Positions 1-64,000 of a stretch of 64,000 nucleotides of DNA are shown piece after piece. Source of the DNA: a virus; the IMG/VR virus record IMGVR_UViG_3300037516_001127, positions 1 through 64,000 of that record; one strand, given 5' to 3'. The notes under the pieces were generated by a model, which was given only the letters and a program-made list of their open reading frames with translations, ran no database searches and had not been told where the DNA came from. Each line of letters begins with the position of its first letter. The first letter of the stretch is position 1. Both the position numbers and the translations under genes were made by a program.

Positions 1-1
1 C

Positions 2-589
2 TGCTAGCGACTGTCTGGCAACAGAACACCCCTCGGCCTCGTATGAGCCTTCCAGGAGGGAATGCTGAGTAACCTTAGCGGCCTGGGTACAAGCGTTGCC
101 CCTATCGTAAAACTCTCCGGCCTCAGTGATCGTCATAGATGACAGATCATAAACATGGAGTTTGTGATCGCTGTAATCCTGCATCGGATTACCCTGGATC
201 ATCATCCTCGGATCGTATTTGAACATCTTCCCATAAGGTGCGGCCCATCCGGTTCCGATCCAACATTTATTTACACCATAACCTGTTGATACCAGGTATT
301 TGCGATCCGTTAGCTTGGCAAGATTTAGCGGATAGCCATCGACTACACCATTAACTTTAGGTTTAGTGCTTCCCGTAAATATTGATATACCTTTAGACGT
401 ACTATCAGTAGCGGCCAAATGGCCGATCATTAAAGACGATAAAGGGTGCCTAGTTTTTGGGATAGTAGTAAACGCTTTATCATCATCCGGGTGCCAGGGT
501 TTAGCGGGCAACGATGGGGTCGCAGGATAATTCCAACGTTTCCAAACCCAAACATTATTTACAAAAATATCCCACAAACCCATTTTCAT
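2..589 (-). CDS. Hypothetical protein, runs off the left edge; resembles the central domain of the 1935-aa PKD protein
   Basis: Not in the ORF track. Manual translation from ATG at 589 gives an open frame MKMGLWDIFVNNVWVWKRWNYP...YSDHKLHVYDLSSMTITEAGEF...EGCSVARQSLA. It starts 2 nt after the stop of 592..1044. Confidence 0.7.
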   Translation of the reverse strand, partial: MKMGLWDIFVNNVWVWKRWNYPATPSLPAKPWHPDDDKAFTTIPKTRHPLSSLMIGHLAATDSTSKGISIFTGSTKPKVNGVVDGYPLNLAKLTDRKYLVSTGYGVNKCWIGTGWAAPYGKMFKYDPRMMIQGNPMQDYSDHKLHVYDLSSMTITEAGEFYDRGNACTQAAKVTQHSLLEGSYEAEGCSVARQSLA

Positions 590-591
590 GA

Positions 592-1044
592 CTAGCCCTC
601 ATCTTCACCAGATGTGCGACGATCAGGCTTTATGTCGATTCCCATGTTGTCTATAAAATTTTTGAACCTTTTACGTTCTGACTCGGTCGCTGAAAGCAGT
701 TGCATTCCTTTTTCAAGTTCACTAATACGATGATGAATCGGGGTTGCCGTGCCATTAGGTCCCAAATGGTAACGTTCATAGTCACTCATTTTCGCAAGTC
801 GATCCTCGATACACTTATGGTCTAGTGCCATCTGCTCAATAGACCACTCCTGATACTGCACAAGCGCCTCATTATTAGAAGCAATGTCATCCTTGAGTGG
901 TTCTACCCCAACGCTCACTTGTTTAGCTGCCCAACGCCCAGTAACACCTGAGATCTTTTCGACAAGCACAAATAGACCGATGAGAATAGCTACAGTCGAA
1001 GCTAATACTGCTATGGTTTCCGCCGCCTGAAACCCCACGACCAC
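592..1044 (-). CDS. Lysis-cassette membrane protein (N-terminal TM helix plus coiled-coil-like tail)
   Basis: Hydrophobic stretch IAVLASTVAILIGLFVLV; 1-nt overlap with the holin stop; position directly after the holin. Confidence 0.6.
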   Translation of the reverse strand: MVVGFQAAETIAVLASTVAILIGLFVLVEKISGVTGRWAAKQVSVGVEPLKDDIASNNEALVQYQEWSIEQMALDHKCIEDRLAKMSDYERYHLGPNGTATPIHHRISELEKGMQLLSATESERKRFKNFIDNMGIDIKPDRRTSGEDEG

Positions 1045-1223
1045 TACTGTGCTTTGGTCGAAGTATTAGCTGAAGCCAAACCGAAACCCAAAACAGTGGA
1101 AGCCAGTCCAAGCCAAACGGCAATCTGTCGCGAATCCACAACGCCATATGCCACCAGTATTGGTACTACCGCCACCAAAACACGGTAGATATAGGCTCGT
1201 GTTTGCTCATTTTTAAGACTCAT
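1044..1223 (-). CDS. Holin, 59 aa, two TM segments (actinophage type)
   Basis: MSLKNEQTRAYIYRVLVAVVPILVAYGVV...WLGLASTVLG. RBS AAAGGAAA precedes ATG 1223, so the true start is downstream of the track start at 1274. Follows the endolysin. Confidence 0.8.
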   Translation of the reverse strand: MSLKNEQTRAYIYRVLVAVVPILVAYGVVDSRQIAVWLGLASTVLGFGLASANTSTKAQ

Positions 1224-1252
1224 TTTGTTTCCTTTGCTCGTGAAATATGAGG

Positions 1253-2143
1253 TCATCGTGTTAGCCAAAACCACGTTGCTGGGCCGATGATTCCATCAAC
1301 CTTCATCTGAGAGTCCTTCAGTTTGAAGAACTGTTTTACATTCCGTTGGAAGATACGAGTAGCAGCCGCAGAAGCCGGACCAAAGTCTCCATCGACCTTC
1401 AAGTCGGCACCCCCAAGCTTGTTGTTCAGCAGTGCCTGAGCCCACCTCGCAGCGTCGCCCTTGGAGCCCTGTTTTACGATCTGCTTTGAGGCCGCCGCTA
1501 TGCCTGCAGCGATTGCAGCAAAATCGACACCTCCGGCCACTGGTGCAGGCTCTGGTGCAGGCTCTGGGACAGGCGCTGGGACAGGCGCTGGCGCTTGCCC
1601 TTCATGCCATTGGCGGCAGAACTCGGAAGTAAGCATCCGCATGTCTCCACCCGAAACTGTGTGCATATCAATTTTACGGGTTGTATATTCTTTATGCATA
1701 CAACACGCAGGGATTCGACCAGTATCATAACCAATCAATGCCGCCGTCACCTTAGCGACCACAAACAATTGGTCCAATCGCCACGGTTCAGTAGAATCGT
1801 AACCCGTATTTTCTACTTCAATACCATACATTGTACTATTACCCCTGTTCGTAACACCCTGCCATCCCCCAGTACCAGCATGATTAGCTTTACCGGCTGC
1901 GATCACAATACAAATATTCGAACGTGTAATCAGAACATTACATAAAGGGCCAGCGAGATCAGCGCGACCATTAGTCACAATCCCCAGCGAAGGGGCATCT
2001 TTGCCAAGACCAGAAGCGGTATGATGCCACATGACCCCGTTTGGGTTGAAGCCGTCTGATTTACCACGGGTTTGCCAACCTGGTTGTTCTTCAACAACAA
2101 GACCAGCCGCTCTTAGCCTATCCGCTATGCCTGTATCTCTCAT
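1253..2143 (-). CDS. Endolysin: N-acetylmuramoyl-L-alanine amidase (Amidase_2), Pro/Ala linker, peptidoglycan-binding domain
   Basis: Zn-amidase motifs WHHTA, GIEVEN, HKEY..RKID; PAPVPAPVPEPAP linker; PG_binding_1-like VDGDFGPAS...FQ...VDGIIGPATW. Confidence 0.9.
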   Translation of the reverse strand: MRDTGIADRLRAAGLVVEEQPGWQTRGKSDGFNPNGVMWHHTASGLGKDAPSLGIVTNGRADLAGPLCNVLITRSNICIVIAAGKANHAGTGGWQGVTNRGNSTMYGIEVENTGYDSTEPWRLDQLFVVAKVTAALIGYDTGRIPACCMHKEYTTRKIDMHTVSGGDMRMLTSEFCRQWHEGQAPAPVPAPVPEPAPEPAPVAGGVDFAAIAAGIAAASKQIVKQGSKGDAARWAQALLNNKLGGADLKVDGDFGPASAAATRIFQRNVKQFFKLKDSQMKVDGIIGPATWFWLTR

Positions 2144-2145
2144 AG

Positions 2146-2367
2146 TTAGCCTTCTCCTTGCAGTGTGAGTATTGCAGCGTCCAGGCCTTCAGTTATAGCC
2201 AACTTTACAGCATTAATTGTCGTAGCTTCAGCTAGTCTTGAACTAATCTCGTCATGCATAGCCTGAGCTGCAACAACTTGCGGTGACGGTAAGTCTGGTT
2301 GAACAGGTACACCGTCATCAATTCGGCTTATCACATTACCTTGCCCGTCTGATGTTTCAATAATCAT
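2146..2367 (-). CDS. Small hypothetical protein, possible fibre-assembly chaperone
   Basis: 73-aa ORF tightly packed downstream of the collagen fibre gene. Confidence 0.5.
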   Translation of the reverse strand: MIIETSDGQGNVISRIDDGVPVQPDLPSPQVVAAQAMHDEISSRLAEATTINAVKLAITEGLDAAILTLQGEG

Positions 2368-2370
2368 CGG

Positions 2371-5300
2371 TTAAGCCTTCCTCATGTAGATCACATATGC
2401 GCCCGTAGTATTAGCAGTGCCCGGAGTAGCAGTTGCCGGTAGCGTGCCACTAACAGAACCTTCGAACTTTACGCCAGTAGTGATGTTGTTAATGTCTGGA
2501 ACTGCGAATGCTGGCGGCGCAGTCCTGAATACAGGCAACAGTGAAGTTATTTGTGGGACAGCAGCCAAATAATAAAGACCCGGAGTTAGAGTCTGATTGA
2601 TTATTACTGGCTTTAAAGCAGCGCCTGTAGTAATGTCGACTGTTCCGGCATCAAGCAATCGGGCTGCTGGCAAACCGGAAATGGAACTATAAATACCTAG
2701 CCTTACCACTGAACCGGCACCGCCAACAACAGATGTGTGGTCTATGGCTATTCGGTCGAAGGTTGTTGTTGTTGTGACAAGAAATGGCACATAGTACAAG
2801 CGGTTATTTACACCTGCGCTGTGTGCAGTGTTTGCCGTTGTGATTGAACTACTAGCCGTGTATTGGCCTGATACCAGTATGGGAATACCAGTGATTGCAT
2901 CTAGCTTGGTTTTATCCGCAGCGCTCATCGAGCCAGGGAGCTGCGTGGTAGCGGCGTCAATAGTTAATTCGGGGGTAAATCCGCTTGTTCTTGAAAGCGG
3001 TGCCGTAGCCGTAATAGCCGTTATAAACGAACCCCTAGACCCATCAGCAAGCGCATACTGGGTATGGTCATCATCAGCCAACCCTGCCAACAGCCCGTGA
3101 TCGTTGACAGTGACCGCTGCACCCGTAGAGAGTCCCTGCCGAATATCCGTGACTTCACGCAACCGAGCATTCGGAGCATTGGCATAAGTCGAGGATGTTT
3201 GGAAAGCTAGTTTCCAGAGTGGTCGGATCTCCACAATTGGAAGATTCGTTAGGATCATATCCTCCCACCCGACATCCCTTGTGGCCGGTAAAGATGCGTA
3301 AGATGCCTGACCAAGGATGCCAATAATCGGATAATTCAAATTGTTTGTGGCAACAATCCAAGTCAAACCCCAATCCGATTGCGAAACATCACTCAGAGCC
3401 CAAACCCCGCCACCATTTATAGAGTTGTAAGCCATACGCAGAGTCCCAGGTTTCAAAGCATAAGTATTTGGAGCGTCCATCTGCCAAGCTGACCCAACCA
3501 TGTAAAACATTGGGATCTCTGCCGGGAAATCAAGAACCTGTTCCCAAGTATTTGCAGTAGGAGTAGCGCTACTCGTGACCGCTACTTCCAGATCCTCATC
3601 GAAGAACGTGCCGCCACCTAGAGCAACCTGCGCATGACTATCAAGCGTGCCATTACCATCAAGGACGTAGCCAGACAAGGAGAAACCACTAGCCAGAGCA
3701 GCGCCACGCGTGCGGTGCAAATATTCGTGGGTTGCCCAATCAAGCGTTACACCGTGGCGCTCATCAGGGAAGAACTCAGCTTTTTGCGTTGTCTGGTTCC
3801 AATAAATATATGAAACAGGTGCTTGGGATTCCCAGACAAAATAACTTGTTTGGTAGCCGAACTCGCCGTCAAAGAAGATGTAATACAACCCGGTTGTGTC
3901 TGGGATTGTCAGTGTTTGCACGGTACTGATCGTGTATTCGGTACCTGAAGCCCAGACTGTAAACGATGCGCCCGTTGGGGTAATCGTAAACTCGCGTGAT
4001 GCGTTATCAAAAGCAATAGTTGAGGTGCTTCTTGAAGGGAACCCATGAGGCTCACCTGTAGCCGCTGTAAGTGCGGTGATATCTGCGTTTGAGCCGGGAG
4101 GACCGATTTCGCCTTCAGCGGCAATCAAAGTCCAAAAAGTACCCTCTGCTGGGGTATTCCCGACAGTGCCACCATTAGCGTCAATGCGGTACCATGTTTC
4201 GCCTAGATAGGTTGCGACGTCGCCAATAGCGTATGCCGTTCCGCCGCCGTATGCGCCAGTAAAGTTCCAAAGAGCAGGAGTTCCGGGGTCGCCTTGAGCA
4301 CCCGGATCACCCTGAGCACCAGGATCACCCTGTGGACCCGGATCGCCCTGAGCACCAGGATCACCCTGTGGACCCGGATCACCCTGAGGACCCGCAACAT
4401 TGATTGAGAACGTAACTAGTTCAGCATTAGTGAAGGAGCCGTAACCCATGTTGCTAGGGTTAACGTTGAAGATAACGTAACTGCCGCTTTCTGTTTCGAC
4501 AGTACCGCCAACGCATGAAACAATTTCCCAGCTTGCATATGTCGAAGGGTCAGATTGACTCGTGACCAGTAAATAACCACCCTGAATACTCAAAAATAGT
4601 TCGTGTAGAGTCGTGTTTATCCCATATGGGTTGTCGTCTACAACTATCTGAGTTGCGCTTGAATACGGCACCGTAACGAAACCGATGTGGTCGTTGCCTG
4701 GGTCTCGGTCACCAGCGTCAAGAGTGTTGATTGTGTAAGTCCAAGACAATCCACCTGGAGCACCTTGAGCTCCTGGGTCACCTTGAGCTCCAGGATCACC
4801 TTGAGCTCCGGGATCTCCTGGGTCACCTTGAGCGCCAGGATCGCCTTGAGCTCCAGGATCGCCCTGAGCGCCGACTAATGACGCTAACCACGCAGCCTCA
4901 TTGCCAACGAACCCCTCTTCGACAGCAATTTCATATGCTGACAAGCCAGAAGTTCCCGTAAGATCAAAAGCGTCGATAGCAGCGAAAGCTTCTTCAGCAG
5001 TACCAACATAAAATCCGGCGTTTTCATAACTGAGCGTACCTGTGAATCCGGTATAAGTTCCAATCTGAACTTCGGCACCAGTCAGCGAATGGGGTATAAA
5101 ACTAGTAGCAGCTGCAAGCGGGTCAATAAACCCACCGAGACCAGCACCTTCATTAAAGCCAACCCACAAAGCTGGGGTAAATAAGCCAGCACCACCGCAG
5201 CCAACTGAAACTACTTGACCACCGAGAACTTCAACAGGTTCAAAATCAACGTCATGGACAAGAGCGTAAACGGTTGGCATTTCATCGCCGACAAGCATCA

Positions 5301-5667
5301 ATAAAACATGCTGGTTGGGATCTGCTTCCCACAGTTCAGAGTTCACATACGACTGTGTAATCGTCCAGCGTGCTGGGCAATCGTAGACAGCCCACTCAGA
5401 GTCTTCTGCCAGTATCGCCGGAGCCGAGGGCAAGTACTGCATCAAATATATGACATCACCGGGTTCTGGAGTCAAGGAAGGGGTCATCAGGACAACAGCA
5501 GCAGCGAATGAACCTGTCCCATCAGCACCATCAGCACCAGGGGGCCCATCAGCGCCCGGCAAACCCACACGCGTAACCTCAACCTCAAACTGAGGCTCCT
5601 CCCAAACCTCAACAATATTAGGCAAAGGAACTATAACTTCAGAACGAAGCGACTCATCACCACTCAT
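2371..5667 (-). CDS. Collagen-like tail fibre protein
   Basis: Two (GAQGDP)n Gly-X-Y blocks; CBM5/12-like motif YAIGDVATYLGETWY; SAYEIAVEEGFVGNEAAWLASL fibre motif; lies in the tail module. Confidence 0.8.
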   Translation of the reverse strand: MSGDESLRSEVIVPLPNIVEVWEEPQFEVEVTRVGLPGADGPPGADGADGTGSFAAAVVLMTPSLTPEPGDVIYLMQYLPSAPAILAEDSEWAVYDCPARWTITQSYVNSELWEADPNQHVLLMLVGDEMPTVYALVHDVDFEPVEVLGGQVVSVGCGGAGLFTPALWVGFNEGAGLGGFIDPLAAATSFIPHSLTGAEVQIGTYTGFTGTLSYENAGFYVGTAEEAFAAIDAFDLTGTSGLSAYEIAVEEGFVGNEAAWLASLVGAQGDPGAQGDPGAQGDPGDPGAQGDPGAQGDPGAQGAPGGLSWTYTINTLDAGDRDPGNDHIGFVTVPYSSATQIVVDDNPYGINTTLHELFLSIQGGYLLVTSQSDPSTYASWEIVSCVGGTVETESGSYVIFNVNPSNMGYGSFTNAELVTFSINVAGPQGDPGPQGDPGAQGDPGPQGDPGAQGDPGAQGDPGTPALWNFTGAYGGGTAYAIGDVATYLGETWYRIDANGGTVGNTPAEGTFWTLIAAEGEIGPPGSNADITALTAATGEPHGFPSRSTSTIAFDNASREFTITPTGASFTVWASGTEYTISTVQTLTIPDTTGLYYIFFDGEFGYQTSYFVWESQAPVSYIYWNQTTQKAEFFPDERHGVTLDWATHEYLHRTRGAALASGFSLSGYVLDGNGTLDSHAQVALGGGTFFDEDLEVAVTSSATPTANTWEQVLDFPAEIPMFYMVGSAWQMDAPNTYALKPGTLRMAYNSINGGGVWALSDVSQSDWGLTWIVATNNLNYPIIGILGQASYASLPATRDVGWEDMILTNLPIVEIRPLWKLAFQTSSTYANAPNARLREVTDIRQGLSTGAAVTVNDHGLLAGLADDDHTQYALADGSRGSFITAITATAPLSRTSGFTPELTIDAATTQLPGSMSAADKTKLDAITGIPILVSGQYTASSSITTANTAHSAGVNNRLYYVPFLVTTTTTFDRIAIDHTSVVGGAGSVVRLGIYSSISGLPAARLLDAGTVDITTGAALKPVIINQTLTPGLYYLAAVPQITSLLPVFRTAPPAFAVPDINNITTGVKFEGSVSGTLPATATPGTANTTGAYVIYMRKA
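4285..4392 (-). repeat. Collagen Gly-X-Y tandem repeat, block 2 (18-nt unit, GPQGDP/GAQGDP)
   Basis: Visible repeats ggatcaccctgagcacc / ggatcaccctgtggacc. Confidence 0.9.
4755..4872 (-). repeat. Collagen Gly-X-Y tandem repeat, block 1 (GAQGDP)
   Basis: Repeated accttgagctcc(a/t)gg units. Confidence 0.9.
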
Positions 5668-6026
5668 ACGTCTGCCTCAACGCGAGTAACAGAAGGCTTA
5701 AACCTAAAAACACCCTTGATGACCTTATCGGCCTCACCGTCAGGAGGATAAAGAAAAAGGTCATAAACCCCATCAGTGGTAATACCCACACCATCCTCAA
5801 CCGAAATAGTTAAATCAATCCAACCCTCTTCAGACAAAACGATACAACCATTCTCAGTAGTCATATCAATCAAAAACTGGGAAGCCTCAATCAAAGAACG
5901 AACACTCATACGCGCCGTCCAATCATTCCCAAAAACCACATCCGTGCCATCAGAATTACGATACCGGACACGACGAGACCAATACTCGCCTTCCTCGTAA
6001 TCAAAATTGTGTACACCAGCAGCCAC
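5664..6026 (-). CDS. Small beta-sandwich virion protein (BppU-N/LtfC-like fibre adaptor)
   Basis: Pattern TARMSVR...LTIS...GVYDLFL...KVIKGVF is typical of this phage Ig-like adaptor family; overlaps the fibre start codon. Confidence 0.55.
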   Translation of the reverse strand: MAAGVHNFDYEEGEYWSRRVRYRNSDGTDVVFGNDWTARMSVRSLIEASQFLIDMTTENGCIVLSEEGWIDLTISVEDGVGITTDGVYDLFLYPPDGEADKVIKGVFRFKPSVTRVEADV

Positions 6027-6074
6027 AGAAACTCTTTCAACCAGTAAACGCCAACCCCTATATTAGGTGCCCAC

Positions 6075-6140
6075 TACAACTTGCGGCGCAGCAAATAACA
6101 CTTATAATACAACTTGCGGCGCAGCAAATAACACTTATAA
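6075..6140. repeat. Perfect 33-bp tandem duplication containing the palindrome TTGC-N-GCGC-N-GCAA
   Basis: tacaacttgcggcgcagcaaataacacttataa at 6075-6107 and 6108-6140; intergenic. Confidence 0.95.
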
Positions 6141-6143
6141 AAG

Positions 6144-6338
6144 CTACTCAGCCGAATACCACTCAACGATTCTTTCCTGAGCCATCTCAAACATCCCAAG
6201 AGCAGTCCACGGCGTCAAAGACTCCGAAGAAACAACCTGCAAGTTTATACCATCTTCGCTAACAATCTCAGCGATAATGATGTAGTTGGAAACAATAGAA
6301 TTTGGGAGGTTCTCATTGATGATTCCCTCGATGTCCAT
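6144..6338 (-). CDS. Hypothetical protein, 64 aa
   Basis: RBS AAGGAGA upstream; acidic, protein-like composition. Confidence 0.65.
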   Translation of the reverse strand: MDIEGIINENLPNSIVSNYIIIAEIVSEDGINLQVVSSESLTPWTALGMFEMAQERIVEWYSAE

Positions 6339-6353
6339 TTTTGTCTCCTTTGA

Positions 6354-7514
6354 TCATGTTTTGATTATGTAATTCAGGTGGATGAATGGTGGTCGGATAT
6401 CTATTGGTGTACTGGTACCGGTGCTGTTGTTTCCTGATGGACCATAATACGGGTCCACATCAAAAGCATGGGCGTGAAGCCCTGCCGTTTCAGTAATATA
6501 AGGGGCCGCTCCAACAGAGCTAAGGAGCCCGAGCCCATAACTATTTTCACCTGAGCCAAGTCCGCCAATGCTCTTTACCGCATGCTGATGACTACCGTCA
6601 TTATATGTAGCCTGTTGACCGTGATTGTGATCAATAGGATGCTGATGCCACGGCAAATTTGCTGCGACAAGCGTCCTCGTATCAGTCCCACCCCTAACAT
6701 TAAGAGACTTAGCACCCGGCTCAGCATCATTAACACCACAAACAAAAACACCACGCAAATCAGGCAACGTAAACGTATCAATAGAAACAGAACCATACCA
6801 AGTACCAAGAACAGCAAACAACGAAGCATACTCAGCCCGAGAAACGGAAGCCCCATGAGCAGGCAACCAACCCGTAGGAACATTCGCTATCTGCCCAGCA
6901 AAAGGAATAACCGAACCGACAGGCATCCTCTCCGATGGAGCAATTTTTCCTCTTGTCACAGCATCATTAACAAGCTTCGGAGTAGTAATAATACCGTCAA
7001 CAAGTTTAGCAGTCGCGTTTATCGCCCCATCCTGGATATGGGTAGCAGCAACAGAACCAGTACCCAAAACATGAACATGGTCTACCCGTGCAAAACTAAC
7101 AGCAGATCCAGCTGTCGCAACAGTTTTGATTGTTTGCAATTCGTTTGTTGCCCCCCACGGTGGAGTCTCATGAACATGGTCCGCTCTCGCAGAATAGACG
7201 CTCGCCCCCTCAGATTGGGCTTGACCTGGGAAAACCTGTTCAGGCGCATCAAAATCGTTAATTGAAAACCATCTTGTACCATCGCAATAATACAAAACCA
7301 AAACATTATCAGTATTGCTTGTATCCGAAGCTAGGTAAAATGTCCGAATCGTCTTATCTCCGGCTTCTGGCCTATCCCCAATCGGTCCAGACAAAAATTT
7401 TGCTGCCAATGATTCAAGCCGCTGATGAGACTGATTCATCTGATCGCGCGTAAACGGATCAGTACCAAAAGGCCAAGTATAAATTCCGAAACGTGGTGTC
7501 TCTACTGCTGCCAT
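6354..7514 (-). CDS. Tail fibre protein with tail-collar domain
   Basis: Collar motif PVGSVIPFAG...PTGWL..HG..VSR.EY.SLF.VLG..YG...FTLPDLRG; HxH repeats; C-terminal LNYIIKT. Confidence 0.85.
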   Translation of the reverse strand: MAAVETPRFGIYTWPFGTDPFTRDQMNQSHQRLESLAAKFLSGPIGDRPEAGDKTIRTFYLASDTSNTDNVLVLYYCDGTRWFSINDFDAPEQVFPGQAQSEGASVYSARADHVHETPPWGATNELQTIKTVATAGSAVSFARVDHVHVLGTGSVAATHIQDGAINATAKLVDGIITTPKLVNDAVTRGKIAPSERMPVGSVIPFAGQIANVPTGWLPAHGASVSRAEYASLFAVLGTWYGSVSIDTFTLPDLRGVFVCGVNDAEPGAKSLNVRGGTDTRTLVAANLPWHQHPIDHNHGQQATYNDGSHQHAVKSIGGLGSGENSYGLGLLSSVGAAPYITETAGLHAHAFDVDPYYGPSGNNSTGTSTPIDIRPPFIHLNYIIKT

Positions 7515-9403
7515 CAGATCTCCAATGCCGTTATCCGCTGCGCTAGCTCATCTAAAGCTGCAGCTACTTCATCTGGTGGACTAACCCAATCTGCTGGGAC
7601 AGTAGGCGCATACGGAACTTCTGGGGCATGCTCAGTTAGTATTGAAGCACCACTGGTGCCAGCAAGAACAACAATCTCACCAGGAACAATCTCTAGTGTT
7701 GAATCAACACGACTAGCACCAACAACGATTCGTTTCTCGTCGACTAGGACAAGTTCAGTCTGATCGGTCAAATATCCGGCTGAAGCTCCAAGAGTCCAAA
7801 TCCCGTTAGCGCTAGCAGCAGACTGATTAGGCAAATAAATGGTTATGTCATTAGGGTTAGTTGTAGGCCAGGAGTAAAGACTGATTTCTTCAGTAGCGAT
7901 ACAATCAACCGAAAGGGTTAAAGGAACAAAGGAACTATCAGTTAGTATCGAAGCACCATCGGTTCCAGCAAGAACAACAATCTCACCAGGAACAATTTCC
8001 AGAGTTGAATCAACACGACTAGCACCAACAACAATTCGCTTCTCATCAACTAGGACAAGTTCAGTCTGATCGGTCAAAGCCACTGCCGAAGCCGCAAGAG
8101 TCCAAATTCCGTTAGCGCTAGCAGCAGACTGGCTAGGCAAATAAACAGTTGCTGAGGCAGCGTTATCGCCCGGCCAACCATAAATAGTTACCTCTTCAGT
8201 AGCAATACAATCAACCGAAAAAGTTACAGGCAAAAGAGAACGGCTTCTCTGAACAGCCGAATCGTCAACAACTATATTAGTAGCAGTGACAACAGCTAAC
8301 CCTAAAAGGACTTCATCATCCGCAGGCAGCCAATCCGTCATACCAGAAGGAAGCCCACCAGAAGGTTGAACCACGCTAACAACACCAGCATCATTCACAA
8401 CAACAGCATCAACACGCCTAGAAATACCAATAGGGAACGTCGACTCAGCAGCATCTAAAGAAAAGCTTGCTGCTTCAAAAGAAACATTTGAACCAAGTAT
8501 GTTTACCACACCAGCGTCAACGTCAAGATCCAAACCGATAGTAGAATAAACGGCTCCACCGTCGACAACACTATTAAGACTTAACGATTGGGCTTTAATC
8601 AGATTCAAAGATAGTTCTACCTGAGTTAAAGAATGATCTAAAGTCTGCTGAGAAAGATGGTACTCGTTAGCTTCAGCTGAATGAGGGTCACTCCAAACAC
8701 CTACAGAAGTTTGGATCAATTCGCCAGCAGTCAGATGCAAAAGGTAGTTAAGGTTATCGACATTCTGGCCTGGGGTTGTCAGATCAAAAGCCTGATCCCA
8801 GGTTATAGGGAAATTCAAATAAGCAGATTCAACATCATCGACAAACTGGGCGTTAGGCAAAATGATTACACGATCATTGATTTCTGGTTGAATATCAAGT
8901 TTCGATACACTCAAATCTGGTTCTACCACATACAAGCCAGGCTGATTAATCGCAGGGCTAGCATCTACATCACCCATAGAATTCGCGATTAAAAGAAGTT
9001 CTCCAATCTCGGGAACATATTCTAAAGCGCTCACATAAGGTGTTCCATATACACTCGTAGAAACAAAGCCAACTACAAAAGTTGCTGAACTTTCCTTCGA
9101 CAAATTCGTGTAAACATAATCAAAAATCTCTTGCCCAGTATCATAAGGCGCACCCGTATAAGTATTGTCATAGACCACAGCAGAAGCAGCCATGGTACTA
9201 GTGTCATAAACTAAAGCCTGAACAAGATTAGGTCGGGTAGCAATAACAGCATCAAGCTGGCTAACAACCTCTTTAAGGCCAGCAGCTAGCGCATTATGGT
9301 GGTTGTGATGATCAAACGTCGGATCACCATTACCTTCACGCTCAGTCTCGTCAGTGATCGTCGAAGGAAGGCCTAACGGATCGGGTTTATTTGTCCACGG
9401 CAT
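7514..9403 (-). CDS. Virion structural/fibre protein with a ~100-aa internal duplication
   Basis: Two copies of SVDCIATEE...QSAASANGIWTL...LTDQTELVLVDEKRIVVGASRVDSTLEIVPGEIVVLAGT; RBS GGAGG. Confidence 0.65.
   Translation of the reverse strand: MPWTNKPDPLGLPSTITDETEREGNGDPTFDHHNHHNALAAGLKEVVSQLDAVIATRPNLVQALVYDTSTMAASAVVYDNTYTGAPYDTGQEIFDYVYTNLSKESSATFVVGFVSTSVYGTPYVSALEYVPEIGELLLIANSMGDVDASPAINQPGLYVVEPDLSVSKLDIQPEINDRVIILPNAQFVDDVESAYLNFPITWDQAFDLTTPGQNVDNLNYLLHLTAGELIQTSVGVWSDPHSAEANEYHLSQQTLDHSLTQVELSLNLIKAQSLSLNSVVDGGAVYSTIGLDLDVDAGVVNILGSNVSFEAASFSLDAAESTFPIGISRRVDAVVVNDAGVVSVVQPSGGLPSGMTDWLPADDEVLLGLAVVTATNIVVDDSAVQRSRSLLPVTFSVDCIATEEVTIYGWPGDNAASATVYLPSQSAASANGIWTLAASAVALTDQTELVLVDEKRIVVGASRVDSTLEIVPGEIVVLAGTDGASILTDSSFVPLTLSVDCIATEEISLYSWPTTNPNDITIYLPNQSAASANGIWTLGASAGYLTDQTELVLVDEKRIVVGASRVDSTLEIVPGEIVVLAGTSGASILTEHAPEVPYAPTVPADWVSPPDEVAAALDELAQRITALEI
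7635..8220 (-). repeat. ~300-nt intragenic tandem duplication
   Basis: Near-identical blocks at about 7635-7915 and 7935-8220. Confidence 0.9.
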
Positions 9404-9457
9404 ACAACAATCCTCCAGTGGTCATTCTACGCTACTTGAGACCACTCATAGTCTCAA

Positions 9458-11854
9458 CTATACGACGTTTGAACCATAAACATAAGAACCACCGTATTCG
9501 CCAGGATCACCATACACTTCTGATTCAAATTCTTCGATTACAGCAACCGAACGATGCTCAACACCATACCCGGCAGGTATAACTCGACTTAACGCCTTCA
9601 TGACCTGCGAAGAGCTTTGGCCCACACTTACAACCCCAGGGGTTTCCTTAACCAAAGTTTCTACCCTGATCTGCCAAGGGTCGCCACCAACCTGGCGTAC
9701 AATCCGCACCTCTTTATCACCCCTGAGAACACGCTTGACTGACTCAGCTAAAGCATCCTGAGTTCCGCCGCGCAAACCACTTACAGCAGTCTTTACTTGC
9801 CAACGCCAGTAATCATAATCATTTGATTCGCTATCATCGAAAGATTCGATTTCGGTCCAGCTGGCGACATCATCGCCGTTGCCATTAGGGCTAGGCGGCT
9901 GATCTGGTTCAATTTCCCATTCATCCCAATTTTGTAATGGTTGTGGTACATCCGAAGTCTTATCCTGGAAAGCGAGTTGATCCCATGCAGTGAAACCAGT
10001 TGAATTGTCTTGAATTTTAACGCCAACCAGTGTTCCAAGCCAATTCAAAAATTTTATGCAACAAATATCAGGGTCAACAAGTTTTGAACGGGCTTCACCC
10101 GTATCTAAAGAAACTTCATCTGGAGCAATGTATCTGAGCTCAGCCCAAATTCGTTCAATCTGACCAGCGGTAATATACAAAACATTAACGAACTGACCTA
10201 ACGGATACCTAGGCTCTACTTGCAACGCATCTTCTTCTGTCATGTAGGCAGGTAGGCGATCCCAGATTTCAAAACTAAAAGAATTTTCGTACCTAAAACC
10301 AGGCACCGTTAATGCTGGTGCAGCAAAATAGATTGCGTCGCCAGCTTCTTGCCCAAAAATTTCAAACTTCGTTCGGAGGATAGTTTCGCCGTCTGGAGGC
10401 ATCCTGTCAGAAGAATATAAAGAAACCAGCTGCCATTGATTTCCTCTAACCGAAACAGAATCAAAGATAGTCTTAACGCTGCCGAAACGGGTAGCAGTGA
10501 AAGTCATACCCACAGTTACCTGCCTGGGTGCCCAAACCCAAATAAAAGATCTCTGGTATCGGTTCATGAACCGTGGAGGAAGCACATAACGGGCCGAAGC
10601 TAAAGTAAAAGGGGTGCCATCTGAAGTGACTCGTAGACTATTAGTATCAGAGTGAAGAAATTTTGTGTGGCTTGGCGTTAAAGAAGCATTTCCAGCAACA
10701 ATTTCCCAGTTGCCTACACTCGAATCAAAAGAAAAATCTTCACCTTTGTAAAGGTTATTGTCTAGCAGGGTTGGGAACCAGCAATCCCCATTATCTTCTT
10801 CAACTATAAGCTTGCCGATACTAGGAACAAAAATTGTATCCGAAGCAGATACTGACCCACCCAAATACGACAAAACGGAAATTGCTTCAAAAGTACCTGA
10901 AGAATTAGTTCTGCCAACAACTTCGACAGTAACAATGCCGTCAATGTCACCAATACTGATTAGACCGTCATTCCAAAGAATTTCAAGACCATTGACTCTG
11001 ACCGTATCTATAAGAACTTCATAAGGCCACGAGATTTGCAACTCGGCAGAATCAACTAAACCTTCAATTTCGGTCAAGTACGAAACTGATTGCCCTAATT
11101 CCGCCGAATCGACTGACCAGCTAGCTTCAATATCTGGTGGTTCGGCGATAATAGTTTCACAAACGAAAACTTCTGAATCGTGAATTTCCCAGTTGATACC
11201 CCACGAGAAGTTCTCATCAACTACAGGGGTTCGTAAAGTAGCTACTAGGGAAACGGCCCCAACTGGAGGCTCGGGAACCTCAACAGTCGTACCTAGCCTT
11301 ACGGTTTCCCCAACCATAAAACCTGATGACGCACCCTGGAAAAGCGCAGTCGTATACGTCGTAGGTAAAACTTCTGGTGTTTCATCCAGGAATGAGCGGT
11401 ACAGAGAGACAAGAGGATCGCCGACACGAACACCGGACTCGTCGACCCATTCAAGAGTCGCCATAACGTACTCGGAAACACAATCAGTACAGTCTCCAGT
11501 TAAAACAAAGGTGCCGTTTCCGCCGCTAACAATGATGGTTGAGACTGCTGAGTCTTCGTATTCTTCAGCATCGGTGACGGTTAAGGTGGTGACATATATC
11601 CCAGGCGTAGCATAAACGTGAGTAACAGACTCCAGGGATGAGGATGCTGTTCCATCGCCGAAATTCCAAAGATACGAGAGGGCTGATACGCCTGTTGACG
11701 TTGAACCATCAAATTCTATTGATAGGGGTGAATCTCCGATTGAGGTATCGGTGACAATTACCGCTACTGGATCAGGATGGACTGGCGGCGTTCCCGCAGA
11801 GCCAAGGGTGTCTTCACCTCCGACTTCTGAAGAACCGACGTTAAAGATTCCCAT
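9458..11854 (-). CDS. Baseplate wedge protein (P2 gpI-like C-terminus) with an N-terminal PKD domain
   Basis: PKD motif YLWNFGDG...HVYATPGIYVTTLTVTD; gpI-like FLNWLGTLVGV...RGGTQDALAESVKRVL...IPAG. Confidence 0.65.
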   Translation of the reverse strand: MGIFNVGSSEVGGEDTLGSAGTPPVHPDPVAVIVTDTSIGDSPLSIEFDGSTSTGVSALSYLWNFGDGTASSSLESVTHVYATPGIYVTTLTVTDAEEYEDSAVSTIIVSGGNGTFVLTGDCTDCVSEYVMATLEWVDESGVRVGDPLVSLYRSFLDETPEVLPTTYTTALFQGASSGFMVGETVRLGTTVEVPEPPVGAVSLVATLRTPVVDENFSWGINWEIHDSEVFVCETIIAEPPDIEASWSVDSAELGQSVSYLTEIEGLVDSAELQISWPYEVLIDTVRVNGLEILWNDGLISIGDIDGIVTVEVVGRTNSSGTFEAISVLSYLGGSVSASDTIFVPSIGKLIVEEDNGDCWFPTLLDNNLYKGEDFSFDSSVGNWEIVAGNASLTPSHTKFLHSDTNSLRVTSDGTPFTLASARYVLPPRFMNRYQRSFIWVWAPRQVTVGMTFTATRFGSVKTIFDSVSVRGNQWQLVSLYSSDRMPPDGETILRTKFEIFGQEAGDAIYFAAPALTVPGFRYENSFSFEIWDRLPAYMTEEDALQVEPRYPLGQFVNVLYITAGQIERIWAELRYIAPDEVSLDTGEARSKLVDPDICCIKFLNWLGTLVGVKIQDNSTGFTAWDQLAFQDKTSDVPQPLQNWDEWEIEPDQPPSPNGNGDDVASWTEIESFDDSESNDYDYWRWQVKTAVSGLRGGTQDALAESVKRVLRGDKEVRIVRQVGGDPWQIRVETLVKETPGVVSVGQSSSQVMKALSRVIPAGYGVEHRSVAVIEEFESEVYGDPGEYGGSYVYGSNVV

Positions 11855-14697
11855 TAGGGTCCTTCAACTTGCTGCATCCAGTCAATGACATGTTGGCTTC
11901 CCGTTGGTACGGGTATCGGATTAGAATCGTACCCCTGAAGCATAGAATCGTGATCTGTCATTGTCATATACAGGCTTAAAAGTTCGCTTTTACCTGCGTC
12001 GTCAAAAGCGTCAATAAAAGGGGTTACCTGATTGTTTTCACCGTAAACTGGGATGAGCTCGTCCCATCGGCCAAAACAATAACCGATCGGCTTATCATTT
12101 GCCGCCACATACTCCTGCAGTTTTAAACCACCAAAGTCATAATACGGTCCAGGCTGGTCCATCATAATTTGCCACGCCAATAGCACAACAGGGATAGACG
12201 GAATCGGTTCAGTAGCAACTGCCCTTTCCATATCTATAGGTCCAGCCCATGAGAAAGCACCAAGGAAGTCTGGGTCTCCACCAGAATAAGTCAAATCCCG
12301 ATGAAAGGTTGATCCGTCATCCGTAATATCTTTCGTCAACACGGATGCTTTAGCTAAACATCCGCCAGCCGAATAGCCGGTAGCGAATTTTCTTGTCGGG
12401 CTCAAATCGTAATCAGATCCGTCGGTCTCAACCCAACGTCCACAAGCCTTATAATCTATAAGGTTTTGTGGCCAGCGGACTGCAGGGGTAGAACTAGGAA
12501 GCTTTGCCAACCGGTACCCTACACACAGGACAGCGTAACCATTGTTAATCAGATCTTGTTTGAACTCTTCTGGAATGTCAGTGGGTTTTCCACTAACGAA
12601 GAATCCCGAGAATGCCCACAGGATAGTCGGCCAGCCTCCCACGGGAGGTTCACCATCAGGGATATGCAAATCGCCTTTAGCCGCAGAACCGTTGACGGCA
12701 GGATCGCCGCCACCCATATTAATATCAAAATAGCTTGTGTAAGGCGGCTGAGATATTTCAGGAGACGATAAAATAAATTCAACAGAATTCGAAACCCACA
12801 TGTTAGTGCCGTCCCACAACATAGACAGCGGGCTGCTTTTCATATCTATAGTTGAGGTAACGCTATTTGTGGTCGGGTTAATTTTTGATATATCCCCAGA
12901 TCCGTTATTAGCAACCCAGATGCTAGTGCCATCGTATGCTAATCCGCGAGGCGATTTTCCGACAGGTATTGGAGCTCCGACAACCGAGTTAGTCACAGGG
13001 TCAATCTTTGAGACAGTGTCAGAGCCGCTGTTAGCAACCCAGATATATCCTGCAGCCGACAGTACTGCAAAAGGCCTAGAACCTTGAGGCATGAGAATTG
13101 CGGTGACATTATTTCCGCTGTCAATTTTGCAGACACGGTCCCCTGCGGTCTCATTGTTATCGTTAGAGCAGGCAACCCAAATATTTGTTCCTTGAGATGC
13201 CATACCTTTCGCTGTGTAATTAGTGTTGTTTAGGACAATAACAGTTTGCGTGACAACATTATTAAGCGGCCCTGTAGGGGTTATGCGGGTGACTTTTGTT
13301 CTAGGAATAGGCAAAGTTTTTATTGTTGTAGCTGATCCCGGATTTAGCAGTGTTGACTGGCTGGTAGCCCAAATCGAACCCTGGGCATATAAGACTTCAG
13401 TTGGGGAATCACCAATATTTATTGTAGGAGCAGGACTCGGGTCGCCGGGAGGAAATGCCCCTGTACTTGCAAGAATTCTCATAACGCCATTAGCTGAAGA
13501 GTTGGTTATCCAAAGATATTTAGAGCCATCATAAGCAACTGATCGAGAACCAAAACCAGCATTTGTTTTTGTCACAGACAAATCTGATCTTTTGATTCTT
13601 GACAAGGTTGATGAACCATCATGAACAGCGTAAATCGAATCGATATCACCGCCGACTAACGCTAGACTCCTGACGCTTTCGTCAACAGCAATATGTGATA
13701 TGGCACCCGTGGAACCATTTACTTTTGATACAAAGCTTCCAACTGGGACAACATTTCCGTTACTTGTTTTCCTGCCTTCTAAAGTTAGAAACGTTTCTGT
13801 TGTGCCATCCCATTCTGAATATTTTGGCTGATTTACTTGATCCCCAACCCTATAGTCGTAAAAGCCAATAGGCGATGTTTCCCCTAGAGTGACGTCTTCA
13901 TCATATAAAAGAATATTTTTAATAGTTATAGGCCTATTCCATTGGTATAGAAAAAAGCCTGCAGGGTTAGTGTCACTGTTTGTGCCAAATTCAACAGTAT
14001 CAAATGCTAGTTCGCCTGGAGCAAATTGTTGTTCCATCTTAAAGGTCCTGGTTTGATTAGCGTTAGTACTACCTGGAATAATAACCCAACCTGAAACCTT
14101 AAAAAGATTTGTTGAACTTACAGAAATTTCTATTCGATACCTAGACAAGTTAGTCGTATAGTAAGGCATTGCACCTGTTCCAGGGATGGACATCGCTTGT
14201 CGTGTGTCGCCTTTCATGATTGCCATACGCTGCTGATTCAAACCTTCGGTAATAAAATTGGCTTGAACTATTCGTAAGCCAAACTTCCTCTCACTACCAT
14301 CAATGTCTGGATGGCCTCCAGATCTAAATGTTAAAAAATCAAAGTTCCCTGCTGTAGGATTGTCAGATAGTTGCATTTCGAAATACATAGAAAAAGGAGG
14401 ATTTATAGTAACCAGATCAGGAAGTTTGCTAGGCAAATTAATAGCACTAGTATCAAAATTTTCAAACCCTACAGCAGAACGCTGCTGCCCCCCAGGACCT
14501 AGGGCCTGAGCAATATTAATGCTTTTCTGCCTAGTAGCCTGAGAGCCAAAAACCTGAGTCTGAGAATAAAAAAAATCTGGTTTAGTATCACAATAAGTAA
14601 ACGGACTATCATTCACACCACGGTCACCAGGGCGAAGTTCCCCGGCACCAGGCGAACCTTTAGCACCCCAACCCGTCCACTTAAATATCAAAGCCAT
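11854..14697 (-). CDS. Virion protein with a YVTN-like beta-propeller and a C-terminal alpha/beta-hydrolase (esterase)
   Basis: Repeats IWVANSGSDTVSKIDP..VGKSPRGLAYDG; hydrolase motifs GYAVLCVGYRL and GYSAGG, with candidate Asp (WDELIP) and His (TDHDS). Confidence 0.75.
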   Translation of the reverse strand: MALIFKWTGWGAKGSPGAGELRPGDRGVNDSPFTYCDTKPDFFYSQTQVFGSQATRQKSINIAQALGPGGQQRSAVGFENFDTSAINLPSKLPDLVTINPPFSMYFEMQLSDNPTAGNFDFLTFRSGGHPDIDGSERKFGLRIVQANFITEGLNQQRMAIMKGDTRQAMSIPGTGAMPYYTTNLSRYRIEISVSSTNLFKVSGWVIIPGSTNANQTRTFKMEQQFAPGELAFDTVEFGTNSDTNPAGFFLYQWNRPITIKNILLYDEDVTLGETSPIGFYDYRVGDQVNQPKYSEWDGTTETFLTLEGRKTSNGNVVPVGSFVSKVNGSTGAISHIAVDESVRSLALVGGDIDSIYAVHDGSSTLSRIKRSDLSVTKTNAGFGSRSVAYDGSKYLWITNSSANGVMRILASTGAFPPGDPSPAPTINIGDSPTEVLYAQGSIWATSQSTLLNPGSATTIKTLPIPRTKVTRITPTGPLNNVVTQTVIVLNNTNYTAKGMASQGTNIWVACSNDNNETAGDRVCKIDSGNNVTAILMPQGSRPFAVLSAAGYIWVANSGSDTVSKIDPVTNSVVGAPIPVGKSPRGLAYDGTSIWVANNGSGDISKINPTTNSVTSTIDMKSSPLSMLWDGTNMWVSNSVEFILSSPEISQPPYTSYFDINMGGGDPAVNGSAAKGDLHIPDGEPPVGGWPTILWAFSGFFVSGKPTDIPEEFKQDLINNGYAVLCVGYRLAKLPSSTPAVRWPQNLIDYKACGRWVETDGSDYDLSPTRKFATGYSAGGCLAKASVLTKDITDDGSTFHRDLTYSGGDPDFLGAFSWAGPIDMERAVATEPIPSIPVVLLAWQIMMDQPGPYYDFGGLKLQEYVAANDKPIGYCFGRWDELIPVYGENNQVTPFIDAFDDAGKSELLSLYMTMTDHDSMLQGYDSNPIPVPTGSQHVIDWMQQVEGP

Positions 14698-15248
14698 TAC
14701 AAAGGCCGTCTGAAAATTAGGCTTCCAACAGGAATGCCTTCTAAAGCCTCGCCAATATCGACAACAAAAATACCCGTACCAGTAGCACCAGGAGTACCCG
14801 CTGGGCCCTCGCTAATAGCGATAAGGACACGCCTGTCGCTAATCATCCCAGGAGTGATATTTGTTATCGTGGGAGGAATATAAACTGCGGCTAGCTTGAT
14901 TGAATCGACACTCAGCTCAGGCTCCAAAGGCGAAGCAGCAGCGACACCGGTTTTCACCGCAGGTATACCAGAAGTGTTGACTTCAATAAGGTCGATGCGC
15001 GGGTTGGTTGCGTTAGCGGAGGTAAACGACAAAGAGGTTAGACTCACGTTGACATGGCCAAGAGCGAAACTTGGTTGTACCACGCCAGCAGCTACAGAGA
15101 TACTCATACCGGATACACCATCTGATACTAGGCATCCGCTAACTACACCCTTGCCAGCTTGGGCAAGAACAATGTCTTGCAAAGCCGAACTGTAGATACG
15201 GGCCTGCGCAGCGTATTCGGCTTCGCTAAGATTCGGAATATCCCACAT
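14697..15248 (-). CDS. Minor tail/fibre structural protein
   Basis: GVVSGCLV...ANATNPRIDLI...LAAVYIP...ISDRR is a common phage tail motif. Confidence 0.6.
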   Translation of the reverse strand: MWDIPNLSEAEYAAQARIYSSALQDIVLAQAGKGVVSGCLVSDGVSGMSISVAAGVVQPSFALGHVNVSLTSLSFTSANATNPRIDLIEVNTSGIPAVKTGVAAASPLEPELSVDSIKLAAVYIPPTITNITPGMISDRRVLIAISEGPAGTPGATGTGIFVVDIGEALEGIPVGSLIFRRPL

Positions 15249-15272
15249 ATCAGTATGTCCTTTGAGTTTTCA

Positions 15273-15644
15273 TTATAATGCGTCAACCCATGTTAGACCA
15301 TCAGTCGAAATAGATACTTCGATTGAAGTCGCATTGATTACATGACACCAAATGTACAACGGGTAACTGCCACATCTAGGTTTGCCAAGGAAATATAGCA
15401 TGATGATAGAAGATTCTTCGTCTAAAAGCGCAACCGGCTCAGTAGCAAAAGGCAAAACTGTTTCAGCCAATATCGCCGCAGACCACCCGTCTTCAGGGGC
15501 AACCCCTGGGGTCGAACCAGGAACTATTTGACTCCCAGCGTAACCAAGGCGCGCCACCTCAGCACCAGCAAAATTATCAATAGACAAAAGCCAATTATCT
15601 ATCTCAAACTCAGAATGGAAACCCATAACCTCAGAACATGCCAT
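15273..15644 (-). CDS. Hypothetical protein (tail module)
   Basis: 123-aa ORF with TGATG coupling to the upstream gene. Confidence 0.55.
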   Translation of the reverse strand: MACSEVMGFHSEFEIDNWLLSIDNFAGAEVARLGYAGSQIVPGSTPGVAPEDGWSAAILAETVLPFATEPVALLDEESSIIMLYFLGKPRCGSYPLYIWCHVINATSIEVSISTDGLTWVDAL

Positions 15645-15868
15645 CAGGCAGCACCAGCGATGTCATCAATAACCATCTGAAAAGTTAAACCAGTTTCCGG
15701 ATCAGGCACAATCTCAGTAAATTGAAAATCATTCTCTTCAAGAATGTCAACTAGTACAACCTTCAATGGAGTAAGACTAAAATTCAGGCTTACCTTTTCA
15801 CCAACAGCAGGCATACCCAAATCCCATACAGCAGTTTGTATAGGCAGAATTGGCACCTCACCCGGCAT
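15644..15868 (-). CDS. Hypothetical protein, 74 aa (start MPGEVPILP)
   Basis: The track ORF 15644..15973 overlaps the next gene too far; ATG at 15868 follows GGGGTGAG. Confidence 0.5.
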   Translation of the reverse strand: MPGEVPILPIQTAVWDLGMPAVGEKVSLNFSLTPLKVVLVDILEENDFQFTEIVPDPETGLTFQMVIDDIAGAA

Positions 15869-16133
15869 TAAACTCACCCCACAGTGAAGCAAAGAAAATA
15901 GCAACAGAAACAGAAGTACCCTCACCCAAAGGGCGACCAAAATCTTGCCACGCCCCAACAGCGATACAGTCATCTCCCCCAGGAGAAACAGCTACCGTAT
16001 AAAAATTGTCAGGCTCTGAAACTGGGGCTTTAAAAAACCCGTTCCCACAAGAGCTTATAAGGGAAGGGGGACCAGGATCTTCGCCACCATAGGTGGCACC
16101 AGATCCGTAAGAGGCTGATCTGTAAGTTGGCAT
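15858..16133 (-). CDS. Hypothetical protein, 91 aa (start MPTYRSASYG)
   Basis: TGATG coupling with the upstream stop at 16133. Confidence 0.55.
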   Translation of the reverse strand: MPTYRSASYGSGATYGGEDPGPPSLISSCGNGFFKAPVSEPDNFYTVAVSPGGDDCIAVGAWQDFGRPLGEGTSVSVAIFFASLWGEFNAG

Positions 16134-17533
16134 CAGACTGGGAACCAAGAACCGTTTTGGTTATCTGCCATGAAACTCATAAAAGGATTTTCAGAGGTCA
16201 AAGTAGGCACTGGTGACATCTCATCAAAGACAGAACGATTTAACATCCGACCATATTTAACAACCACTGTCACATCTTCCGTGGAAGCCGGATCTCTTAA
16301 CAAAGTGATAACTTGCCCGGGCAGCCAATCCCTATTGTACGGCAAAACCCCTACCCAATCTCCAGCATCATCATCGGCAAGAATAACAGTAGTTCCAGGT
16401 TTACAATCGAACACATATTGTGCAACCAAGAATTCTGATCCAACATCAATGTTGCGTATTGAATTATCTAAAGATAAAGAAATTAATCTAGGTTGGGCAT
16501 CCCACGAATACAAGACTTCGGTTTCTGAACCCTCCCCAGAATAGCTTGACCCATAGCGGGCATCGCGATATAAGCCTGCCGCGTCAAAGTGCATAGCGAG
16601 TTCTTTAGGATTAACAGCGCTAACAGCCTCAGGGTTAGCTACCCCAATCCAATTGATAGCACCAGCAACATAGATCTGGGCGCTACGCATATCCATACTG
16701 GCAATTTCATTACTCGGGATAACAGCAGACTCATGCGTGAAAACAAGTCGATCTCCGCCGCTAGTCGTGACAACCCAGTCAGGCTGCTCAAACGCTACCG
16801 TTATCGAATTATTGTCAGCATGAGCTATGCGTTGCGCCCCAACGCCCGGAGTTTCAGATATCGTAATATCATTTGTAAAACGCTCAACATACTGGCCCCA
16901 GCCATCTACTGGATCATCATAAGAAGTGATTACAAAAGAAACATAGTCCCCGTTGCCACTATTGAAATACGCAAGGTTCAATATGGAAACGGCTTCCATG
17001 GAGTCAAAACTGATTCCAGTAGTAAGACCCCCAAGCGTGTCCACACCAGGGTCATCCCCCAAAGGTGTTAGATCAACAAAAAGTGCGGCAGCGTCAGGGG
17101 CGACCATCTCATCAAGAGTAAACTTTCCACCCACTACAACAGCAGGCTGATAATCCTCAGGAGCAGATCCACCAAGATCAGCAAGATCAACACGATCATA
17201 AACATCAACAGTAACCGGACCATTAAGATCATCAGAATGGCCGATGAAATCACCAACAACAGCGATAGCGCCACCATCCTCAGCGATACGAAAATCAACT
17301 AAAGCGAGAACCTCAGTAGGTTCACGAAAAGCCAAATATTGCCCACTAGAAACAAGCGTAGACACTTCAAGTTCGGCAACCCTATCACCGACCGTTGCAT
17401 AAGTACCAGAAGGGGTTTCACCTAGCTCAGTTACAATGTCATTGATATGCGCGGCACGAATAACATCGCCGGTCCCATCCCCAGGGACAGCATCATCTTC
17501 TAACGGAACCCCACTATTAGGCGGATATGCCAT
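16133..17533 (-). CDS. Acidic virion structural protein
   Basis: RBS GGAGGAG precedes ATG 17533 (MAYPP); N-terminal AAHINDIV..LG..P.G....V..R is a typical fibre-anchor motif. Confidence 0.6.
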   Translation of the reverse strand: MAYPPNSGVPLEDDAVPGDGTGDVIRAAHINDIVTELGETPSGTYATVGDRVAELEVSTLVSSGQYLAFREPTEVLALVDFRIAEDGGAIAVVGDFIGHSDDLNGPVTVDVYDRVDLADLGGSAPEDYQPAVVVGGKFTLDEMVAPDAAALFVDLTPLGDDPGVDTLGGLTTGISFDSMEAVSILNLAYFNSGNGDYVSFVITSYDDPVDGWGQYVERFTNDITISETPGVGAQRIAHADNNSITVAFEQPDWVVTTSGGDRLVFTHESAVIPSNEIASMDMRSAQIYVAGAINWIGVANPEAVSAVNPKELAMHFDAAGLYRDARYGSSYSGEGSETEVLYSWDAQPRLISLSLDNSIRNIDVGSEFLVAQYVFDCKPGTTVILADDDAGDWVGVLPYNRDWLPGQVITLLRDPASTEDVTVVVKYGRMLNRSVFDEMSPVPTLTSENPFMSFMADNQNGSWFPV

Positions 17534-17588
17534 TGCAAACTCCTCCGGTTTTAACAAAAATCAAAAAATTTGTAACCATATTCTATTC

Positions 17589-20500
17589 CTAATCTGTTAA
17601 GTAGCATCCAACAAAGTTGAAAAAAGATACTTCCAAACCATTGGGAACAACATTTTCGGTACCTAACAGGTCAATCGAAACAACCAAAACTAGTGGGGAG
17701 TCCAAAGCGAACAGTGGCAACGTCCCTGTATCTAGAGAGATGTCGACCCGCTGTCCGTCAGAGACGGCTGTGCCATCAAGGACTGAGAAAGAATAGCGTT
17801 CAGACCAAACCTGAGATTTATAGGTTTTTGCACCATCCAAAAAATCACCATTTGAACGATAAAGAGCAAAAGTTGCTTTAGCTGGGATATCCCCATAATC
17901 GCTTTCATCTATACGCAAAGTAAGCGAAGCCCCAATTTTCAATCTTCCAGAAACAGCACTTTCCGGGAACCGAACCTGCGTAGCCGCATAAAAGCTCACA
18001 TTGTTAACAGATGAGTATTCAAACCATCCTGACCCAGCTGGCAGAGACGCATTGCCAGCAGTGCCATCAAGGACAGCAACCTGGTATGAAGCATTGTTTG
18101 CTACTAGCTCAGGGTACCAATCCTCGTCCCAGTCAACAAACCCCCAGATGTTAGTGCCATTCCAGGCCTCAAGATTAGATCCAGCGAAACTCTGATAATT
18201 TCCGCCGCATCCTAAAGCCGGAACGATCTGAGAAACTGTTATTGATTCAACAATAGAAGCAGAAGCGCCTTCGTCATCATAAACTGTTAGGACTACACGA
18301 TAGATACCACCAGAAGACCAGGTTTTAGAAAGATCAGCCTGATCAGATGTTGTCCCATCACCAAAATCCCAAGAATAAGCCGTTACAGTCCCATCGTTAT
18401 CATAAGAATTTGAGCCAATCAGACCGTAAGGGATACCAGCTGAAGGCTCGCCAACACGGTCAATAACCGGAACCGGTGGCTCGTTAACTACCAGAGGATC
18501 TATGATTTCGATTACCGTAGTAGCCTCATCTACGCCTGACGTCATCGAAACAATATATGACCCGACAGTGTCATAAGAATGTTCCAATGGGTCAGGATCG
18601 GTTACTACAGGGAAAGTTGTGAATCCGATAACTTCACCGACTTCAAAAGGATTCGACCCAATAGGTTCAATCGAAAAATCTGGGGCAACTGAAACCAAAC
18701 GAAACCCTGGGACCTCTACCGATCCCTGGAATGGGGTAATGCGAATTGCAAAACTATCGGTGCGAACTTTTGCCGTAGGAGTAAAAGTTGCTGTAATTAT
18801 TCCATCCCACAGAACGCTTACTGTATAAATCCCACCATAATCAACCCCAAACTCGCCTAGACCTGACCAAACCCCAGGGATCACACTTCCGCCAGAAAGG
18901 GAGACAACAGAAACCCCAAACCCGCCACCCCTTAAACCACTACCGATTTCACCAAAATCGACTTCTACAGACTCAACAAGCGCATTAGGCGCAGGATACC
19001 CATACGCCCGAAAATAAGAAGCCCCAAACAGGGTTCCAATTTCATCTTCATTCCAACCCAAAACGATTTGCTTATACGGATCAGGGCGAACAACCGCACC
19101 CTCAGAACCAACAGATACCTCACCCTCAGTCACATCACTAATCACAGTGACACGTTGAGAAGAAACATCTGACGCCCCATCGTCATCTCTGACAGTTAAC
19201 GCGACCGCATAGTACCCAGAAGTTGTCCACGCTTTAGTTGGTGACTCGGCTGTTGATGCGGTGCCGTCATCAAAATCCCAAAGATATGAGACAATAGTTC
19301 CGTCTGAATCGGTTGATACCGAAGTCAGTGTGACCATCTGATCAATCAAAACGGATGTGGGGCCACTGATAATTGAAACGGGTGGCACATTTGCAGGGGA
19401 AATTATTATTGAATCTGTTTGTGTTGCGGTAGCACCGTCATTATCGGTGACTCTCAGACTTACCGTATATGTGCCAGCGCTCAGATATGTGTAAACCGGG
19501 TTGGCTTGAGCGGATACATTCCCATTGCCAAAAGTCCAAAGATACGAACGGATTGTCCCATCGGGGTCAGATGAGCCCGCCGATGAAAAATTGATAGCGG
19601 TGCCAACTATCCCCGTGGGCGGCACTGTAATTATTGCAATAGGTGGAAGATTCGGTGGCGGTTGGCTGCTAATAAAAATTGATTGCGTTTTACTAGCAGT
19701 TTCCCCATCGTTATCAGTTACCGTTAACGTAACCAGGTACGGCCCGTATTGGACCTTTTGGCTTATATTCCATGAGGTTACGCGACCAGCTAATTGGTTA
19801 AATTTAGTTAGTGTGATGCTGCCCAATGGTGGTATGTATAAAACTCCCAGGGATAGGCCCATGATCGCAGGACCGTTATTATCAGTACCTGAAGATAGGC
19901 AATAGTTGTAAATGCTTTCCAGTTCGTTTACACCAGAAGCAGTTTGGTCATTGTTGCCATAATCGGCAATAGCCATATGTGAAATGTTTTTCGTTTTTGC
20001 CCAATCCCGAAAATCAGTTAAACCCGTAGGGTAATCCATGTTTCCGATTGAACCAGAACTAGCAGCCGTAACGTAATGAATTAACCCATAAAAGTCCCAC
20101 TCGGCAAGAGGTTCCAAATACGAATCTGGGTTATACGATCCAAGCTGATCGCCTTCCCATGTCGTAGAGTTAAAGATCGGTGCAAAAGAAATATTTGTTG
20201 CATTGATTTGATTCAAGATTTGACGAAACTTTACCTGAACAAGACGCCATTCCTCTATCGTAAACCACGCTTGGACCCCTACATAATATTCTGGGTTATC
20301 CCAAACGCTTAACCATATTGGCTTATCAACATTTTTTAGGCTAGTCAGCAAAGCCAAAATGTTTGCGTCTTCAGAACCAGCTATCACACGGTCCACTGGA
20401 GGGAAATAAGAAAACCAGGGCATGCGGCCAGCTGCGGTCGTCAGAGAAGCCGCTGTGACCCGATCTGCGGGGTTCCACGCCGGTGTCAGCACCCCAGGCT

Positions 20501-23396
20501 CATTCGGGTAACCGGGGAGCCTATGGATACCCAGGGATTTGCCTGCTTGGTTTTCGTACCTGTCACTAAAGAAGGCGTTAGTACTTGATGCCGAACCAGT
20601 GTAAGTTGCACCCAGTCTAACTACACCATCAGGGGTATCTCCAGGCAATGGAGGCACATCAGAGGCTCGTGTATAAATCTTTGATGGTGAAGCCGACGCC
20701 GAAGTTGTTCCATCACCAAAATCCCAAGAAACTGAAACAATGCTTCCATCAGAATCCGTTGATAGTGACGATGAAAAGTTTTGGGTTTCACCAATTTTCC
20801 CTATGAGTGGCCCTGTGATATTAGCGACAGGCGGCACATTTGGGACCACCGGAGCAGTTACAACAATTTCCGTCGACGCTATATCAAACACGCCTTCATC
20901 GTCAGTAACTGTCAACGCAACAACGTAAGTCCCTCCTTCAGTGTATGTATGTGAAGTGATTTGGTTTATGTCTGAAAAACCATCACTAAAATTCCAGTAA
21001 TACGAAGTGATAGCGCCGTCACCAGCCACGGAAGACGAAGCATCAAAATTGACAGTTAAAGGCGATAAGCCTGAAGTAGGGGTGGCTTCTATGACTGCTG
21101 TTGGTGGGAGGTTTTCTGAGGGGAGAGGAGCAGTCGCAATTTTATGAGAACCAGGTTCACCCTCGATTGACGAGATATCAACAACTTCAAAATGTGTGTA
21201 CAACAATTTGTTGTTAATCTGCTGTTTGATATCAGCTGGCCACGTTGGGTCATTCGGCGCAATAAGCTTAGGTTGCCCTCCACGATCGAACAGCATGGCA
21301 CCATATTTTTTTAAAGTTCTTGCTATTGCCCGAGCTGCCTGCGAGCTAGGGAACGCAGTGTTTTCATCAAAGCTTTCAGCAAGGCGAATTATTTGACCGG
21401 CTTTAAGACCTTCAGCTAATTTACCATCAGCTCCCCTTGCAGGCCATACCGCATCACCACCATTGAGAGCTTTATAATTGGCAAGAGTGAAACCGAGCAT
21501 ATGCCCAAGGTCTTTATCTTCTTCACAATCTAAAAGGTCCTGATAAGTAAAGAAAAATTGGGCTATAGGAATTTCTGCTACGCAAACACCGTAAGGGATG
21601 GAGTACGGGCCATAAATGCCGGTCTTTGGGTAGGCAAAAGATGGAAGATCATAAGAATTCAAATCCCAAGTTACAGCCTGCTCACAACTGGCATCAGTAC
21701 CGCCATAACCAATCGCTTCAAATAGTTCTCCTCTGCTTTCATCCCAACAGATGGCATGCCGATCACCTACATCCCCGCCAACTATGGGATTGTAGAAAGT
21801 TGTAACTGGATTCCTGAATGCCCCTTGTTGTCTTAAAGCAGTAAACCAAATATGTTGAAGTGGTGGTTTCTGATGACCTAGCCAGCCAGGCAAAGGCAGA
21901 GGATTCAAAAATGTCGGAGCACTATAAACGCTGTTCCAATTTTTCTTTAGGGTATTAGCCGGAGCGCTATCAGACCAATAACCAGCCCCAATGCCCTGAT
22001 TCCATTGCGTTGTAGTAGTCGGCTTAAACTCCATATGATAACTTCCAATGTTACCCGGATAAACGGACTGATAATTTGCCGTCGAAGTCATAATGGCTAC
22101 GCTGTCTGGATCAACAGGAAGCTCATCGACAGGCGTATTAAAAATAGAATCCCGCCAAAAAGTAGCCCTGTTAGGCCGATGCGGCGGATACACCCAGGTG
22201 CGCCCTGGAGGCCTCGGACCATTATCCTGAACGATTACCGTCCTAACCACAGAAATAGCATCACCGTCGTCAGTGGTAACAGTAAGCTTTATCTGATAGT
22301 TCCCTGCAACATAATAAATTTTTGTTACCGAAAAAGAATCCTGAATAACACCAAAACGGTGAACCAAAAGCCCACTAGTAGACAAACTAAGCAAACCAAG
22401 CAAAGCATCATAAACAGCAGACCCAACAGGAGGAATCGAATTATAACCAGTCAAAGCATCCGCAGCACTCGAATAACAAACAGACGCCACACGAGCACCC
22501 GCACCATCAGAAGCAGAACCCAAAACATTCTCAAAAAAATCTTCATGAATAGCAGCAGCAGTCGCATCAAAACTATTCGACGAATAATTACTGATATTCA
22601 AAACAAGATTCTTAAGAGCAACAAAAGTACGGGCCTTGAAATAAGACCCATAATTCTGTGGGCTAGTAGCTATACTCCCAAAACTATTTTGCACACGAAA
22701 ATCTGCACCAACAAAATCCCAACACCCATCAATCCACCAACTAGAAACGACAGTATTAAAAGTCTCCATAGACAGAACCGGAGCAAAAGCAATCTTATCA
22801 GCACCAGAAGCAGCCAAACGGGCCTTGAACTTCTGCTGAAAAGAACGCCAATTAGCAACCGTATAACCAGTACTACCAATAGCAGCGGCCACTGTAGCCT
22901 CAGGTTGAGGCTCAACCGAAATCCACACAGGCTTATCAAGATTCTTAAGACCCGCAATAATACTATCAAAATGGGCGTCACGCCCACCCGCAGCAGCAGC
23001 AGCCCAATTATCGATCTTAAAAGAAACCCACGGCAAACGACCCGCAGTCAAAGCAACATTCGCGTCCGCAGGGACGCTCAAACTATCAGCCCACTGGCGG
23101 TACAATCTTTCAACACCAACACGATCACCTGAAGGATCTTGCCAACGTGAACCAATATTGCTATCAGAAAATCCGATTCGCATCATCCCAGGCCGGATAT
23201 CACCTGGGTAACTATCGCTTTGGCTATAAGGTTTATTTAAAGAAGTTGAATCGCCCCAACTCAAGATACGGTTTGACAAAACATTCGGAACCGAAGCAGA
23301 ATAATTTCCGCTCACCGTAACAGCAAAACCTACAGCGGGGTCAGCTATATACCCAAAACTCTCAGAAACCGTCAAAGACGAAATAACCGGTGCCAT
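17589..23396 (-). CDS. Giant multi-PKD adhesin/receptor-binding protein with two GH26-like barrels
   Basis: At least 6 PKD repeats (W[DTN]F[GS][DN]G..., G.Y.V.LTVTD.DG); two homologous barrels with GRLPWVSFK / GRMPWFSYF and KPVWISV / KPIWLSV. Confidence 0.75.
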   Translation of the reverse strand: MAPVISSLTVSESFGYIADPAVGFAVTVSGNYSASVPNVLSNRILSWGDSTSLNKPYSQSDSYPGDIRPGMMRIGFSDSNIGSRWQDPSGDRVGVERLYRQWADSLSVPADANVALTAGRLPWVSFKIDNWAAAAAGGRDAHFDSIIAGLKNLDKPVWISVEPQPEATVAAAIGSTGYTVANWRSFQQKFKARLAASGADKIAFAPVLSMETFNTVVSSWWIDGCWDFVGADFRVQNSFGSIATSPQNYGSYFKARTFVALKNLVLNISNYSSNSFDATAAAIHEDFFENVLGSASDGAGARVASVCYSSAADALTGYNSIPPVGSAVYDALLGLLSLSTSGLLVHRFGVIQDSFSVTKIYYVAGNYQIKLTVTTDDGDAISVVRTVIVQDNGPRPPGRTWVYPPHRPNRATFWRDSIFNTPVDELPVDPDSVAIMTSTANYQSVYPGNIGSYHMEFKPTTTTQWNQGIGAGYWSDSAPANTLKKNWNSVYSAPTFLNPLPLPGWLGHQKPPLQHIWFTALRQQGAFRNPVTTFYNPIVGGDVGDRHAICWDESRGELFEAIGYGGTDASCEQAVTWDLNSYDLPSFAYPKTGIYGPYSIPYGVCVAEIPIAQFFFTYQDLLDCEEDKDLGHMLGFTLANYKALNGGDAVWPARGADGKLAEGLKAGQIIRLAESFDENTAFPSSQAARAIARTLKKYGAMLFDRGGQPKLIAPNDPTWPADIKQQINNKLLYTHFEVVDISSIEGEPGSHKIATAPLPSENLPPTAVIEATPTSGLSPLTVNFDASSSVAGDGAITSYYWNFSDGFSDINQITSHTYTEGGTYVVALTVTDDEGVFDIASTEIVVTAPVVPNVPPVANITGPLIGKIGETQNFSSSLSTDSDGSIVSVSWDFGDGTTSASASPSKIYTRASDVPPLPGDTPDGVVRLGATYTGSASSTNAFFSDRYENQAGKSLGIHRLPGYPNEPGVLTPAWNPADRVTAASLTTAAGRMPWFSYFPPVDRVIAGSEDANILALLTSLKNVDKPIWLSVWDNPEYYVGVQAWFTIEEWRLVQVKFRQILNQINATNISFAPIFNSTTWEGDQLGSYNPDSYLEPLAEWDFYGLIHYVTAASSGSIGNMDYPTGLTDFRDWAKTKNISHMAIADYGNNDQTASGVNELESIYNYCLSSGTDNNGPAIMGLSLGVLYIPPLGSITLTKFNQLAGRVTSWNISQKVQYGPYLVTLTVTDNDGETASKTQSIFISSQPPPNLPPIAIITVPPTGIVGTAINFSSAGSSDPDGTIRSYLWTFGNGNVSAQANPVYTYLSAGTYTVSLRVTDNDGATATQTDSIIISPANVPPVSIISGPTSVLIDQMVTLTSVSTDSDGTIVSYLWDFDDGTASTAESPTKAWTTSGYYAVALTVRDDDGASDVSSQRVTVISDVTEGEVSVGSEGAVVRPDPYKQIVLGWNEDEIGTLFGASYFRAYGYPAPNALVESVEVDFGEIGSGLRGGGFGVSVVSLSGGSVIPGVWSGLGEFGVDYGGIYTVSVLWDGIITATFTPTAKVRTDSFAIRITPFQGSVEVPGFRLVSVAPDFSIEPIGSNPFEVGEVIGFTTFPVVTDPDPLEHSYDTVGSYIVSMTSGVDEATTVIEIIDPLVVNEPPVPVIDRVGEPSAGIPYGLIGSNSYDNDGTVTAYSWDFGDGTTSDQADLSKTWSSGGIYRVVLTVYDDEGASASIVESITVSQIVPALGCGGNYQSFAGSNLEAWNGTNIWGFVDWDEDWYPELVANNASYQVAVLDGTAGNASLPAGSGWFEYSSVNNVSFYAATQVRFPESAVSGRLKIGASLTLRIDESDYGDIPAKATFALYRSNGDFLDGAKTYKSQVWSERYSFSVLDGTAVSDGQRVDISLDTGTLPLFALDSPLVLVVSIDLLGTENVVPNGLEVSFFNFVGCYLTD

Positions 23397-24670
23397 TATC
23401 CGAGCGCCCGTGCAGTAACCGAAATAGTAGCGTCAGGCAAACTACCATACCTCGTAAAAGCCAAATCAGCTCCCGATACATCCAACGAGCCAACAGGCCA
23501 CGCCGCACCATCATCAGTATAAGCGTCCGTTATATCCTCAGGCGGTATGCCAACAATATGATTAGGCGTTGACACAACAATTGAAAGATCCTCAACCCGG
23601 GCCACCCCAACAACATTGTTAATCGCAGTAACAACCTCGTTATAGAAAATCGTATCCCCCCAAGACCAATAATTTGGAGTCAAATACTTCAACAAAGCAG
23701 TATTTACCGAAGCGCTAACAACCGTCGCAGAATAACCAGCAGAACAAATAATCGTAGCAGTCACATCAATCGGCACAACATGAGGTGGGACAATGTCAAT
23801 TTGCAAACCGGCTATACCACGCCGCATCAAATCAGCGGCCATAGCTTCAGATTTTTCCACAGAAAGAGAAGCACCATTCAAGCCGCACGCATAAATCGTA
23901 AGATAACCATTCGTAGGCAAAGTATTTGCAACTAGGTCATTACGCGGTACACCATCATACTTATCGACAACTGCTAGCCGACTATAAGCTTTAACTCTAA
24001 AAACATCAACATATTTAGCCAACAAATACTGTTCAAATTGTTTTGGCAGAACAAGAGCCTGACTATATGACCCCAATAAGCCTATAGCGCGAGCGAAATA
24101 CTCTACATCCGTTTCAGGATCAGTACCAACATCTAAATCCTCTTCTAATATTGCCGTATCAACCCAGGGGACAGCAGAAAGAACCCTGATGAAAGCCCCA
24201 GCTGCCAGCATAGGGTATTCTTCGTTAAGGATACCTTGGACCGGCACCGTCATAGAAGTTGACAATCTTGCCGCAACAACATCGACTGTAGATTCAAATA
24301 CATATAGAACCGGGTCGCTTCCACCCGAATCAAACCAACCAAACCTTGTCCCCTTTTTTAACGTATGACCCACTTCGTCCGACAAAGCCAATTGCAAAAC
24401 CGCAGTCGGTTTTGTTCCCGTTAAACGTTCAATCTGGAACATCTGAAGAACCGCTTCAGTTATAGATGAAGTAGTACGATTTAATGCACCAAGGAGCTCA
24501 CCGCTAACCCCTGACGCCGCTTGCAGCAAAGCGTCCTCTATCGACCCCACAGTAGGAGTCCATTCGGGCAAAGCGGCCCGAGCGTAAGCTACTGACGCAT
24601 CGTAAATATCGGCTGGTTGCTGATCGTAAATGGTTGGATCAACGTATGGGCTGACATCGGGTGATCCCAT
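23396..24670 (-). CDS. Baseplate J-like wedge protein
   Basis: LPEWTP..GSIEDALL, GTDPETDVEY, VPIDVTATI, EVVTAINNVVGVARV; position next to the gp25-like gene. Confidence 0.85.
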   Translation of the reverse strand: MGSPDVSPYVDPTIYDQQPADIYDASVAYARAALPEWTPTVGSIEDALLQAASGVSGELLGALNRTTSSITEAVLQMFQIERLTGTKPTAVLQLALSDEVGHTLKKGTRFGWFDSGGSDPVLYVFESTVDVVAARLSTSMTVPVQGILNEEYPMLAAGAFIRVLSAVPWVDTAILEEDLDVGTDPETDVEYFARAIGLLGSYSQALVLPKQFEQYLLAKYVDVFRVKAYSRLAVVDKYDGVPRNDLVANTLPTNGYLTIYACGLNGASLSVEKSEAMAADLMRRGIAGLQIDIVPPHVVPIDVTATIICSAGYSATVVSASVNTALLKYLTPNYWSWGDTIFYNEVVTAINNVVGVARVEDLSIVVSTPNHIVGIPPEDITDAYTDDGAAWPVGSLDVSGADLAFTRYGSLPDATISVTARALG

Positions 24671-24975
24671 CAGATTTCACTAGTCCTTTTAAATGGTATT
24701 TCGATAGAAACGCTTTGGTCGTCGTTCCAGCGTTCTTTGACGTCTTCGATATCGATGTCACCGAAATAGGTTCCGCAGTTTACCATGAGTCCGCCGCGAT
24801 CGAATCCGAAGAATTCTGATTCGGTGACACCAAAAGCTGGTCGTAACGATAGTTCGCCGACATGGGTTCTGACAACGGAGGCTATGCGTTGTGCTGCCCA
24901 TGCGTCGGAGTTGGTGTCGTGGGTATTTGCTGAGCCGCGTGTGATTTTGAATGGGAATGCGAGGCCTTTTGCCAT
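24670..24975 (-). CDS. Baseplate wedge gp25/W-like protein, 101 aa
   Basis: Start MAKGLAFPF at 24975; T..GEL.LRPAFG motif; lies between spike and baseplate J. Confidence 0.75.
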   Translation of the reverse strand: MAKGLAFPFKITRGSANTHDTNSDAWAAQRIASVVRTHVGELSLRPAFGVTESEFFGFDRGGLMVNCGTYFGDIDIEDVKERWNDDQSVSIEIPFKRTSEI

Positions 24976-26780
24976 TAGGCTTCTAGGCTTTCGATTCGTG
25001 CTTCGAGTGCTGTTATTTGGGCTTTGAGGTCTTGTACGGCGGCAACTGTTAGTGCCGTGATGTGATCTCCGTGATAATACTCTGGGTCCCAACCTGTTAT
25101 ATCGTCTGGGAATTCTTCATTTGCCATGTAGGTAACTAGACTTGGGGCGTCTTCCATGAGCTCTTCAACAATGAACCCATAATATGGGCTAATCGCGTGT
25201 AAATCGGAAACTAATTGGCTTGCCCCTGAGGGGGGTTTCGCAGTATAATATCTCGGTCTAATTGCATCAATAATTTCCCAAGGGTCGGCAATAGGAGAAA
25301 TGTTATTTTTAAATTCTCTCCTTGACCCTTGCGCAATAAGTACCCCATAGGCACTATACCCATATATCCCGCCGGTCTCCGATATTGTCCCGGCTTGGGC
25401 ACCAGCGCCACCGGGGGGGAAGCCACCCAAGAATGTGTAGCCGTTATCCCAGAATTCTATCTGACTTGTCTCTGTTACAGTGTTATAGAGCCTTATTCCA
25501 TCATTTTGATCCCTTCTACCCAAGAAATGTGAATAAGAGGCATTATCGTCCCTCGCAAACCAAAGCCCACATCGCTCACCAGGAGAAGATGCAAGGCTTA
25601 AACGGCCTTTAAGATAATGACCCTGCCCACCTTGCGTAGCGGAACCGAAAATGCCATTTGTTATAACAAGAGCACGACCAGTAGAGGCGCTGGTACCGTA
25701 ATTATTGTTAGGTATAATATTAACTGGGCCGTTATAGTTTAAAAGATTTGGTGTATCAATGGCATTTGTAGCAGTAACCTGAAGAGTCGAATAAACTTGA
25801 CCCGTCAAACGTTCATACGGCAATTTGCCAGATGTAAGCTGATTGGCGCTCATAGCCGTAGGGTTGAATGCCCCATTAACCTGCACGTTCCCATTAATAG
25901 TCAAACCACCACCACCAGCATTCAAAGTCGTCAACCCACTAATTAACGTCAACTGTGCCAGCGACGCCCCAACCCGCGTAATACCCGTATACTCACCCGC
26001 CAAACGACCCGCAGGAACCGTACCAACATTAAGCTGAGTCGCATTCAAATTACCAGAAAAACTACCAGCCGAAACAGCTACGGTGGTACCAAACTGGACA
26101 GCACCACCCAAAGGATTAATCTTCAAAACCCCAGCAGCCGAACCCACCCGAGCCTGAATCGTATCCACAACCTCAGTAGCAACAGAACCAGTAGAAGACC
26201 CCAAAGCAACATTAGCGCCACTAGTAAGACCAAAAACAGCCTGACCCGAAGTCGCCCCAGCCAAAGAAATCGGAAGATGCGACCTAGAAACATAAAAAGG
26301 CATCCGAGGGCTAACAACCCCAACACCCACACCAAACGAGTTTATAAAAGTACCAGCAGCACTAAAATCGCCACCCGATTTAACCCCACCAAATGTCGTG
26401 CCAGTCCAAACATACGTCAAAAACGTATCAGTCTCAAAAATTGTTGTCCCAGCAGGAATATCCCCAGCATCAGGACGAGTCGTAGAAGTACAAACAACCG
26501 GAGGAGCAAAAGTAAAACTAGTACTATTACGAACGACCCCAAGGACAACAAGGCTATCCGCCCGGTTCTCAACAAAAACACACGCTACCCGTTCACCCTC
26601 GCGAGGCAAAACAAGCGAAGAAACAGCCAGGGGGCCGTATTCGACTTCAACGCTGATACGGGGTACGAGTACCCAAACACGCGAAATCTCCTCGTCAACA
26701 TTTGTTACAATGCCGTAGTAGATGCCGTTCGGCCTAAACGAAACACTCGCCGATGATTCCGGGTTGCTAAAATCACTCAT
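24975..26780 (-). CDS. Baseplate spike (gp5/gpV OB-fold N-terminus) extended into a fibre with a C-terminal S74-type intramolecular chaperone
   Basis: GIYYGIVTNVD...RVWVLVP...LPREGERVACVF; C-terminal SRREFKNNI...IRPRYY...YGFIVEEL...AVQDL...LEARIESLE. Confidence 0.75.
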   Translation of the reverse strand: MSDFSNPESSASVSFRPNGIYYGIVTNVDEEISRVWVLVPRISVEVEYGPLAVSSLVLPREGERVACVFVENRADSLVVLGVVRNSTSFTFAPPVVCTSTTRPDAGDIPAGTTIFETDTFLTYVWTGTTFGGVKSGGDFSAAGTFINSFGVGVGVVSPRMPFYVSRSHLPISLAGATSGQAVFGLTSGANVALGSSTGSVATEVVDTIQARVGSAAGVLKINPLGGAVQFGTTVAVSAGSFSGNLNATQLNVGTVPAGRLAGEYTGITRVGASLAQLTLISGLTTLNAGGGGLTINGNVQVNGAFNPTAMSANQLTSGKLPYERLTGQVYSTLQVTATNAIDTPNLLNYNGPVNIIPNNNYGTSASTGRALVITNGIFGSATQGGQGHYLKGRLSLASSPGERCGLWFARDDNASYSHFLGRRDQNDGIRLYNTVTETSQIEFWDNGYTFLGGFPPGGAGAQAGTISETGGIYGYSAYGVLIAQGSRREFKNNISPIADPWEIIDAIRPRYYTAKPPSGASQLVSDLHAISPYYGFIVEELMEDAPSLVTYMANEEFPDDITGWDPEYYHGDHITALTVAAVQDLKAQITALEARIESLEA

Positions 26781-26798
26781 ATCAAAATCCTTCTACGC

Positions 26799-27644
26799 TC
26801 AAGCATCCGAGGTTTCTTCTTTTCTCTTAAACTTCGCAGGGGTCCGACCAGAAACCGAAACAGGCAAACCCGAATCCTCCTGCCATGATACTTCAGTAAT
26901 TAGGAACGGAACGTTAAAAGTTGGGATACCACTAAAATTTATTGTCATCCCAGGGCGAAACTGGATAGCATTTGTTCGATCAAACAGTGCTGTGAAGTCC
27001 GCTTCGTAAGGGTCGTTATCGGAACGTCTAAAAGTAGGGCATTCGATCAGCTGATAATAAGAACCTTCAGGTGACGGCCAACCACAATTCATATTTCCCC
27101 ACCTGTACAGAAGCCAGGATTGCGGCGCGAAATACACCACCCCGTCAACTTCAAAAACAACAAACTGGGCGTCGCCAGCAACCCGGCGCATAACATCCCA
27201 AGCGGATTCCATATTCTCATAAAATTGGGTTGTCGTAATAGTCAAAACTTCAGGGCTGTCAATACCAACATACCTTAAACCCTGGCTGTTCGCTGCGATT
27301 TGCACAAATTCGCTAGGCGCAGTAGCACCAAAACCCTCAGGGGTTTTATTCCGCTTCAAACGTTGAATACCCGCTGAGCGGGCTTCTATCGTCACCGAAG
27401 GATCAAACCCGCCAGCGGCTTCAACGTTTACTGAAGCGATTTCGAATGATGCTAAAAAGTATTGTAGTGGTCGGCGAATCGAAAAATAGTTATTGTTAAG
27501 CATAGCAAAACCGGGGTCTTTTAGTTTGATAACTATTTCAGACGCGTAGTCCATTGTGTAGCTGATGGTGATTGTTTCTACCGACTCTTCAATGTTTGCT
27601 TGTTGGAAAGAGTTTAAACCCGAAAGAATTATAGGAAGAGCCAT
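26799..27644 (-). CDS. Baseplate hub protein (gpD/gp27-like)
   Basis: ESAWDVMRRVA...FEVDGVVYF, FRPGMTI; position between tube initiator and spike. Confidence 0.7.
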   Translation of the reverse strand: MALPIILSGLNSFQQANIEESVETITISYTMDYASEIVIKLKDPGFAMLNNNYFSIRRPLQYFLASFEIASVNVEAAGGFDPSVTIEARSAGIQRLKRNKTPEGFGATAPSEFVQIAANSQGLRYVGIDSPEVLTITTTQFYENMESAWDVMRRVAGDAQFVVFEVDGVVYFAPQSWLLYRWGNMNCGWPSPEGSYYQLIECPTFRRSDNDPYEADFTALFDRTNAIQFRPGMTINFSGIPTFNVPFLITEVSWQEDSGLPVSVSGRTPAKFKRKEETSDA

Positions 27645-28300
27645 TAATCTTCCCCGGCTGGGGTCCGAGGATCGTCATCAGCACCAGTAAACGAAACACC
27701 AGCCCTGACCGTAGTACTAACATCCGCTTTGCGAGGAGGATAATCATTATAAGAAATCGGAGACAAAAAAGTAATCGGAATCGTAGGATTCCGCTCCTCC
27801 GTCATAGTCATCTGAATATCAGCCTGCGTAGCCTTATTATCCAAATCGCGAGCCAAAACATTTATCGACATATCAGTAATACGCCACCACGCAGAAAACC
27901 GCCCATTAATACCCCTAACGCCCTGCAACAACATCTTGTCAACGCCACCAGTAAAATAAACAGCAAAAGGCACCGTAGCCATAGCCCGCAACGTCTCAAT
28001 ACGATCCTCAACATTAACCTGACCGCCGCTAGGCCGATCAGCCAACCTAAAATTAAGAGCAGCTTTAGTTAACTGATAACCGCTAAAAGCAAGCGTCGGA
28101 TACTTACCAGCACGCTTAACTTCCTCATAAGCAGCAGCAATATTTTCAAAATTCACTTCAACCGGAGCATAAGGAAAATCAAAAATAGTAGAAGGCCCAA
28201 AAGCAAGCTGCACCATCTGCGCAACCTTATTAGACTGATTATACCCACCATAATTCCTAAGCGTATATTCGCTACGGATATTCACAGCTACCGTTGGCAT
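27644..28300 (-). CDS. Tail tube initiator/distal tail protein
   Basis: Directly after the tape measure; FPYAP...RAGKYP...WRITDMSI...ATQADIQMTMTE pattern. Confidence 0.6.
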   Translation of the reverse strand: MPTVAVNIRSEYTLRNYGGYNQSNKVAQMVQLAFGPSTIFDFPYAPVEVNFENIAAAYEEVKRAGKYPTLAFSGYQLTKAALNFRLADRPSGGQVNVEDRIETLRAMATVPFAVYFTGGVDKMLLQGVRGINGRFSAWWRITDMSINVLARDLDNKATQADIQMTMTEERNPTIPITFLSPISYNDYPPRKADVSTTVRAGVSFTGADDDPRTPAGED

Positions 28301-31300
28301 CAGATACGCTCCTTCCGCGAACGAGTCTTACGATTAATAATCGTCTCAACAGCACGAGCAATCTCCTCAGGAGAAGCATTCGGCCCTGCCGTAATATTAA
28401 AATTATACGTCCCAGAATTACCGATCATAGCCGGTGCCGTCGTCGGTGCGACTATAGGCATCGGGGTGTCACCAACGGGTGCGCCTGCCCCTGGGACCAC
28501 ATGCAGGTGTCTGCCACCGGCGTTGTGGAACTCGGCGAACCCACCGTTGTCTTGTGTGAGTTGTTGGTATGCTCCGAGGTTTTGTCCGGTTAGGTCGTAG
28601 GCGTTTCCTGTGGCGTGGTCGGAGTTTGGTGAGCCTAGGCCGTCTGTTCTGAGGCTGGAGATGACTGAGCGTTTCCCTGCGATACTGCCGTTTAGTTGGT
28701 TGTGTTTTGACATGGTTCTTTGAAGACGGCTACTTGAAGTATCGCCCTCAGGCCCAGTATATGCAGGATTTGGGAAGCCGTTTATGAATTGATATTGGCC
28801 TGCATCGTCCCTATTGCCGCTTTGCGCAAACCCCTGTGGTGACAAAGGAGCGATAACCCCAGCGCCTACCATGGCATTAAACCAACCAGGATTTCTTGTA
28901 TACCACTCAGGCGGATCAGCAAAACCCTCAGTTACCCCACTTTGAACAGCGTCATAAATTGCTTGGCTTTGAACATCAAGCTGCACTTTAAGAGCATCCG
29001 CAGCGGTCGCAGCAGTAGTAGAAACAGTATCCACCCCTAATGCTGCCAGCAAGTAATCTGCAGCAGTTTTAGCTTCTTCAGGGTTAGTCCCAGCATTAGT
29101 AGCAGCCGCAGCTTTTTGCTCATCTGTAAAACTTGCAGTAGCCATCAGGCCGCCCTTAGTGGCCTTTTCCAACTGCTCAGCTGTAGCACCCGCCAACCAT
29201 GTCTCAAGTTGCGCTTTACCCAAAACGCTAGTCGGAGCATTACCTGTTCGAGCTTCAAGCGCACCCGTAATTTGGGCTCTTGCAGCATCCACTTGAGATA
29301 CACGAAACTGATCGTTAACCGCAGCGTAAGCCTTGTTATTATCTTCTGTATTAAAATCTTGCTGCCGACCATACAAAGGACTATCAGGGTTGCTGAACTG
29401 CGGAGAATTAGGGCCCATCTGCTTCTTAAAATATTCTTGCGCAGCAAAAACATCATCAGGGAACAGGTTCATAGACTGCTCGGCTACAGTCTGCATAAAA
29501 GTCCTTGTCTGCTCAGCAGAAAGAGGCCCTTTAGTGTTACGAATATCTTCAGCACCCTGGTTTATGGCTTCTTGGGCTTTCGCAGGCGCAAAAACTTCAT
29601 CAAAGACTTTTGCGATACCTTCAAACGAAGCTTTACGCATAGATTCGTTTAACTCATCTATGGTTTTAGGTATAGCTAGGCCAAGTTTTTCCAAACCCGA
29701 TGTCGCTGTCATGCTAGCGTCGTAGAGGTTTAGGCCCATTGAGTCGGATAGTTTTATGATTTCGTCTTCAGTTTTTCCTGTAGCAGTGGACAGTTTGCTT
29801 ACGTTGAAATTGTATACACCGCCAAGTGCTTTTATTGCGTCTTCTGCATCTTTGGCAGCAAGTTTTTGTTTGTCTGAAAAGCTTTCAGCAGAGGCTTTAT
29901 CGTCTTGTCCTTCCGTTGCAACATCGGCGCTCAAACCTTGTGTTTGAAGAGCTTTACGGGTATCAGCCGTTATCAGATTTTTATCAACCATCGAATTAAG
30001 AAGAGCATCTCTTTCTGCTCTAAACTTTGCTTTATCATCTTTAAGAGATTTATCAAATTCTTTTCCGGCATTAACGATGTCATTATAAAGTTTAAGTTCT
30101 TCTTTTGTACCTGTATTTGCCTCGACCTTTGAGGCTGCTGTATTAATTTCATCTGCAGTAGCTCCTGTTTCTTTCTGGATTTGTGCTATCCGGTCAGTAT
30201 CCTCATTTTGTATACGACTTTGTAGCCCGCCGCCTTTGCCTTTATCGCCATAAAGCCGTGAATAAAAAGAGTTACCAGTTTTAGAAAACAGCTTATCAAA
30301 CTCGCTCTGCGCACCGATTTGACCTTGCAGCAGTTGTTCTGGAGTTTCCCTAGCGGCGACACCACCATAAACAGAACTCATATAAGAATTTTGTATACCA
30401 CCACGCCCAAGGGTATTTCGTTCTTTATAGCTTTTCTTATCATTAGAAGCGCCCATAGCGCCTCCACCTAGGCCACCAGCAACACCACCAATAATCGTAC
30501 CGATAATAGCACCGACAGCTGTGCCTGGCCCAGGGCCAAAAAGGCTACCAATCGTTGCCCCAGCGATGCCACCTGCAGTGGCACCACCAATAGCACCAGC
30601 AATAGCACCGCCCTTAGCAGTTTGAGCAGTCGCAGCAGTACCTATACCCGCCACAGCGGCACCCAAAAGAGGATTGCCAGTCATAGCGCCAACCATGCCA
30701 CCCGCCATCATCGAACCCTGAGCCTCTTCAGCCATAAATGGGGTAGCGGCCATCATCGCAAAAGGAGCAGCACCTCTAGCCGTATTGCCAGCAGAAGATC
30801 CAATGCCCCTAGCTTTAGCTGCCATCTGCTGCCCTTTACTAAGCGCTACAGTTTGTGGTGTCGGAGGAGTCCCCGCAGGCCCACCCCCCGTGAGACCAAG
30901 GCCACCACCCTGGCCTTTAGCAATATTAGATCCACTACCATTAACGTTAACAGTCGTAGCAGTAACAGTCATCGTCCCAGTAGTCGCAGAAGTAGCCCCA
31001 CCCCCAGGCCCCCCAGACCCAGGCATATTCATCGACTTACCCCGACCACCCCAAAAACTATAACCCTTACCCTTAGCAAAACTACTCTGAGACCCAACAC
31101 TCTTAACAGCCTGACGACCCAACAACAACGCAGCAATACCACCCATACCCTGCATCTGGTCCATAACACCACCAGACTTCTCACCAGGCCCCTTCTTCCC
31201 ACCAAAAAGAAGTTTCGCAACAGGACCAGCAATATCAACAATCTGCTTAGCAATATTAGCGATCATATTAGCGATCATTGTCAAAGCAGGCATAATGTCA

Positions 31301-32691
31301 ACCAGAATCTGCTTCATACCCTGGAACAACCGCTGCCCCTGAGCAAAAATCTTGCTAACAGCCTCACCAAAACCAACAAACTCGCTTCTATTATCAACAA
31401 GGATCGTACTCAAACTGCTTATTGATTCGCCAAAGCCACCAAAAATCTGAGAAAAAATCGGCGCAAAAGAGTCAATAATAACCTGGCCACCCTTTTTCAA
31501 AGGCTCAAGATAAGCAACAAAACTCCGGAAGCCGTCTCTTAGCCCGCCGCCCCACTCACCAATCTTCGACAAAAAACCTTCCGCTTTAGGTAAATACTTG
31601 CCAAAGAACGTGGCAGTCCAATCAATCAGTTTCCGTGAACCCTCAACGAGACCTTCGATAAAGGAACCTGAGTCGTAGGCACGCAAACTTGCGCCGATTC
31701 GCAGGAGACCGACACGCACAAAACCATAGATTTTATCAAGAGCGGTTTGGACACCAGGGAGGAAACTTTGCCCCATGTCGGCACCTAGGCTGAAAATTTT
31801 AGTTACATATCCTTTGAGTTGGCCGAACAAAGTGTTATTAACGCCGTCTAAGAGGCCGGTGACATTCTTGTTGAGTTTCCCTTCTTTCAAAGCAGTAAGG
31901 AATCCTTGTTCGGTAGTAGCGCCAAGCTTCTGGGCGTTCTTAATAGCGACCTCGAACTCGGAGCCGAGGTCACCAGCATTTTTGGCCATTTCCCCAGTGA
32001 TTTTGCCGTTCTTGCGGAGCTCGCCTAGGAACGTTCCGGCAGCTGCCATTCCTTTTTCCATGTCTCCAGAAGCGACAGCGAAGTCACCCATAGCTTTAAG
32101 AGACGCACCCATATCGCCGGTATAAGAAGCGCTTTTGGTGATACCTGAGAAAGCTGCGCTCACACCTTTCAAACCGAATACTGCAAGATCCGCATCGGAT
32201 TGGATGCTACGCAAACCGCCGATAGCCATCTGCTGCTTGTTGCCAAGAGCCCCAGCCTGATAGTTCACAGCGGCCATAGCACCCTGGTACTGGCGGTAGG
32301 CTGCAGCGCCTGTAGCGGCAGCAGCAGTGACGATAGCCATGGCACCAGCAACACCAGCAAGGGCAAACTGCCAGGCTTTAGCGGCATAGGCACCAACCTT
32401 AAAAGCCAGTGTGATTGCCACTAGCCCGGCTGCGGCGATAGCTGTTTGAGCGGCGAAAGCTTTAAATATAAACGCAACAGTTTTGTCTAGATAGTCAGCG
32501 AATTTGCCAATCAGTTTTCTGTTTGTTTTAAACGAGCTGCCAAGATTTTTATTTGACTTGTCAAGCTTGTTCGTGTCTTTTTCAAGCGCTTTCGCTTGAG
32601 TCCCCATAGCCGCCAACGCTGCTGATGTTTTTTCAAGGTCTTTGGTATTAGCGTCAATATCAATTTTGATATGAACTACTTCATCAGCCAT
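28300..32691 (-). CDS. Tape measure protein with a C-terminal M15-like peptidase motif
   Basis: 1463 aa, Ala/Gly-rich helical, with TM-like GxxxG segments; follows the chaperones; SDHATGNAYDL...HLHV near the C-terminus. Confidence 0.9.
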   Translation of the reverse strand: MADEVVHIKIDIDANTKDLEKTSAALAAMGTQAKALEKDTNKLDKSNKNLGSSFKTNRKLIGKFADYLDKTVAFIFKAFAAQTAIAAAGLVAITLAFKVGAYAAKAWQFALAGVAGAMAIVTAAAATGAAAYRQYQGAMAAVNYQAGALGNKQQMAIGGLRSIQSDADLAVFGLKGVSAAFSGITKSASYTGDMGASLKAMGDFAVASGDMEKGMAAAGTFLGELRKNGKITGEMAKNAGDLGSEFEVAIKNAQKLGATTEQGFLTALKEGKLNKNVTGLLDGVNNTLFGQLKGYVTKIFSLGADMGQSFLPGVQTALDKIYGFVRVGLLRIGASLRAYDSGSFIEGLVEGSRKLIDWTATFFGKYLPKAEGFLSKIGEWGGGLRDGFRSFVAYLEPLKKGGQVIIDSFAPIFSQIFGGFGESISSLSTILVDNRSEFVGFGEAVSKIFAQGQRLFQGMKQILVDIMPALTMIANMIANIAKQIVDIAGPVAKLLFGGKKGPGEKSGGVMDQMQGMGGIAALLLGRQAVKSVGSQSSFAKGKGYSFWGGRGKSMNMPGSGGPGGGATSATTGTMTVTATTVNVNGSGSNIAKGQGGGLGLTGGGPAGTPPTPQTVALSKGQQMAAKARGIGSSAGNTARGAAPFAMMAATPFMAEEAQGSMMAGGMVGAMTGNPLLGAAVAGIGTAATAQTAKGGAIAGAIGGATAGGIAGATIGSLFGPGPGTAVGAIIGTIIGGVAGGLGGGAMGASNDKKSYKERNTLGRGGIQNSYMSSVYGGVAARETPEQLLQGQIGAQSEFDKLFSKTGNSFYSRLYGDKGKGGGLQSRIQNEDTDRIAQIQKETGATADEINTAASKVEANTGTKEELKLYNDIVNAGKEFDKSLKDDKAKFRAERDALLNSMVDKNLITADTRKALQTQGLSADVATEGQDDKASAESFSDKQKLAAKDAEDAIKALGGVYNFNVSKLSTATGKTEDEIIKLSDSMGLNLYDASMTATSGLEKLGLAIPKTIDELNESMRKASFEGIAKVFDEVFAPAKAQEAINQGAEDIRNTKGPLSAEQTRTFMQTVAEQSMNLFPDDVFAAQEYFKKQMGPNSPQFSNPDSPLYGRQQDFNTEDNNKAYAAVNDQFRVSQVDAARAQITGALEARTGNAPTSVLGKAQLETWLAGATAEQLEKATKGGLMATASFTDEQKAAAATNAGTNPEEAKTAADYLLAALGVDTVSTTAATAADALKVQLDVQSQAIYDAVQSGVTEGFADPPEWYTRNPGWFNAMVGAGVIAPLSPQGFAQSGNRDDAGQYQFINGFPNPAYTGPEGDTSSSRLQRTMSKHNQLNGSIAGKRSVISSLRTDGLGSPNSDHATGNAYDLTGQNLGAYQQLTQDNGGFAEFHNAGGRHLHVVPGAGAPVGDTPMPIVAPTTAPAMIGNSGTYNFNITAGPNASPEEIARAVETIINRKTRSRKERI

Positions 32692-32729
32692 TAGACCTAC
32701 CCCCCATCAAAGGGTCAAAAGAATTTCTG

Positions 32730-32909
32730 CTATCTTTCATTACGCTTACGCTCAGCTTCAGAGTCAGCTGAAGTAACTTTAGCGCACGCTAAGAGTATAG
32801 CCCACTGTTCATAAGTGGTATCTAGTAGATCTAACGGATTGCACCCGTAGGCCTTAGCCAACCGAGCCGAAGTGATGATCCAAGGATGCTGCTGAAGCTC
32901 CCCAATCAC
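32730..32909 (-). CDS. Second tail assembly chaperone ORF (GT-like, -1 frame)
   Basis: Not in the track. Manual translation gives VIGELQQHPWIITSARLAKAYGCNPLDLL...AERKRNER*. It lies in the -1 frame relative to 32906..33436, between chaperone and tape measure. Confidence 0.7.
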   Translation of the reverse strand: MIGELQQHPWIITSARLAKAYGCNPLDLLDTTYEQWAILLACAKVTSADSEAERKRNER

Positions 32910-33436
32910 CTCACTGTAGGGTCCGCTTCCTCTTCCGAATTAACATCATCACCATACCCAGCACGATCCATAATCGCAAGAGCCGCAGCCTCAACGTGAG
33001 GATCAATACCAAAGAAAGCAATCACACAATCAGGAACAGGAACCTGCGTATCAGTCATCTCCAAAAGCTCACGAGAAGCAAAAGAAATCGAAGCACCCTC
33101 AGCGTTCGTCACTTCTTCACCACGCAAAAAGATACCAGTAGTCGTAGCCGCAATAACACGGGCAGCGAACTTCGTCGCATCCATGCCATCCTTAGTATTA
33201 TCACCAGCCTGCTTACGCCACTGCTTCATCTGCGACTGCTGAACATTCGGAGAAACCCGAACAGTAACACCAGGACGCTCAGGAACCTCAATAAAAACGT
33301 CCTGACGGCGGACATGCTTAGAAACAACTTCGCTCAACTGGTCAAGCAGATTCTGCTCAACAGTTTCCTCGACAGCTGCTTCCTCAGCCTTCTCAGGCTT
33401 AGGAGAAACAGAACCAAATTCGTATGTGTCATTCAT
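32906..33436 (-). CDS. Tail assembly chaperone (G-like)
   Basis: Acidic 176-aa ORF between tube and tape measure; ends ...DPTVR. Confidence 0.75.
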   Translation of the reverse strand: MNDTYEFGSVSPKPEKAEEAAVEETVEQNLLDQLSEVVSKHVRRQDVFIEVPERPGVTVRVSPNVQQSQMKQWRKQAGDNTKDGMDATKFAARVIAATTTGIFLRGEEVTNAEGASISFASRELLEMTDTQVPVPDCVIAFFGIDPHVEAAALAIMDRAGYGDDVNSEEEADPTVR

Positions 33437-33468
33437 GTGCAGAACTATATCAACAAGTTCTGCACATG
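33434..33468 (-). promoter_or_regulatory. 13-bp perfect inverted repeat enclosing a -10 box (TATAGT) and the chaperone ATG; probable leaderless promoter
   Basis: catgtgcagaact-atatcaaca-agttctgcacatg; the minus strand reads TATAGT-7nt-ATG with no SD. Confidence 0.65.
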
Positions 33469-33532
33469 TAAAGACCCGGTCAGGTAAAAATCTTGACGAC
33501 CAGGATACTTAGATCAAAAATGTTGTAGCATC

Positions 33533-34009
33533 TCAGATCGCAGTACCAGCAGTCGTCCGACCCGAAACTTCACTAACAGAGAACGTCAGAGAAAAAGTTG
33601 CAGGAGCCCCAGAAGAAGCATCACCCTCAGGCTCGGTCACACCAACCAGCAAAGCCAAAGGATACGCCCGCTCAGTACCAAAAACCTTCAAATCACAATT
33701 CAGATCATAAATGCTCAGATTGTAATAAACCGAACCAACCATCTGACGAACAAGCTTCAAAGCCTCACCATCACGATTCGGGTCATAATGACGAGTCATT
33801 GTCATGTCACCAATTTCAGCCGGAGCACAAAGTGTCTCAGGGAACTTAGCGCCACCGTCATAGACCTTTTCGACAGATGCGGTAATCTCGCCACCGGACA
33901 CCTGAGCAAAATAGCCATTAAACTTAGGACCCGTATTTGCAGCCGCCCCAGTTTTAGAAGTTGGTTCAATATCTGCGACAACCTGCCGCTGCGAAATCTT
34001 ATTTGACAT
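33533..34009 (-). CDS. Tail tube protein
   Basis: 158 aa after the sheath; FAQVSGGE...YDGG...GDMTMTR...EPEGDASSG..ATFSLTF; RBS GGAGG. Confidence 0.85.
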   Translation of the reverse strand: MSNKISQRQVVADIEPTSKTGAAANTGPKFNGYFAQVSGGEITASVEKVYDGGAKFPETLCAPAEIGDMTMTRHYDPNRDGEALKLVRQMVGSVYYNLSIYDLNCDLKVFGTERAYPLALLVGVTEPEGDASSGAPATFSLTFSVSEVSGRTTAGTAI

Positions 34010-34020
34010 TTTTCCTCCGG

Positions 34021-35490
34021 TCAGACAACGCTACTAGTCAAATTGGACTTGATTACATCAATTTCGATGCGATCCCCAACGCTGGACACACGGACACCGA
34101 CCTTAGCCTTCACGATGCCTTCAGCTAGTTGCGTAATTGGATTAAGCGCATCAGAAACCTCAACCGAATAACCTGCGTCGATTTGACGCCCGTCATCAGC
34201 GAAACCTTCATAAAGGCCACCAGCAGAACGGATCGGCTCAAGGATGTTGATTAGACGTGCCTCAACCCGACCGAACACTGAACGACGCCCATCGATAGTC
34301 GAAAACACGAGATCTTCAAGCGACCGATTAGCCTCAGAAGCAATATAGTTCAAAGTGTCACGAGCTGTGATGTACCGGAAATTATCGGCATCAGTCGAAG
34401 CTGAACGGGCACCATAGATCCGTACCGTGTTCTGAATGATGCGGATAGCGTTAATCCCAGCCTCATCAAGACTGTCTCCGAAAGGCTTAGGAGTCGCTAC
34501 AGAAATACCAGTCACAAAATTGCCGACCGAGATGATACCAGCAGCAGCCTGCCAAGCCCCATACTCGTTATGGGCCTTAGAACGCTTTGCCGCAACATAA
34601 CCCTCAGGAGGAATCGTAAGCGTAACCCCACCAGCAGCAGGAATTGTGACATACGGGTAATAGAAAGCCGCATTAGCACTATCCGGAAGTTCACGGACAG
34701 CAGCAATTGCGTTTTCAGCCTGTAGAACAGTTGTGAAGCTTGGATCGAGTCCCAAAAGAGCAATCCGGTTATTAACCGAACCATGCTCCAAGATCGCCTC
34801 GTAAACAGTTGCTGAAAACTGTCCAGGGATCGAAACAGCGCCAGCACCATAAGCGATATCGAACAGCTCAAGCGCATCAATATAATCCGCATCAACAAGA
34901 GCATCTTCGATTGGGTCAGCTTCCTCACCACCGTCAAGAGGAACTTCTGACACCTCAGCCAAAGTAGCTGAAGCATTCGAAGTGCTCGCAGTCACATAAA
35001 GCTTAGCGACCTGAGAAGTATTGATCTTCTCAGTAACCTGAGAAGCAGCAGTCACAAGATCAGTCGAATAGACAAGAATCCCATCGTCATAAAGACGAAC
35101 CGTGAACTTGCCTACAGAAGTCAACGAATCTGTAGAAGAAACCGTCAGGTTATCCGACCATGCGCCAGCATTTGCAGCCGTAAGCGTCAAAGCCGCCACG
35201 TCTTCATCGTCAAGCAGGTCAAGAACACCAACGTCTTGAGCGTTCGAAACACGAACAACATACGCCTGGGCCCCACCCTCCTCAAAGAAAGTCTGAAGCT
35301 GCTGGTACAAAGTGAAATTCACATCGTACCCGCCGTAAATCGATTTAAACGCTTCAAGCGAACGGACCATGCGGGCCACATCAAGTGGGCCACGCTTTGA
35401 AGTTCCGGCGACAAAAAATGTCGACGCAGGAGCGATGTTGGTTGCAGTGGGAGCACTGCGAACCGCGGTGTTAACGACTACACCCGGCAT
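34021..35490 (-). CDS. Tail sheath protein
   Basis: MPGVVV, KRGPL, FFEEGGAQAYVVRV, AFYYPYV, PPEGYVAA, GINAIR...IYGARS...FRYI. Confidence 0.95.
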   Translation of the reverse strand: MPGVVVNTAVRSAPTATNIAPASTFFVAGTSKRGPLDVARMVRSLEAFKSIYGGYDVNFTLYQQLQTFFEEGGAQAYVVRVSNAQDVGVLDLLDDEDVAALTLTAANAGAWSDNLTVSSTDSLTSVGKFTVRLYDDGILVYSTDLVTAASQVTEKINTSQVAKLYVTASTSNASATLAEVSEVPLDGGEEADPIEDALVDADYIDALELFDIAYGAGAVSIPGQFSATVYEAILEHGSVNNRIALLGLDPSFTTVLQAENAIAAVRELPDSANAAFYYPYVTIPAAGGVTLTIPPEGYVAAKRSKAHNEYGAWQAAAGIISVGNFVTGISVATPKPFGDSLDEAGINAIRIIQNTVRIYGARSASTDADNFRYITARDTLNYIASEANRSLEDLVFSTIDGRRSVFGRVEARLINILEPIRSAGGLYEGFADDGRQIDAGYSVEVSDALNPITQLAEGIVKAKVGVRVSSVGDRIEIDVIKSNLTSSVV

Positions 35491-35579
35491 AGACTTTCCT
35501 CCAACCTCATAGAATCGGCTACCTTAAGTTGAGGCATAGAGAGAGTTTACAGAGAGGCAACGATCTACAGTGTAGGTTA

Positions 35580-36188
35580 TTAAAAGTCTGGGTCAGCCGG
35601 TGTAGGCAAAGGCAAAGTTTCAATATCAAAAGATTCCAACTCGGCGATACCACGCCGAGAAACAGTCTCTTGCAAACTCAAATCATAACCAAGATAAGCC
35701 CCAGCCATAACCCGCTCACCTTTCAAAGGAGTCAGATCAGACCACTCCTCCGTAAGAGAACCCTCTTCCAACAAAACATCCCTATCTTCAGTATCAGCAT
35801 AAGTTAAACACGGGTAATCCAAAAGAGCGGACCGCACCACCGTCGTCAAATTATCTCGGGTTTTAGTACAGATCTCAGGACTATCACCACGACACCAAAT
35901 GTAAGTACGAGTAGAATAAGTGACCTTATAAATAGGGTCACCATCCATCTCATAATCAGAACGCAAAAACGTCTTAGTGCTTGTCACGATTGTATGAATT
36001 GAAGGCCAGGCGTCAATAGCGACCGGCTCATAATCAAGATATTTGACAGGCTCAGGGAGCAACTCATCATCAAGATTCCAGGCGTTACGATACAACTGCA
36101 ATCTGCTAGGCAGATCCGCTTGAAGATAACTCGTAACAAATTCCTTTGCCACACGAGGGCCTTGCATAGGTGACCATTCAATAGTCAT
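35580..36188 (-). CDS. Tail terminator/neck protein
   Basis: Position immediately upstream of the sheath; size 202 aa. Confidence 0.55.
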   Translation of the reverse strand: MTIEWSPMQGPRVAKEFVTSYLQADLPSRLQLYRNAWNLDDELLPEPVKYLDYEPVAIDAWPSIHTIVTSTKTFLRSDYEMDGDPIYKVTYSTRTYIWCRGDSPEICTKTRDNLTTVVRSALLDYPCLTYADTEDRDVLLEEGSLTEEWSDLTPLKGERVMAGAYLGYDLSLQETVSRRGIAELESFDIETLPLPTPADPDF

Positions 36189-36622
36189 GTATGAAACAGT
36201 CCCCCTCTAACAATGTGGCTTGCAGCGGCCTCTCCTACTTGTTTAGCAAACCCGGCAGGTTCAAAAACAACCTTGCGTTTAGCCATCTTCGTAGTCCCAT
36301 ACTGGTGAAACTTCGCATACTCCACATTAGTTCCAAATGTCGCAGATTGCGGTCCGATCACATTAGGGGGACCCGACAGTGTCGAAAGCGAAGAAAAAAG
36401 TTTTCCTGTTCGACGCATAATCGGCCAGGCGTAACGATCTTTACGAGGGCTCCACCCGCCAGAAGGAAGCCCACTCGAAGTAAAATTCTCGGCATTAGAT
36501 AACGCCAATAACCCTTTAGCGTAACCAAAAACGCCGACATAGCTTACAGACCTGGCTTTCATCAAAGCCAAATACTCTTCTGGTTTAGCCGCATCGTATT
36601 CAACTTTTATCGATAGGTCCAT
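36185..36622 (-). CDS. Virion morphogenesis/tail completion protein (Mu gpG / P2 gpS-like)
   Basis: RTGKLFSSL...GTNVEYAKFHQYGT..MAKR. Confidence 0.8.
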   Translation of the reverse strand: MDLSIKVEYDAAKPEEYLALMKARSVSYVGVFGYAKGLLALSNAENFTSSGLPSGGWSPRKDRYAWPIMRRTGKLFSSLSTLSGPPNVIGPQSATFGTNVEYAKFHQYGTTKMAKRKVVFEPAGFAKQVGEAAASHIVRGGLFHT

Positions 36623-36624
36623 TA

Positions 36625-37278
36625 TCAGATCTGCTTCCGACGGAACCTATCCACAGATTTCAATTCAGCCTCAGTAAACCCAGTACTCATAGGAGACACA
36701 TCTTTAGGGTTCAAATCCTTAATACCGACAACATCATCATGCATATTCTGGGCTTCACGCGAAGCAGCACGAAGAATCAACAATTTGAAAATCTTATTGC
36801 TAGGCCCATCCAAACCAGCAACATAAGTTACCGTCACCAGATCATTAGACCAAACATTATAAAGATCAATCCCGAAACGTGAATCAATGTAATCAACGCC
36901 AGGTATCTGAGCTACCGCAGAGGCACCCAACGATTCGGGAGTCACGCTTGCCCCAATGACAGACAGGACTGGGGTATTGCGGAAATAGACTGTTACTGGG
37001 GGGCTTAGTAGCTGGGCCGGTGATTGCACTGCAGAAGTTTGCCCACCATAGGGGCCAGTAGGTCCAAGCCCGTACAGGGTTATAGAACCTAACGGTAAAG
37101 GTTCCTCAGTTAGTGACAGCCGGTACGTTTCAGTGAACTCGGTTATCTCAAGAGGTTTCCCTATAAAAGATTCGAGTTCAGACTGCAAACCTTCAAGGAT
37201 GTAACCAGCAGCAATTTTTTGCCTATTAGAAAAGGCAACATCCATATAGTTTTGGAGGTCTTCGACCTCTACAAGCAT
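36625..37278 (-). CDS. Head-tail adaptor
   Basis: MLVEVEDLQNYM...PVLSV...VTVTYVAG...GFTEAELKSVDRFRR. Confidence 0.7.
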   Translation of the reverse strand: MLVEVEDLQNYMDVAFSNRQKIAAGYILEGLQSELESFIGKPLEITEFTETYRLSLTEEPLPLGSITLYGLGPTGPYGGQTSAVQSPAQLLSPPVTVYFRNTPVLSVIGASVTPESLGASAVAQIPGVDYIDSRFGIDLYNVWSNDLVTVTYVAGLDGPSNKIFKLLILRAASREAQNMHDDVVGIKDLNPKDVSPMSTGFTEAELKSVDRFRRKQI

Positions 37279-37292
37279 GTCAGTCCTAGGTT

Positions 37293-37718
37293 CTAGCGAC
37301 GACGGCTACGGCGACCGGTACTAACTCCGCCTGCAGCTGCACGAAGGGCGCGAGCGGCACCACGGCGAAGCCGGTTAACGACACTAGGCCTACGACTTGA
37401 AGCCCTGTTTGTGTTAGGGGCAGCAGCAGTGCCTCCAGATGGTGTGGCTGCTCGCCTTGCAGCTGCAGCCCTAGCCTCACCACGCTGAATCCTGCCAGCA
37501 CCAGTGTTAGTCACACCAGCGCGAGCCAAACGCTCATCACGGCGGGCAAGACCCCTGCGACGTGAACGCTCATTCTCAACAAAGTTAAGACGGTCACGAA
37601 GACGCCGACGGGGGCGTGTAGGACGAGGATTGCGGCTAACAGTCAAATTTTCAGTCCGGCTAGGACGCTCAGACAACTCTGTATCCCTTGTATCCACCGG
37701 ATCAATTTTACAAATCAT
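37293..37718 (-). CDS. Highly Arg-rich basic protein, ~141 aa
   Basis: ATG 37718 follows GGGAG; RPRRRLRDR, RSRRRG, RRSRRR*; lies in-strand just before the adaptor. Confidence 0.6.
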   Translation of the reverse strand: MICKIDPVDTRDTELSERPSRTENLTVSRNPRPTRPRRRLRDRLNFVENERSRRRGLARRDERLARAGVTNTGAGRIQRGEARAAAARRAATPSGGTAAAPNTNRASSRRPSVVNRLRRGAARALRAAAGGVSTGRRSRRR

Positions 37719-37825
37719 AAAAACTCCCAAAATTTTATGCGACAGCCAATAACACGCCACACATAACCGGACTAAGGCTAAAAGCAAACTTTACTGCCAA
37801 AAAGGGTTACCATAGTTGAGGTTCC

Positions 37826-38368
37826 CTACTTATCAGCATTAGGCGGCCTCTCAATAACCGGAATCACAGAAGTCGCACCAGCCGGAGCCTCAACAGGAAT
37901 CCACGCCGGAGAATAAGAATAATCCGCAATATTACGCTTTTTAAACAAAGTGCCATCCATCAAAAGCTCAAACTCATCAGACGACATGCGAAGCAAAACC
38001 TTCAACTCGCCATCATCCCACCTACCAGACCTAACGAGCTTTTGAACCAGACGAGAAATCTGCTTAGCATGAGGAACACCCCTAGAGCGGTTCACACGCA
38101 AATGCATAGCCATAGCTTCGATCTCATCAACATCAACAATCTGCACAGGCACATACTCGCCCAGAACTTTACGAACCTTCTTAGAATCAGCAATTTGCAA
38201 ACGATAATTGCCATCTATAACAGTCCCATCCGGCATGGCGATAATAGGCTGAAGCCACCCATATTCGATTAGCGAATCCGTTAACAAACGGACATCCGGG
38301 CGCAAAATGTAATTTGCACGCCACGAAGGCGACTTGAGCGAACTTATAGGCATCGAAACAATATTCAT
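37826..38368 (-). CDS. ParB/Srx-like protein (IbrB-like)
   Basis: L.DSL.EYGWLQPII...VIDGNYRL...NRSRG; ATGA overlap with the IbrA-like gene. Confidence 0.8.
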   Translation of the reverse strand: MNIVSMPISSLKSPSWRANYILRPDVRLLTDSLIEYGWLQPIIAMPDGTVIDGNYRLQIADSKKVRKVLGEYVPVQIVDVDEIEAMAMHLRVNRSRGVPHAKQISRLVQKLVRSGRWDDGELKVLLRMSSDEFELLMDGTLFKKRNIADYSYSPAWIPVEAPAGATSVIPVIERPPNADK

Positions 38369-39531
38369 TTTTGATCATCCTGTATATCTAGAGCGTCTAA
38401 TTCGGCGTCTTGTTGAGCGGCTTGCATCCTTAACGTATGGGCACGAGTTTTCGGCCCAACAGGATTAACCGACTGTCCTGAAAAATGATTTAACAAAAGG
38501 TTCCGTACCAACCATTCAAGCGGATACGAAACAGGGTCACGAGCATACTTCTTACGAAACTCAGCAGAATAAGACATAGCCCGACCCCTAATCCCAGGGG
38601 TTAGCATATTGTCATCTATGCAAGCTCTGACACCATCCCACCCGCCAGCAGCATAATCGGCAATCTGAGTTTCGATATCATAATCTTTCCACCACCGCCA
38701 CTGAGCATCAATCTGCGGGAAACAGTGAACCAGACGATCATAAAACTCTGGTTCGGTTACAACCACATCGTTAAGTCTACGGATTGCAACAGAATGCAAT
38801 GGGATACCAACACGAGTGTTAGCTCCGGTAACAGCAGCAACGTCATAGTACTCACAGTAACTAGCACCATGTTCTTCGACAACAAACTTCAAAACGTCAT
38901 CGGTTGTCCAATCGTAAATGACTTTAGCGAACCGCAAAGGTATCGATTTTTTCATCTTGAATGGGATAACAATATAGTTTTCGTGGAGTTTCTGAACACA
39001 GGACCGGTAACGGATCATTGACTCGTTTGCTCGCACACCTGTGACAAAAGCAACCCGGCCTTTTTTGCCTTGCATTGTGTAGTAGTCGATTGATTCGGTT
39101 AAAGCCTGGTTGGGGTCTAGCCCGAAATCTTCTGCTGTGATAGCCCCCTTAGGCATGTCGCGGACCAGTCTGCCTTCGGCTTTGCGGGCACCTGACCATA
39201 ACAGGATGTATTCGCGGCGTCCCAGAGTCCATAGTTCGCTACCGTAGGGCAGGCAGTACCATTCCATGTTTACCCAGTCGTATGAAGCGACTTCTTCGAT
39301 GAAACTGATTGTCATCGGGGAAACCATTTCTTCATCCCGAAAAATACAATTTACTGGCCCAAGGTTTCGTTCTTCATGTATCTCTTTAGCGAGGTACAAA
39401 ACGGCGGTTGAGTCTTTACCGCCAGAGAACTGGATGCAAACAGTGTCGAACGTGTCGTACACATGCCGTAGCCGTTCTCTTGCAGCGTCAACACAAGTTA
39501 TGTCATCTAAAAACATTCTTTGTCTAGTCAT
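38365..39531 (-). CDS. PAPS-reductase-like PP-loop protein (IbrA-like)
   Basis: FSGGKDST PP-loop, FRDEE, GVRANESMIR, IYDWTTDDV. Confidence 0.85.
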   Translation of the reverse strand: MTRQRMFLDDITCVDAARERLRHVYDTFDTVCIQFSGGKDSTAVLYLAKEIHEERNLGPVNCIFRDEEMVSPMTISFIEEVASYDWVNMEWYCLPYGSELWTLGRREYILLWSGARKAEGRLVRDMPKGAITAEDFGLDPNQALTESIDYYTMQGKKGRVAFVTGVRANESMIRYRSCVQKLHENYIVIPFKMKKSIPLRFAKVIYDWTTDDVLKFVVEEHGASYCEYYDVAAVTGANTRVGIPLHSVAIRRLNDVVVTEPEFYDRLVHCFPQIDAQWRWWKDYDIETQIADYAAGGWDGVRACIDDNMLTPGIRGRAMSYSAEFRKKYARDPVSYPLEWLVRNLLLNHFSGQSVNPVGPKTRAHTLRMQAAQQDAELDALDIQDDQK

Positions 39532-39560
39532 ATTAAACTTTCGGTAAGAGTATTTTGATC

Positions 39561-39917
39561 TTAAGAAACTGTGGCATCTTCACGCCGTTTTAGTTGCCGT
39601 GCAACCTTTTTACAATTGCTATCACAGTACAGGTGGCTTGTATTTTCTTGCTTGAAAGGAATTCCACAAGATTTGCAAGGCTTGTACCCTTGGGGTGCTT
39701 CTGAGTTCATGCGTTCTTTGGGTCCTAAACCACCAAAGATTCCAAACCGTTCGTACCTGTTTTGTTCTAAACATTCGAGTTGGACTGTGCAGGTAGCGCA
39801 AATCTTTTTCGCTTCAATAACTTTTTGACGTTTTACTGGTTCGGGATCTTCTAGGTCGAAAAAGAATACGCTAGTATTTATCTCGGCACATTTTGCTGAG
39901 GATTGCCAGTTTGACAT
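39561..39917 (-). CDS. whiB: WhiB-family transcription factor with a C-terminal CxxC...CxxxC module
   Basis: W...A.C...FF...AKKICATCTVQLECL...GIFGG....ER. Confidence 0.9.
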   Translation of the reverse strand: MSNWQSSAKCAEINTSVFFFDLEDPEPVKRQKVIEAKKICATCTVQLECLEQNRYERFGIFGGLGPKERMNSEAPQGYKPCKSCGIPFKQENTSHLYCDSNCKKVARQLKRREDATVS

Positions 39918-39947
39918 AGGTACTCCTAAATACGATAAGTAGCTTAT

Positions 39948-39976
39948 AGCGTACCGTTGTTAGCGGACATTTGCAA
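39948..39976 (-). promoter_or_regulatory. SigA-type promoter for whiB
   Basis: TTGCAA-17nt-TACGCT on the minus strand, followed by an AGGAG RBS. Confidence 0.55.
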
Positions 39977-39986
39977 ATTTGTGCGG

Positions 39987-42221
39987 TCAGAGCGGTTTCA
40001 TGTACTTGATTTCAGCTCCTTCGTTTCTGAATGTTTGTTCTGCGCCAGACCAAAAAAGTAGATCTCCGGCTTCTATCCAGTGGTTATCAAACTGCTCATC
40101 TCTTGCTGCTGCTACGAGGCGGGCTAGTTCTTTGGCTTCTGTTGCAGAACGAAAAACCTCATAAGGCACATCTTCGCTTATAAGCCCAGAAGAGCGATCT
40201 CCCTCAATTGCATTTCTCGTTACCACTCTAGTTGCCATTATCGGCCCTGGTTTATTAGCCATAATCTCATCACGATGGTTTTCCAAAGCCGCCTCAAGGA
40301 TATCCAAAAATTCTTCCTTTTGATCCTCGTCAAGCCAATCAAACCCGTTCCGAGGCCAATGCGTAGCACCCTTCATAGTCGGACCACTATTACCAGTAAC
40401 TTCAATCATCTCCATGCCCATCCGCCGATAATATTCTTCGTTTCTAGCGTTAAAAGCCGAACCAATACCTAAACCTTGAGAATCATCATTTATAAATAAT
40501 CTTTCATGCTGAACTACACCATCTGATCGAAAAAGCCGAGTACTAGACCCAACTGGCATACCATCGCTAGATCGCAGCATCATTACAACAGAAACCCCAG
40601 ACTCATCAAGATACGTTCGGCTCACATCACCCAAATAGGTTTTACCATCAGCCGCTACAAATTCCTGAATCATCAACTCATCAAAAAATTCGGTCCAATT
40701 ACGAATATTACCGGATTCCTCACCAAACCGAATTTTCTCCTCATCCCAATTCGCATGGGCCAAAGCGTAATCCTCATACCCATCATCGCTACTTTCAAAA
40801 TCGCTTAGTCGAGGTTCAGGATTTTCGGAAAGCCAATCATTAAGATCGCTAGCCGGATCTTGATAAGGCTCAAACTCGGAAGGGGAAACATCTGCTAAAA
40901 GGCTTTCTATGTCAGTGCTCATTTCTGGAGGTGCAGCTTCTATAATTGCAGCTTTTTGTTCAGCGTTTTTGCGTCGCTCAAGAAAAGCCGCCTCGGCAGC
41001 AGCATCAAAAGCTTCTTCATCCAAATCACCAGAAATCAAAGTTTTTTCGATTAACTCATTTTTCTTAGATTCAAAAACCGCTGTGCGTTTCTTCTCATGA
41101 TCCCGAACTGCTCTTTCAAGAGCCTTTGCAGCGTTTTGTTCTCTTTGAGTATTTTGAGCAATGGATAACTGCCTATCCGAATCAGCCGCTAACGCATAAT
41201 CTTCTTTGGCTTTAGCAGCAGCTGCTTCCCAGGCTTGAATTGCTTCTTCATAAGCTTTTTCTATTTCAAAATCTGTTAAAGAAATAGGAACACCTATAGC
41301 GTCATCAAACTGATCGTTACCTGTCGGAGCTTCAAAAGTCGTGCGTTCAGGAAAAGGATGAGCATCCAGCCACCAGCTAAGATAACCAGATTGACGCCTA
41401 GCTATTTCTTCATCAGTTAAAACAGGAAGTTTTTCAATTAAAAACTGTGGATCAGTTTCTTTCGGCAAAGGATTATCTTTATCCCATTCCTCCATATGCG
41501 AAATCAAATCTGAAGAAGCAGGAACCTTCGGAGCATCAGGTTTATCTTTAACAACTTCAGGGCCTACACTTGTAGGCTCTGGTTTATTTGCCCGCTCCGC
41601 CAATCTAGAAGCACGCAACGCCGCCTCTTCTCGCGCCCTAGATGCCTGCAAACCTGCATAAAAAGTTCGGGCTTTGGATTCCCACTCTTCCATCGCAGTA
41701 AACCGGGTAACCGCATGTTCACGAATCGCCTGCCTATCCGCAGCAGTCAATCGCCCGCTTGGCATGCTAGAAGTTGGGACAGGGTTTTCTTCATCCCATT
41801 TACGTTGAAAAGCGTAACGGGCAGCATCAATATCTTCGTTAGACATAACGAGCGGGAATTCATTCTTTGGCTCATCAGGTTTTGCTGTTTCAGCTTTTGG
41901 GGCAGGAGCGCTAACACGATTAGCTACGCGTTCATCTACCGATGTTGTACTGATTGGCTTTGGCTCTGCGTCACTATCAGGCTTATCAACAGGTTTTGGC
42001 TTCTTAGGCTTAGGAACTTTAACCGGATTCTTAGGCCGTTCCTGATTCGTGCCTTCCTGAAGCAACCCATCGTTATCAGCATCATCGGCATCAGGGTCGA
42101 ACCGGGCAACACGAATGTTCTTAGGACGCTTAATCTTCCCAATACCTCTTTTGCCAGCATCAGATAGCCTGCCGCCAAAATCTGCTTTAAACTCAAAAGA
42201 TTCGCCATCCAACTGTTTCAT
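39987..42221 (-). CDS. Tagged modular protein with a C-terminal GNAT acetyltransferase
   Basis: Tag FDPDADDADNDGLLQEGTNQERP; GNAT motifs HERLFINDDSQGLGIGS...GATHWPRNGFDW. Confidence 0.75.
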   Translation of the reverse strand: MKQLDGESFEFKADFGGRLSDAGKRGIGKIKRPKNIRVARFDPDADDADNDGLLQEGTNQERPKNPVKVPKPKKPKPVDKPDSDAEPKPISTTSVDERVANRVSAPAPKAETAKPDEPKNEFPLVMSNEDIDAARYAFQRKWDEENPVPTSSMPSGRLTAADRQAIREHAVTRFTAMEEWESKARTFYAGLQASRAREEAALRASRLAERANKPEPTSVGPEVVKDKPDAPKVPASSDLISHMEEWDKDNPLPKETDPQFLIEKLPVLTDEEIARRQSGYLSWWLDAHPFPERTTFEAPTGNDQFDDAIGVPISLTDFEIEKAYEEAIQAWEAAAAKAKEDYALAADSDRQLSIAQNTQREQNAAKALERAVRDHEKKRTAVFESKKNELIEKTLISGDLDEEAFDAAAEAAFLERRKNAEQKAAIIEAAPPEMSTDIESLLADVSPSEFEPYQDPASDLNDWLSENPEPRLSDFESSDDGYEDYALAHANWDEEKIRFGEESGNIRNWTEFFDELMIQEFVAADGKTYLGDVSRTYLDESGVSVVMMLRSSDGMPVGSSTRLFRSDGVVQHERLFINDDSQGLGIGSAFNARNEEYYRRMGMEMIEVTGNSGPTMKGATHWPRNGFDWLDEDQKEEFLDILEAALENHRDEIMANKPGPIMATRVVTRNAIEGDRSSGLISEDVPYEVFRSATEAKELARLVAAARDEQFDNHWIEAGDLLFWSGAEQTFRNEGAEIKYMKPL

Positions 42222-42227
42222 TTTGAT

Positions 42228-42527
42228 TTACCGACGGGCCCTTTGCTGCTTGTAATCAGCCAGAATGTCGCGCTCTTTAGGCTTCTGCTTCTTCACATAA
42301 AAATAGGCGTCACGCGGTTCACGACCAAAAAAGTTTAGGAAATCTGTTCGCCAGTCACGATCCCCCTCCAAATACATCAACATCAAATCATCCTGAGAAA
42401 CAAAAGAATCTTCCAACGCCCCAGTTAAAGCACGAAAATCGTTTCGCTCATGCGGACCCATGCTCGCCTTCTTCAAAAGGTCACGAACACGCCTAGCAAC
42501 AGCATCATCAATATCTTTAGGTTTCAA
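42228..42527 (-). CDS. Small hypothetical protein upstream of the GNAT protein
   Basis: RBS AGGAGG before a TTG start; 6 nt from the next gene. Confidence 0.65.
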   Translation of the reverse strand: MKPKDIDDAVARRVRDLLKKASMGPHERNDFRALTGALEDSFVSQDDLMLMYLEGDRDWRTDFLNFFGREPRDAYFYVKKQKPKERDILADYKQQRARR

Positions 42528-42592
42528 AACAGCCTCCTATGCGACTATAGTCTAGCTTGGTATCATCATTAATTTTGTAAAACAGGGAACTC

Positions 42593-43354
42593 ATGCCAAC
42601 TTTTCAAGAAATGACAGAACCACCACCGGAACCAGGACCAGCAGACTGGAACGACGAAGGTGTTGTTATCAAGAAAAATTTGCTACCTGAAGAAGTACTT
42701 ACTAACTACGAACAGTTTTGGCTTACCCAACACTCAGAAAACCCAAAAGGCTGGCCAGACTGCTTACCCTATATGAGACACCAAGAAGTTGCAGACCTTT
42801 ACTGCAGATCAGAAATTCAAGAAGTTATCACAGAGCTACTAGGACAACCAGCAGGACTCCACCTATGCCTCACAGGATGGGTCACCACCACTAGAAACTG
42901 GCACCAAGACTCATACCTAAACCCACATTTTGTTGGAGACAACTATGTGGCCGTATGGATCGCCCTAGCTGACATACATCCAGACTCCGGGCCGTTCCAA
43001 TATGTTGCCGGGTCACACAGATGGCCACAAGTTACCTTTTCAAAGATTTCGGAACATGTCGATACGACAGACCCATTATGGCCAAGCCATTCAGAACAAA
43101 TACTTACCCCGATTTTTGAAGAAGAAATAGAAGCCAGGAATGCGGAAATCACAACCTACCTTCCGAAACGTGGTGATGTCTTATTCTGGCATGGCCGTCT
43201 CATGCACCGTGGATCTCTTGCTAATACACTAGACATGGAACGACGGGCAGCAATAGGCCACTACTCGGGTATAAGCTCCAGACCAGACATGCCTAAGCCA
43301 GAAAAATCTGGTGGTGGATGGATCTTCCCTATTGGCGAAAAGCTTTACAGATAG
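42593..43354 (+). CDS. Phytanoyl-CoA dioxygenase-family 2OG-Fe(II) oxygenase
   Basis: WHQDS (HxD), VWIALAD, GSHRW, GDVLFWHGRLMHRG, distal R. Confidence 0.9.
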   Translation: MPTFQEMTEPPPEPGPADWNDEGVVIKKNLLPEEVLTNYEQFWLTQHSENPKGWPDCLPYMRHQEVADLYCRSEIQEVITELLGQPAGLHLCLTGWVTTTRNWHQDSYLNPHFVGDNYVAVWIALADIHPDSGPFQYVAGSHRWPQVTFSKISEHVDTTDPLWPSHSEQILTPIFEEEIEARNAEITTYLPKRGDVLFWHGRLMHRGSLANTLDMERRAAIGHYSGISSRPDMPKPEKSGGGWIFPIGEKLYR

Positions 43355-43366
43355 AAGGACTAAACA

Positions 43367-43939
43367 ATGGAATTGTTAAATGTTGGCTGCGGCACACATT
43401 ATGCTAAAGGGTGGGTAAATACTGACACCTGGGAAACTGATACGATTAAGCCTGATGTGCGAGTTGCCCCAGGTGAGCCGTACCCGTTTGAAGATAATAC
43501 GTTTGACGCTGTTTACCTTGGTCATGTCCTTGAACATATTGCTTGGCCCCAAGTTGCCGCATTTTTGAAAGACATATCGCGTGTAGCTAAAACTGACGCA
43601 AAAATTTTGATAACAGGCCCTGATGTCTACAAAACCATAAAACGTTGGTCAGATGGACAAGAACCGTGGTGGCTAGTTGAATCCGTTATGGAACAACAAG
43701 GGGTTAATTCAACCCCAGGAACAGTCGAATGGTGGGACGGAGCTTCACACCACTGGAACTGCCACAATGATCGGGTCCTAAAGCTGTTAGAAACCCTGGG
43801 TTTCACAAACATCAAAGACCGCTTTAACGATATCCCCAAAAACACTTCTGGTAAAACCTGGAAAAACGATGGGATTACTTGGCCTGTTGTAGGCTTCTGG
43901 CACTGGCAACTTGCTATAAGCTGCAACAACCCAAAGTAA
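43367..43939 (+). CDS. Class I SAM-dependent methyltransferase
   Basis: LLNVGCG, PFEDNTFDAVYLGHVLEH. Confidence 0.85.
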   Translation: MELLNVGCGTHYAKGWVNTDTWETDTIKPDVRVAPGEPYPFEDNTFDAVYLGHVLEHIAWPQVAAFLKDISRVAKTDAKILITGPDVYKTIKRWSDGQEPWWLVESVMEQQGVNSTPGTVEWWDGASHHWNCHNDRVLKLLETLGFTNIKDRFNDIPKNTSGKTWKNDGITWPVVGFWHWQLAISCNNPK

Positions 43940-43943
43940 AACC

Positions 43944-44210
43944 TCAGGTCTTAACGTAATTCGAAACAGCCTCAGACAAAGCGTCATGCGTTTCGCTGCT
44001 CGGATTATTCAAATACCGCACAGCTGCTTGTGCCGTATAATGCGATGCCACAGTATGCGGCAAACCCGCTATAAGTATCCCTAGCTGAGACCAAGCATTA
44101 GCAAGTTTTGGATCACGATTTTTTAAAGCCGTAAAACTTTCGCCAGCACAATAAACCGGATCAGGCAAATTGATTCCGTTTGAAGAATCTTCGCTTTCAA
44201 GATCAATCAT
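43944..44210 (-). CDS. Hypothetical protein
   Basis: 88 aa; overlaps the upstream stop. Confidence 0.55.
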   Translation of the reverse strand: MIDLESEDSSNGINLPDPVYCAGESFTALKNRDPKLANAWSQLGILIAGLPHTVASHYTAQAAVRYLNNPSSETHDALSEAVSNYVKT

Positions 44211-44466
44211 TATCTACCCTTTTCATGTAGTCAATATAGGCCTCAATTGACGGCCAAACAGTTTCCAACACAACACGAACCGTGCAAGTCCCACAATGAT
44301 AGATATCTTCATAGCGAGCGTCACGGTCATCAGACCAATCATCGTCATCAAAGTCCTGCAATTCGAGGATCTGACCTGCTTTAATAACTGATTCATCAAT
44401 CAGCTTCAGATAATACAACTCATCAAATTCTTCTTCAACACGCTTCTTACGCTTAAATATGCTCAT
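44203..44466 (-). CDS. Hypothetical acidic protein with HCxxC
   Basis: RBS GGAGG; strong promoter upstream. Confidence 0.65.
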   Translation of the reverse strand: MSIFKRKKRVEEEFDELYYLKLIDESVIKAGQILELQDFDDDDWSDDRDARYEDIYHCGTCTVRVVLETVWPSIEAYIDYMKRVDND

Positions 44467-44490
44467 TTGTCCTCCGTAGATAGTTGGCAG

Positions 44491-44519
44491 ACCATACCAC
44501 CCCCTGATATACCTGTCAA
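44491..44519 (-). promoter_or_regulatory. Near-consensus SigA promoter
   Basis: TTGACA-17nt-TATGGT with extended TG on the minus strand. Confidence 0.75.
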
Positions 44520-44590
44520 CAATCTAAAATGCCAAAAGATTCACATGATAGCGACACTGCCGCTTCGCCAATCACGACTATGGTCATAGC

Positions 44591-44896
44591 ATGTATTACT
44601 CAGCAGACAACGAACTTATGCTGGGAAACGTCCAAGTCGCCAGAGCGGATCGGCTACCATGTCCAATCTGCGGTCACCCAACAGGGGACTGCACAGGGAC
44701 AGGTCATGCCCCCATTCACGTCCTGGGCCCAGACGCATACATATCAATGGACTACGAAGAAACCTTTATAGTTAAAGAAGATGTCTACGAAAATCGTTGG
44801 ATTTCCCCCTACACAGAATGTAGGGTAAAAGTAGCTGTAGCCGGAACAGCGATACCGCTTTCCAAAGCTAAAGCCCTCGGTCTTACTAGCATTTAA
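44591..44896 (+). CDS. Hypothetical protein with a CPICGHPTGDC zinc-finger-like motif; probably leaderless
   Basis: TATGGT-6nt-ATG with no SD; precedes the RNR. Confidence 0.6.
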   Translation: MYYSADNELMLGNVQVARADRLPCPICGHPTGDCTGTGHAPIHVLGPDAYISMDYEETFIVKEDVYENRWISPYTECRVKVAVAGTAIPLSKAKALGLTSI

Positions 44897-44930
44897 ATTC
44901 AACTATCCAACATCAATACAGGAGTTAACC

Positions 44931-46847
44931 ATGATTACACCCGAGTTCCTTGAATCTTACGACGCCCAAATCCCGCCCTGGGGTTTCGGTGGCATGGGCG
45001 AGGCAACAATGCTTAGAACATATTCACGTCCAATCGCAGGACTGGACCGGAACGAAACTTGGCTTGAAGTTTGCACCCGTGCAGTCAATGGGGCAATCGA
45101 CATCGGAGCCGAACTCAGTACAGAAGACGCCGAAAAGCTTTTTGACCACATGTATAACCTTCGCGCATGCGTCTCAGGCAGAGCACTCTGGCAACTGGGC
45201 ACACCACTAGTTGAAAGAATGGGCGGAGCAAGCCTCCAAAACTGCTACTTCAGCGACGTCGAAAAGATCGAAGATTTCGAATTCATTTTTGACATGCTAA
45301 TGGTCGGAGGCGGAGTCGGATTTTCTGTAGAACGATCAAAGATCCACGAACTACCAAAAGTAAAAAATGGTGTATCCATCACACATGAGCGCAGCAACGA
45401 TGCCGATCTTATCGTCCCAGATAAACGAGAAGGTTGGAGCCGCCTCCTGCACGCAGTACTCAAATCATACTTTTACACAGGAAAGTCTTTTAGCTACTCA
45501 ACAATCCTAATCCGAGAATACGGTGCGGCCCTCAACTCTTTCGGCGGAACAGCTTCAGGGCCAGGAGCGCTAATCGAAGGCATCGAAAAGATTTGCAAAA
45601 TCATGGATAACCGGATTAGCAAAAAGCTTCGATCCATTGACGTCCTTGACATCGTCAACATCATTGGCGAAATGGTCGTCGCAGGCTCATCCCGACGTTC
45701 AGCCCAGATTGCTATTGGCGACCCAGATGACATCCTTTTCCTCCGAGCTAAGAACTGGGAATCAGGGACCATCCCAGGATGGCGTGGAAACTCAAATAAC
45801 TCCATCTTTGCTGACGGTTGGGAAGAAATCCCGACCGAGCTTTGGAAGGGATATCAAGGTACTGGCGAACCTTATGGGCTTATTAACCGCAAGCTGGCTA
45901 GGAAAGTTGGTCGCCTTGGTGAGGTTATGCCAGATCCGAGTGTTGATGGTTTCAATCCGTGTGCCGAAATTGCGTTGGCTTCAGGAGAATCTTGCAACCT
46001 TGCAACGCTTTTCCTGCCTAACATTCGTTCGTTTGAAGAGTTCTGTGAGATTAGCCGACTCCTATATTTGGTTCAGAAGTCGACAACAGAACTTTCGTAC
46101 CCTTACGAAAAGACAACTAAAATTGTTCGTAAGAACCGGCGTCTAGGACAGTCAATCACTGGCGTTTTGCAGTGTAGCGAAGAGCAGCTTTCTTGGCTTG
46201 ACCCAGGGTACAAGGCTCTCCGTAAGCTTGACGCAGAGTACTCTGCTGAGCATGGTATCCCCGAGTCGATCAGACTGACAACTGTTCAGCCGTCTGGGAC
46301 GCTCTCAATCCTTCCCGGTGTCCTCCCAGGGGCGCATCCAGGGTTTGCCCGCCACTATGTGCGGCGTGTCCGGTTCGGGTCCAACGATCCGCTTGTGAAA
46401 GCTTTGCGTGAACGAGGCCATGATATCGAATATGACATGAACCTTGATGGGACAAGAAACCATACCCGCCAAGTAGTTTCATTCCCTTGCATGTCCCCAG
46501 AAGGATCAATACTCGCAGAGGAACTTTCCGCTATCGACCAGATGGAATGGGTGAAACGCCTTCAAACCGAATGGGCTGACAACGCTGTGTCGGTAACAAT
46601 CTATTACCGCAAGCAAGAACTCCCAGAAATCCAGGAATGGCTTTCAAACAATTACAACAACTCAGTCAAATCCATGTCTTTCCTACTTCATCAGGACCAC
46701 GGTTTCGCATTGCCTCCTTATGAAGAAATCGACGAAGAAGGCTACAACAAGATGCTCGCAAAGATCGACCCGACCGTTCCCCTTGTCAAAACCGAAGGCG
46801 AACTGATCGACGACAACTGCGACACAGGCCACTGCCCGGTCCGGTAA
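44931..46847 (+). CDS. nrdJ: Class II (adenosylcobalamin-dependent) ribonucleotide reductase
   Basis: GRALWQLG, LQNC, GGGVGFS, RRSAQI, NPCAEI, TVQPSGT, C-terminal CDTGHCPVR; no beta subunit nearby. Confidence 0.92.
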   Translation: MITPEFLESYDAQIPPWGFGGMGEATMLRTYSRPIAGLDRNETWLEVCTRAVNGAIDIGAELSTEDAEKLFDHMYNLRACVSGRALWQLGTPLVERMGGASLQNCYFSDVEKIEDFEFIFDMLMVGGGVGFSVERSKIHELPKVKNGVSITHERSNDADLIVPDKREGWSRLLHAVLKSYFYTGKSFSYSTILIREYGAALNSFGGTASGPGALIEGIEKICKIMDNRISKKLRSIDVLDIVNIIGEMVVAGSSRRSAQIAIGDPDDILFLRAKNWESGTIPGWRGNSNNSIFADGWEEIPTELWKGYQGTGEPYGLINRKLARKVGRLGEVMPDPSVDGFNPCAEIALASGESCNLATLFLPNIRSFEEFCEISRLLYLVQKSTTELSYPYEKTTKIVRKNRRLGQSITGVLQCSEEQLSWLDPGYKALRKLDAEYSAEHGIPESIRLTTVQPSGTLSILPGVLPGAHPGFARHYVRRVRFGSNDPLVKALRERGHDIEYDMNLDGTRNHTRQVVSFPCMSPEGSILAEELSAIDQMEWVKRLQTEWADNAVSVTIYYRKQELPEIQEWLSNNYNNSVKSMSFLLHQDHGFALPPYEEIDEEGYNKMLAKIDPTVPLVKTEGELIDDNCDTGHCPVR

Positions 46848-47198
46848 ATGGGCTTACAAGCATTAGCTCTAGCAGGTGCCCCAGCCCTGCTAGAGCAAGC
46901 TTCACAACTAGTAACTAAAAGAGGCCTAGCTAAAGGCATCACATACGACAACGGCTCAATAGACGCCACTGGGGCACTATGCCTAGCAGGCGGAGCTAAA
47001 ATAAAAACACTAAACGAAGACCCCATAGCAGAACTATCCACAATCAAAAGACCACTAGTACTAGTAATAGTAGAAGCGTTAGAAGCAGAACTAGACTCCG
47101 ACCTTCACACCTGGAACGACCTACCTACCACCACCACAAACATGGTAGCCGCCACGTTCAAATCTTTAGCAGACAAAATATCCATAGCCACAACATAA
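46848..47198 (+). CDS. Hypothetical protein (actinophage GAL...WND family)
   Basis: GSIDATGAL...LHTWND; abuts the RNR stop. Confidence 0.6.
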   Translation: MGLQALALAGAPALLEQASQLVTKRGLAKGITYDNGSIDATGALCLAGGAKIKTLNEDPIAELSTIKRPLVLVIVEALEAELDSDLHTWNDLPTTTTNMVAATFKSLADKISIATT

Positions 47199-47208
47199 CG
47201 GCACACGC

Positions 47209-47236
47209 GAAAGAGCCCCCTCCGAAGAAGGGGCCC
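47209..47236 (-). terminator. Intrinsic terminator after the major capsid gene
   Basis: Minus strand GGGCCCCTTC-TTCG-GAGGGGGCTC-TTT (cUUCGg tetraloop), between convergent genes. Confidence 0.8.
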
Positions 47237-47257
47237 GATCAACTGCTTCAGACTAGA

Positions 47258-48586
47258 TCAGTCAGGAGCGCCATCGAAGTCAACCTTAACGAATGACTCA
47301 GGACGCTTCGTCGCAAGTGCCAAACGCTGCTCCGCAAGGATCACGATAGCGTTACGAACGAAGAAGTCTGCATGCTGCTCCGAAATACGGATGCTTGCCT
47401 GCTCCCGATCGTAAATCTGTGCTCCAGTACCGAACGCACCCACAAGAGCAGTGCCCTCAGGGATAGCAGGAGTGTCAACGATTGGCATACGCCAGATACG
47501 GGCCTCAGCACCAACCTGCATGGACATCGCCATGAGGTAAGTACCCTGCTCGTTCTTCGTAAGCTCAATGTCTTCCCAATCGTTCGGGTGGAGAACCACA
47601 CCGGACGGCTCGTAGTAAGCAAGGAAAGCAAGAGTAGCCGAGCGGCGCAGAGCGTCACCCTTCGAGTCAGGAACTGGCAGGGTCGCACCTTCGGACCATG
47701 CATACTCCTGAACACCAGCGTTCAAGATACCGAGAAGGTTCTCGCCGGTTCCATCACCCGAAAGGATTTGGTAATCCTCCTGGAGACGAAGACCATAAAG
47801 AAGCTCGTTATCAATGATTGAACGAAGCTGAGGCTCATCAGCCAGAACGTTACGGTGAGCAGCTTCCCAGTGCGCAAGAGTGCGAACCGGAGCCTGCTGA
47901 CCAACGAACTGGAAGCTCGACTGAGGCTTAAGACCAAAGTCGCCGCCATTACGCTCAGCAACAGTAGAAGCCGCATTCACAGCAGTCGTCTCAGGAGTCG
48001 TGAATCCACGCATCTGGAAATATTCAATCACTGCAGCAGTGGTTGTGCGTGAAGGGAAAAGATCCCGAACACGACGAGTACGCATCGGCGGAATGACCAT
48101 GTCGTCACGCTGAATCGTGCCGAACGCACCAGGAGTTCCAGTGGGAAGACCCGAGTAAACGTCCTTCTGTCCCCACATCGCACCAACATCGGAACGCTCA
48201 AGGACGAACGGCGCTGGCATGTTTGCCCCACCACGACCCGAATCAAGAGACTTGAATTCTGGTGAATCCAAGAACAACTGACCGAGCGACTTGCCCTGAG
48301 GAGCCCAAAGACCAGAAGCGGAATCTGCGGCAACGCTAGCTGCGACAGACTCAGACTGTGCTTCAGAACCCCAAGCGTCTAGCGTCTTCAAAGATTCCAT
48401 GCCCTCAATGAGAGACTTGATTTCCTTGATGTCAACCATGTTCTTATCAAAAGCTGACTTCTGCTCAGTTGTGACGATGACAGTTCCATCTTCGATGCGG
48501 AAATCATCAGCAATCTGACGATTCTCAGCAGTCTTGGATCGAAGTGCACCCTGTAGTTCCCGCAAGCGGCTTTCATCAAATGACAT
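47258..48586 (-). CDS. Major capsid protein, HK97 fold with an N-terminal delta domain
   Basis: RVRDLF, AERNG..KPQS, TLAHW, LRSIID.EL.YGL, LHPNDW..IEL.K...G.YL, F.RN.I.ILAEQRLA...RPESFV; RBS GAGGAG. Confidence 0.95.
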   Translation of the reverse strand: MSFDESRLRELQGALRSKTAENRQIADDFRIEDGTVIVTTEQKSAFDKNMVDIKEIKSLIEGMESLKTLDAWGSEAQSESVAASVAADSASGLWAPQGKSLGQLFLDSPEFKSLDSGRGGANMPAPFVLERSDVGAMWGQKDVYSGLPTGTPGAFGTIQRDDMVIPPMRTRRVRDLFPSRTTTAAVIEYFQMRGFTTPETTAVNAASTVAERNGGDFGLKPQSSFQFVGQQAPVRTLAHWEAAHRNVLADEPQLRSIIDNELLYGLRLQEDYQILSGDGTGENLLGILNAGVQEYAWSEGATLPVPDSKGDALRRSATLAFLAYYEPSGVVLHPNDWEDIELTKNEQGTYLMAMSMQVGAEARIWRMPIVDTPAIPEGTALVGAFGTGAQIYDREQASIRISEQHADFFVRNAIVILAEQRLALATKRPESFVKVDFDGAPD

Positions 48587-48729
48587 TAGATTTTCTACTC
48601 CTCTATTGAGCGGTTAATTGGATTGACCCTCAGCGTAGGTTAGCACCTAGCTTTATACAGCCGATGGTAGACAACTAAGTATACGATGTAGTGCAGGTTT
48701 TGTAAACTTTTTGATAAAACTCTTATAAA

Positions 48730-49083
48730 TTATCTTCTGGTACCTTTAGAACGACGAGTAGCCATTTCATCAGATGGCACCCGCTTAGAGATACGATCAC
48801 CTACAGAATCAGAAACCTCCGGCCCGCCAGGACCCTCAGCCATATACTCCCCAGGAGACCCAGATACATACTTCTGATAATCCCTAAAAAGCTCCTTAGA
48901 CTTATCACTCCTACTGTAATAATTTAAAGCCGCCAAATATATGTCCCTCTTCTCCTCAAAATTTTCAGAATCAGAAGAAAAAACCTCAGCCAAACCCAAA
49001 ATATGAGAACGCTTAAAAGCAGAACCAATGTTAATAAACTTAACCAGGATGCTCATCTTTTCTACGTCTGTAAATTCGCTCAT
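48730..49083 (-). CDS. Small protein coupled to the upstream GNAT protein
   Basis: ATGA overlap with the stop of 49080..53078 (start MSEFTD). Confidence 0.6.
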   Translation of the reverse strand: MSEFTDVEKMSILVKFINIGSAFKRSHILGLAEVFSSDSENFEEKRDIYLAALNYYSRSDKSKELFRDYQKYVSGSPGEYMAEGPGGPEVSDSVGDRISKRVPSDEMATRRSKGTRR

Positions 49084-52000
49084 GCTTCCCACCTAGCCCG
49101 AGTAGTCAAATCTCTTGGGTCTCTAGCAACATTTCCTTCATACTTAAAAGTTCCTCCAGCGTAACCACCAAAATTTTCATTCCTCATTTGCTGGCTTCGC
49201 TCACCAGCCGTCATCGTAGAATTAATCTCAGAAAATTCAAGAACAGCTAGATACTCACCTAACCCAGGCGCAGAAAGATGAGAATGCCGTAAACTTTCAC
49301 TCTTATTGATAAGGAACTCGACAAGAGCAGCCTGAGCGTCATTCAAAATAATCGAGTCAATACCAGCCCTATAATCTTGCAGCTTATCCGTCATGGCCGT
49401 CGCTAAATTCCGATAATAGTCATCATTTTGTGGCCGGAACCCGACGCGAGCCCACACATAAGTACCATCGGAGATAGGTGTCACATTAGTGCCTACAAAA
49501 CCTGCAGCGTTAGCCCACATAAATGTGTGAGGATTAAAAACTGTTTGAAATCCAGAATTTCTGGCTTCACTAGCAAATACGGTATGGATGCCAGCATCAG
49601 CCCCCATATACATATATGAGTTGTTTGTTGTAGCGCCCCCGATGCTAGGACGGCTATAAATACTTCTGGAGAAGTGTCCAACCTTTTCCCAGTCTTGTGT
49701 ATCTTCATTGAATTTAAAAATATTTCCATAAAAATTGAGTGGGACACTACTCTCACTTCGATCTAAAACGGTTTTAAATAATGACCCATCTCTAGTCCTA
49801 ATAGGAATACTTCCGTCTTCGACGCTATGCCCCCAAACGCTTTGCGCCCATCTCCACATAGCGTCTTCAGCAGCCCGATCGCCAGTACCCCTTGCCGCAT
49901 CATACATCTGATAAAAATCGTCAATATTTTGAGGATTATGATCGGCATCCAACCAGGGTGCATCAGTCTGACCATAACGCTCGACAACATGATTAGCTAA
50001 AACATTTATACGGGCGTCGCGAACCCTGTTAATTATAAACTCTGCTTTTTCTTCAATAGTAACCAATTGTTCATAAGCGTTATGGACATCAAGATGTGTT
50101 GATATGGCCGCATCAATTTGTCTTGTTCGCTCAATGACATCAAATCCTTCAAGATCTTGCTCATTCAAATATTCGACTCTGGCAATACCAAGTTCAGAAA
50201 GATAAGATTCTGATTCTTTGATTAGGTTTGTTGCTTTTTGAAAAGATTCAAAATCTCCACCATCGTACCGTTCTTCTGCAAACTTATTAAGTTTTTGGAT
50301 ATTTGCAAGTAAGTCTTTTTGGGTTCTATTAAATTCTGTTTCGTCTTGAATGATCGTGTCTAGACTAGATAGTGAATCTAAAGTTTCAATCAGCTCACCT
50401 GGCTTGTCAATAAATTCTTCCCTCCGGTCATCAGATAACTTTTTGATTTGAACAACCGGGCGCATTAAAAGTGGAGGCGCATCTGGGCGACTCGAAGGCA
50501 CCTTGTAACTTTCAATATCACGAATAGATTGCCAATTCAGACTACGCCAATCACGATGATCGTTTGCTTCATCCATATCCTCACCGCCTATTTCATCAGG
50601 AAGAAAAAGGAACTCTAACTGACCTGGCAAGTTATCAACACGAGCTTTTAATAGATCAAATTCCTCTCGCGAAATATAAGAATCAGGAGCACGACCAAAC
50701 CTTATATCGTTAAACTTATCTAACATATTTGATCTATCACGAAAAATAGAATCTCTATCTTTTTTCAAATATCTAAAATAGTAATTCCTGTATTGAGAAA
50801 TTACGTCATTGTAAAATTCGGTATCATCATCATTTTTTCTTTGCCTTACTAAACCACTTATGAAGGAACGTAACTCTTTTTCTCTATTACGAAACTCGGC
50901 CACCGCCTCTTCGGTAGCATCATCAGCAACTTGTTGCTGAGCAAGATCCATGTAAATTGTCAAAGCGCTGCCGTCGGCATTAATCTGTGCTTTTGCGTTT
51001 TCTGTAAGCGGATCTGGTGGAGCTATAGCCTTTTCCCAAAGTTCAACTATTCCATCAAACACCTCTCGGGCACGTTGTTCTCCCGCCAAACTTACACCGT
51101 TCTGAGGATCATCACTATTAGTCGCTGTAACCCAGTATTGTAAAAGGTCATCTAAATTATCGTTTGCAGCTAGAATCCGATCATCGGATAATTCACCTGC
51201 TAGTTGCCATGCATCAGTTACCCGGTCGGCTTCATCTAATTTTTGAGTTAAATCATTTAATAAAATTTCATCGTTAGCATCAAGAAGTAGTCGCTCATCG
51301 GATGAAATGTCAGATGAGCGTTGCCTTTCAAATGAAGGTGCTGTTACCCCATTTTCGGTAAGCACACGATTCCTGCTAAACGCATCCAGAGGCGAGGTTC
51401 CATTCCTTATTTGCTCCAGCTCTTGCTGCTGGAGACGGTCAAAGATGCCCGTAGGTGTAGCATTCTGGGCCATAGCATTTGTCCAAAGTCCAACTATCCG
51501 ATCATGAATCGCTCTGGCATCTAATTCTCCCGCCAAACTCATACCATTAACAGAATCATAACTGTTACTCATTCGAACCCAAGCTTCTAAAAGCTCATCC
51601 AAATTAGTCTGTGCAAGTTGAACCTGATCGTCATCCAATGGATAACCTGCATCGAACCGCATTTGCCATCTATCAGTTACCCGGATGGCCTCATTTAACC
51701 TCGCATTTAAATCATCGCTTGCAATTTCATCATTAATATTAAGAAGCGCTTGCTCAGGATATGAAGGTTCAATTGTGCGTTGCCTATTAAATGAAGGTGC
51801 CGTTACACCATTCCTGATAAGCAAATCTCTCCTAGATTCTTGATCCAGTCCTGACGTACCGGCTATTACTTGGCGTAGGTCTTCCGCTTCTTGATCTGTG
51901 ATTGCCTGAGCGTTCCTATCAGCCCGGTCTATCCAACCGGCTTCCGCTGCCGCCCTTGCCTGCTCGTTCGCATCCAACTGCTGCTGCCGCAACTCAGCGC

Positions 52001-53078
52001 CTTGCTGAAGCCGCTCAGCCACTTCCCAGCCACGCCTTACGTCATCCTTAACCAGGTCAAAAGCCATAGCATTCGAATCGTATCGCTCATTCAAATCATC
52101 ATAAATATCGTTATAAGAATTACTTAAAGTTTCAAGTTCTTCATCAGAAAGTGAATCAAAATCAAACTCCTTAAACATGTCATTAAGGTCAGCTGATAAC
52201 TTTTCCATTTCATCTAAACGGTCCTGAAAGCCTCTTGTGTTAACATCCCAAAAGGTTTCAAAATCGACGACTGGTCTGATAACCGTATTCCTAGATACTG
52301 CCAGGACAGCAGCCCTTGCCAAATCATCCGCATTCAAAGATTGCCTTCGATCAGAAAGCAACCTTTGAGCCCTATCAGAAACAGCAGACAGCTCCTCCTG
52401 AGCATCAACAAACGCCTCACTCGGAGAATCCTCCACCACAGGCTTATTAGCCACAGATAACTCATCCCGAACAGTCGCCTCACGCACCCGAGAAGGAGTC
52501 CTCGGAGTTTTCTGACGCGCAACATCAACCGAAACAGCACGCTCATCCGCCCGAGAAGGAAGCTCATCCTCACCCGAATCACCCTCAACAACATCACCTA
52601 AACGTTCCAAACCCCTAGCCACAGCATCACGGGCACGCCCAACAATACCAGGAGTAGCAGGCCGCTCCTGATTCGTCCCCTCCTGAACAAGATTATCGGC
52701 ATCAGCATCAACAGCGTTCGGATCATACGCAGCCACCCGAGCATTCCGAGTTCGCCCTATAGCCCCCACAGGATTGTCAGGCTTACTACGCCTACGGCTA
52801 CGACCAATACGCTCACCAGTACCACGATTAAAACGCCTACCCAAAATCTTAGTATCATCAACATCAAACTCAGCGACAAGACGACGCGTAACAGCAGAAC
52901 CATACTCCCGACCAAAATCATTCGTCAACTGCCCGCCACCACTCCCAGGAGGGCACCGAAACCCTTCTAAACTTGAATCCCAAACAGCATCAAAAGACTT
53001 CGCCGCAAAAGCATAAGACGCCAAACGTTGATCATAAACAAACGCACCAACACGGGCATCTACGACTGCTCTTTTCAC
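49080..53078 (-). CDS. Tagged modular protein, 1332 aa, with a C-terminal divergent GNAT domain
   Basis: FRCPPGSGGGQLT, tag AYDPNAVDADADNLVQEGTNQERP, ~150-aa internal duplication, C-terminal VGHFSR...ARNSGFQT...DGTYVWARVGF. Confidence 0.7.
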   Translation of the reverse strand: MKRAVVDARVGAFVYDQRLASYAFAAKSFDAVWDSSLEGFRCPPGSGGGQLTNDFGREYGSAVTRRLVAEFDVDDTKILGRRFNRGTGERIGRSRRRSKPDNPVGAIGRTRNARVAAYDPNAVDADADNLVQEGTNQERPATPGIVGRARDAVARGLERLGDVVEGDSGEDELPSRADERAVSVDVARQKTPRTPSRVREATVRDELSVANKPVVEDSPSEAFVDAQEELSAVSDRAQRLLSDRRQSLNADDLARAAVLAVSRNTVIRPVVDFETFWDVNTRGFQDRLDEMEKLSADLNDMFKEFDFDSLSDEELETLSNSYNDIYDDLNERYDSNAMAFDLVKDDVRRGWEVAERLQQGAELRQQQLDANEQARAAAEAGWIDRADRNAQAITDQEAEDLRQVIAGTSGLDQESRRDLLIRNGVTAPSFNRQRTIEPSYPEQALLNINDEIASDDLNARLNEAIRVTDRWQMRFDAGYPLDDDQVQLAQTNLDELLEAWVRMSNSYDSVNGMSLAGELDARAIHDRIVGLWTNAMAQNATPTGIFDRLQQQELEQIRNGTSPLDAFSRNRVLTENGVTAPSFERQRSSDISSDERLLLDANDEILLNDLTQKLDEADRVTDAWQLAGELSDDRILAANDNLDDLLQYWVTATNSDDPQNGVSLAGEQRAREVFDGIVELWEKAIAPPDPLTENAKAQINADGSALTIYMDLAQQQVADDATEEAVAEFRNREKELRSFISGLVRQRKNDDDTEFYNDVISQYRNYYFRYLKKDRDSIFRDRSNMLDKFNDIRFGRAPDSYISREEFDLLKARVDNLPGQLEFLFLPDEIGGEDMDEANDHRDWRSLNWQSIRDIESYKVPSSRPDAPPLLMRPVVQIKKLSDDRREEFIDKPGELIETLDSLSSLDTIIQDETEFNRTQKDLLANIQKLNKFAEERYDGGDFESFQKATNLIKESESYLSELGIARVEYLNEQDLEGFDVIERTRQIDAAISTHLDVHNAYEQLVTIEEKAEFIINRVRDARINVLANHVVERYGQTDAPWLDADHNPQNIDDFYQMYDAARGTGDRAAEDAMWRWAQSVWGHSVEDGSIPIRTRDGSLFKTVLDRSESSVPLNFYGNIFKFNEDTQDWEKVGHFSRSIYSRPSIGGATTNNSYMYMGADAGIHTVFASEARNSGFQTVFNPHTFMWANAAGFVGTNVTPISDGTYVWARVGFRPQNDDYYRNLATAMTDKLQDYRAGIDSIILNDAQAALVEFLINKSESLRHSHLSAPGLGEYLAVLEFSEINSTMTAGERSQQMRNENFGGYAGGTFKYEGNVARDPRDLTTRARWEA

Positions 53079-53341
53079 GGTTCAAAAATCCCAACTTTGA
53101 TTAAGCCTTTAACTTCGTCAGCTACTTCGTCCTCAAAGATTTCGTAAAGCTCTTTATTTGAGTAACCCCAGCCGGAACCGATGAGCGGCTCAAGTTTCTT
53201 AATATTTTTGATGTAAATACGTTTCGCCCATTCGGTTGCTTCTTGTTCATAAGCTGGATCGCAGTAAACTTCGACGCCTTTGTCATTTTCGACAAATGCG
53301 TACATGAGTGTCTTGTTGTAAATAATTTTTCCAATTCTCAT
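53075..53341 (-). CDS. Small protein downstream of the kinase protein
   Basis: RBS AGGAGA; GTGA overlap with the next gene. Confidence 0.65.
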   Translation of the reverse strand: MRIGKIIYNKTLMYAFVENDKGVEVYCDPAYEQEATEWAKRIYIKNIKKLEPLIGSGWGYSNKELYEIFEDEVADEVKGLIKVGIFEP

Positions 53342-53380
53342 CTTTTTCTCCTATTTAAAATATTTGTGAAACCTAAAAAA

Positions 53381-56300
53381 TCAGACTGCACCATTTGGAA
53401 TAATTGATTCCAGAATAGAATCAGGATCTGTATCCAAAATCCATTGTATACGATCAGCGGTAGTGCTTACCGATTCGCTCGCCGTAAAGTCGGCACCTGC
53501 ACCATACATGATTTCAGCTATAGCAGCGCTCACCTCTTTAGCAGAATCTGCGTCGCGTAGACGACCCTGCGCCCGCTGAATAGCACTTATGAGCTCTGCT
53601 CTGGTTTCAACCCAGTTGTCACGACCGGGTCCACTACGTTTATAAATTTCCAAAACAAGATAATTAGTTCTTCTACTGCCACCCTCGGCGCTATGACTCC
53701 ATTCGCTAAGAGTAGTCCATTGGGGATCGTGGGGGTTAAACCCTGCCCCAAATCCCATTCCGTGATCAATTGGGATCAGGCTAACTCTACCTTCAGCATC
53801 CCGTGTGCTCATGATGTTAGCTATGTGTCGGTCGTCGTTAAGGATTGTCCAGTCTAGCAGAGTCATTGATATTAGGTCATCTGCCCCAATATCGGTTGGT
53901 TGTCCTGCTATACCCATAGAGACATCGTCACCAAAACTGTTTTGAGCTAATTCGATAACGATTGGCCTGGCAACAGAACCAGTATTACCTACCCCATATT
54001 CGCGATGAATAATGGGCACGCCATCAATGGGTGCTTGTTCGACAGGCCGGGGGGCACCCCATCTGAATGAGCTTGTAGCGAACCCAAATCTTTCAGCAAT
54101 ATGTGCTCCGAGCATTTCAGAAAAATCTTCACGAATGCCAGTAGAGACACTATTTCCGTATTTGATGGCGATACGTTGTTTTGTTTCACGGTCATAGAAC
54201 ATTTGTATGCCGTTAGCGCCTTGATCCGAACCGCCGATTGGGAGGAATCTTTCGCTCATAGGGTTATCAGCAATAAAGTCGATTAGTTCTTGTTTGTCCT
54301 CTTCCCATACCCTGACTTGATCAGGGCGAGTAGGTTTACGGTCACCCCTCTCCGTAACTATCATTGCATCTAGATCTGATTTAGCTAGAATGGTTTCAGC
54401 ATCAGAAGCATCCAATTGATCTACATATGTTTGAATATCTTCCGGGTCAACATACGTTGAATACCTTGGCAGTTCTAAAGACTCAACGTCAACACTATTA
54501 TCAACAATTGAGTTGGCAAGAAGATCATCAGGGACCTCAGACAAAGCGCCACCACCCGAAACATGATCCTTAGCTTCGGCAGCATTATGGATACCAGGTT
54601 CGCCCTCAGCAGGTGTCGCTACCTCGCCTGGCAAGTGGAAACCGGCAGCGTCAACGCCACCGAGTTTAGCGTCCAACCCGTCATCAACTTTTTGGGCTAA
54701 ACCTGTAGCCGCTTCACGGGCTTTAGAAGTAGATGCGGTAGATGGGTCAGAAATACCTTCTGGTTTAGGTGGATACATTTCGTTGCGTGTACGAACGTTA
54801 CGCTCTTCAAGCCTCTGGATGTGGTCCATGAGAGCTTCGGCTGCAGGTACGTTATTACGCTCCATCAGTTCCGATGCTTGAACCCAGAGTTCCCGAGCGT
54901 ATTGTTCGCTATCAAAAATGCTTATAGGGCTTTTACCGTCAACTATTGTGTCAACACTAGTTTTGATGCTTTGAACTAGTTGTTCTTGCTGCTCGGCTTC
55001 AGCTTTGGCTTGGGCTTCTCGTTCGTTAACGTCTCGTGCTAGTCGGCTAGAGGTATCTACACGATCAGCGATATCCGAAGTGACATTTCTAGGTGTGGGA
55101 TCGACCGCATCTGGGGTCGTCGGAGCAGGAACTACGTCTGGCACAGCAGCTTGCGCTTTTTCTATATCGTCTAGTTTCTGCTGCTCATCTTTAAGGCCAG
55201 CGTCAATAAGCTTGTCTATCATTTGACCCACCCGCATCTGGTCACGTTGCAGGTAAGTGTTTCCAGGTTTGCGGTATGCCCTAAGTTTCTCTAAGAGCTC
55301 TTTATAAGATTCGCCACCTACCGCAGGATCGCTGATAGCTGCATCAATTTCTTGTGTGAGGCTTTCGAATCCTTCGTTGTCAAATTCTGGTGTGCTAGGT
55401 GTTTCTGGTGGCCTTGGTGGTACCGTCCGGCCTTCTGCCTCTATTGGCGGTACTTCTGGTGCAGGTCCAAGAGATGGGGGTGTTTCGATAGGCTGGTATT
55501 GGTCTATTACTTCTGAGGGTTGGATTGCCTCGGGTGCCGCTTGTGGTTGTCCTGGGGGGTTGGCAAATGCTTCCCAGTCTGGTGGAGCGTATTGGCGTGG
55601 GGTTTCAGTGGCGGCAGGGGTTTCTTGTGGTGACGCAGCAGGAGTTGAATCACCCCAGATATCGTCTTCAATTTTGAGCGGTTGAGGGATGTAGGTGGCT
55701 TCAGGGGTTTCAGTTTTTGGTTGCTCGGGTTCAGGTTTAGGTTCAATCCTAGGTTCAGGTTTAGGCTTCTCGGGCTTTACTTTTCTGCCTATCTCAAACC
55801 CTTTATTTACTTCAGGATCTCTATCTGAACGGGTTGATAAAGCTCTTTTTAAACTCTGATCAAACTCTGGATTCTCCCTAAAAAAATTGGCTAGGTCTTC
55901 CTCTGTAGTAGTGCCATCAAGTAGGCCTGCTCCGAGACGGTCATATTCTTTTGCCCAATCAGTATCATAAGAAATTACACCCGTCTCATCGCTATTGACT
56001 TTAGGATTGCCATTAGCGTCAACCGAACGGAAAAGTGCTCCTGGAAGATTGGTATCATTGATACCTTCAGCTAGTTCGGCTCCAATCTCCTCACCTCCCA
56101 GGAACTCAGCTAAACGCTGCTCGCGAGTTAAACCGAGTTCAGGATCTCGGCCCTCTGCGCCTCTAACATGTCCTGCTATTCTGCTTATAGCTTCAGAACG
56201 TTCATCAGGAGTCAAATCATAATTATCTACTTCGTATTCGACCGCACCAGCTTGTTGATCCAGTGGCAAAATTTGTGCAGCATTTACAGTTTGTAGTTTC

Positions 56301-59038
56301 TGAAATTCCTCTTCAGGTATATCAACATAACGTACTCTTCGAACAAGGTCCTCAGGATCTTGATATGAGGTTTCACCTGTCCGGGGATCAGTGACAAGCT
56401 CTTGAACACCATCTGGCAACTTGCCAAAAGCATGACCTTCAGCCCTTCGCGCGTCTTCAGCCCACCACATTCCCGTGTACTGCTCTTCGTCTACACCATT
56501 CGTATACCGTGTTGAACCCAACGGGGTTCCCTCAGAATCAACAATATCCCCCCTGAACAAACGGCGATAACCCTCAGGGATAGGCGGCAAACCATTCTGC
56601 GCTTCCACAACATCCGGCTGCGGTGGAGCCACAGGCAGATTCGTTACGTCATCTAGCGGTTTATCCCCAAAAGGACTTGGCCCAACAGGATTTCCGTCTT
56701 TATCTAGTCCGAGTTTTTCACGGAGTTCGATTAGGCGTCGGGTTCGACGCTCTTGAGGTGTTTCCCCTGGTGGGCCGTCTTGAGGGGTTTCAGGTGTATT
56801 TTCGGGTTCGTTATCGTTTCCACTAGTAGGTTTACGCGGTGGACGTTTAACCGGCTTTACTTCGCCTTCGGGGGTTTCACCCTCGATCAGGGGAGTTACG
56901 TTTTCTTCACGATCGCGTTCTAAAGTCGCACGAATCCGCTCAGCTCTTTCACGGTTACGTTTCTGAGCAGCAGTTTCCTTAGGCTTCTCAACGAAAGGAT
57001 TGGGACCCTCTTCAGGTCGTTCCGCTGGAGGCTCAATACCCTCAAAAGGATTCGGAGGCCCTTCAGGCTTATCCGCTTCGGGGACATCACCTTCGCCCTC
57101 AAGCAGGGGAGTTATGTTTTCTTCAGCACCTTCAGGCGGCTTTAGCCTTGCCTGAATCCGTTCGCGCATTTCCCGATTACGCTTTTGGGTAGCAGTTTCC
57201 TTAGGCTTGACAGGTTCGGGGGGAACTTCAGGAGCGGCCTGTGGTTCGCCTGACTCAGGGGTTCCGTCGGGCTTGTCAGCTTCGGGAACATCACCTTCAG
57301 GCTTGTCAGCTTCAGGGACATCACCCTCAAGCAAGGGGGCTACGTTCTCTTCACGATCGCGTTCTAAAGTCGCACGAATCCGCTCAGCTCTTTCACGGTT
57401 ACGCTTTTGGGCACGCGTCTCTTTGGGCTTTGGTGGTTCTTCCGGCCCACCCGGCTCAGGAGTCGGAGTCTCCTCTGGCTCAGGAGTCTCTTCAGGAGTA
57501 CCTGGCTCAGGTTCACCCTCTGGTGGCTCTTCAGGGTTTGGAATCTCCTCACGGGCACCAGGTTCAGGAGGAGCCTCAGGAGCTGGAGTCTTCTCCGGCT
57601 CACCTGGCTTAGGAGTCTCTTCAGGCGGAGCTTCAGGTGGCTCTTCTGGTTTACCGGGTTCAGGAGTAGCTTCAGGTTTATCCTCAGGAGCAGCTTCGGG
57701 CTCACCCTCTGGAGTCTTTTCAGGAGTTGCCTCAGGAGTTCCTGGCTCAGGAGTCGGAGTCTCTTCAGGAGTCGGCTCAGGTTCACCCGGCTCAGGAGTC
57801 GGCTCAGGCGTAGCTTCAGGCGGAGCTTCAGGCTTACCCTCAGGCTTACCCTCACCCTCGCGTTCGCGTCGCATCATCTCCTCAAAATCTTTGAGGTCCT
57901 GCTTCGCTTTCTCCCTCTCCTGCTTCGCTCTCTCCTTTTCCTCCTTTATTCTCTCCCTCTCCTCTTTCTCCCTCTCCTTTAGCCATTCATCAGATTCTCT
58001 ATCACGTTTGAAATATTTTTTATCAAGATATTCTGCTATCTGATCCAGATCTTCAGAACTATAAGGATTTTCATTATTACGCTTCTTAATCCAATCTAAC
58101 CATGCGTCAATTTCCGCAAGATCCCTGTCTCGTTCTAAGAAGTCGCTACCACCAAACGAAAGTCGTCTAGCTTCCACCTTCCGTCTTGCCTCTTCAAGAA
58201 GCTTCTTAACCTCACGTTCCTTTTCCTTATCCCTAACAACAGGCTTACCTTCCGGCTTACCCGGCTCAGGACCATCTTCAGGAGGATAAAGATCTTCCGG
58301 TTCAGGCGTTGAAGGCGTATCAACCCAAGGATCTTCCGGTCCAGAACCACCAGAATTTGGCATATTCGGGTCATTCGCCCAAACAGTCGGCGCATCAGGA
58401 TTATTAGGATCATAATTAGGGTCCCAAGGACGATCAGAAGGATTATGGGTAGCCATATATCGGTCATAAATAATCTGAGCATTTGCTTGTTCGCCTGAAT
58501 CACCAAGGATATTCCTTCGGTTGCCAGACTCATAAAGAGCTCTAGCTCTAGCCGGGCTATAAGCACGACCGCTACCAGGTGTAGGAGGTGGAGTCGTACC
58601 CCCAGGAGCGTTAGGAGGTGGAGTTGCACCCCCACCAGGATTATTGGTGCCACCAGGATTGCTGGTACCACCGCCCCCAGGACCACCACCACCCGGGTTA
58701 TTAGGCCCACCACCACCAGGAACGCCACCACCAGGAACACCAGGCCGCTCCTGAGTCGTACCCTCCTGAACTAAACCATCAGCATCAGCATCAGCAGCAT
58801 TAGGATCATAAGCAGCAGGACGCTTCCCCCCGCCACCACCACCGCCAACACCATCACCATCACGCCTAAAAGCCTCACCAATAGCCTCAGCTAAACTCCC
58901 ACCACCACCACGACCACCACCACGACCACCCCCACCAATACGGCGAAGAATACCCATACCAAACATCTTCGCTTCAACAGCATCATCAGACGAATCAAGC
59001 GAAGCGTTAATCCGATCCTCAATTGGGACATCACCCAT
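53381..59038 (-). CDS. Tagged modular protein, 1885 aa: Gly/Pro and Pro/Glu repeats, ART-like segment, C-terminal HipA/PI3K-like kinase
   Basis: Tag AYDPNAADADADGLVQEGTTQERP; kinase motifs GANG...IAIKY...SEMLG...LDWTILNDDRHIANIM...IPIDHG. Confidence 0.75.
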   Translation of the reverse strand: MGDVPIEDRINASLDSSDDAVEAKMFGMGILRRIGGGGRGGGRGGGGSLAEAIGEAFRRDGDGVGGGGGGGKRPAAYDPNAADADADGLVQEGTTQERPGVPGGGVPGGGGPNNPGGGGPGGGGTSNPGGTNNPGGGATPPPNAPGGTTPPPTPGSGRAYSPARARALYESGNRRNILGDSGEQANAQIIYDRYMATHNPSDRPWDPNYDPNNPDAPTVWANDPNMPNSGGSGPEDPWVDTPSTPEPEDLYPPEDGPEPGKPEGKPVVRDKEKEREVKKLLEEARRKVEARRLSFGGSDFLERDRDLAEIDAWLDWIKKRNNENPYSSEDLDQIAEYLDKKYFKRDRESDEWLKEREKEERERIKEEKERAKQEREKAKQDLKDFEEMMRREREGEGKPEGKPEAPPEATPEPTPEPGEPEPTPEETPTPEPGTPEATPEKTPEGEPEAAPEDKPEATPEPGKPEEPPEAPPEETPKPGEPEKTPAPEAPPEPGAREEIPNPEEPPEGEPEPGTPEETPEPEETPTPEPGGPEEPPKPKETRAQKRNRERAERIRATLERDREENVAPLLEGDVPEADKPEGDVPEADKPDGTPESGEPQAAPEVPPEPVKPKETATQKRNREMRERIQARLKPPEGAEENITPLLEGEGDVPEADKPEGPPNPFEGIEPPAERPEEGPNPFVEKPKETAAQKRNRERAERIRATLERDREENVTPLIEGETPEGEVKPVKRPPRKPTSGNDNEPENTPETPQDGPPGETPQERRTRRLIELREKLGLDKDGNPVGPSPFGDKPLDDVTNLPVAPPQPDVVEAQNGLPPIPEGYRRLFRGDIVDSEGTPLGSTRYTNGVDEEQYTGMWWAEDARRAEGHAFGKLPDGVQELVTDPRTGETSYQDPEDLVRRVRYVDIPEEEFQKLQTVNAAQILPLDQQAGAVEYEVDNYDLTPDERSEAISRIAGHVRGAEGRDPELGLTREQRLAEFLGGEEIGAELAEGINDTNLPGALFRSVDANGNPKVNSDETGVISYDTDWAKEYDRLGAGLLDGTTTEEDLANFFRENPEFDQSLKRALSTRSDRDPEVNKGFEIGRKVKPEKPKPEPRIEPKPEPEQPKTETPEATYIPQPLKIEDDIWGDSTPAASPQETPAATETPRQYAPPDWEAFANPPGQPQAAPEAIQPSEVIDQYQPIETPPSLGPAPEVPPIEAEGRTVPPRPPETPSTPEFDNEGFESLTQEIDAAISDPAVGGESYKELLEKLRAYRKPGNTYLQRDQMRVGQMIDKLIDAGLKDEQQKLDDIEKAQAAVPDVVPAPTTPDAVDPTPRNVTSDIADRVDTSSRLARDVNEREAQAKAEAEQQEQLVQSIKTSVDTIVDGKSPISIFDSEQYARELWVQASELMERNNVPAAEALMDHIQRLEERNVRTRNEMYPPKPEGISDPSTASTSKAREAATGLAQKVDDGLDAKLGGVDAAGFHLPGEVATPAEGEPGIHNAAEAKDHVSGGGALSEVPDDLLANSIVDNSVDVESLELPRYSTYVDPEDIQTYVDQLDASDAETILAKSDLDAMIVTERGDRKPTRPDQVRVWEEDKQELIDFIADNPMSERFLPIGGSDQGANGIQMFYDRETKQRIAIKYGNSVSTGIREDFSEMLGAHIAERFGFATSSFRWGAPRPVEQAPIDGVPIIHREYGVGNTGSVARPIVIELAQNSFGDDVSMGIAGQPTDIGADDLISMTLLDWTILNDDRHIANIMSTRDAEGRVSLIPIDHGMGFGAGFNPHDPQWTTLSEWSHSAEGGSRRTNYLVLEIYKRSGPGRDNWVETRAELISAIQRAQGRLRDADSAKEVSAAIAEIMYGAGADFTASESVSTTADRIQWILDTDPDSILESIIPNGAV
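56880..57860 (-). repeat. Pro/Glu low-complexity repeats plus three KPKET.AQKRNRE..ERI.A.L units
   Basis: Repeated ggctcaggagtc / cttcagg units; near-identical blocks at about 56900-56985 and 57345-57430. Confidence 0.9.
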
Positions 59039-59040
59039 AA

Positions 59041-59220
59041 CTAACCCTCATCAACAGAATCAGAACCCAAAGTAGCTGGCATATCCAGAATAGCCTGAAT
59101 CTCAAGCTGAACCTTAGGGTCCTCCAGAATAGCCTGCTGAGAATAACGATGAGGAATCATAGAAAGCTTCGCAACACGTTCCCAATTCGTATTTTTATTC
59201 AAACCTGAAAACGAAGTCAC
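59041..59220 (-). CDS. Small 59-aa protein between the two kinase genes
   Basis: Not in the track. GTG at 59220 after AAGGT; MTSFSGLNKNTNWERVAKLSMIPHRYSQQAILEDPKVQLEIQAILDMPATLGSDSVDEG*; fills the gap. Confidence 0.65.
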   Translation of the reverse strand: MTSFSGLNKNTNWERVAKLSMIPHRYSQQAILEDPKVQLEIQAILDMPATLGSDSVDEG

Positions 59221-59230
59221 AAATCAACCT

Positions 59231-61750
59231 TTATCTAGCCGCACGAACAGGGGGAGTCCAGAATACTGGCTCAGCTTCAAAAAGCTTCAAAAGATCATCT
59301 GGATCAATATCAGTAACCTCTTTAAGTCTAGACGCAAGACCACCCGTCACTTTACGCATATCGTCTTCAACTTCATTTCTAGCAGCATTCAATATCCGGC
59401 CAATTGCCTCATTTATCTCCAAAGCTGAATCGGCTTCCCTCAGAGAAGCCTGCGCCGCACGAATAGCAACCAGAAGATCGGCCTTACTCAGAGTATCTGC
59501 AATACCATTTTTGTCATGAGTCAAAATTTGTTGAATACGACCCACCATATTCCGATTGTCTTGCATCAGGCCGCCAGTCAATCCATTCACAGGGTCAGCA
59601 ATCGATTCACGCTCATCCATATTAGAAATGCCATGATCAATCGGCACAAACCATGCCATATCACCATCAGGATTCTCACCAACAAAATAATTTCCATAAT
59701 GCCGATCCCGATTTTGGATAATCAAGTCCAAAAGCAAACCAGAAACAAGAGAATCAGCAGAAGCCTGCATCGGATACCCAGAACCAATAGCAATATCCAA
59801 ACTCAAACCATCAGCAGGATCACCCGACCGATTCGCATAATTATGCAAAAGCTCAAAAACCATTGGCCTAACAGTTCGCGGTTGCACCGCTTGCGTAGGA
59901 AAACCTCCAACCGGAGGAGCACCACCCCAACGCATCGACCCATAAGCAAAACCTAACCGCTCAGCAATATGCGCACCCAACATTTCGTTAATATCTTCAT
60001 CTGGGAAAACTGAAGTACCAAAAGCATACTTAATACCGACACGCTGCTGACTAACCCGGTCGTAATACATCACCACACCGTTAACGCCAGCTCCTCTACT
60101 GAGAGGAATAAACCTGCCAGCGATCTCACTATTAGACACTCGTTCGGCACGCTCAAGAGCAGCTAAAAATGGATGCAAATCATCCGGTGGCGGCCACTTA
60201 AAATCCGTTAAATCGACAGGGTCGTACTTTATTATCTGATCCGCACGATCAATCCCAGCTTGCAAATCGTTCTGCATTAAAACATTGCTAAAAATTGCTT
60301 CAACAAGAAAATCGTCAGGAACCTCAGATAAAGCACCACCATCAGCTAAATGCTGAACCGCACCCTCTAAATCCATTCCACCATCAACAACAGGGATCTC
60401 AACAGGCAAATGGAAACCCTCAGGGCTTCTAAGACCCAAAACGCGATCCGCGCCTTTAACAACGCTAGTCCTAGGCATCAAACCCTGACGGGCAGGCCTA
60501 AGTTCCCCATTTGCTGAGACTGATTCGTCGCGAGAAGGCCCATCGTATTCTCTGCCCTTAGCGACCTTAGCGTAAATTTCATTAACAAAGTCCATGAGCA
60601 TGACTTCTTGATCTGCGGAGATATTAGGCATTTGTTCAGCGACGGCTTTATCGCGTTGAGCAATCCACTCGTCGAAACGTTTTTTATTCTGGTCCCTGAT
60701 ATCAGCATTAATTGCATCTATGCGATTACGTTCCGCACCATAAAGCTTATTATTTTCATAAATTGCAGGCTCAACCTGAAGCTCGTATTCTCGTTGATAT
60801 TTTGTTTTGCCTCCAGGCCTTTGACCCCCCCTAGTTTTGATATATGGATCTAGCTTCTTTAATTCATCCGCCCTAGCTTTAAGTCGATCCCGTTCAGCGT
60901 TTATCTTGTCCCACTCAGGACCCTCAAAAGAAGCTCTTTTTTGCCGCAGACGTTGAGGTTCAGGATTCTTATCCACCCACTTTTTCTGAAGAAACACCTT
61001 ATTTTTATTTCCGTTATTATAAATATGGGTTTTTATAGTTCTTGCTAACTCCCTCAAAGATTCAAGATCAGCAGCTGATCCAGACTCCTCAAACTTTTTT
61101 GTTAGCTTGTCATATTCTTTTTCTAAGCTATCAGCCAAACTTATAGGTTCACGCTCCTCAGGCTTAGCGACAATAGGCTCAGCCGGAACAGGTGTACTGC
61201 GAGTACGAACCTTACGAGCGTTTCGCATAACAGCAGACCTTCTAGGCGCAGGACGCATAGCAGGCACACCAGGAGTAGCAGGACGCTCCCACGGCGTACC
61301 ATCCTGAACCGTATTATCTTTACCAGGATCACCATTTATAGCGTCAGGATCATACGCCTCATCCTCATCACCAATAGCACGACCCAAAACTTTCAAACTA
61401 ATAGGCGCTAAAGAAGACTTGACCCTAAGATTAGACTTAGCTTTCTTACGCTTAGAAACATTCTTCTCTAACCAAAAAAACATTTCCTCATCAAACCCAT
61501 GAGCAACCATATAATCGCTAACCTCAACAGGCATAGCCCTACTCATAGAATCACCCAAAAATCTTATAATCTTAAAAAGCATTACCTCTTTTTTAGACTC
61601 AGGATCTAAACCAGGTTGAGACTCCAAGGAACCAACGTACTGAGACATCTGCCGTATAAAACTTTTACCATTCTTAGACCAATCCCAGACACGATTCTTA
61701 CGGGTATCATAAGGACGATCTTTAACAATCAGATTAGATTTAGCAGGCAT
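59231..61750 (-). CDS. Tagged modular protein, 839 aa, with a C-terminal HipA/PI3K-like kinase
   Basis: Tag variant AYDPDAINGDPGKDNTVQDGTPWERPATPG; kinase motifs GAGVNG...VGIKY...NEMLG...LDLIIQNRDRHYGNY...VPIDHG. Confidence 0.8.
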   Translation of the reverse strand: MPAKSNLIVKDRPYDTRKNRVWDWSKNGKSFIRQMSQYVGSLESQPGLDPESKKEVMLFKIIRFLGDSMSRAMPVEVSDYMVAHGFDEEMFFWLEKNVSKRKKAKSNLRVKSSLAPISLKVLGRAIGDEDEAYDPDAINGDPGKDNTVQDGTPWERPATPGVPAMRPAPRRSAVMRNARKVRTRSTPVPAEPIVAKPEEREPISLADSLEKEYDKLTKKFEESGSAADLESLRELARTIKTHIYNNGNKNKVFLQKKWVDKNPEPQRLRQKRASFEGPEWDKINAERDRLKARADELKKLDPYIKTRGGQRPGGKTKYQREYELQVEPAIYENNKLYGAERNRIDAINADIRDQNKKRFDEWIAQRDKAVAEQMPNISADQEVMLMDFVNEIYAKVAKGREYDGPSRDESVSANGELRPARQGLMPRTSVVKGADRVLGLRSPEGFHLPVEIPVVDGGMDLEGAVQHLADGGALSEVPDDFLVEAIFSNVLMQNDLQAGIDRADQIIKYDPVDLTDFKWPPPDDLHPFLAALERAERVSNSEIAGRFIPLSRGAGVNGVVMYYDRVSQQRVGIKYAFGTSVFPDEDINEMLGAHIAERLGFAYGSMRWGGAPPVGGFPTQAVQPRTVRPMVFELLHNYANRSGDPADGLSLDIAIGSGYPMQASADSLVSGLLLDLIIQNRDRHYGNYFVGENPDGDMAWFVPIDHGISNMDERESIADPVNGLTGGLMQDNRNMVGRIQQILTHDKNGIADTLSKADLLVAIRAAQASLREADSALEINEAIGRILNAARNEVEDDMRKVTGGLASRLKEVTDIDPDDLLKLFEAEPVFWTPPVRAAR

Positions 61751-61752
61751 AA

Positions 61753-63975
61753 CTATGAACGCTGCCTTTCATACAAAACGTTATCATCGCCATCGCCGAT
61801 CACAAGAACTTCATATTCACTTATACACCCAAAGCCAAGCATTGACAAAGAAAAAAGTCTTGATCGAGGCACGTCCATATGGAAAGTGTGTTCACCAAAA
61901 GCTTGTTGGGTAATCGTGGCAAACGAAGATAAACCATTCCATTGGGCTATAGCATCTACAGCCCAACCCTTCCCAACCGAAGCATCCAAAGCCCACGAGA
62001 TATCACCATCAGTCGAATCAAGCGATCTTAAAATAACCATCAAATCGCCCACTTCATTTCTAGCACTATCATGTGCTGTCTGAGCCGACCTGTATCTTTC
62101 CAAAAGCAACGTTTGAGCAGGGCTTAAAAATTCACCAGCCCGTGCAGCTCTGACAGTCTCCGCCCATAGAGGATTAGCATAAATTTTTTCTAATTCATCA
62201 CCAAGCAACTCTTTGTTCTGCTCAGTCAAATTAAGCTCATCGACAGTTGCAGTTCTTTTTTTCTCAATTTCCATTTGTAACTTTTCAGCTCGTGGAGTAT
62301 CAGCAATTCTGTCTGGTCCTACAGTCATTGCACGACTAAGCCGAACTATTCCATCTTCAGTTATTCCCATATTTTCTAAATGGTTTTGAGTCGTCGAATA
62401 AATTGCTTTAGCTAAAATCTGGTAATCATTAGCAACTTGTTCAAGATCTTCAACTTTTCCTCCTGGAAGAAACCTAGAAGCACCACGAGGAGGAGTCCTA
62501 AAAGCAGAAAAATCTTTTCCAGCACCTCGTGAACCAACCAGTTTTGCGACAGCCACAGACATCATCCAGGCTTTCCCGGTATCCGAACCAACTGCCCATT
62601 TAGAATTCAACTCATCAAAAATAAAAACGGCTTTAGCTCTGTCGGAAATAGAATCACTAACAATGCCACGGGTTTTAATTTCTACCATAAAAGCATTAAG
62701 AAAATCATAATGTTCTACGTCTTTAGAAACCCCAACACTGGAATCTATAAACGGGTTTGAAAACGGATCTTCTAACGGATCTACAAGCAGAAAGCCCTCT
62801 TGAAACCTATTTACAGATCGAACAAACTCATATGGACTCTCATTATCAAAAATCCTATATAAAGCGTCTCTAACAGAAGGATCAGATTCGATCATAGCTA
62901 GTAGCGTTTCAGCCGAAGACAATGCTGAAATTTGCTTACTAAGAGCACTTCCAACCTCACTAAGAACAATAGGCTTATACGATCCGTCATCATTCTTAGG
63001 CCTGTCAGGAGCATACAAAATGGAAGATATAAAAGCTTCTTTTATATCTTCACGACTAAAATCTTGTGGCAAAGAACTTACATACGATTCAGCTTCATCT
63101 CTAGCAATCTGACGTTCCGCCGCATGATCGGCCTCAAGCTGATCTCTCCGCTTACGCACATTTTTTAGAAGGTCGCCTAATTTCTTAGAAAGCTCATCAC
63201 TCCCATTATTAACAGAATCTATTTGCGCCGAAATCTCTTGCATTTTTTGCATATCAAAATCGCGATCAGCCTCCCTTCGGGCTTTCAATAAAGATTGCTG
63301 TTCATCATATAAAGCATATAGGGCGTCAGATAACTCTAAAGCCTCTTTATCACCAGCTAATGGCCCATCATCAGGCGTACTCCTATCAGGAATCTGAGAT
63401 TCCCAATCAGGATTTTCTGCTGCCCGTGCATCAAAATTTCTAACAAACTCAGGAATAGGATTATCCTGTTCCCATTTTCTGACAATTTCTTCCACCTTAG
63501 CTTGTATTATAATTCTTTCCATCTCAGCACTTGAAGAACCTTCAAAATTTGGGACTACAAAATCTAAGACAGTAGATAACGTTTCCCTATGCTGAGAATC
63601 ACTCATTGGGCCATCAACCTTGCTACCCCATGTAGACATATCTGAAGGATCAAACTCGTCCTCATCAATACCGGGGTCAAGAGTGTTAAGAACTTGAAAG
63701 ATCTCATGAATGCCAGCAGAACCATTATGAAAATCAGCTTCTTGGTCCTCAAAAACATCTTTTGGAACAGAGTACAAAGGGTCAACTTTAAGAATTTCGT
63801 CAAAAATAGTATCAGGAAGAACAGCCGTAGGATTATTATCTGCATCAGGAATATCAAAAATTTTAGACTTTCCAACAAGCATAGAAACACCACTAGCATC
63901 AATATCCCTATCAAAAATGATACGAGCGGCAGCAGCTACCGTAGCGTCATCGTAATTAACTAAAAGTTTGTGCAT
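61753..63975 (-). CDS. Modular protein, 740 aa, with a C-terminal R-S-E class ADP-ribosyltransferase-like domain
   Basis: VRLSR ... NGLSSFAT...AFG...MDVP.SRLFS...GFGCISEYEVLVIG. Confidence 0.6.
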   Translation of the reverse strand: MHKLLVNYDDATVAAAARIIFDRDIDASGVSMLVGKSKIFDIPDADNNPTAVLPDTIFDEILKVDPLYSVPKDVFEDQEADFHNGSAGIHEIFQVLNTLDPGIDEDEFDPSDMSTWGSKVDGPMSDSQHRETLSTVLDFVVPNFEGSSSAEMERIIIQAKVEEIVRKWEQDNPIPEFVRNFDARAAENPDWESQIPDRSTPDDGPLAGDKEALELSDALYALYDEQQSLLKARREADRDFDMQKMQEISAQIDSVNNGSDELSKKLGDLLKNVRKRRDQLEADHAAERQIARDEAESYVSSLPQDFSREDIKEAFISSILYAPDRPKNDDGSYKPIVLSEVGSALSKQISALSSAETLLAMIESDPSVRDALYRIFDNESPYEFVRSVNRFQEGFLLVDPLEDPFSNPFIDSSVGVSKDVEHYDFLNAFMVEIKTRGIVSDSISDRAKAVFIFDELNSKWAVGSDTGKAWMMSVAVAKLVGSRGAGKDFSAFRTPPRGASRFLPGGKVEDLEQVANDYQILAKAIYSTTQNHLENMGITEDGIVRLSRAMTVGPDRIADTPRAEKLQMEIEKKRTATVDELNLTEQNKELLGDELEKIYANPLWAETVRAARAGEFLSPAQTLLLERYRSAQTAHDSARNEVGDLMVILRSLDSTDGDISWALDASVGKGWAVDAIAQWNGLSSFATITQQAFGEHTFHMDVPRSRLFSLSMLGFGCISEYEVLVIGDGDDNVLYERQRS

Positions 63976-64000
63976 AGGGTTATAATCAGCCGGGTAGGCG

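What the first reader, a model, noticed from the sequence alone, without database searches (positions are those of the whole stretch)
42033..61357. Shared N-terminal tag (Y/F)DPxAxDxDxDGLVQEGTxQERP in four otherwise different proteins
Seen at about 42033-42101 (FDPDADDADNDGLLQEGTNQERP), 52659-52730 (AYDPNAVDADADNLVQEGTNQERPATPG), 58742-58813 (AYDPNAADADADGLVQEGTTQERPGVPG) and 61280-61357 (AYDPDAINGDPGKDNTVQDGTPWERPATPG). It always lies within the first ~160 residues and is followed by a disordered linker. DxDxDG...E is the Ca2+-binding Dx[DN]xDG loop pattern. One carrier lies on the far side of the capsid gene and RNR island, which suggests the tag is portable. Inference: a Ca2+-dependent docking or capsid-targeting peptide.
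Basis: partly seen in the sequence, partly recalled or inferred. Interest (0 to 1): 0.85.

Follow-up and report, generated by a model that had tools for sequence, protein, structure and literature searches.

The report
Portable acidic tag on phage effector proteins
A short, highly conserved acidic motif marks six large, mostly unrelated proteins in the head-gene region of an uncultured actinobacterial phage, and hundreds of enzyme- and toxin-carrying proteins in related environmental phages. It is most likely a previously undescribed address label that loads these proteins into the virus particle for delivery into the host.

Summary
The motif is real, but it lies on the minus strand. The 97.5-kb genome holds six copies, not four; two lie just beyond the window. 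Shuffled sequence gives none.

Core consensus: [YF]-D-P-x-A-x-D-[AG]-D-x-D-G-[IL]-V-Q-[ED]-G-T-x-W-E-R-P, preceded by basic residues.

- **Distribution.** A profile finds 956 protein clusters, 442 at E<=1e-10, all metagenomic and unnamed. It finds nothing in Pfam, NCBIfam, PDB sequences, 50,697 deposited phage genomes or the searched literature.
- **Position.** Most relatives carry it at residues 3-49, as part of a ~70-85-aa module that AlphaFold2 folds confidently without any known structural neighbour. Some proteins carry it twice.
- **Payloads.** These include ADP-ribosyltransferases, Zeta toxin, PI3/4- and HipA-like kinases, RNase T, GNAT, DUF3626, a peptidoglycan-binding domain and, in one group, the prohead protease itself.
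- **Context.** All six local carriers lie inside the structural gene array. Five long tag-bearing contigs share a capsid protein 70-76% identical to this one.

Best reading (about 0.45): a new constant delivery module of polymorphic/polyvalent phage effectors. It would act like the T4 capsid-targeting sequence or the MuF domain.

Calcium binding rests only on a local Excalibur-like DxDxDG resemblance. No binding partner was shown. The scan had noted the same motif on this same genome, not on other DNA.

The parts
42033..42101 (-). Tag copy A (core, 23 residues) at residues 41-63 of carrier A
   Evidence: Minus-strand translation; regex hit
39987..42221 (-). Carrier A, 744 aa. P/K-rich linker after the tag; weak GNAT-like C-terminus.
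   Evidence: Pfam Acetyltransf_10 at E 0.02, below the cut-off. No BLAST similarity to the other carriers. Lies between the capsid gene and the adaptor/neck genes.
52659..52730 (-). Tag copy B at residues ~117-140 of carrier B
49080..53078 (-). Carrier B, 1332 aa, GTG start overlapping the upstream small ORF; no Pfam domain above threshold
   Evidence: Clusters with nine giant metagenomic carriers. No similarity to the proteases of phages DalanDe or Cantare.
58742..58813 (-). Tag copy C at residues ~75-99 of carrier C
   Evidence: 87% identical to copy B
53381..59038 (-). Carrier C, 1885 aa. G/P-rich linker, long P/E-rich repeats, C-terminal PI3/PI4-kinase-like module.
   Evidence: Pfam PI3_PI4_kinase E 6.7e-4, below the cut-off, and PHROG 3162. 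Homologous to carrier D over ~480 aa.
61280..61357 (-). Tag copy D (divergent, with a 3-residue insertion in the acidic loop) at residues ~131-157 of carrier D
59231..61750 (-). Carrier D, 839 aa, C-terminal kinase-like module
61753..64000 (-). 3' part of carrier E (1759 aa; whole ORF at genome 61753-67032). Its tag lies outside the window at genome 66772-66840 (L003:6772-6840). It contains an H-E-x-x-H motif.
   Evidence: no Pfam hit
47258..48586 (-). Major capsid protein (HK97 fold with an N-terminal delta domain), the candidate docking partner
   Evidence: Pfam Phage_capsid E 4.9e-40. 47-48% identical to Gordonia and Brevibacterium myophage capsids. 70-76% identical in five long tag-bearing contigs.
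42593..47198 (+). Plus-strand island separating carrier A from the capsid gene: PhyH-like dioxygenase, methyltransferase, class II ribonucleotide reductase, DUF6197

Best explanation
The tag is the core of a previously undescribed, lineage-specific constant module of polymorphic/polyvalent phage effector proteins. Its core appears to form a small beta-hairpin after an acidic D-x-D-x-D-G loop, preceded by basic residues.

It most likely acts as a delivery label. It would bind a conserved component inside the assembling prohead (the capsid protein's delta domain or inner face, the protease or the portal), so that whatever enzyme is fused to it is enclosed in the head and ejected into the host with the DNA. 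The prohead protease may then cut at or near it.

What is shown: the motif, its conservation under selection, its portability across unrelated payloads, its restriction to phage contigs, and its association with the head module.

What is inferred: virion incorporation, the binding partner, any cleavage and any metal binding.
For: 1. Six in-frame copies against 0 in shuffles, with synonymous divergence between copies.
2. 162 confirmed stretches in IMG/VR. 956 clusters among 1.84 billion representative proteins, 442 at E<=1e-10. Of the top 150, 89 tags begin within the first 30 residues and 17 proteins carry two.
3. The architecture is a constant tag plus a variable payload. There are 21 unrelated carrier groups. 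Payloads are ADPrib_exo_Tox (9.4e-71), ART-PolyVal (2e-61), Zeta_toxin (2.5e-24), PI3_PI4_kinase (8.8e-20), HipA_2, RNase_T (1e-17), DUF3626 (3.9e-28), GNAT and GmrSD_C. In polymorphic toxins the N-terminal domain specifies transport and the C-terminus carries the activity (PMC12226406, PMC5576092).
4. Two payloads need a virion route. One is the S78 prohead protease, fused in front of the tag in seven loci. The other is PG_binding_1, in small proteins with two tag cores and no signal peptide (4.6e-17), encoded between terminase and portal.
5. Genomic position. All six local carriers lie in the minus-strand structural array, from portal to neck. About 35 of 79 loci show protease, MuF or capsid within 6 kb.
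6. A conserved partner is plausible. All five long tag-bearing contigs encode a capsid protein 70-76% identical to this one, whereas the 47-48% relatives DalanDe and Cantare lack the tag.
7. Precedent. The T4 N-terminal capsid-targeting sequence loads the internal proteins and the Alt ADP-ribosyltransferase and is then cleaved. SPN3US ejection proteins have 111-130-residue N-terminal propeptides (PMC7411985, PMC9958956).
Against: - There is no direct evidence that any carrier is a virion protein. No cultured representative and no proteome exist.
- Some tagged genes sit among replication and nucleotide-metabolism genes rather than head genes (L010, L013).
- This phage's own prohead protease lacks the tag, so the tag is not the general route into the head.
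- The tag need not be N-terminal. The local ortholog of the N-terminal-tag kinase family carries a conserved 120-aa extension in front of it. In giant proteins the tag lies 650 residues or more inside.
- The core alone, which is the form present in this window, was folded with low confidence (pLDDT 50-59).
Confidence: 0.45

Rival explanations
1. The tag is a recognition and cleavage site for the S78 prohead protease. It would delimit modules in polyproteins and free the payloads (or remove an N-terminal propeptide) after assembly. This could hold together with the targeting role.
For: The tag sits at module boundaries. Some proteins carry two tags, each preceding a payload block, for example L042 with the second tag before Zeta toxin plus ART. 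In seven loci it lies directly behind the S78 domain. T4 and SPN3US proteases cut after a Glu-containing motif that also ends their targeting propeptides (PMC7411985); here an invariant Q-[ED] precedes G-T.
Against: The capsid protein, the obligate substrate, has no similar sequence near its expected maturation site. In canonical relatives the motif is buried in a confidently folded ~70-aa module rather than an extended linker. About 25 conserved positions is far more than proteases usually need. The cleavage specificity of this S78 protease is unknown.
Confidence: 0.15
2. The tag is a metal-dependent (Ca2+) structural mini-domain or spacer, like Excalibur or TSP3 repeats. It would stabilise or rigidify long disordered proteins and carry no address information.
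For: The acidic loop aligns locally with an Excalibur repeat (hhalign, 22 columns, probability 61%). Pfam Excalibur gives sub-threshold hits. The profile cross-hits an 8-repeat Excalibur protein. Tandem copies occur in small proteins. The model has very little regular secondary structure despite high confidence, as metal-wrapped repeats do.
Against: It does not explain restriction to phage contigs, the preference for the extreme N-terminus, the link to effector payloads and head modules, or the strong conservation of the non-acidic half (V-Q-E-G-T-x-W-E-R-P). Phage assembly takes place in low-Ca2+ cytoplasm (general knowledge). The glycine at loop position 6 is replaced in about one copy in six, and position 12 is Thr, not Glu/Asp.
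Confidence: 0.15
3. The tag docks the effectors onto one common host component, such as RNA polymerase, the ribosome or the envelope, after they are made or injected. It would be a substrate-localisation module rather than a packaging signal.
For: Many payloads are host-modifying enzymes. Some tagged genes lie in early-type neighbourhoods with RNR, primase and methyltransferase.
Against: One cytoplasmic host target is hard to reconcile with a peptidoglycan-binding payload and with fusion to the prohead protease. The tag tracks a capsid lineage, although these phages probably also share related hosts.
Confidence: 0.12
4. The tag anchors proteins on the outside of the capsid, as Ca2+-dependent decoration or display.
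For: Excalibur-type loops are extracellular. The peptidoglycan-binding payload would make sense on a virion surface.
Against: ATP-, NAD- and acetyl-CoA-dependent payloads have no substrates outside cells. The prohead protease works inside the shell.
Confidence: 0.06

Closest known systems
T4 capsid-targeting sequence (CTS) of IPI-III and Alt, and the N-terminal propeptides of SPN3US/phiKZ-type ejection proteins
   Same: A short peptide near the N-terminus, shared by otherwise different proteins, that loads them (including an ADP-ribosyltransferase) into the prohead for ejection. It is portable to foreign cargo (PMC9958956, PMC7411985).
   Different: There is no sequence relation. The T4 CTS is ~10-20 aa and binds a separate scaffolding core. 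Here the phage has an HK97-type capsid protein with a delta domain and an S78 protease. The motif is a ~25-aa acidic loop plus hairpin, often part of a 70-85-aa folded module, and can lie deep inside giant proteins. Function is untested.
MuF-family polymorphic toxins of temperate phages (Jamet et al. 2017, PMC5576092; PMC12226406)
   Same: A constant N-terminal phage-head-associated domain fused to highly variable C-terminal toxin or enzyme domains, encoded in the head module next to the portal.
   Different: The carriers have no MuF domain. In this phage the MuF-like region is fused to the portal protein instead. The constant part here is much smaller and has no family assignment.
Polyvalent proteins of phages and conjugative elements (Iyer et al. 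2017, PMC5512222)
   Same: Giant multi-domain proteins predicted to be packaged and injected. They share payload types: ART-PolyVal, kinases, GNAT, ParB_N, KTSC and zincin-like peptidases.
   Different: That paper does not mention calcium, EF-hand or DxDxDG. The tag would be an additional, undescribed module of such proteins in one aquatic phage lineage.
Excalibur calcium-binding domain (PF05901) and the DxDxDG class of Ca2+ loops
   Same: The local pattern P-x-A-x-D-x-D-x-D-G-I-V-x-E aligns over 22 columns.
   Different: It is below the Pfam threshold (10-15 bits against 22). The conserved Cys is replaced by Gln. The conserved G-T-x-W-E-R-P half has no counterpart. Excalibur is extracellular and cellular; this motif is phage-only.
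Encapsulin cargo-loading peptides and the C-terminal targeting tail of the HK97 protease (own knowledge; papers not retrieved here)
   Same: Short peptides that dock cargo to the interior of HK97-fold shells.
   Different: Those are usually C-terminal and not acidic-loop motifs. No similarity was tested or found.

Membership tests
Excalibur (PF05901) | Score above the Pfam gathering threshold (22 bits) | tested here: not met
   Best 10.3-15.2 bits, E 0.03-0.9, in three relatives. No hit for the window's own copies.
Excalibur (PF05901) | D-x-D-x-D-G-x-x-C-E loop with the conserved Cys | tested here: not met
   D-x-D-x-D-G-[IL]-V is present, but Gln replaces Cys in all 63 copies examined. The local hhalign match covers 22 columns at 61% probability.
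Canonical EF-hand loop | 12-residue loop with a bidentate Glu/Asp at position 12 and flanking helices | tested here: not met
   Position 12 is an invariant Thr. The AF2 model has no helices in the module.
Ca2+-binding DxDxDG motifs in general | Actual metal binding | not testable with these tools
   Only sequence resemblance is available. D1, D3 and D5 are invariant or nearly so, and the glycine at position 6 is present in 47 of 63 copies.
T4-type capsid-targeting sequence | Shared peptide near the N-terminus of otherwise unrelated head-internal proteins | tested here: met
   89 tags among the top 150 hits start within 30 residues of the N-terminus. In this genome the tags lie 41-149 residues in.
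T4-type capsid-targeting sequence | Sufficient to load cargo into proheads, then removed by the prohead protease | not testable with these tools
   No cultured phage and no proteome exist.
MuF polymorphic toxins | N-terminal Phage_Mu_F domain in the toxin-bearing protein | tested here: not met
   No MuF hit in any carrier scanned. A MuF-like signature sits at the C-terminus of the portal ORF, by reading.
Polyvalent proteins (Iyer 2017) | Two or more effector-type domains in one phage-encoded polypeptide in a packaging context | tested here: met
   Relatives: Zeta_toxin plus ADPrib_exo_Tox (L042); S78 plus ParB_N plus KTSC (L064); ART-PolyVal. For the window's own carriers only weak single-domain hits were found.
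Secretion signals (Sec/Tat, T7SS Y-x-x-x-D/E) | Hydrophobic h-region or twin-arginine motif; an acidic residue four positions after the Tyr | tested here: not met
   By reading the sequences: no hydrophobic stretch follows the tag, and the residue four positions after Y/F is an almost invariant Ala.

The most novel reading that the evidence does not exclude
The tag is a genetically portable cargo-loading peptide for an HK97-fold capsid that also works as a Ca2+ switch. In Ca2+-rich water the loaded loop would keep effectors folded or tethered inside the virion. In the low-Ca2+ host cytoplasm it would let go. Any enzyme given this ~25-70-aa label would then be packaged and injected. That would explain why a whole lineage of aquatic phages swaps toxins, kinases, ARTs and nucleases behind one label.
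Probability: 0.15. Interest if true: 0.85.

Novelty: new variant of a known kind. Interest (0 to 1): 0.62.

Why it matters
If the tag is a packaging label, it defines a large, unannotated arsenal of injected host-modifying enzymes: at least 956 protein clusters. These occur in phages of abundant aquatic Actinobacteria, where no cultured model exists.

It would also give a simple sequence handle for finding such effectors in metagenomes. And it would offer a short peptide for loading foreign proteins into HK97-type capsids.

Even if the function differs, this is a well-conserved, foldable, phage-only module with no Pfam, PDB or literature record. It merits a family definition.

Tried and rejected
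- **Complex prediction.** Capsid protein alignment A5 plus Ca plus tag alignment A2 scored 0.00, with the verdict 'no answer'. This is evidence neither for nor against binding.
- **Known-family and structure searches with no usable result.**
  - Pfam and NCBIfam on tag segments.
  - PDB sequences with the tag profile, best E 0.47.
  - Foldseek against PDB, best E 0.8.
  - VIA-align wide, best Z 3.5, the mitochondrial calcium uniporter N-terminal domain, within the noise range.
  - BFVD, best E 0.3. The two top hits share 48-54% identity over 24-40 columns and may simply contain the motif.
  - ESM Atlas, no usable hit.
- **Deposited phages.** tblastn against 50,697 deposited phage genomes found nothing with the canonical tag module, the kinase-like payload or the tandem-tag protein. 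In the last case only the peptidoglycan-binding part matched.
- **Literature.** String searches for motif fragments gave only unrelated hits.
- **Is carrier B the prohead protease?** Rejected. It has no similarity to the proteases of DalanDe or Cantare. The real S78 protease is at genome 71352-73439.
- **Recent duplication or gene conversion.** Rejected on synonymous differences between copies.
- **Secretion signal or T7SS motif.** Rejected by reading the sequences.
- **Is the core alone an autonomous fold?** Inconclusive. pLDDT was 50-59 with only 8 sequences.
Full report
**1. The observation**

The four intervals translate to unrelated peptides on the plus strand. On the minus strand they give the quoted motifs inside four long ORFs.

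The window is the first 64 kb of a single 97,543-bp viral contig with 47% G+C. It is an IMG/VR record that CheckV estimates at 66% complete.

A six-frame regex scan finds six copies, all in frame in large minus-strand ORFs. The fifth is in the 1759-aa ORF that runs off the window's end. The sixth is in a 621-aa ORF just beyond it. Thirty shuffles gave none.

Between copies, roughly a quarter to almost half of the codons that encode the same residue differ synonymously. The motif is therefore maintained by selection on the protein, not by recent duplication.

With the tag masked, carriers C and D share a ~480-aa C-terminal kinase-like module. F shares its catalytic-loop region. A, B and E are unrelated to the rest.

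**2. Genomic setting**

The capsid protein (47258-48586) has the HK97 fold and is 47-48% identical to those of Gordonia and Brevibacterium myophages. A WhiB gene at 39561-39917 points to an actinobacterial host.

Read in the direction of transcription, the minus-strand structural array is as follows:
- portal fused to a MuF-like C-terminus;
- S78 prohead protease fused to a 2H-like region, without a tag;
- two untagged ORFs;
- carriers F, E, D, C and B, with small ORFs between them;
- the capsid protein;
- a plus-strand island: dioxygenase, methyltransferase, class II RNR;
- carrier A;
- WhiB and a PAPS-reductase-like gene;
- adaptor, neck, sheath, tube and baseplate genes.

All six carriers therefore lie inside the late structural region.

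**3. Distribution**

- Back-translated patterns found 162 confirmed tag stretches in IMG/VR.
- The consensus from 63 distinct copies shows invariant or near-invariant positions that were not part of the search pattern: the three Asp residues, the Ala, the Pro and the Y/F.
- A 50-position profile searched against 1.84 billion representative proteins gave 956 hits at E<=1e-3 and 442 at E<=1e-10.
- Ten sampled clusters are all metagenomic and unnamed.
- The tag is absent from 50,697 deposited phage genomes.
- Among the genomes of 185,579 prokaryote species it occurs on only 10 MAG contigs. Eight of these hold close homologs of the viral carriers; two (one only 611 bp) gave no such match.
- Pfam, NCBIfam, PDB sequences, the ESM Atlas and a text search gave nothing.
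- All five long tag-bearing contigs (105-169 kb) encode a capsid protein 70-76% identical to this one and carry one to three tag matches each. The more distant cultured relatives DalanDe and Cantare have none.
- A shorter variant of the core also occurs in a different phage lineage, related to large Microbacterium phages.

**4. Anatomy of the module**

In most relatives the tag lies at residues 3-49. There it continues into a ~70-85-aa module.

AlphaFold2 folds that module with pLDDT 85-90 over residues 10-70, and almost without regular secondary structure. No solved or predicted viral structure matches it convincingly.

The window's copies keep only the ~25-aa core, followed by P/G/K/A/R-rich sequence. 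In a second model the core appears as a beta-hairpin (V-Q / turn / x-W-E), but with low confidence.

The acidic loop aligns locally with an Excalibur repeat. It fails the Pfam threshold and lacks the conserved Cys.

The tag need not be N-terminal:
- Carrier F is orthologous to the N-terminal-tag kinase proteins but has a conserved 120-aa extension in front of the tag.
- In giant proteins the tag lies 430-1300 or more residues inside.
- Some proteins carry it twice.

**5. What is attached to it**

After masking the tag, 65 carriers fall into 21 unrelated groups.

Pfam finds these payloads across 93 scanned relatives:
- ADP-ribosyltransferases;
- Zeta toxin;
- PI3/PI4- and HipA-like kinases;
- RNase T;
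- DUF3626 and DUF7178;
- GNAT;
- GmrSD_C;
- ParB_N and KTSC;
- a peptidoglycan-binding domain.

In one group the S78 prohead protease sits directly upstream of the tag in the same polypeptide.

This is the architecture of polymorphic toxins and polyvalent proteins. There the constant part specifies the delivery route and the variable part the activity (PMC12226406, PMC5576092, PMC5512222).

Two payloads argue specifically for a virion route:
- The prohead protease must enter the prohead.
- The peptidoglycan-binding domain, which has no signal peptide and is encoded between terminase and portal, must reach the wall.

The homolog of that peptidoglycan-binding protein in the metagenome-assembled phage DSL-LC01 lacks the tags. 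The tag is therefore an add-on.

**6. Mechanism**

The best-supported reading is a delivery label that loads effectors into the head. The closest analogues are the T4 capsid-targeting sequence, which loads Alt and the internal proteins and is then cleaved, and the long propeptides of SPN3US ejection proteins (PMC7411985, PMC9958956).

The steps from 'constant module of effectors in the head region' to 'binds the prohead interior' are inferred. No partner, cleavage or metal binding has been shown.

Rivals are protease site, structural metal-binding spacer, host-docking module and external decoration. They are weighed in their own sections. The first may well coexist with targeting.

**7. Verdict**

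This is a new, unannotated module within a known kind of system. I rate it of moderate to high interest, because it opens a large hidden effector repertoire and a testable packaging tag.

Noticed in passing
genome 73537-75906 (outside the window; L085/L086): The portal protein (Pfam Phage_portal, E 4.6e-54) appears fused to a C-terminal region with a MuF-like signature, in one 789/790-aa open frame. In relatives the MuF-like part aligns separately.
   Followed up: partly
genome 71352-73439 (outside the window; L085): The S78 prohead protease domain is fused to a long C-terminal extension. The extension contains an H-x-T motif typical of 2H phosphoesterases/RNA ligases and a very acidic, Cys-rich tail. 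Cultured relatives encode an 'RNA ligase' as a separate gene after the portal.
   Followed up: no
window 39561-39917 (-) and 38365-39531 (-): A WhiB-family regulator (E 3.5e-13) and a PAPS-reductase-domain protein sit between carrier A and the neck genes. This fits the whiB- and cysH-type auxiliary genes reported for freshwater actinophages (PMC10914622).
   Followed up: no
window 42593-47198 (+): An opposite-strand island interrupts the structural array: a PhyH-like dioxygenase, a methyltransferase, a class II (B12-dependent) ribonucleotide reductase and DUF6197.
   Followed up: partly
genome 69180-70148 (outside the window; L003:9180-10148): An untagged 322-aa ORF shares the 'pre-kinase' segment with carrier D (E 1e-4). 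It is conserved next to tagged genes in several relatives.
   Followed up: partly
window 48730-49092, 53075-53341; genome 66995-67315: Small ORFs of 88-120 aa alternate with the carrier genes, some with overlapping start/stop codons. They have no family hits, and only the 106-aa one has a homolog in the nearest relative. They could be chaperones or immunity-like partners.
   Followed up: no
P0066 (781 aa, representative library): The tag profile cross-hits an unrelated protein with eight Excalibur repeats (Pfam Excalibur, E 1.7e-37). This shows that the acidic half of the tag is Excalibur-like.
   Followed up: yes
L104:7962-8549 and OQ999401.1 45530-45955: A small protein with two tag cores, a linker and a peptidoglycan-binding domain is encoded between terminase and portal in a different phage lineage. 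Its homolog in the metagenome-assembled phage DSL-LC01 has the same C-terminal domain but no tags.
   Followed up: yes
BFVD entries A0A6J5NDH2 and A0A1B0XTL8: The two top, non-significant structural hits share 48-54% identity with the module over 24-40 columns. They may be UniProt-listed tag carriers. One is annotated as a 1394-aa DNA 3'-5' helicase of an uncultured phage.
   Followed up: no
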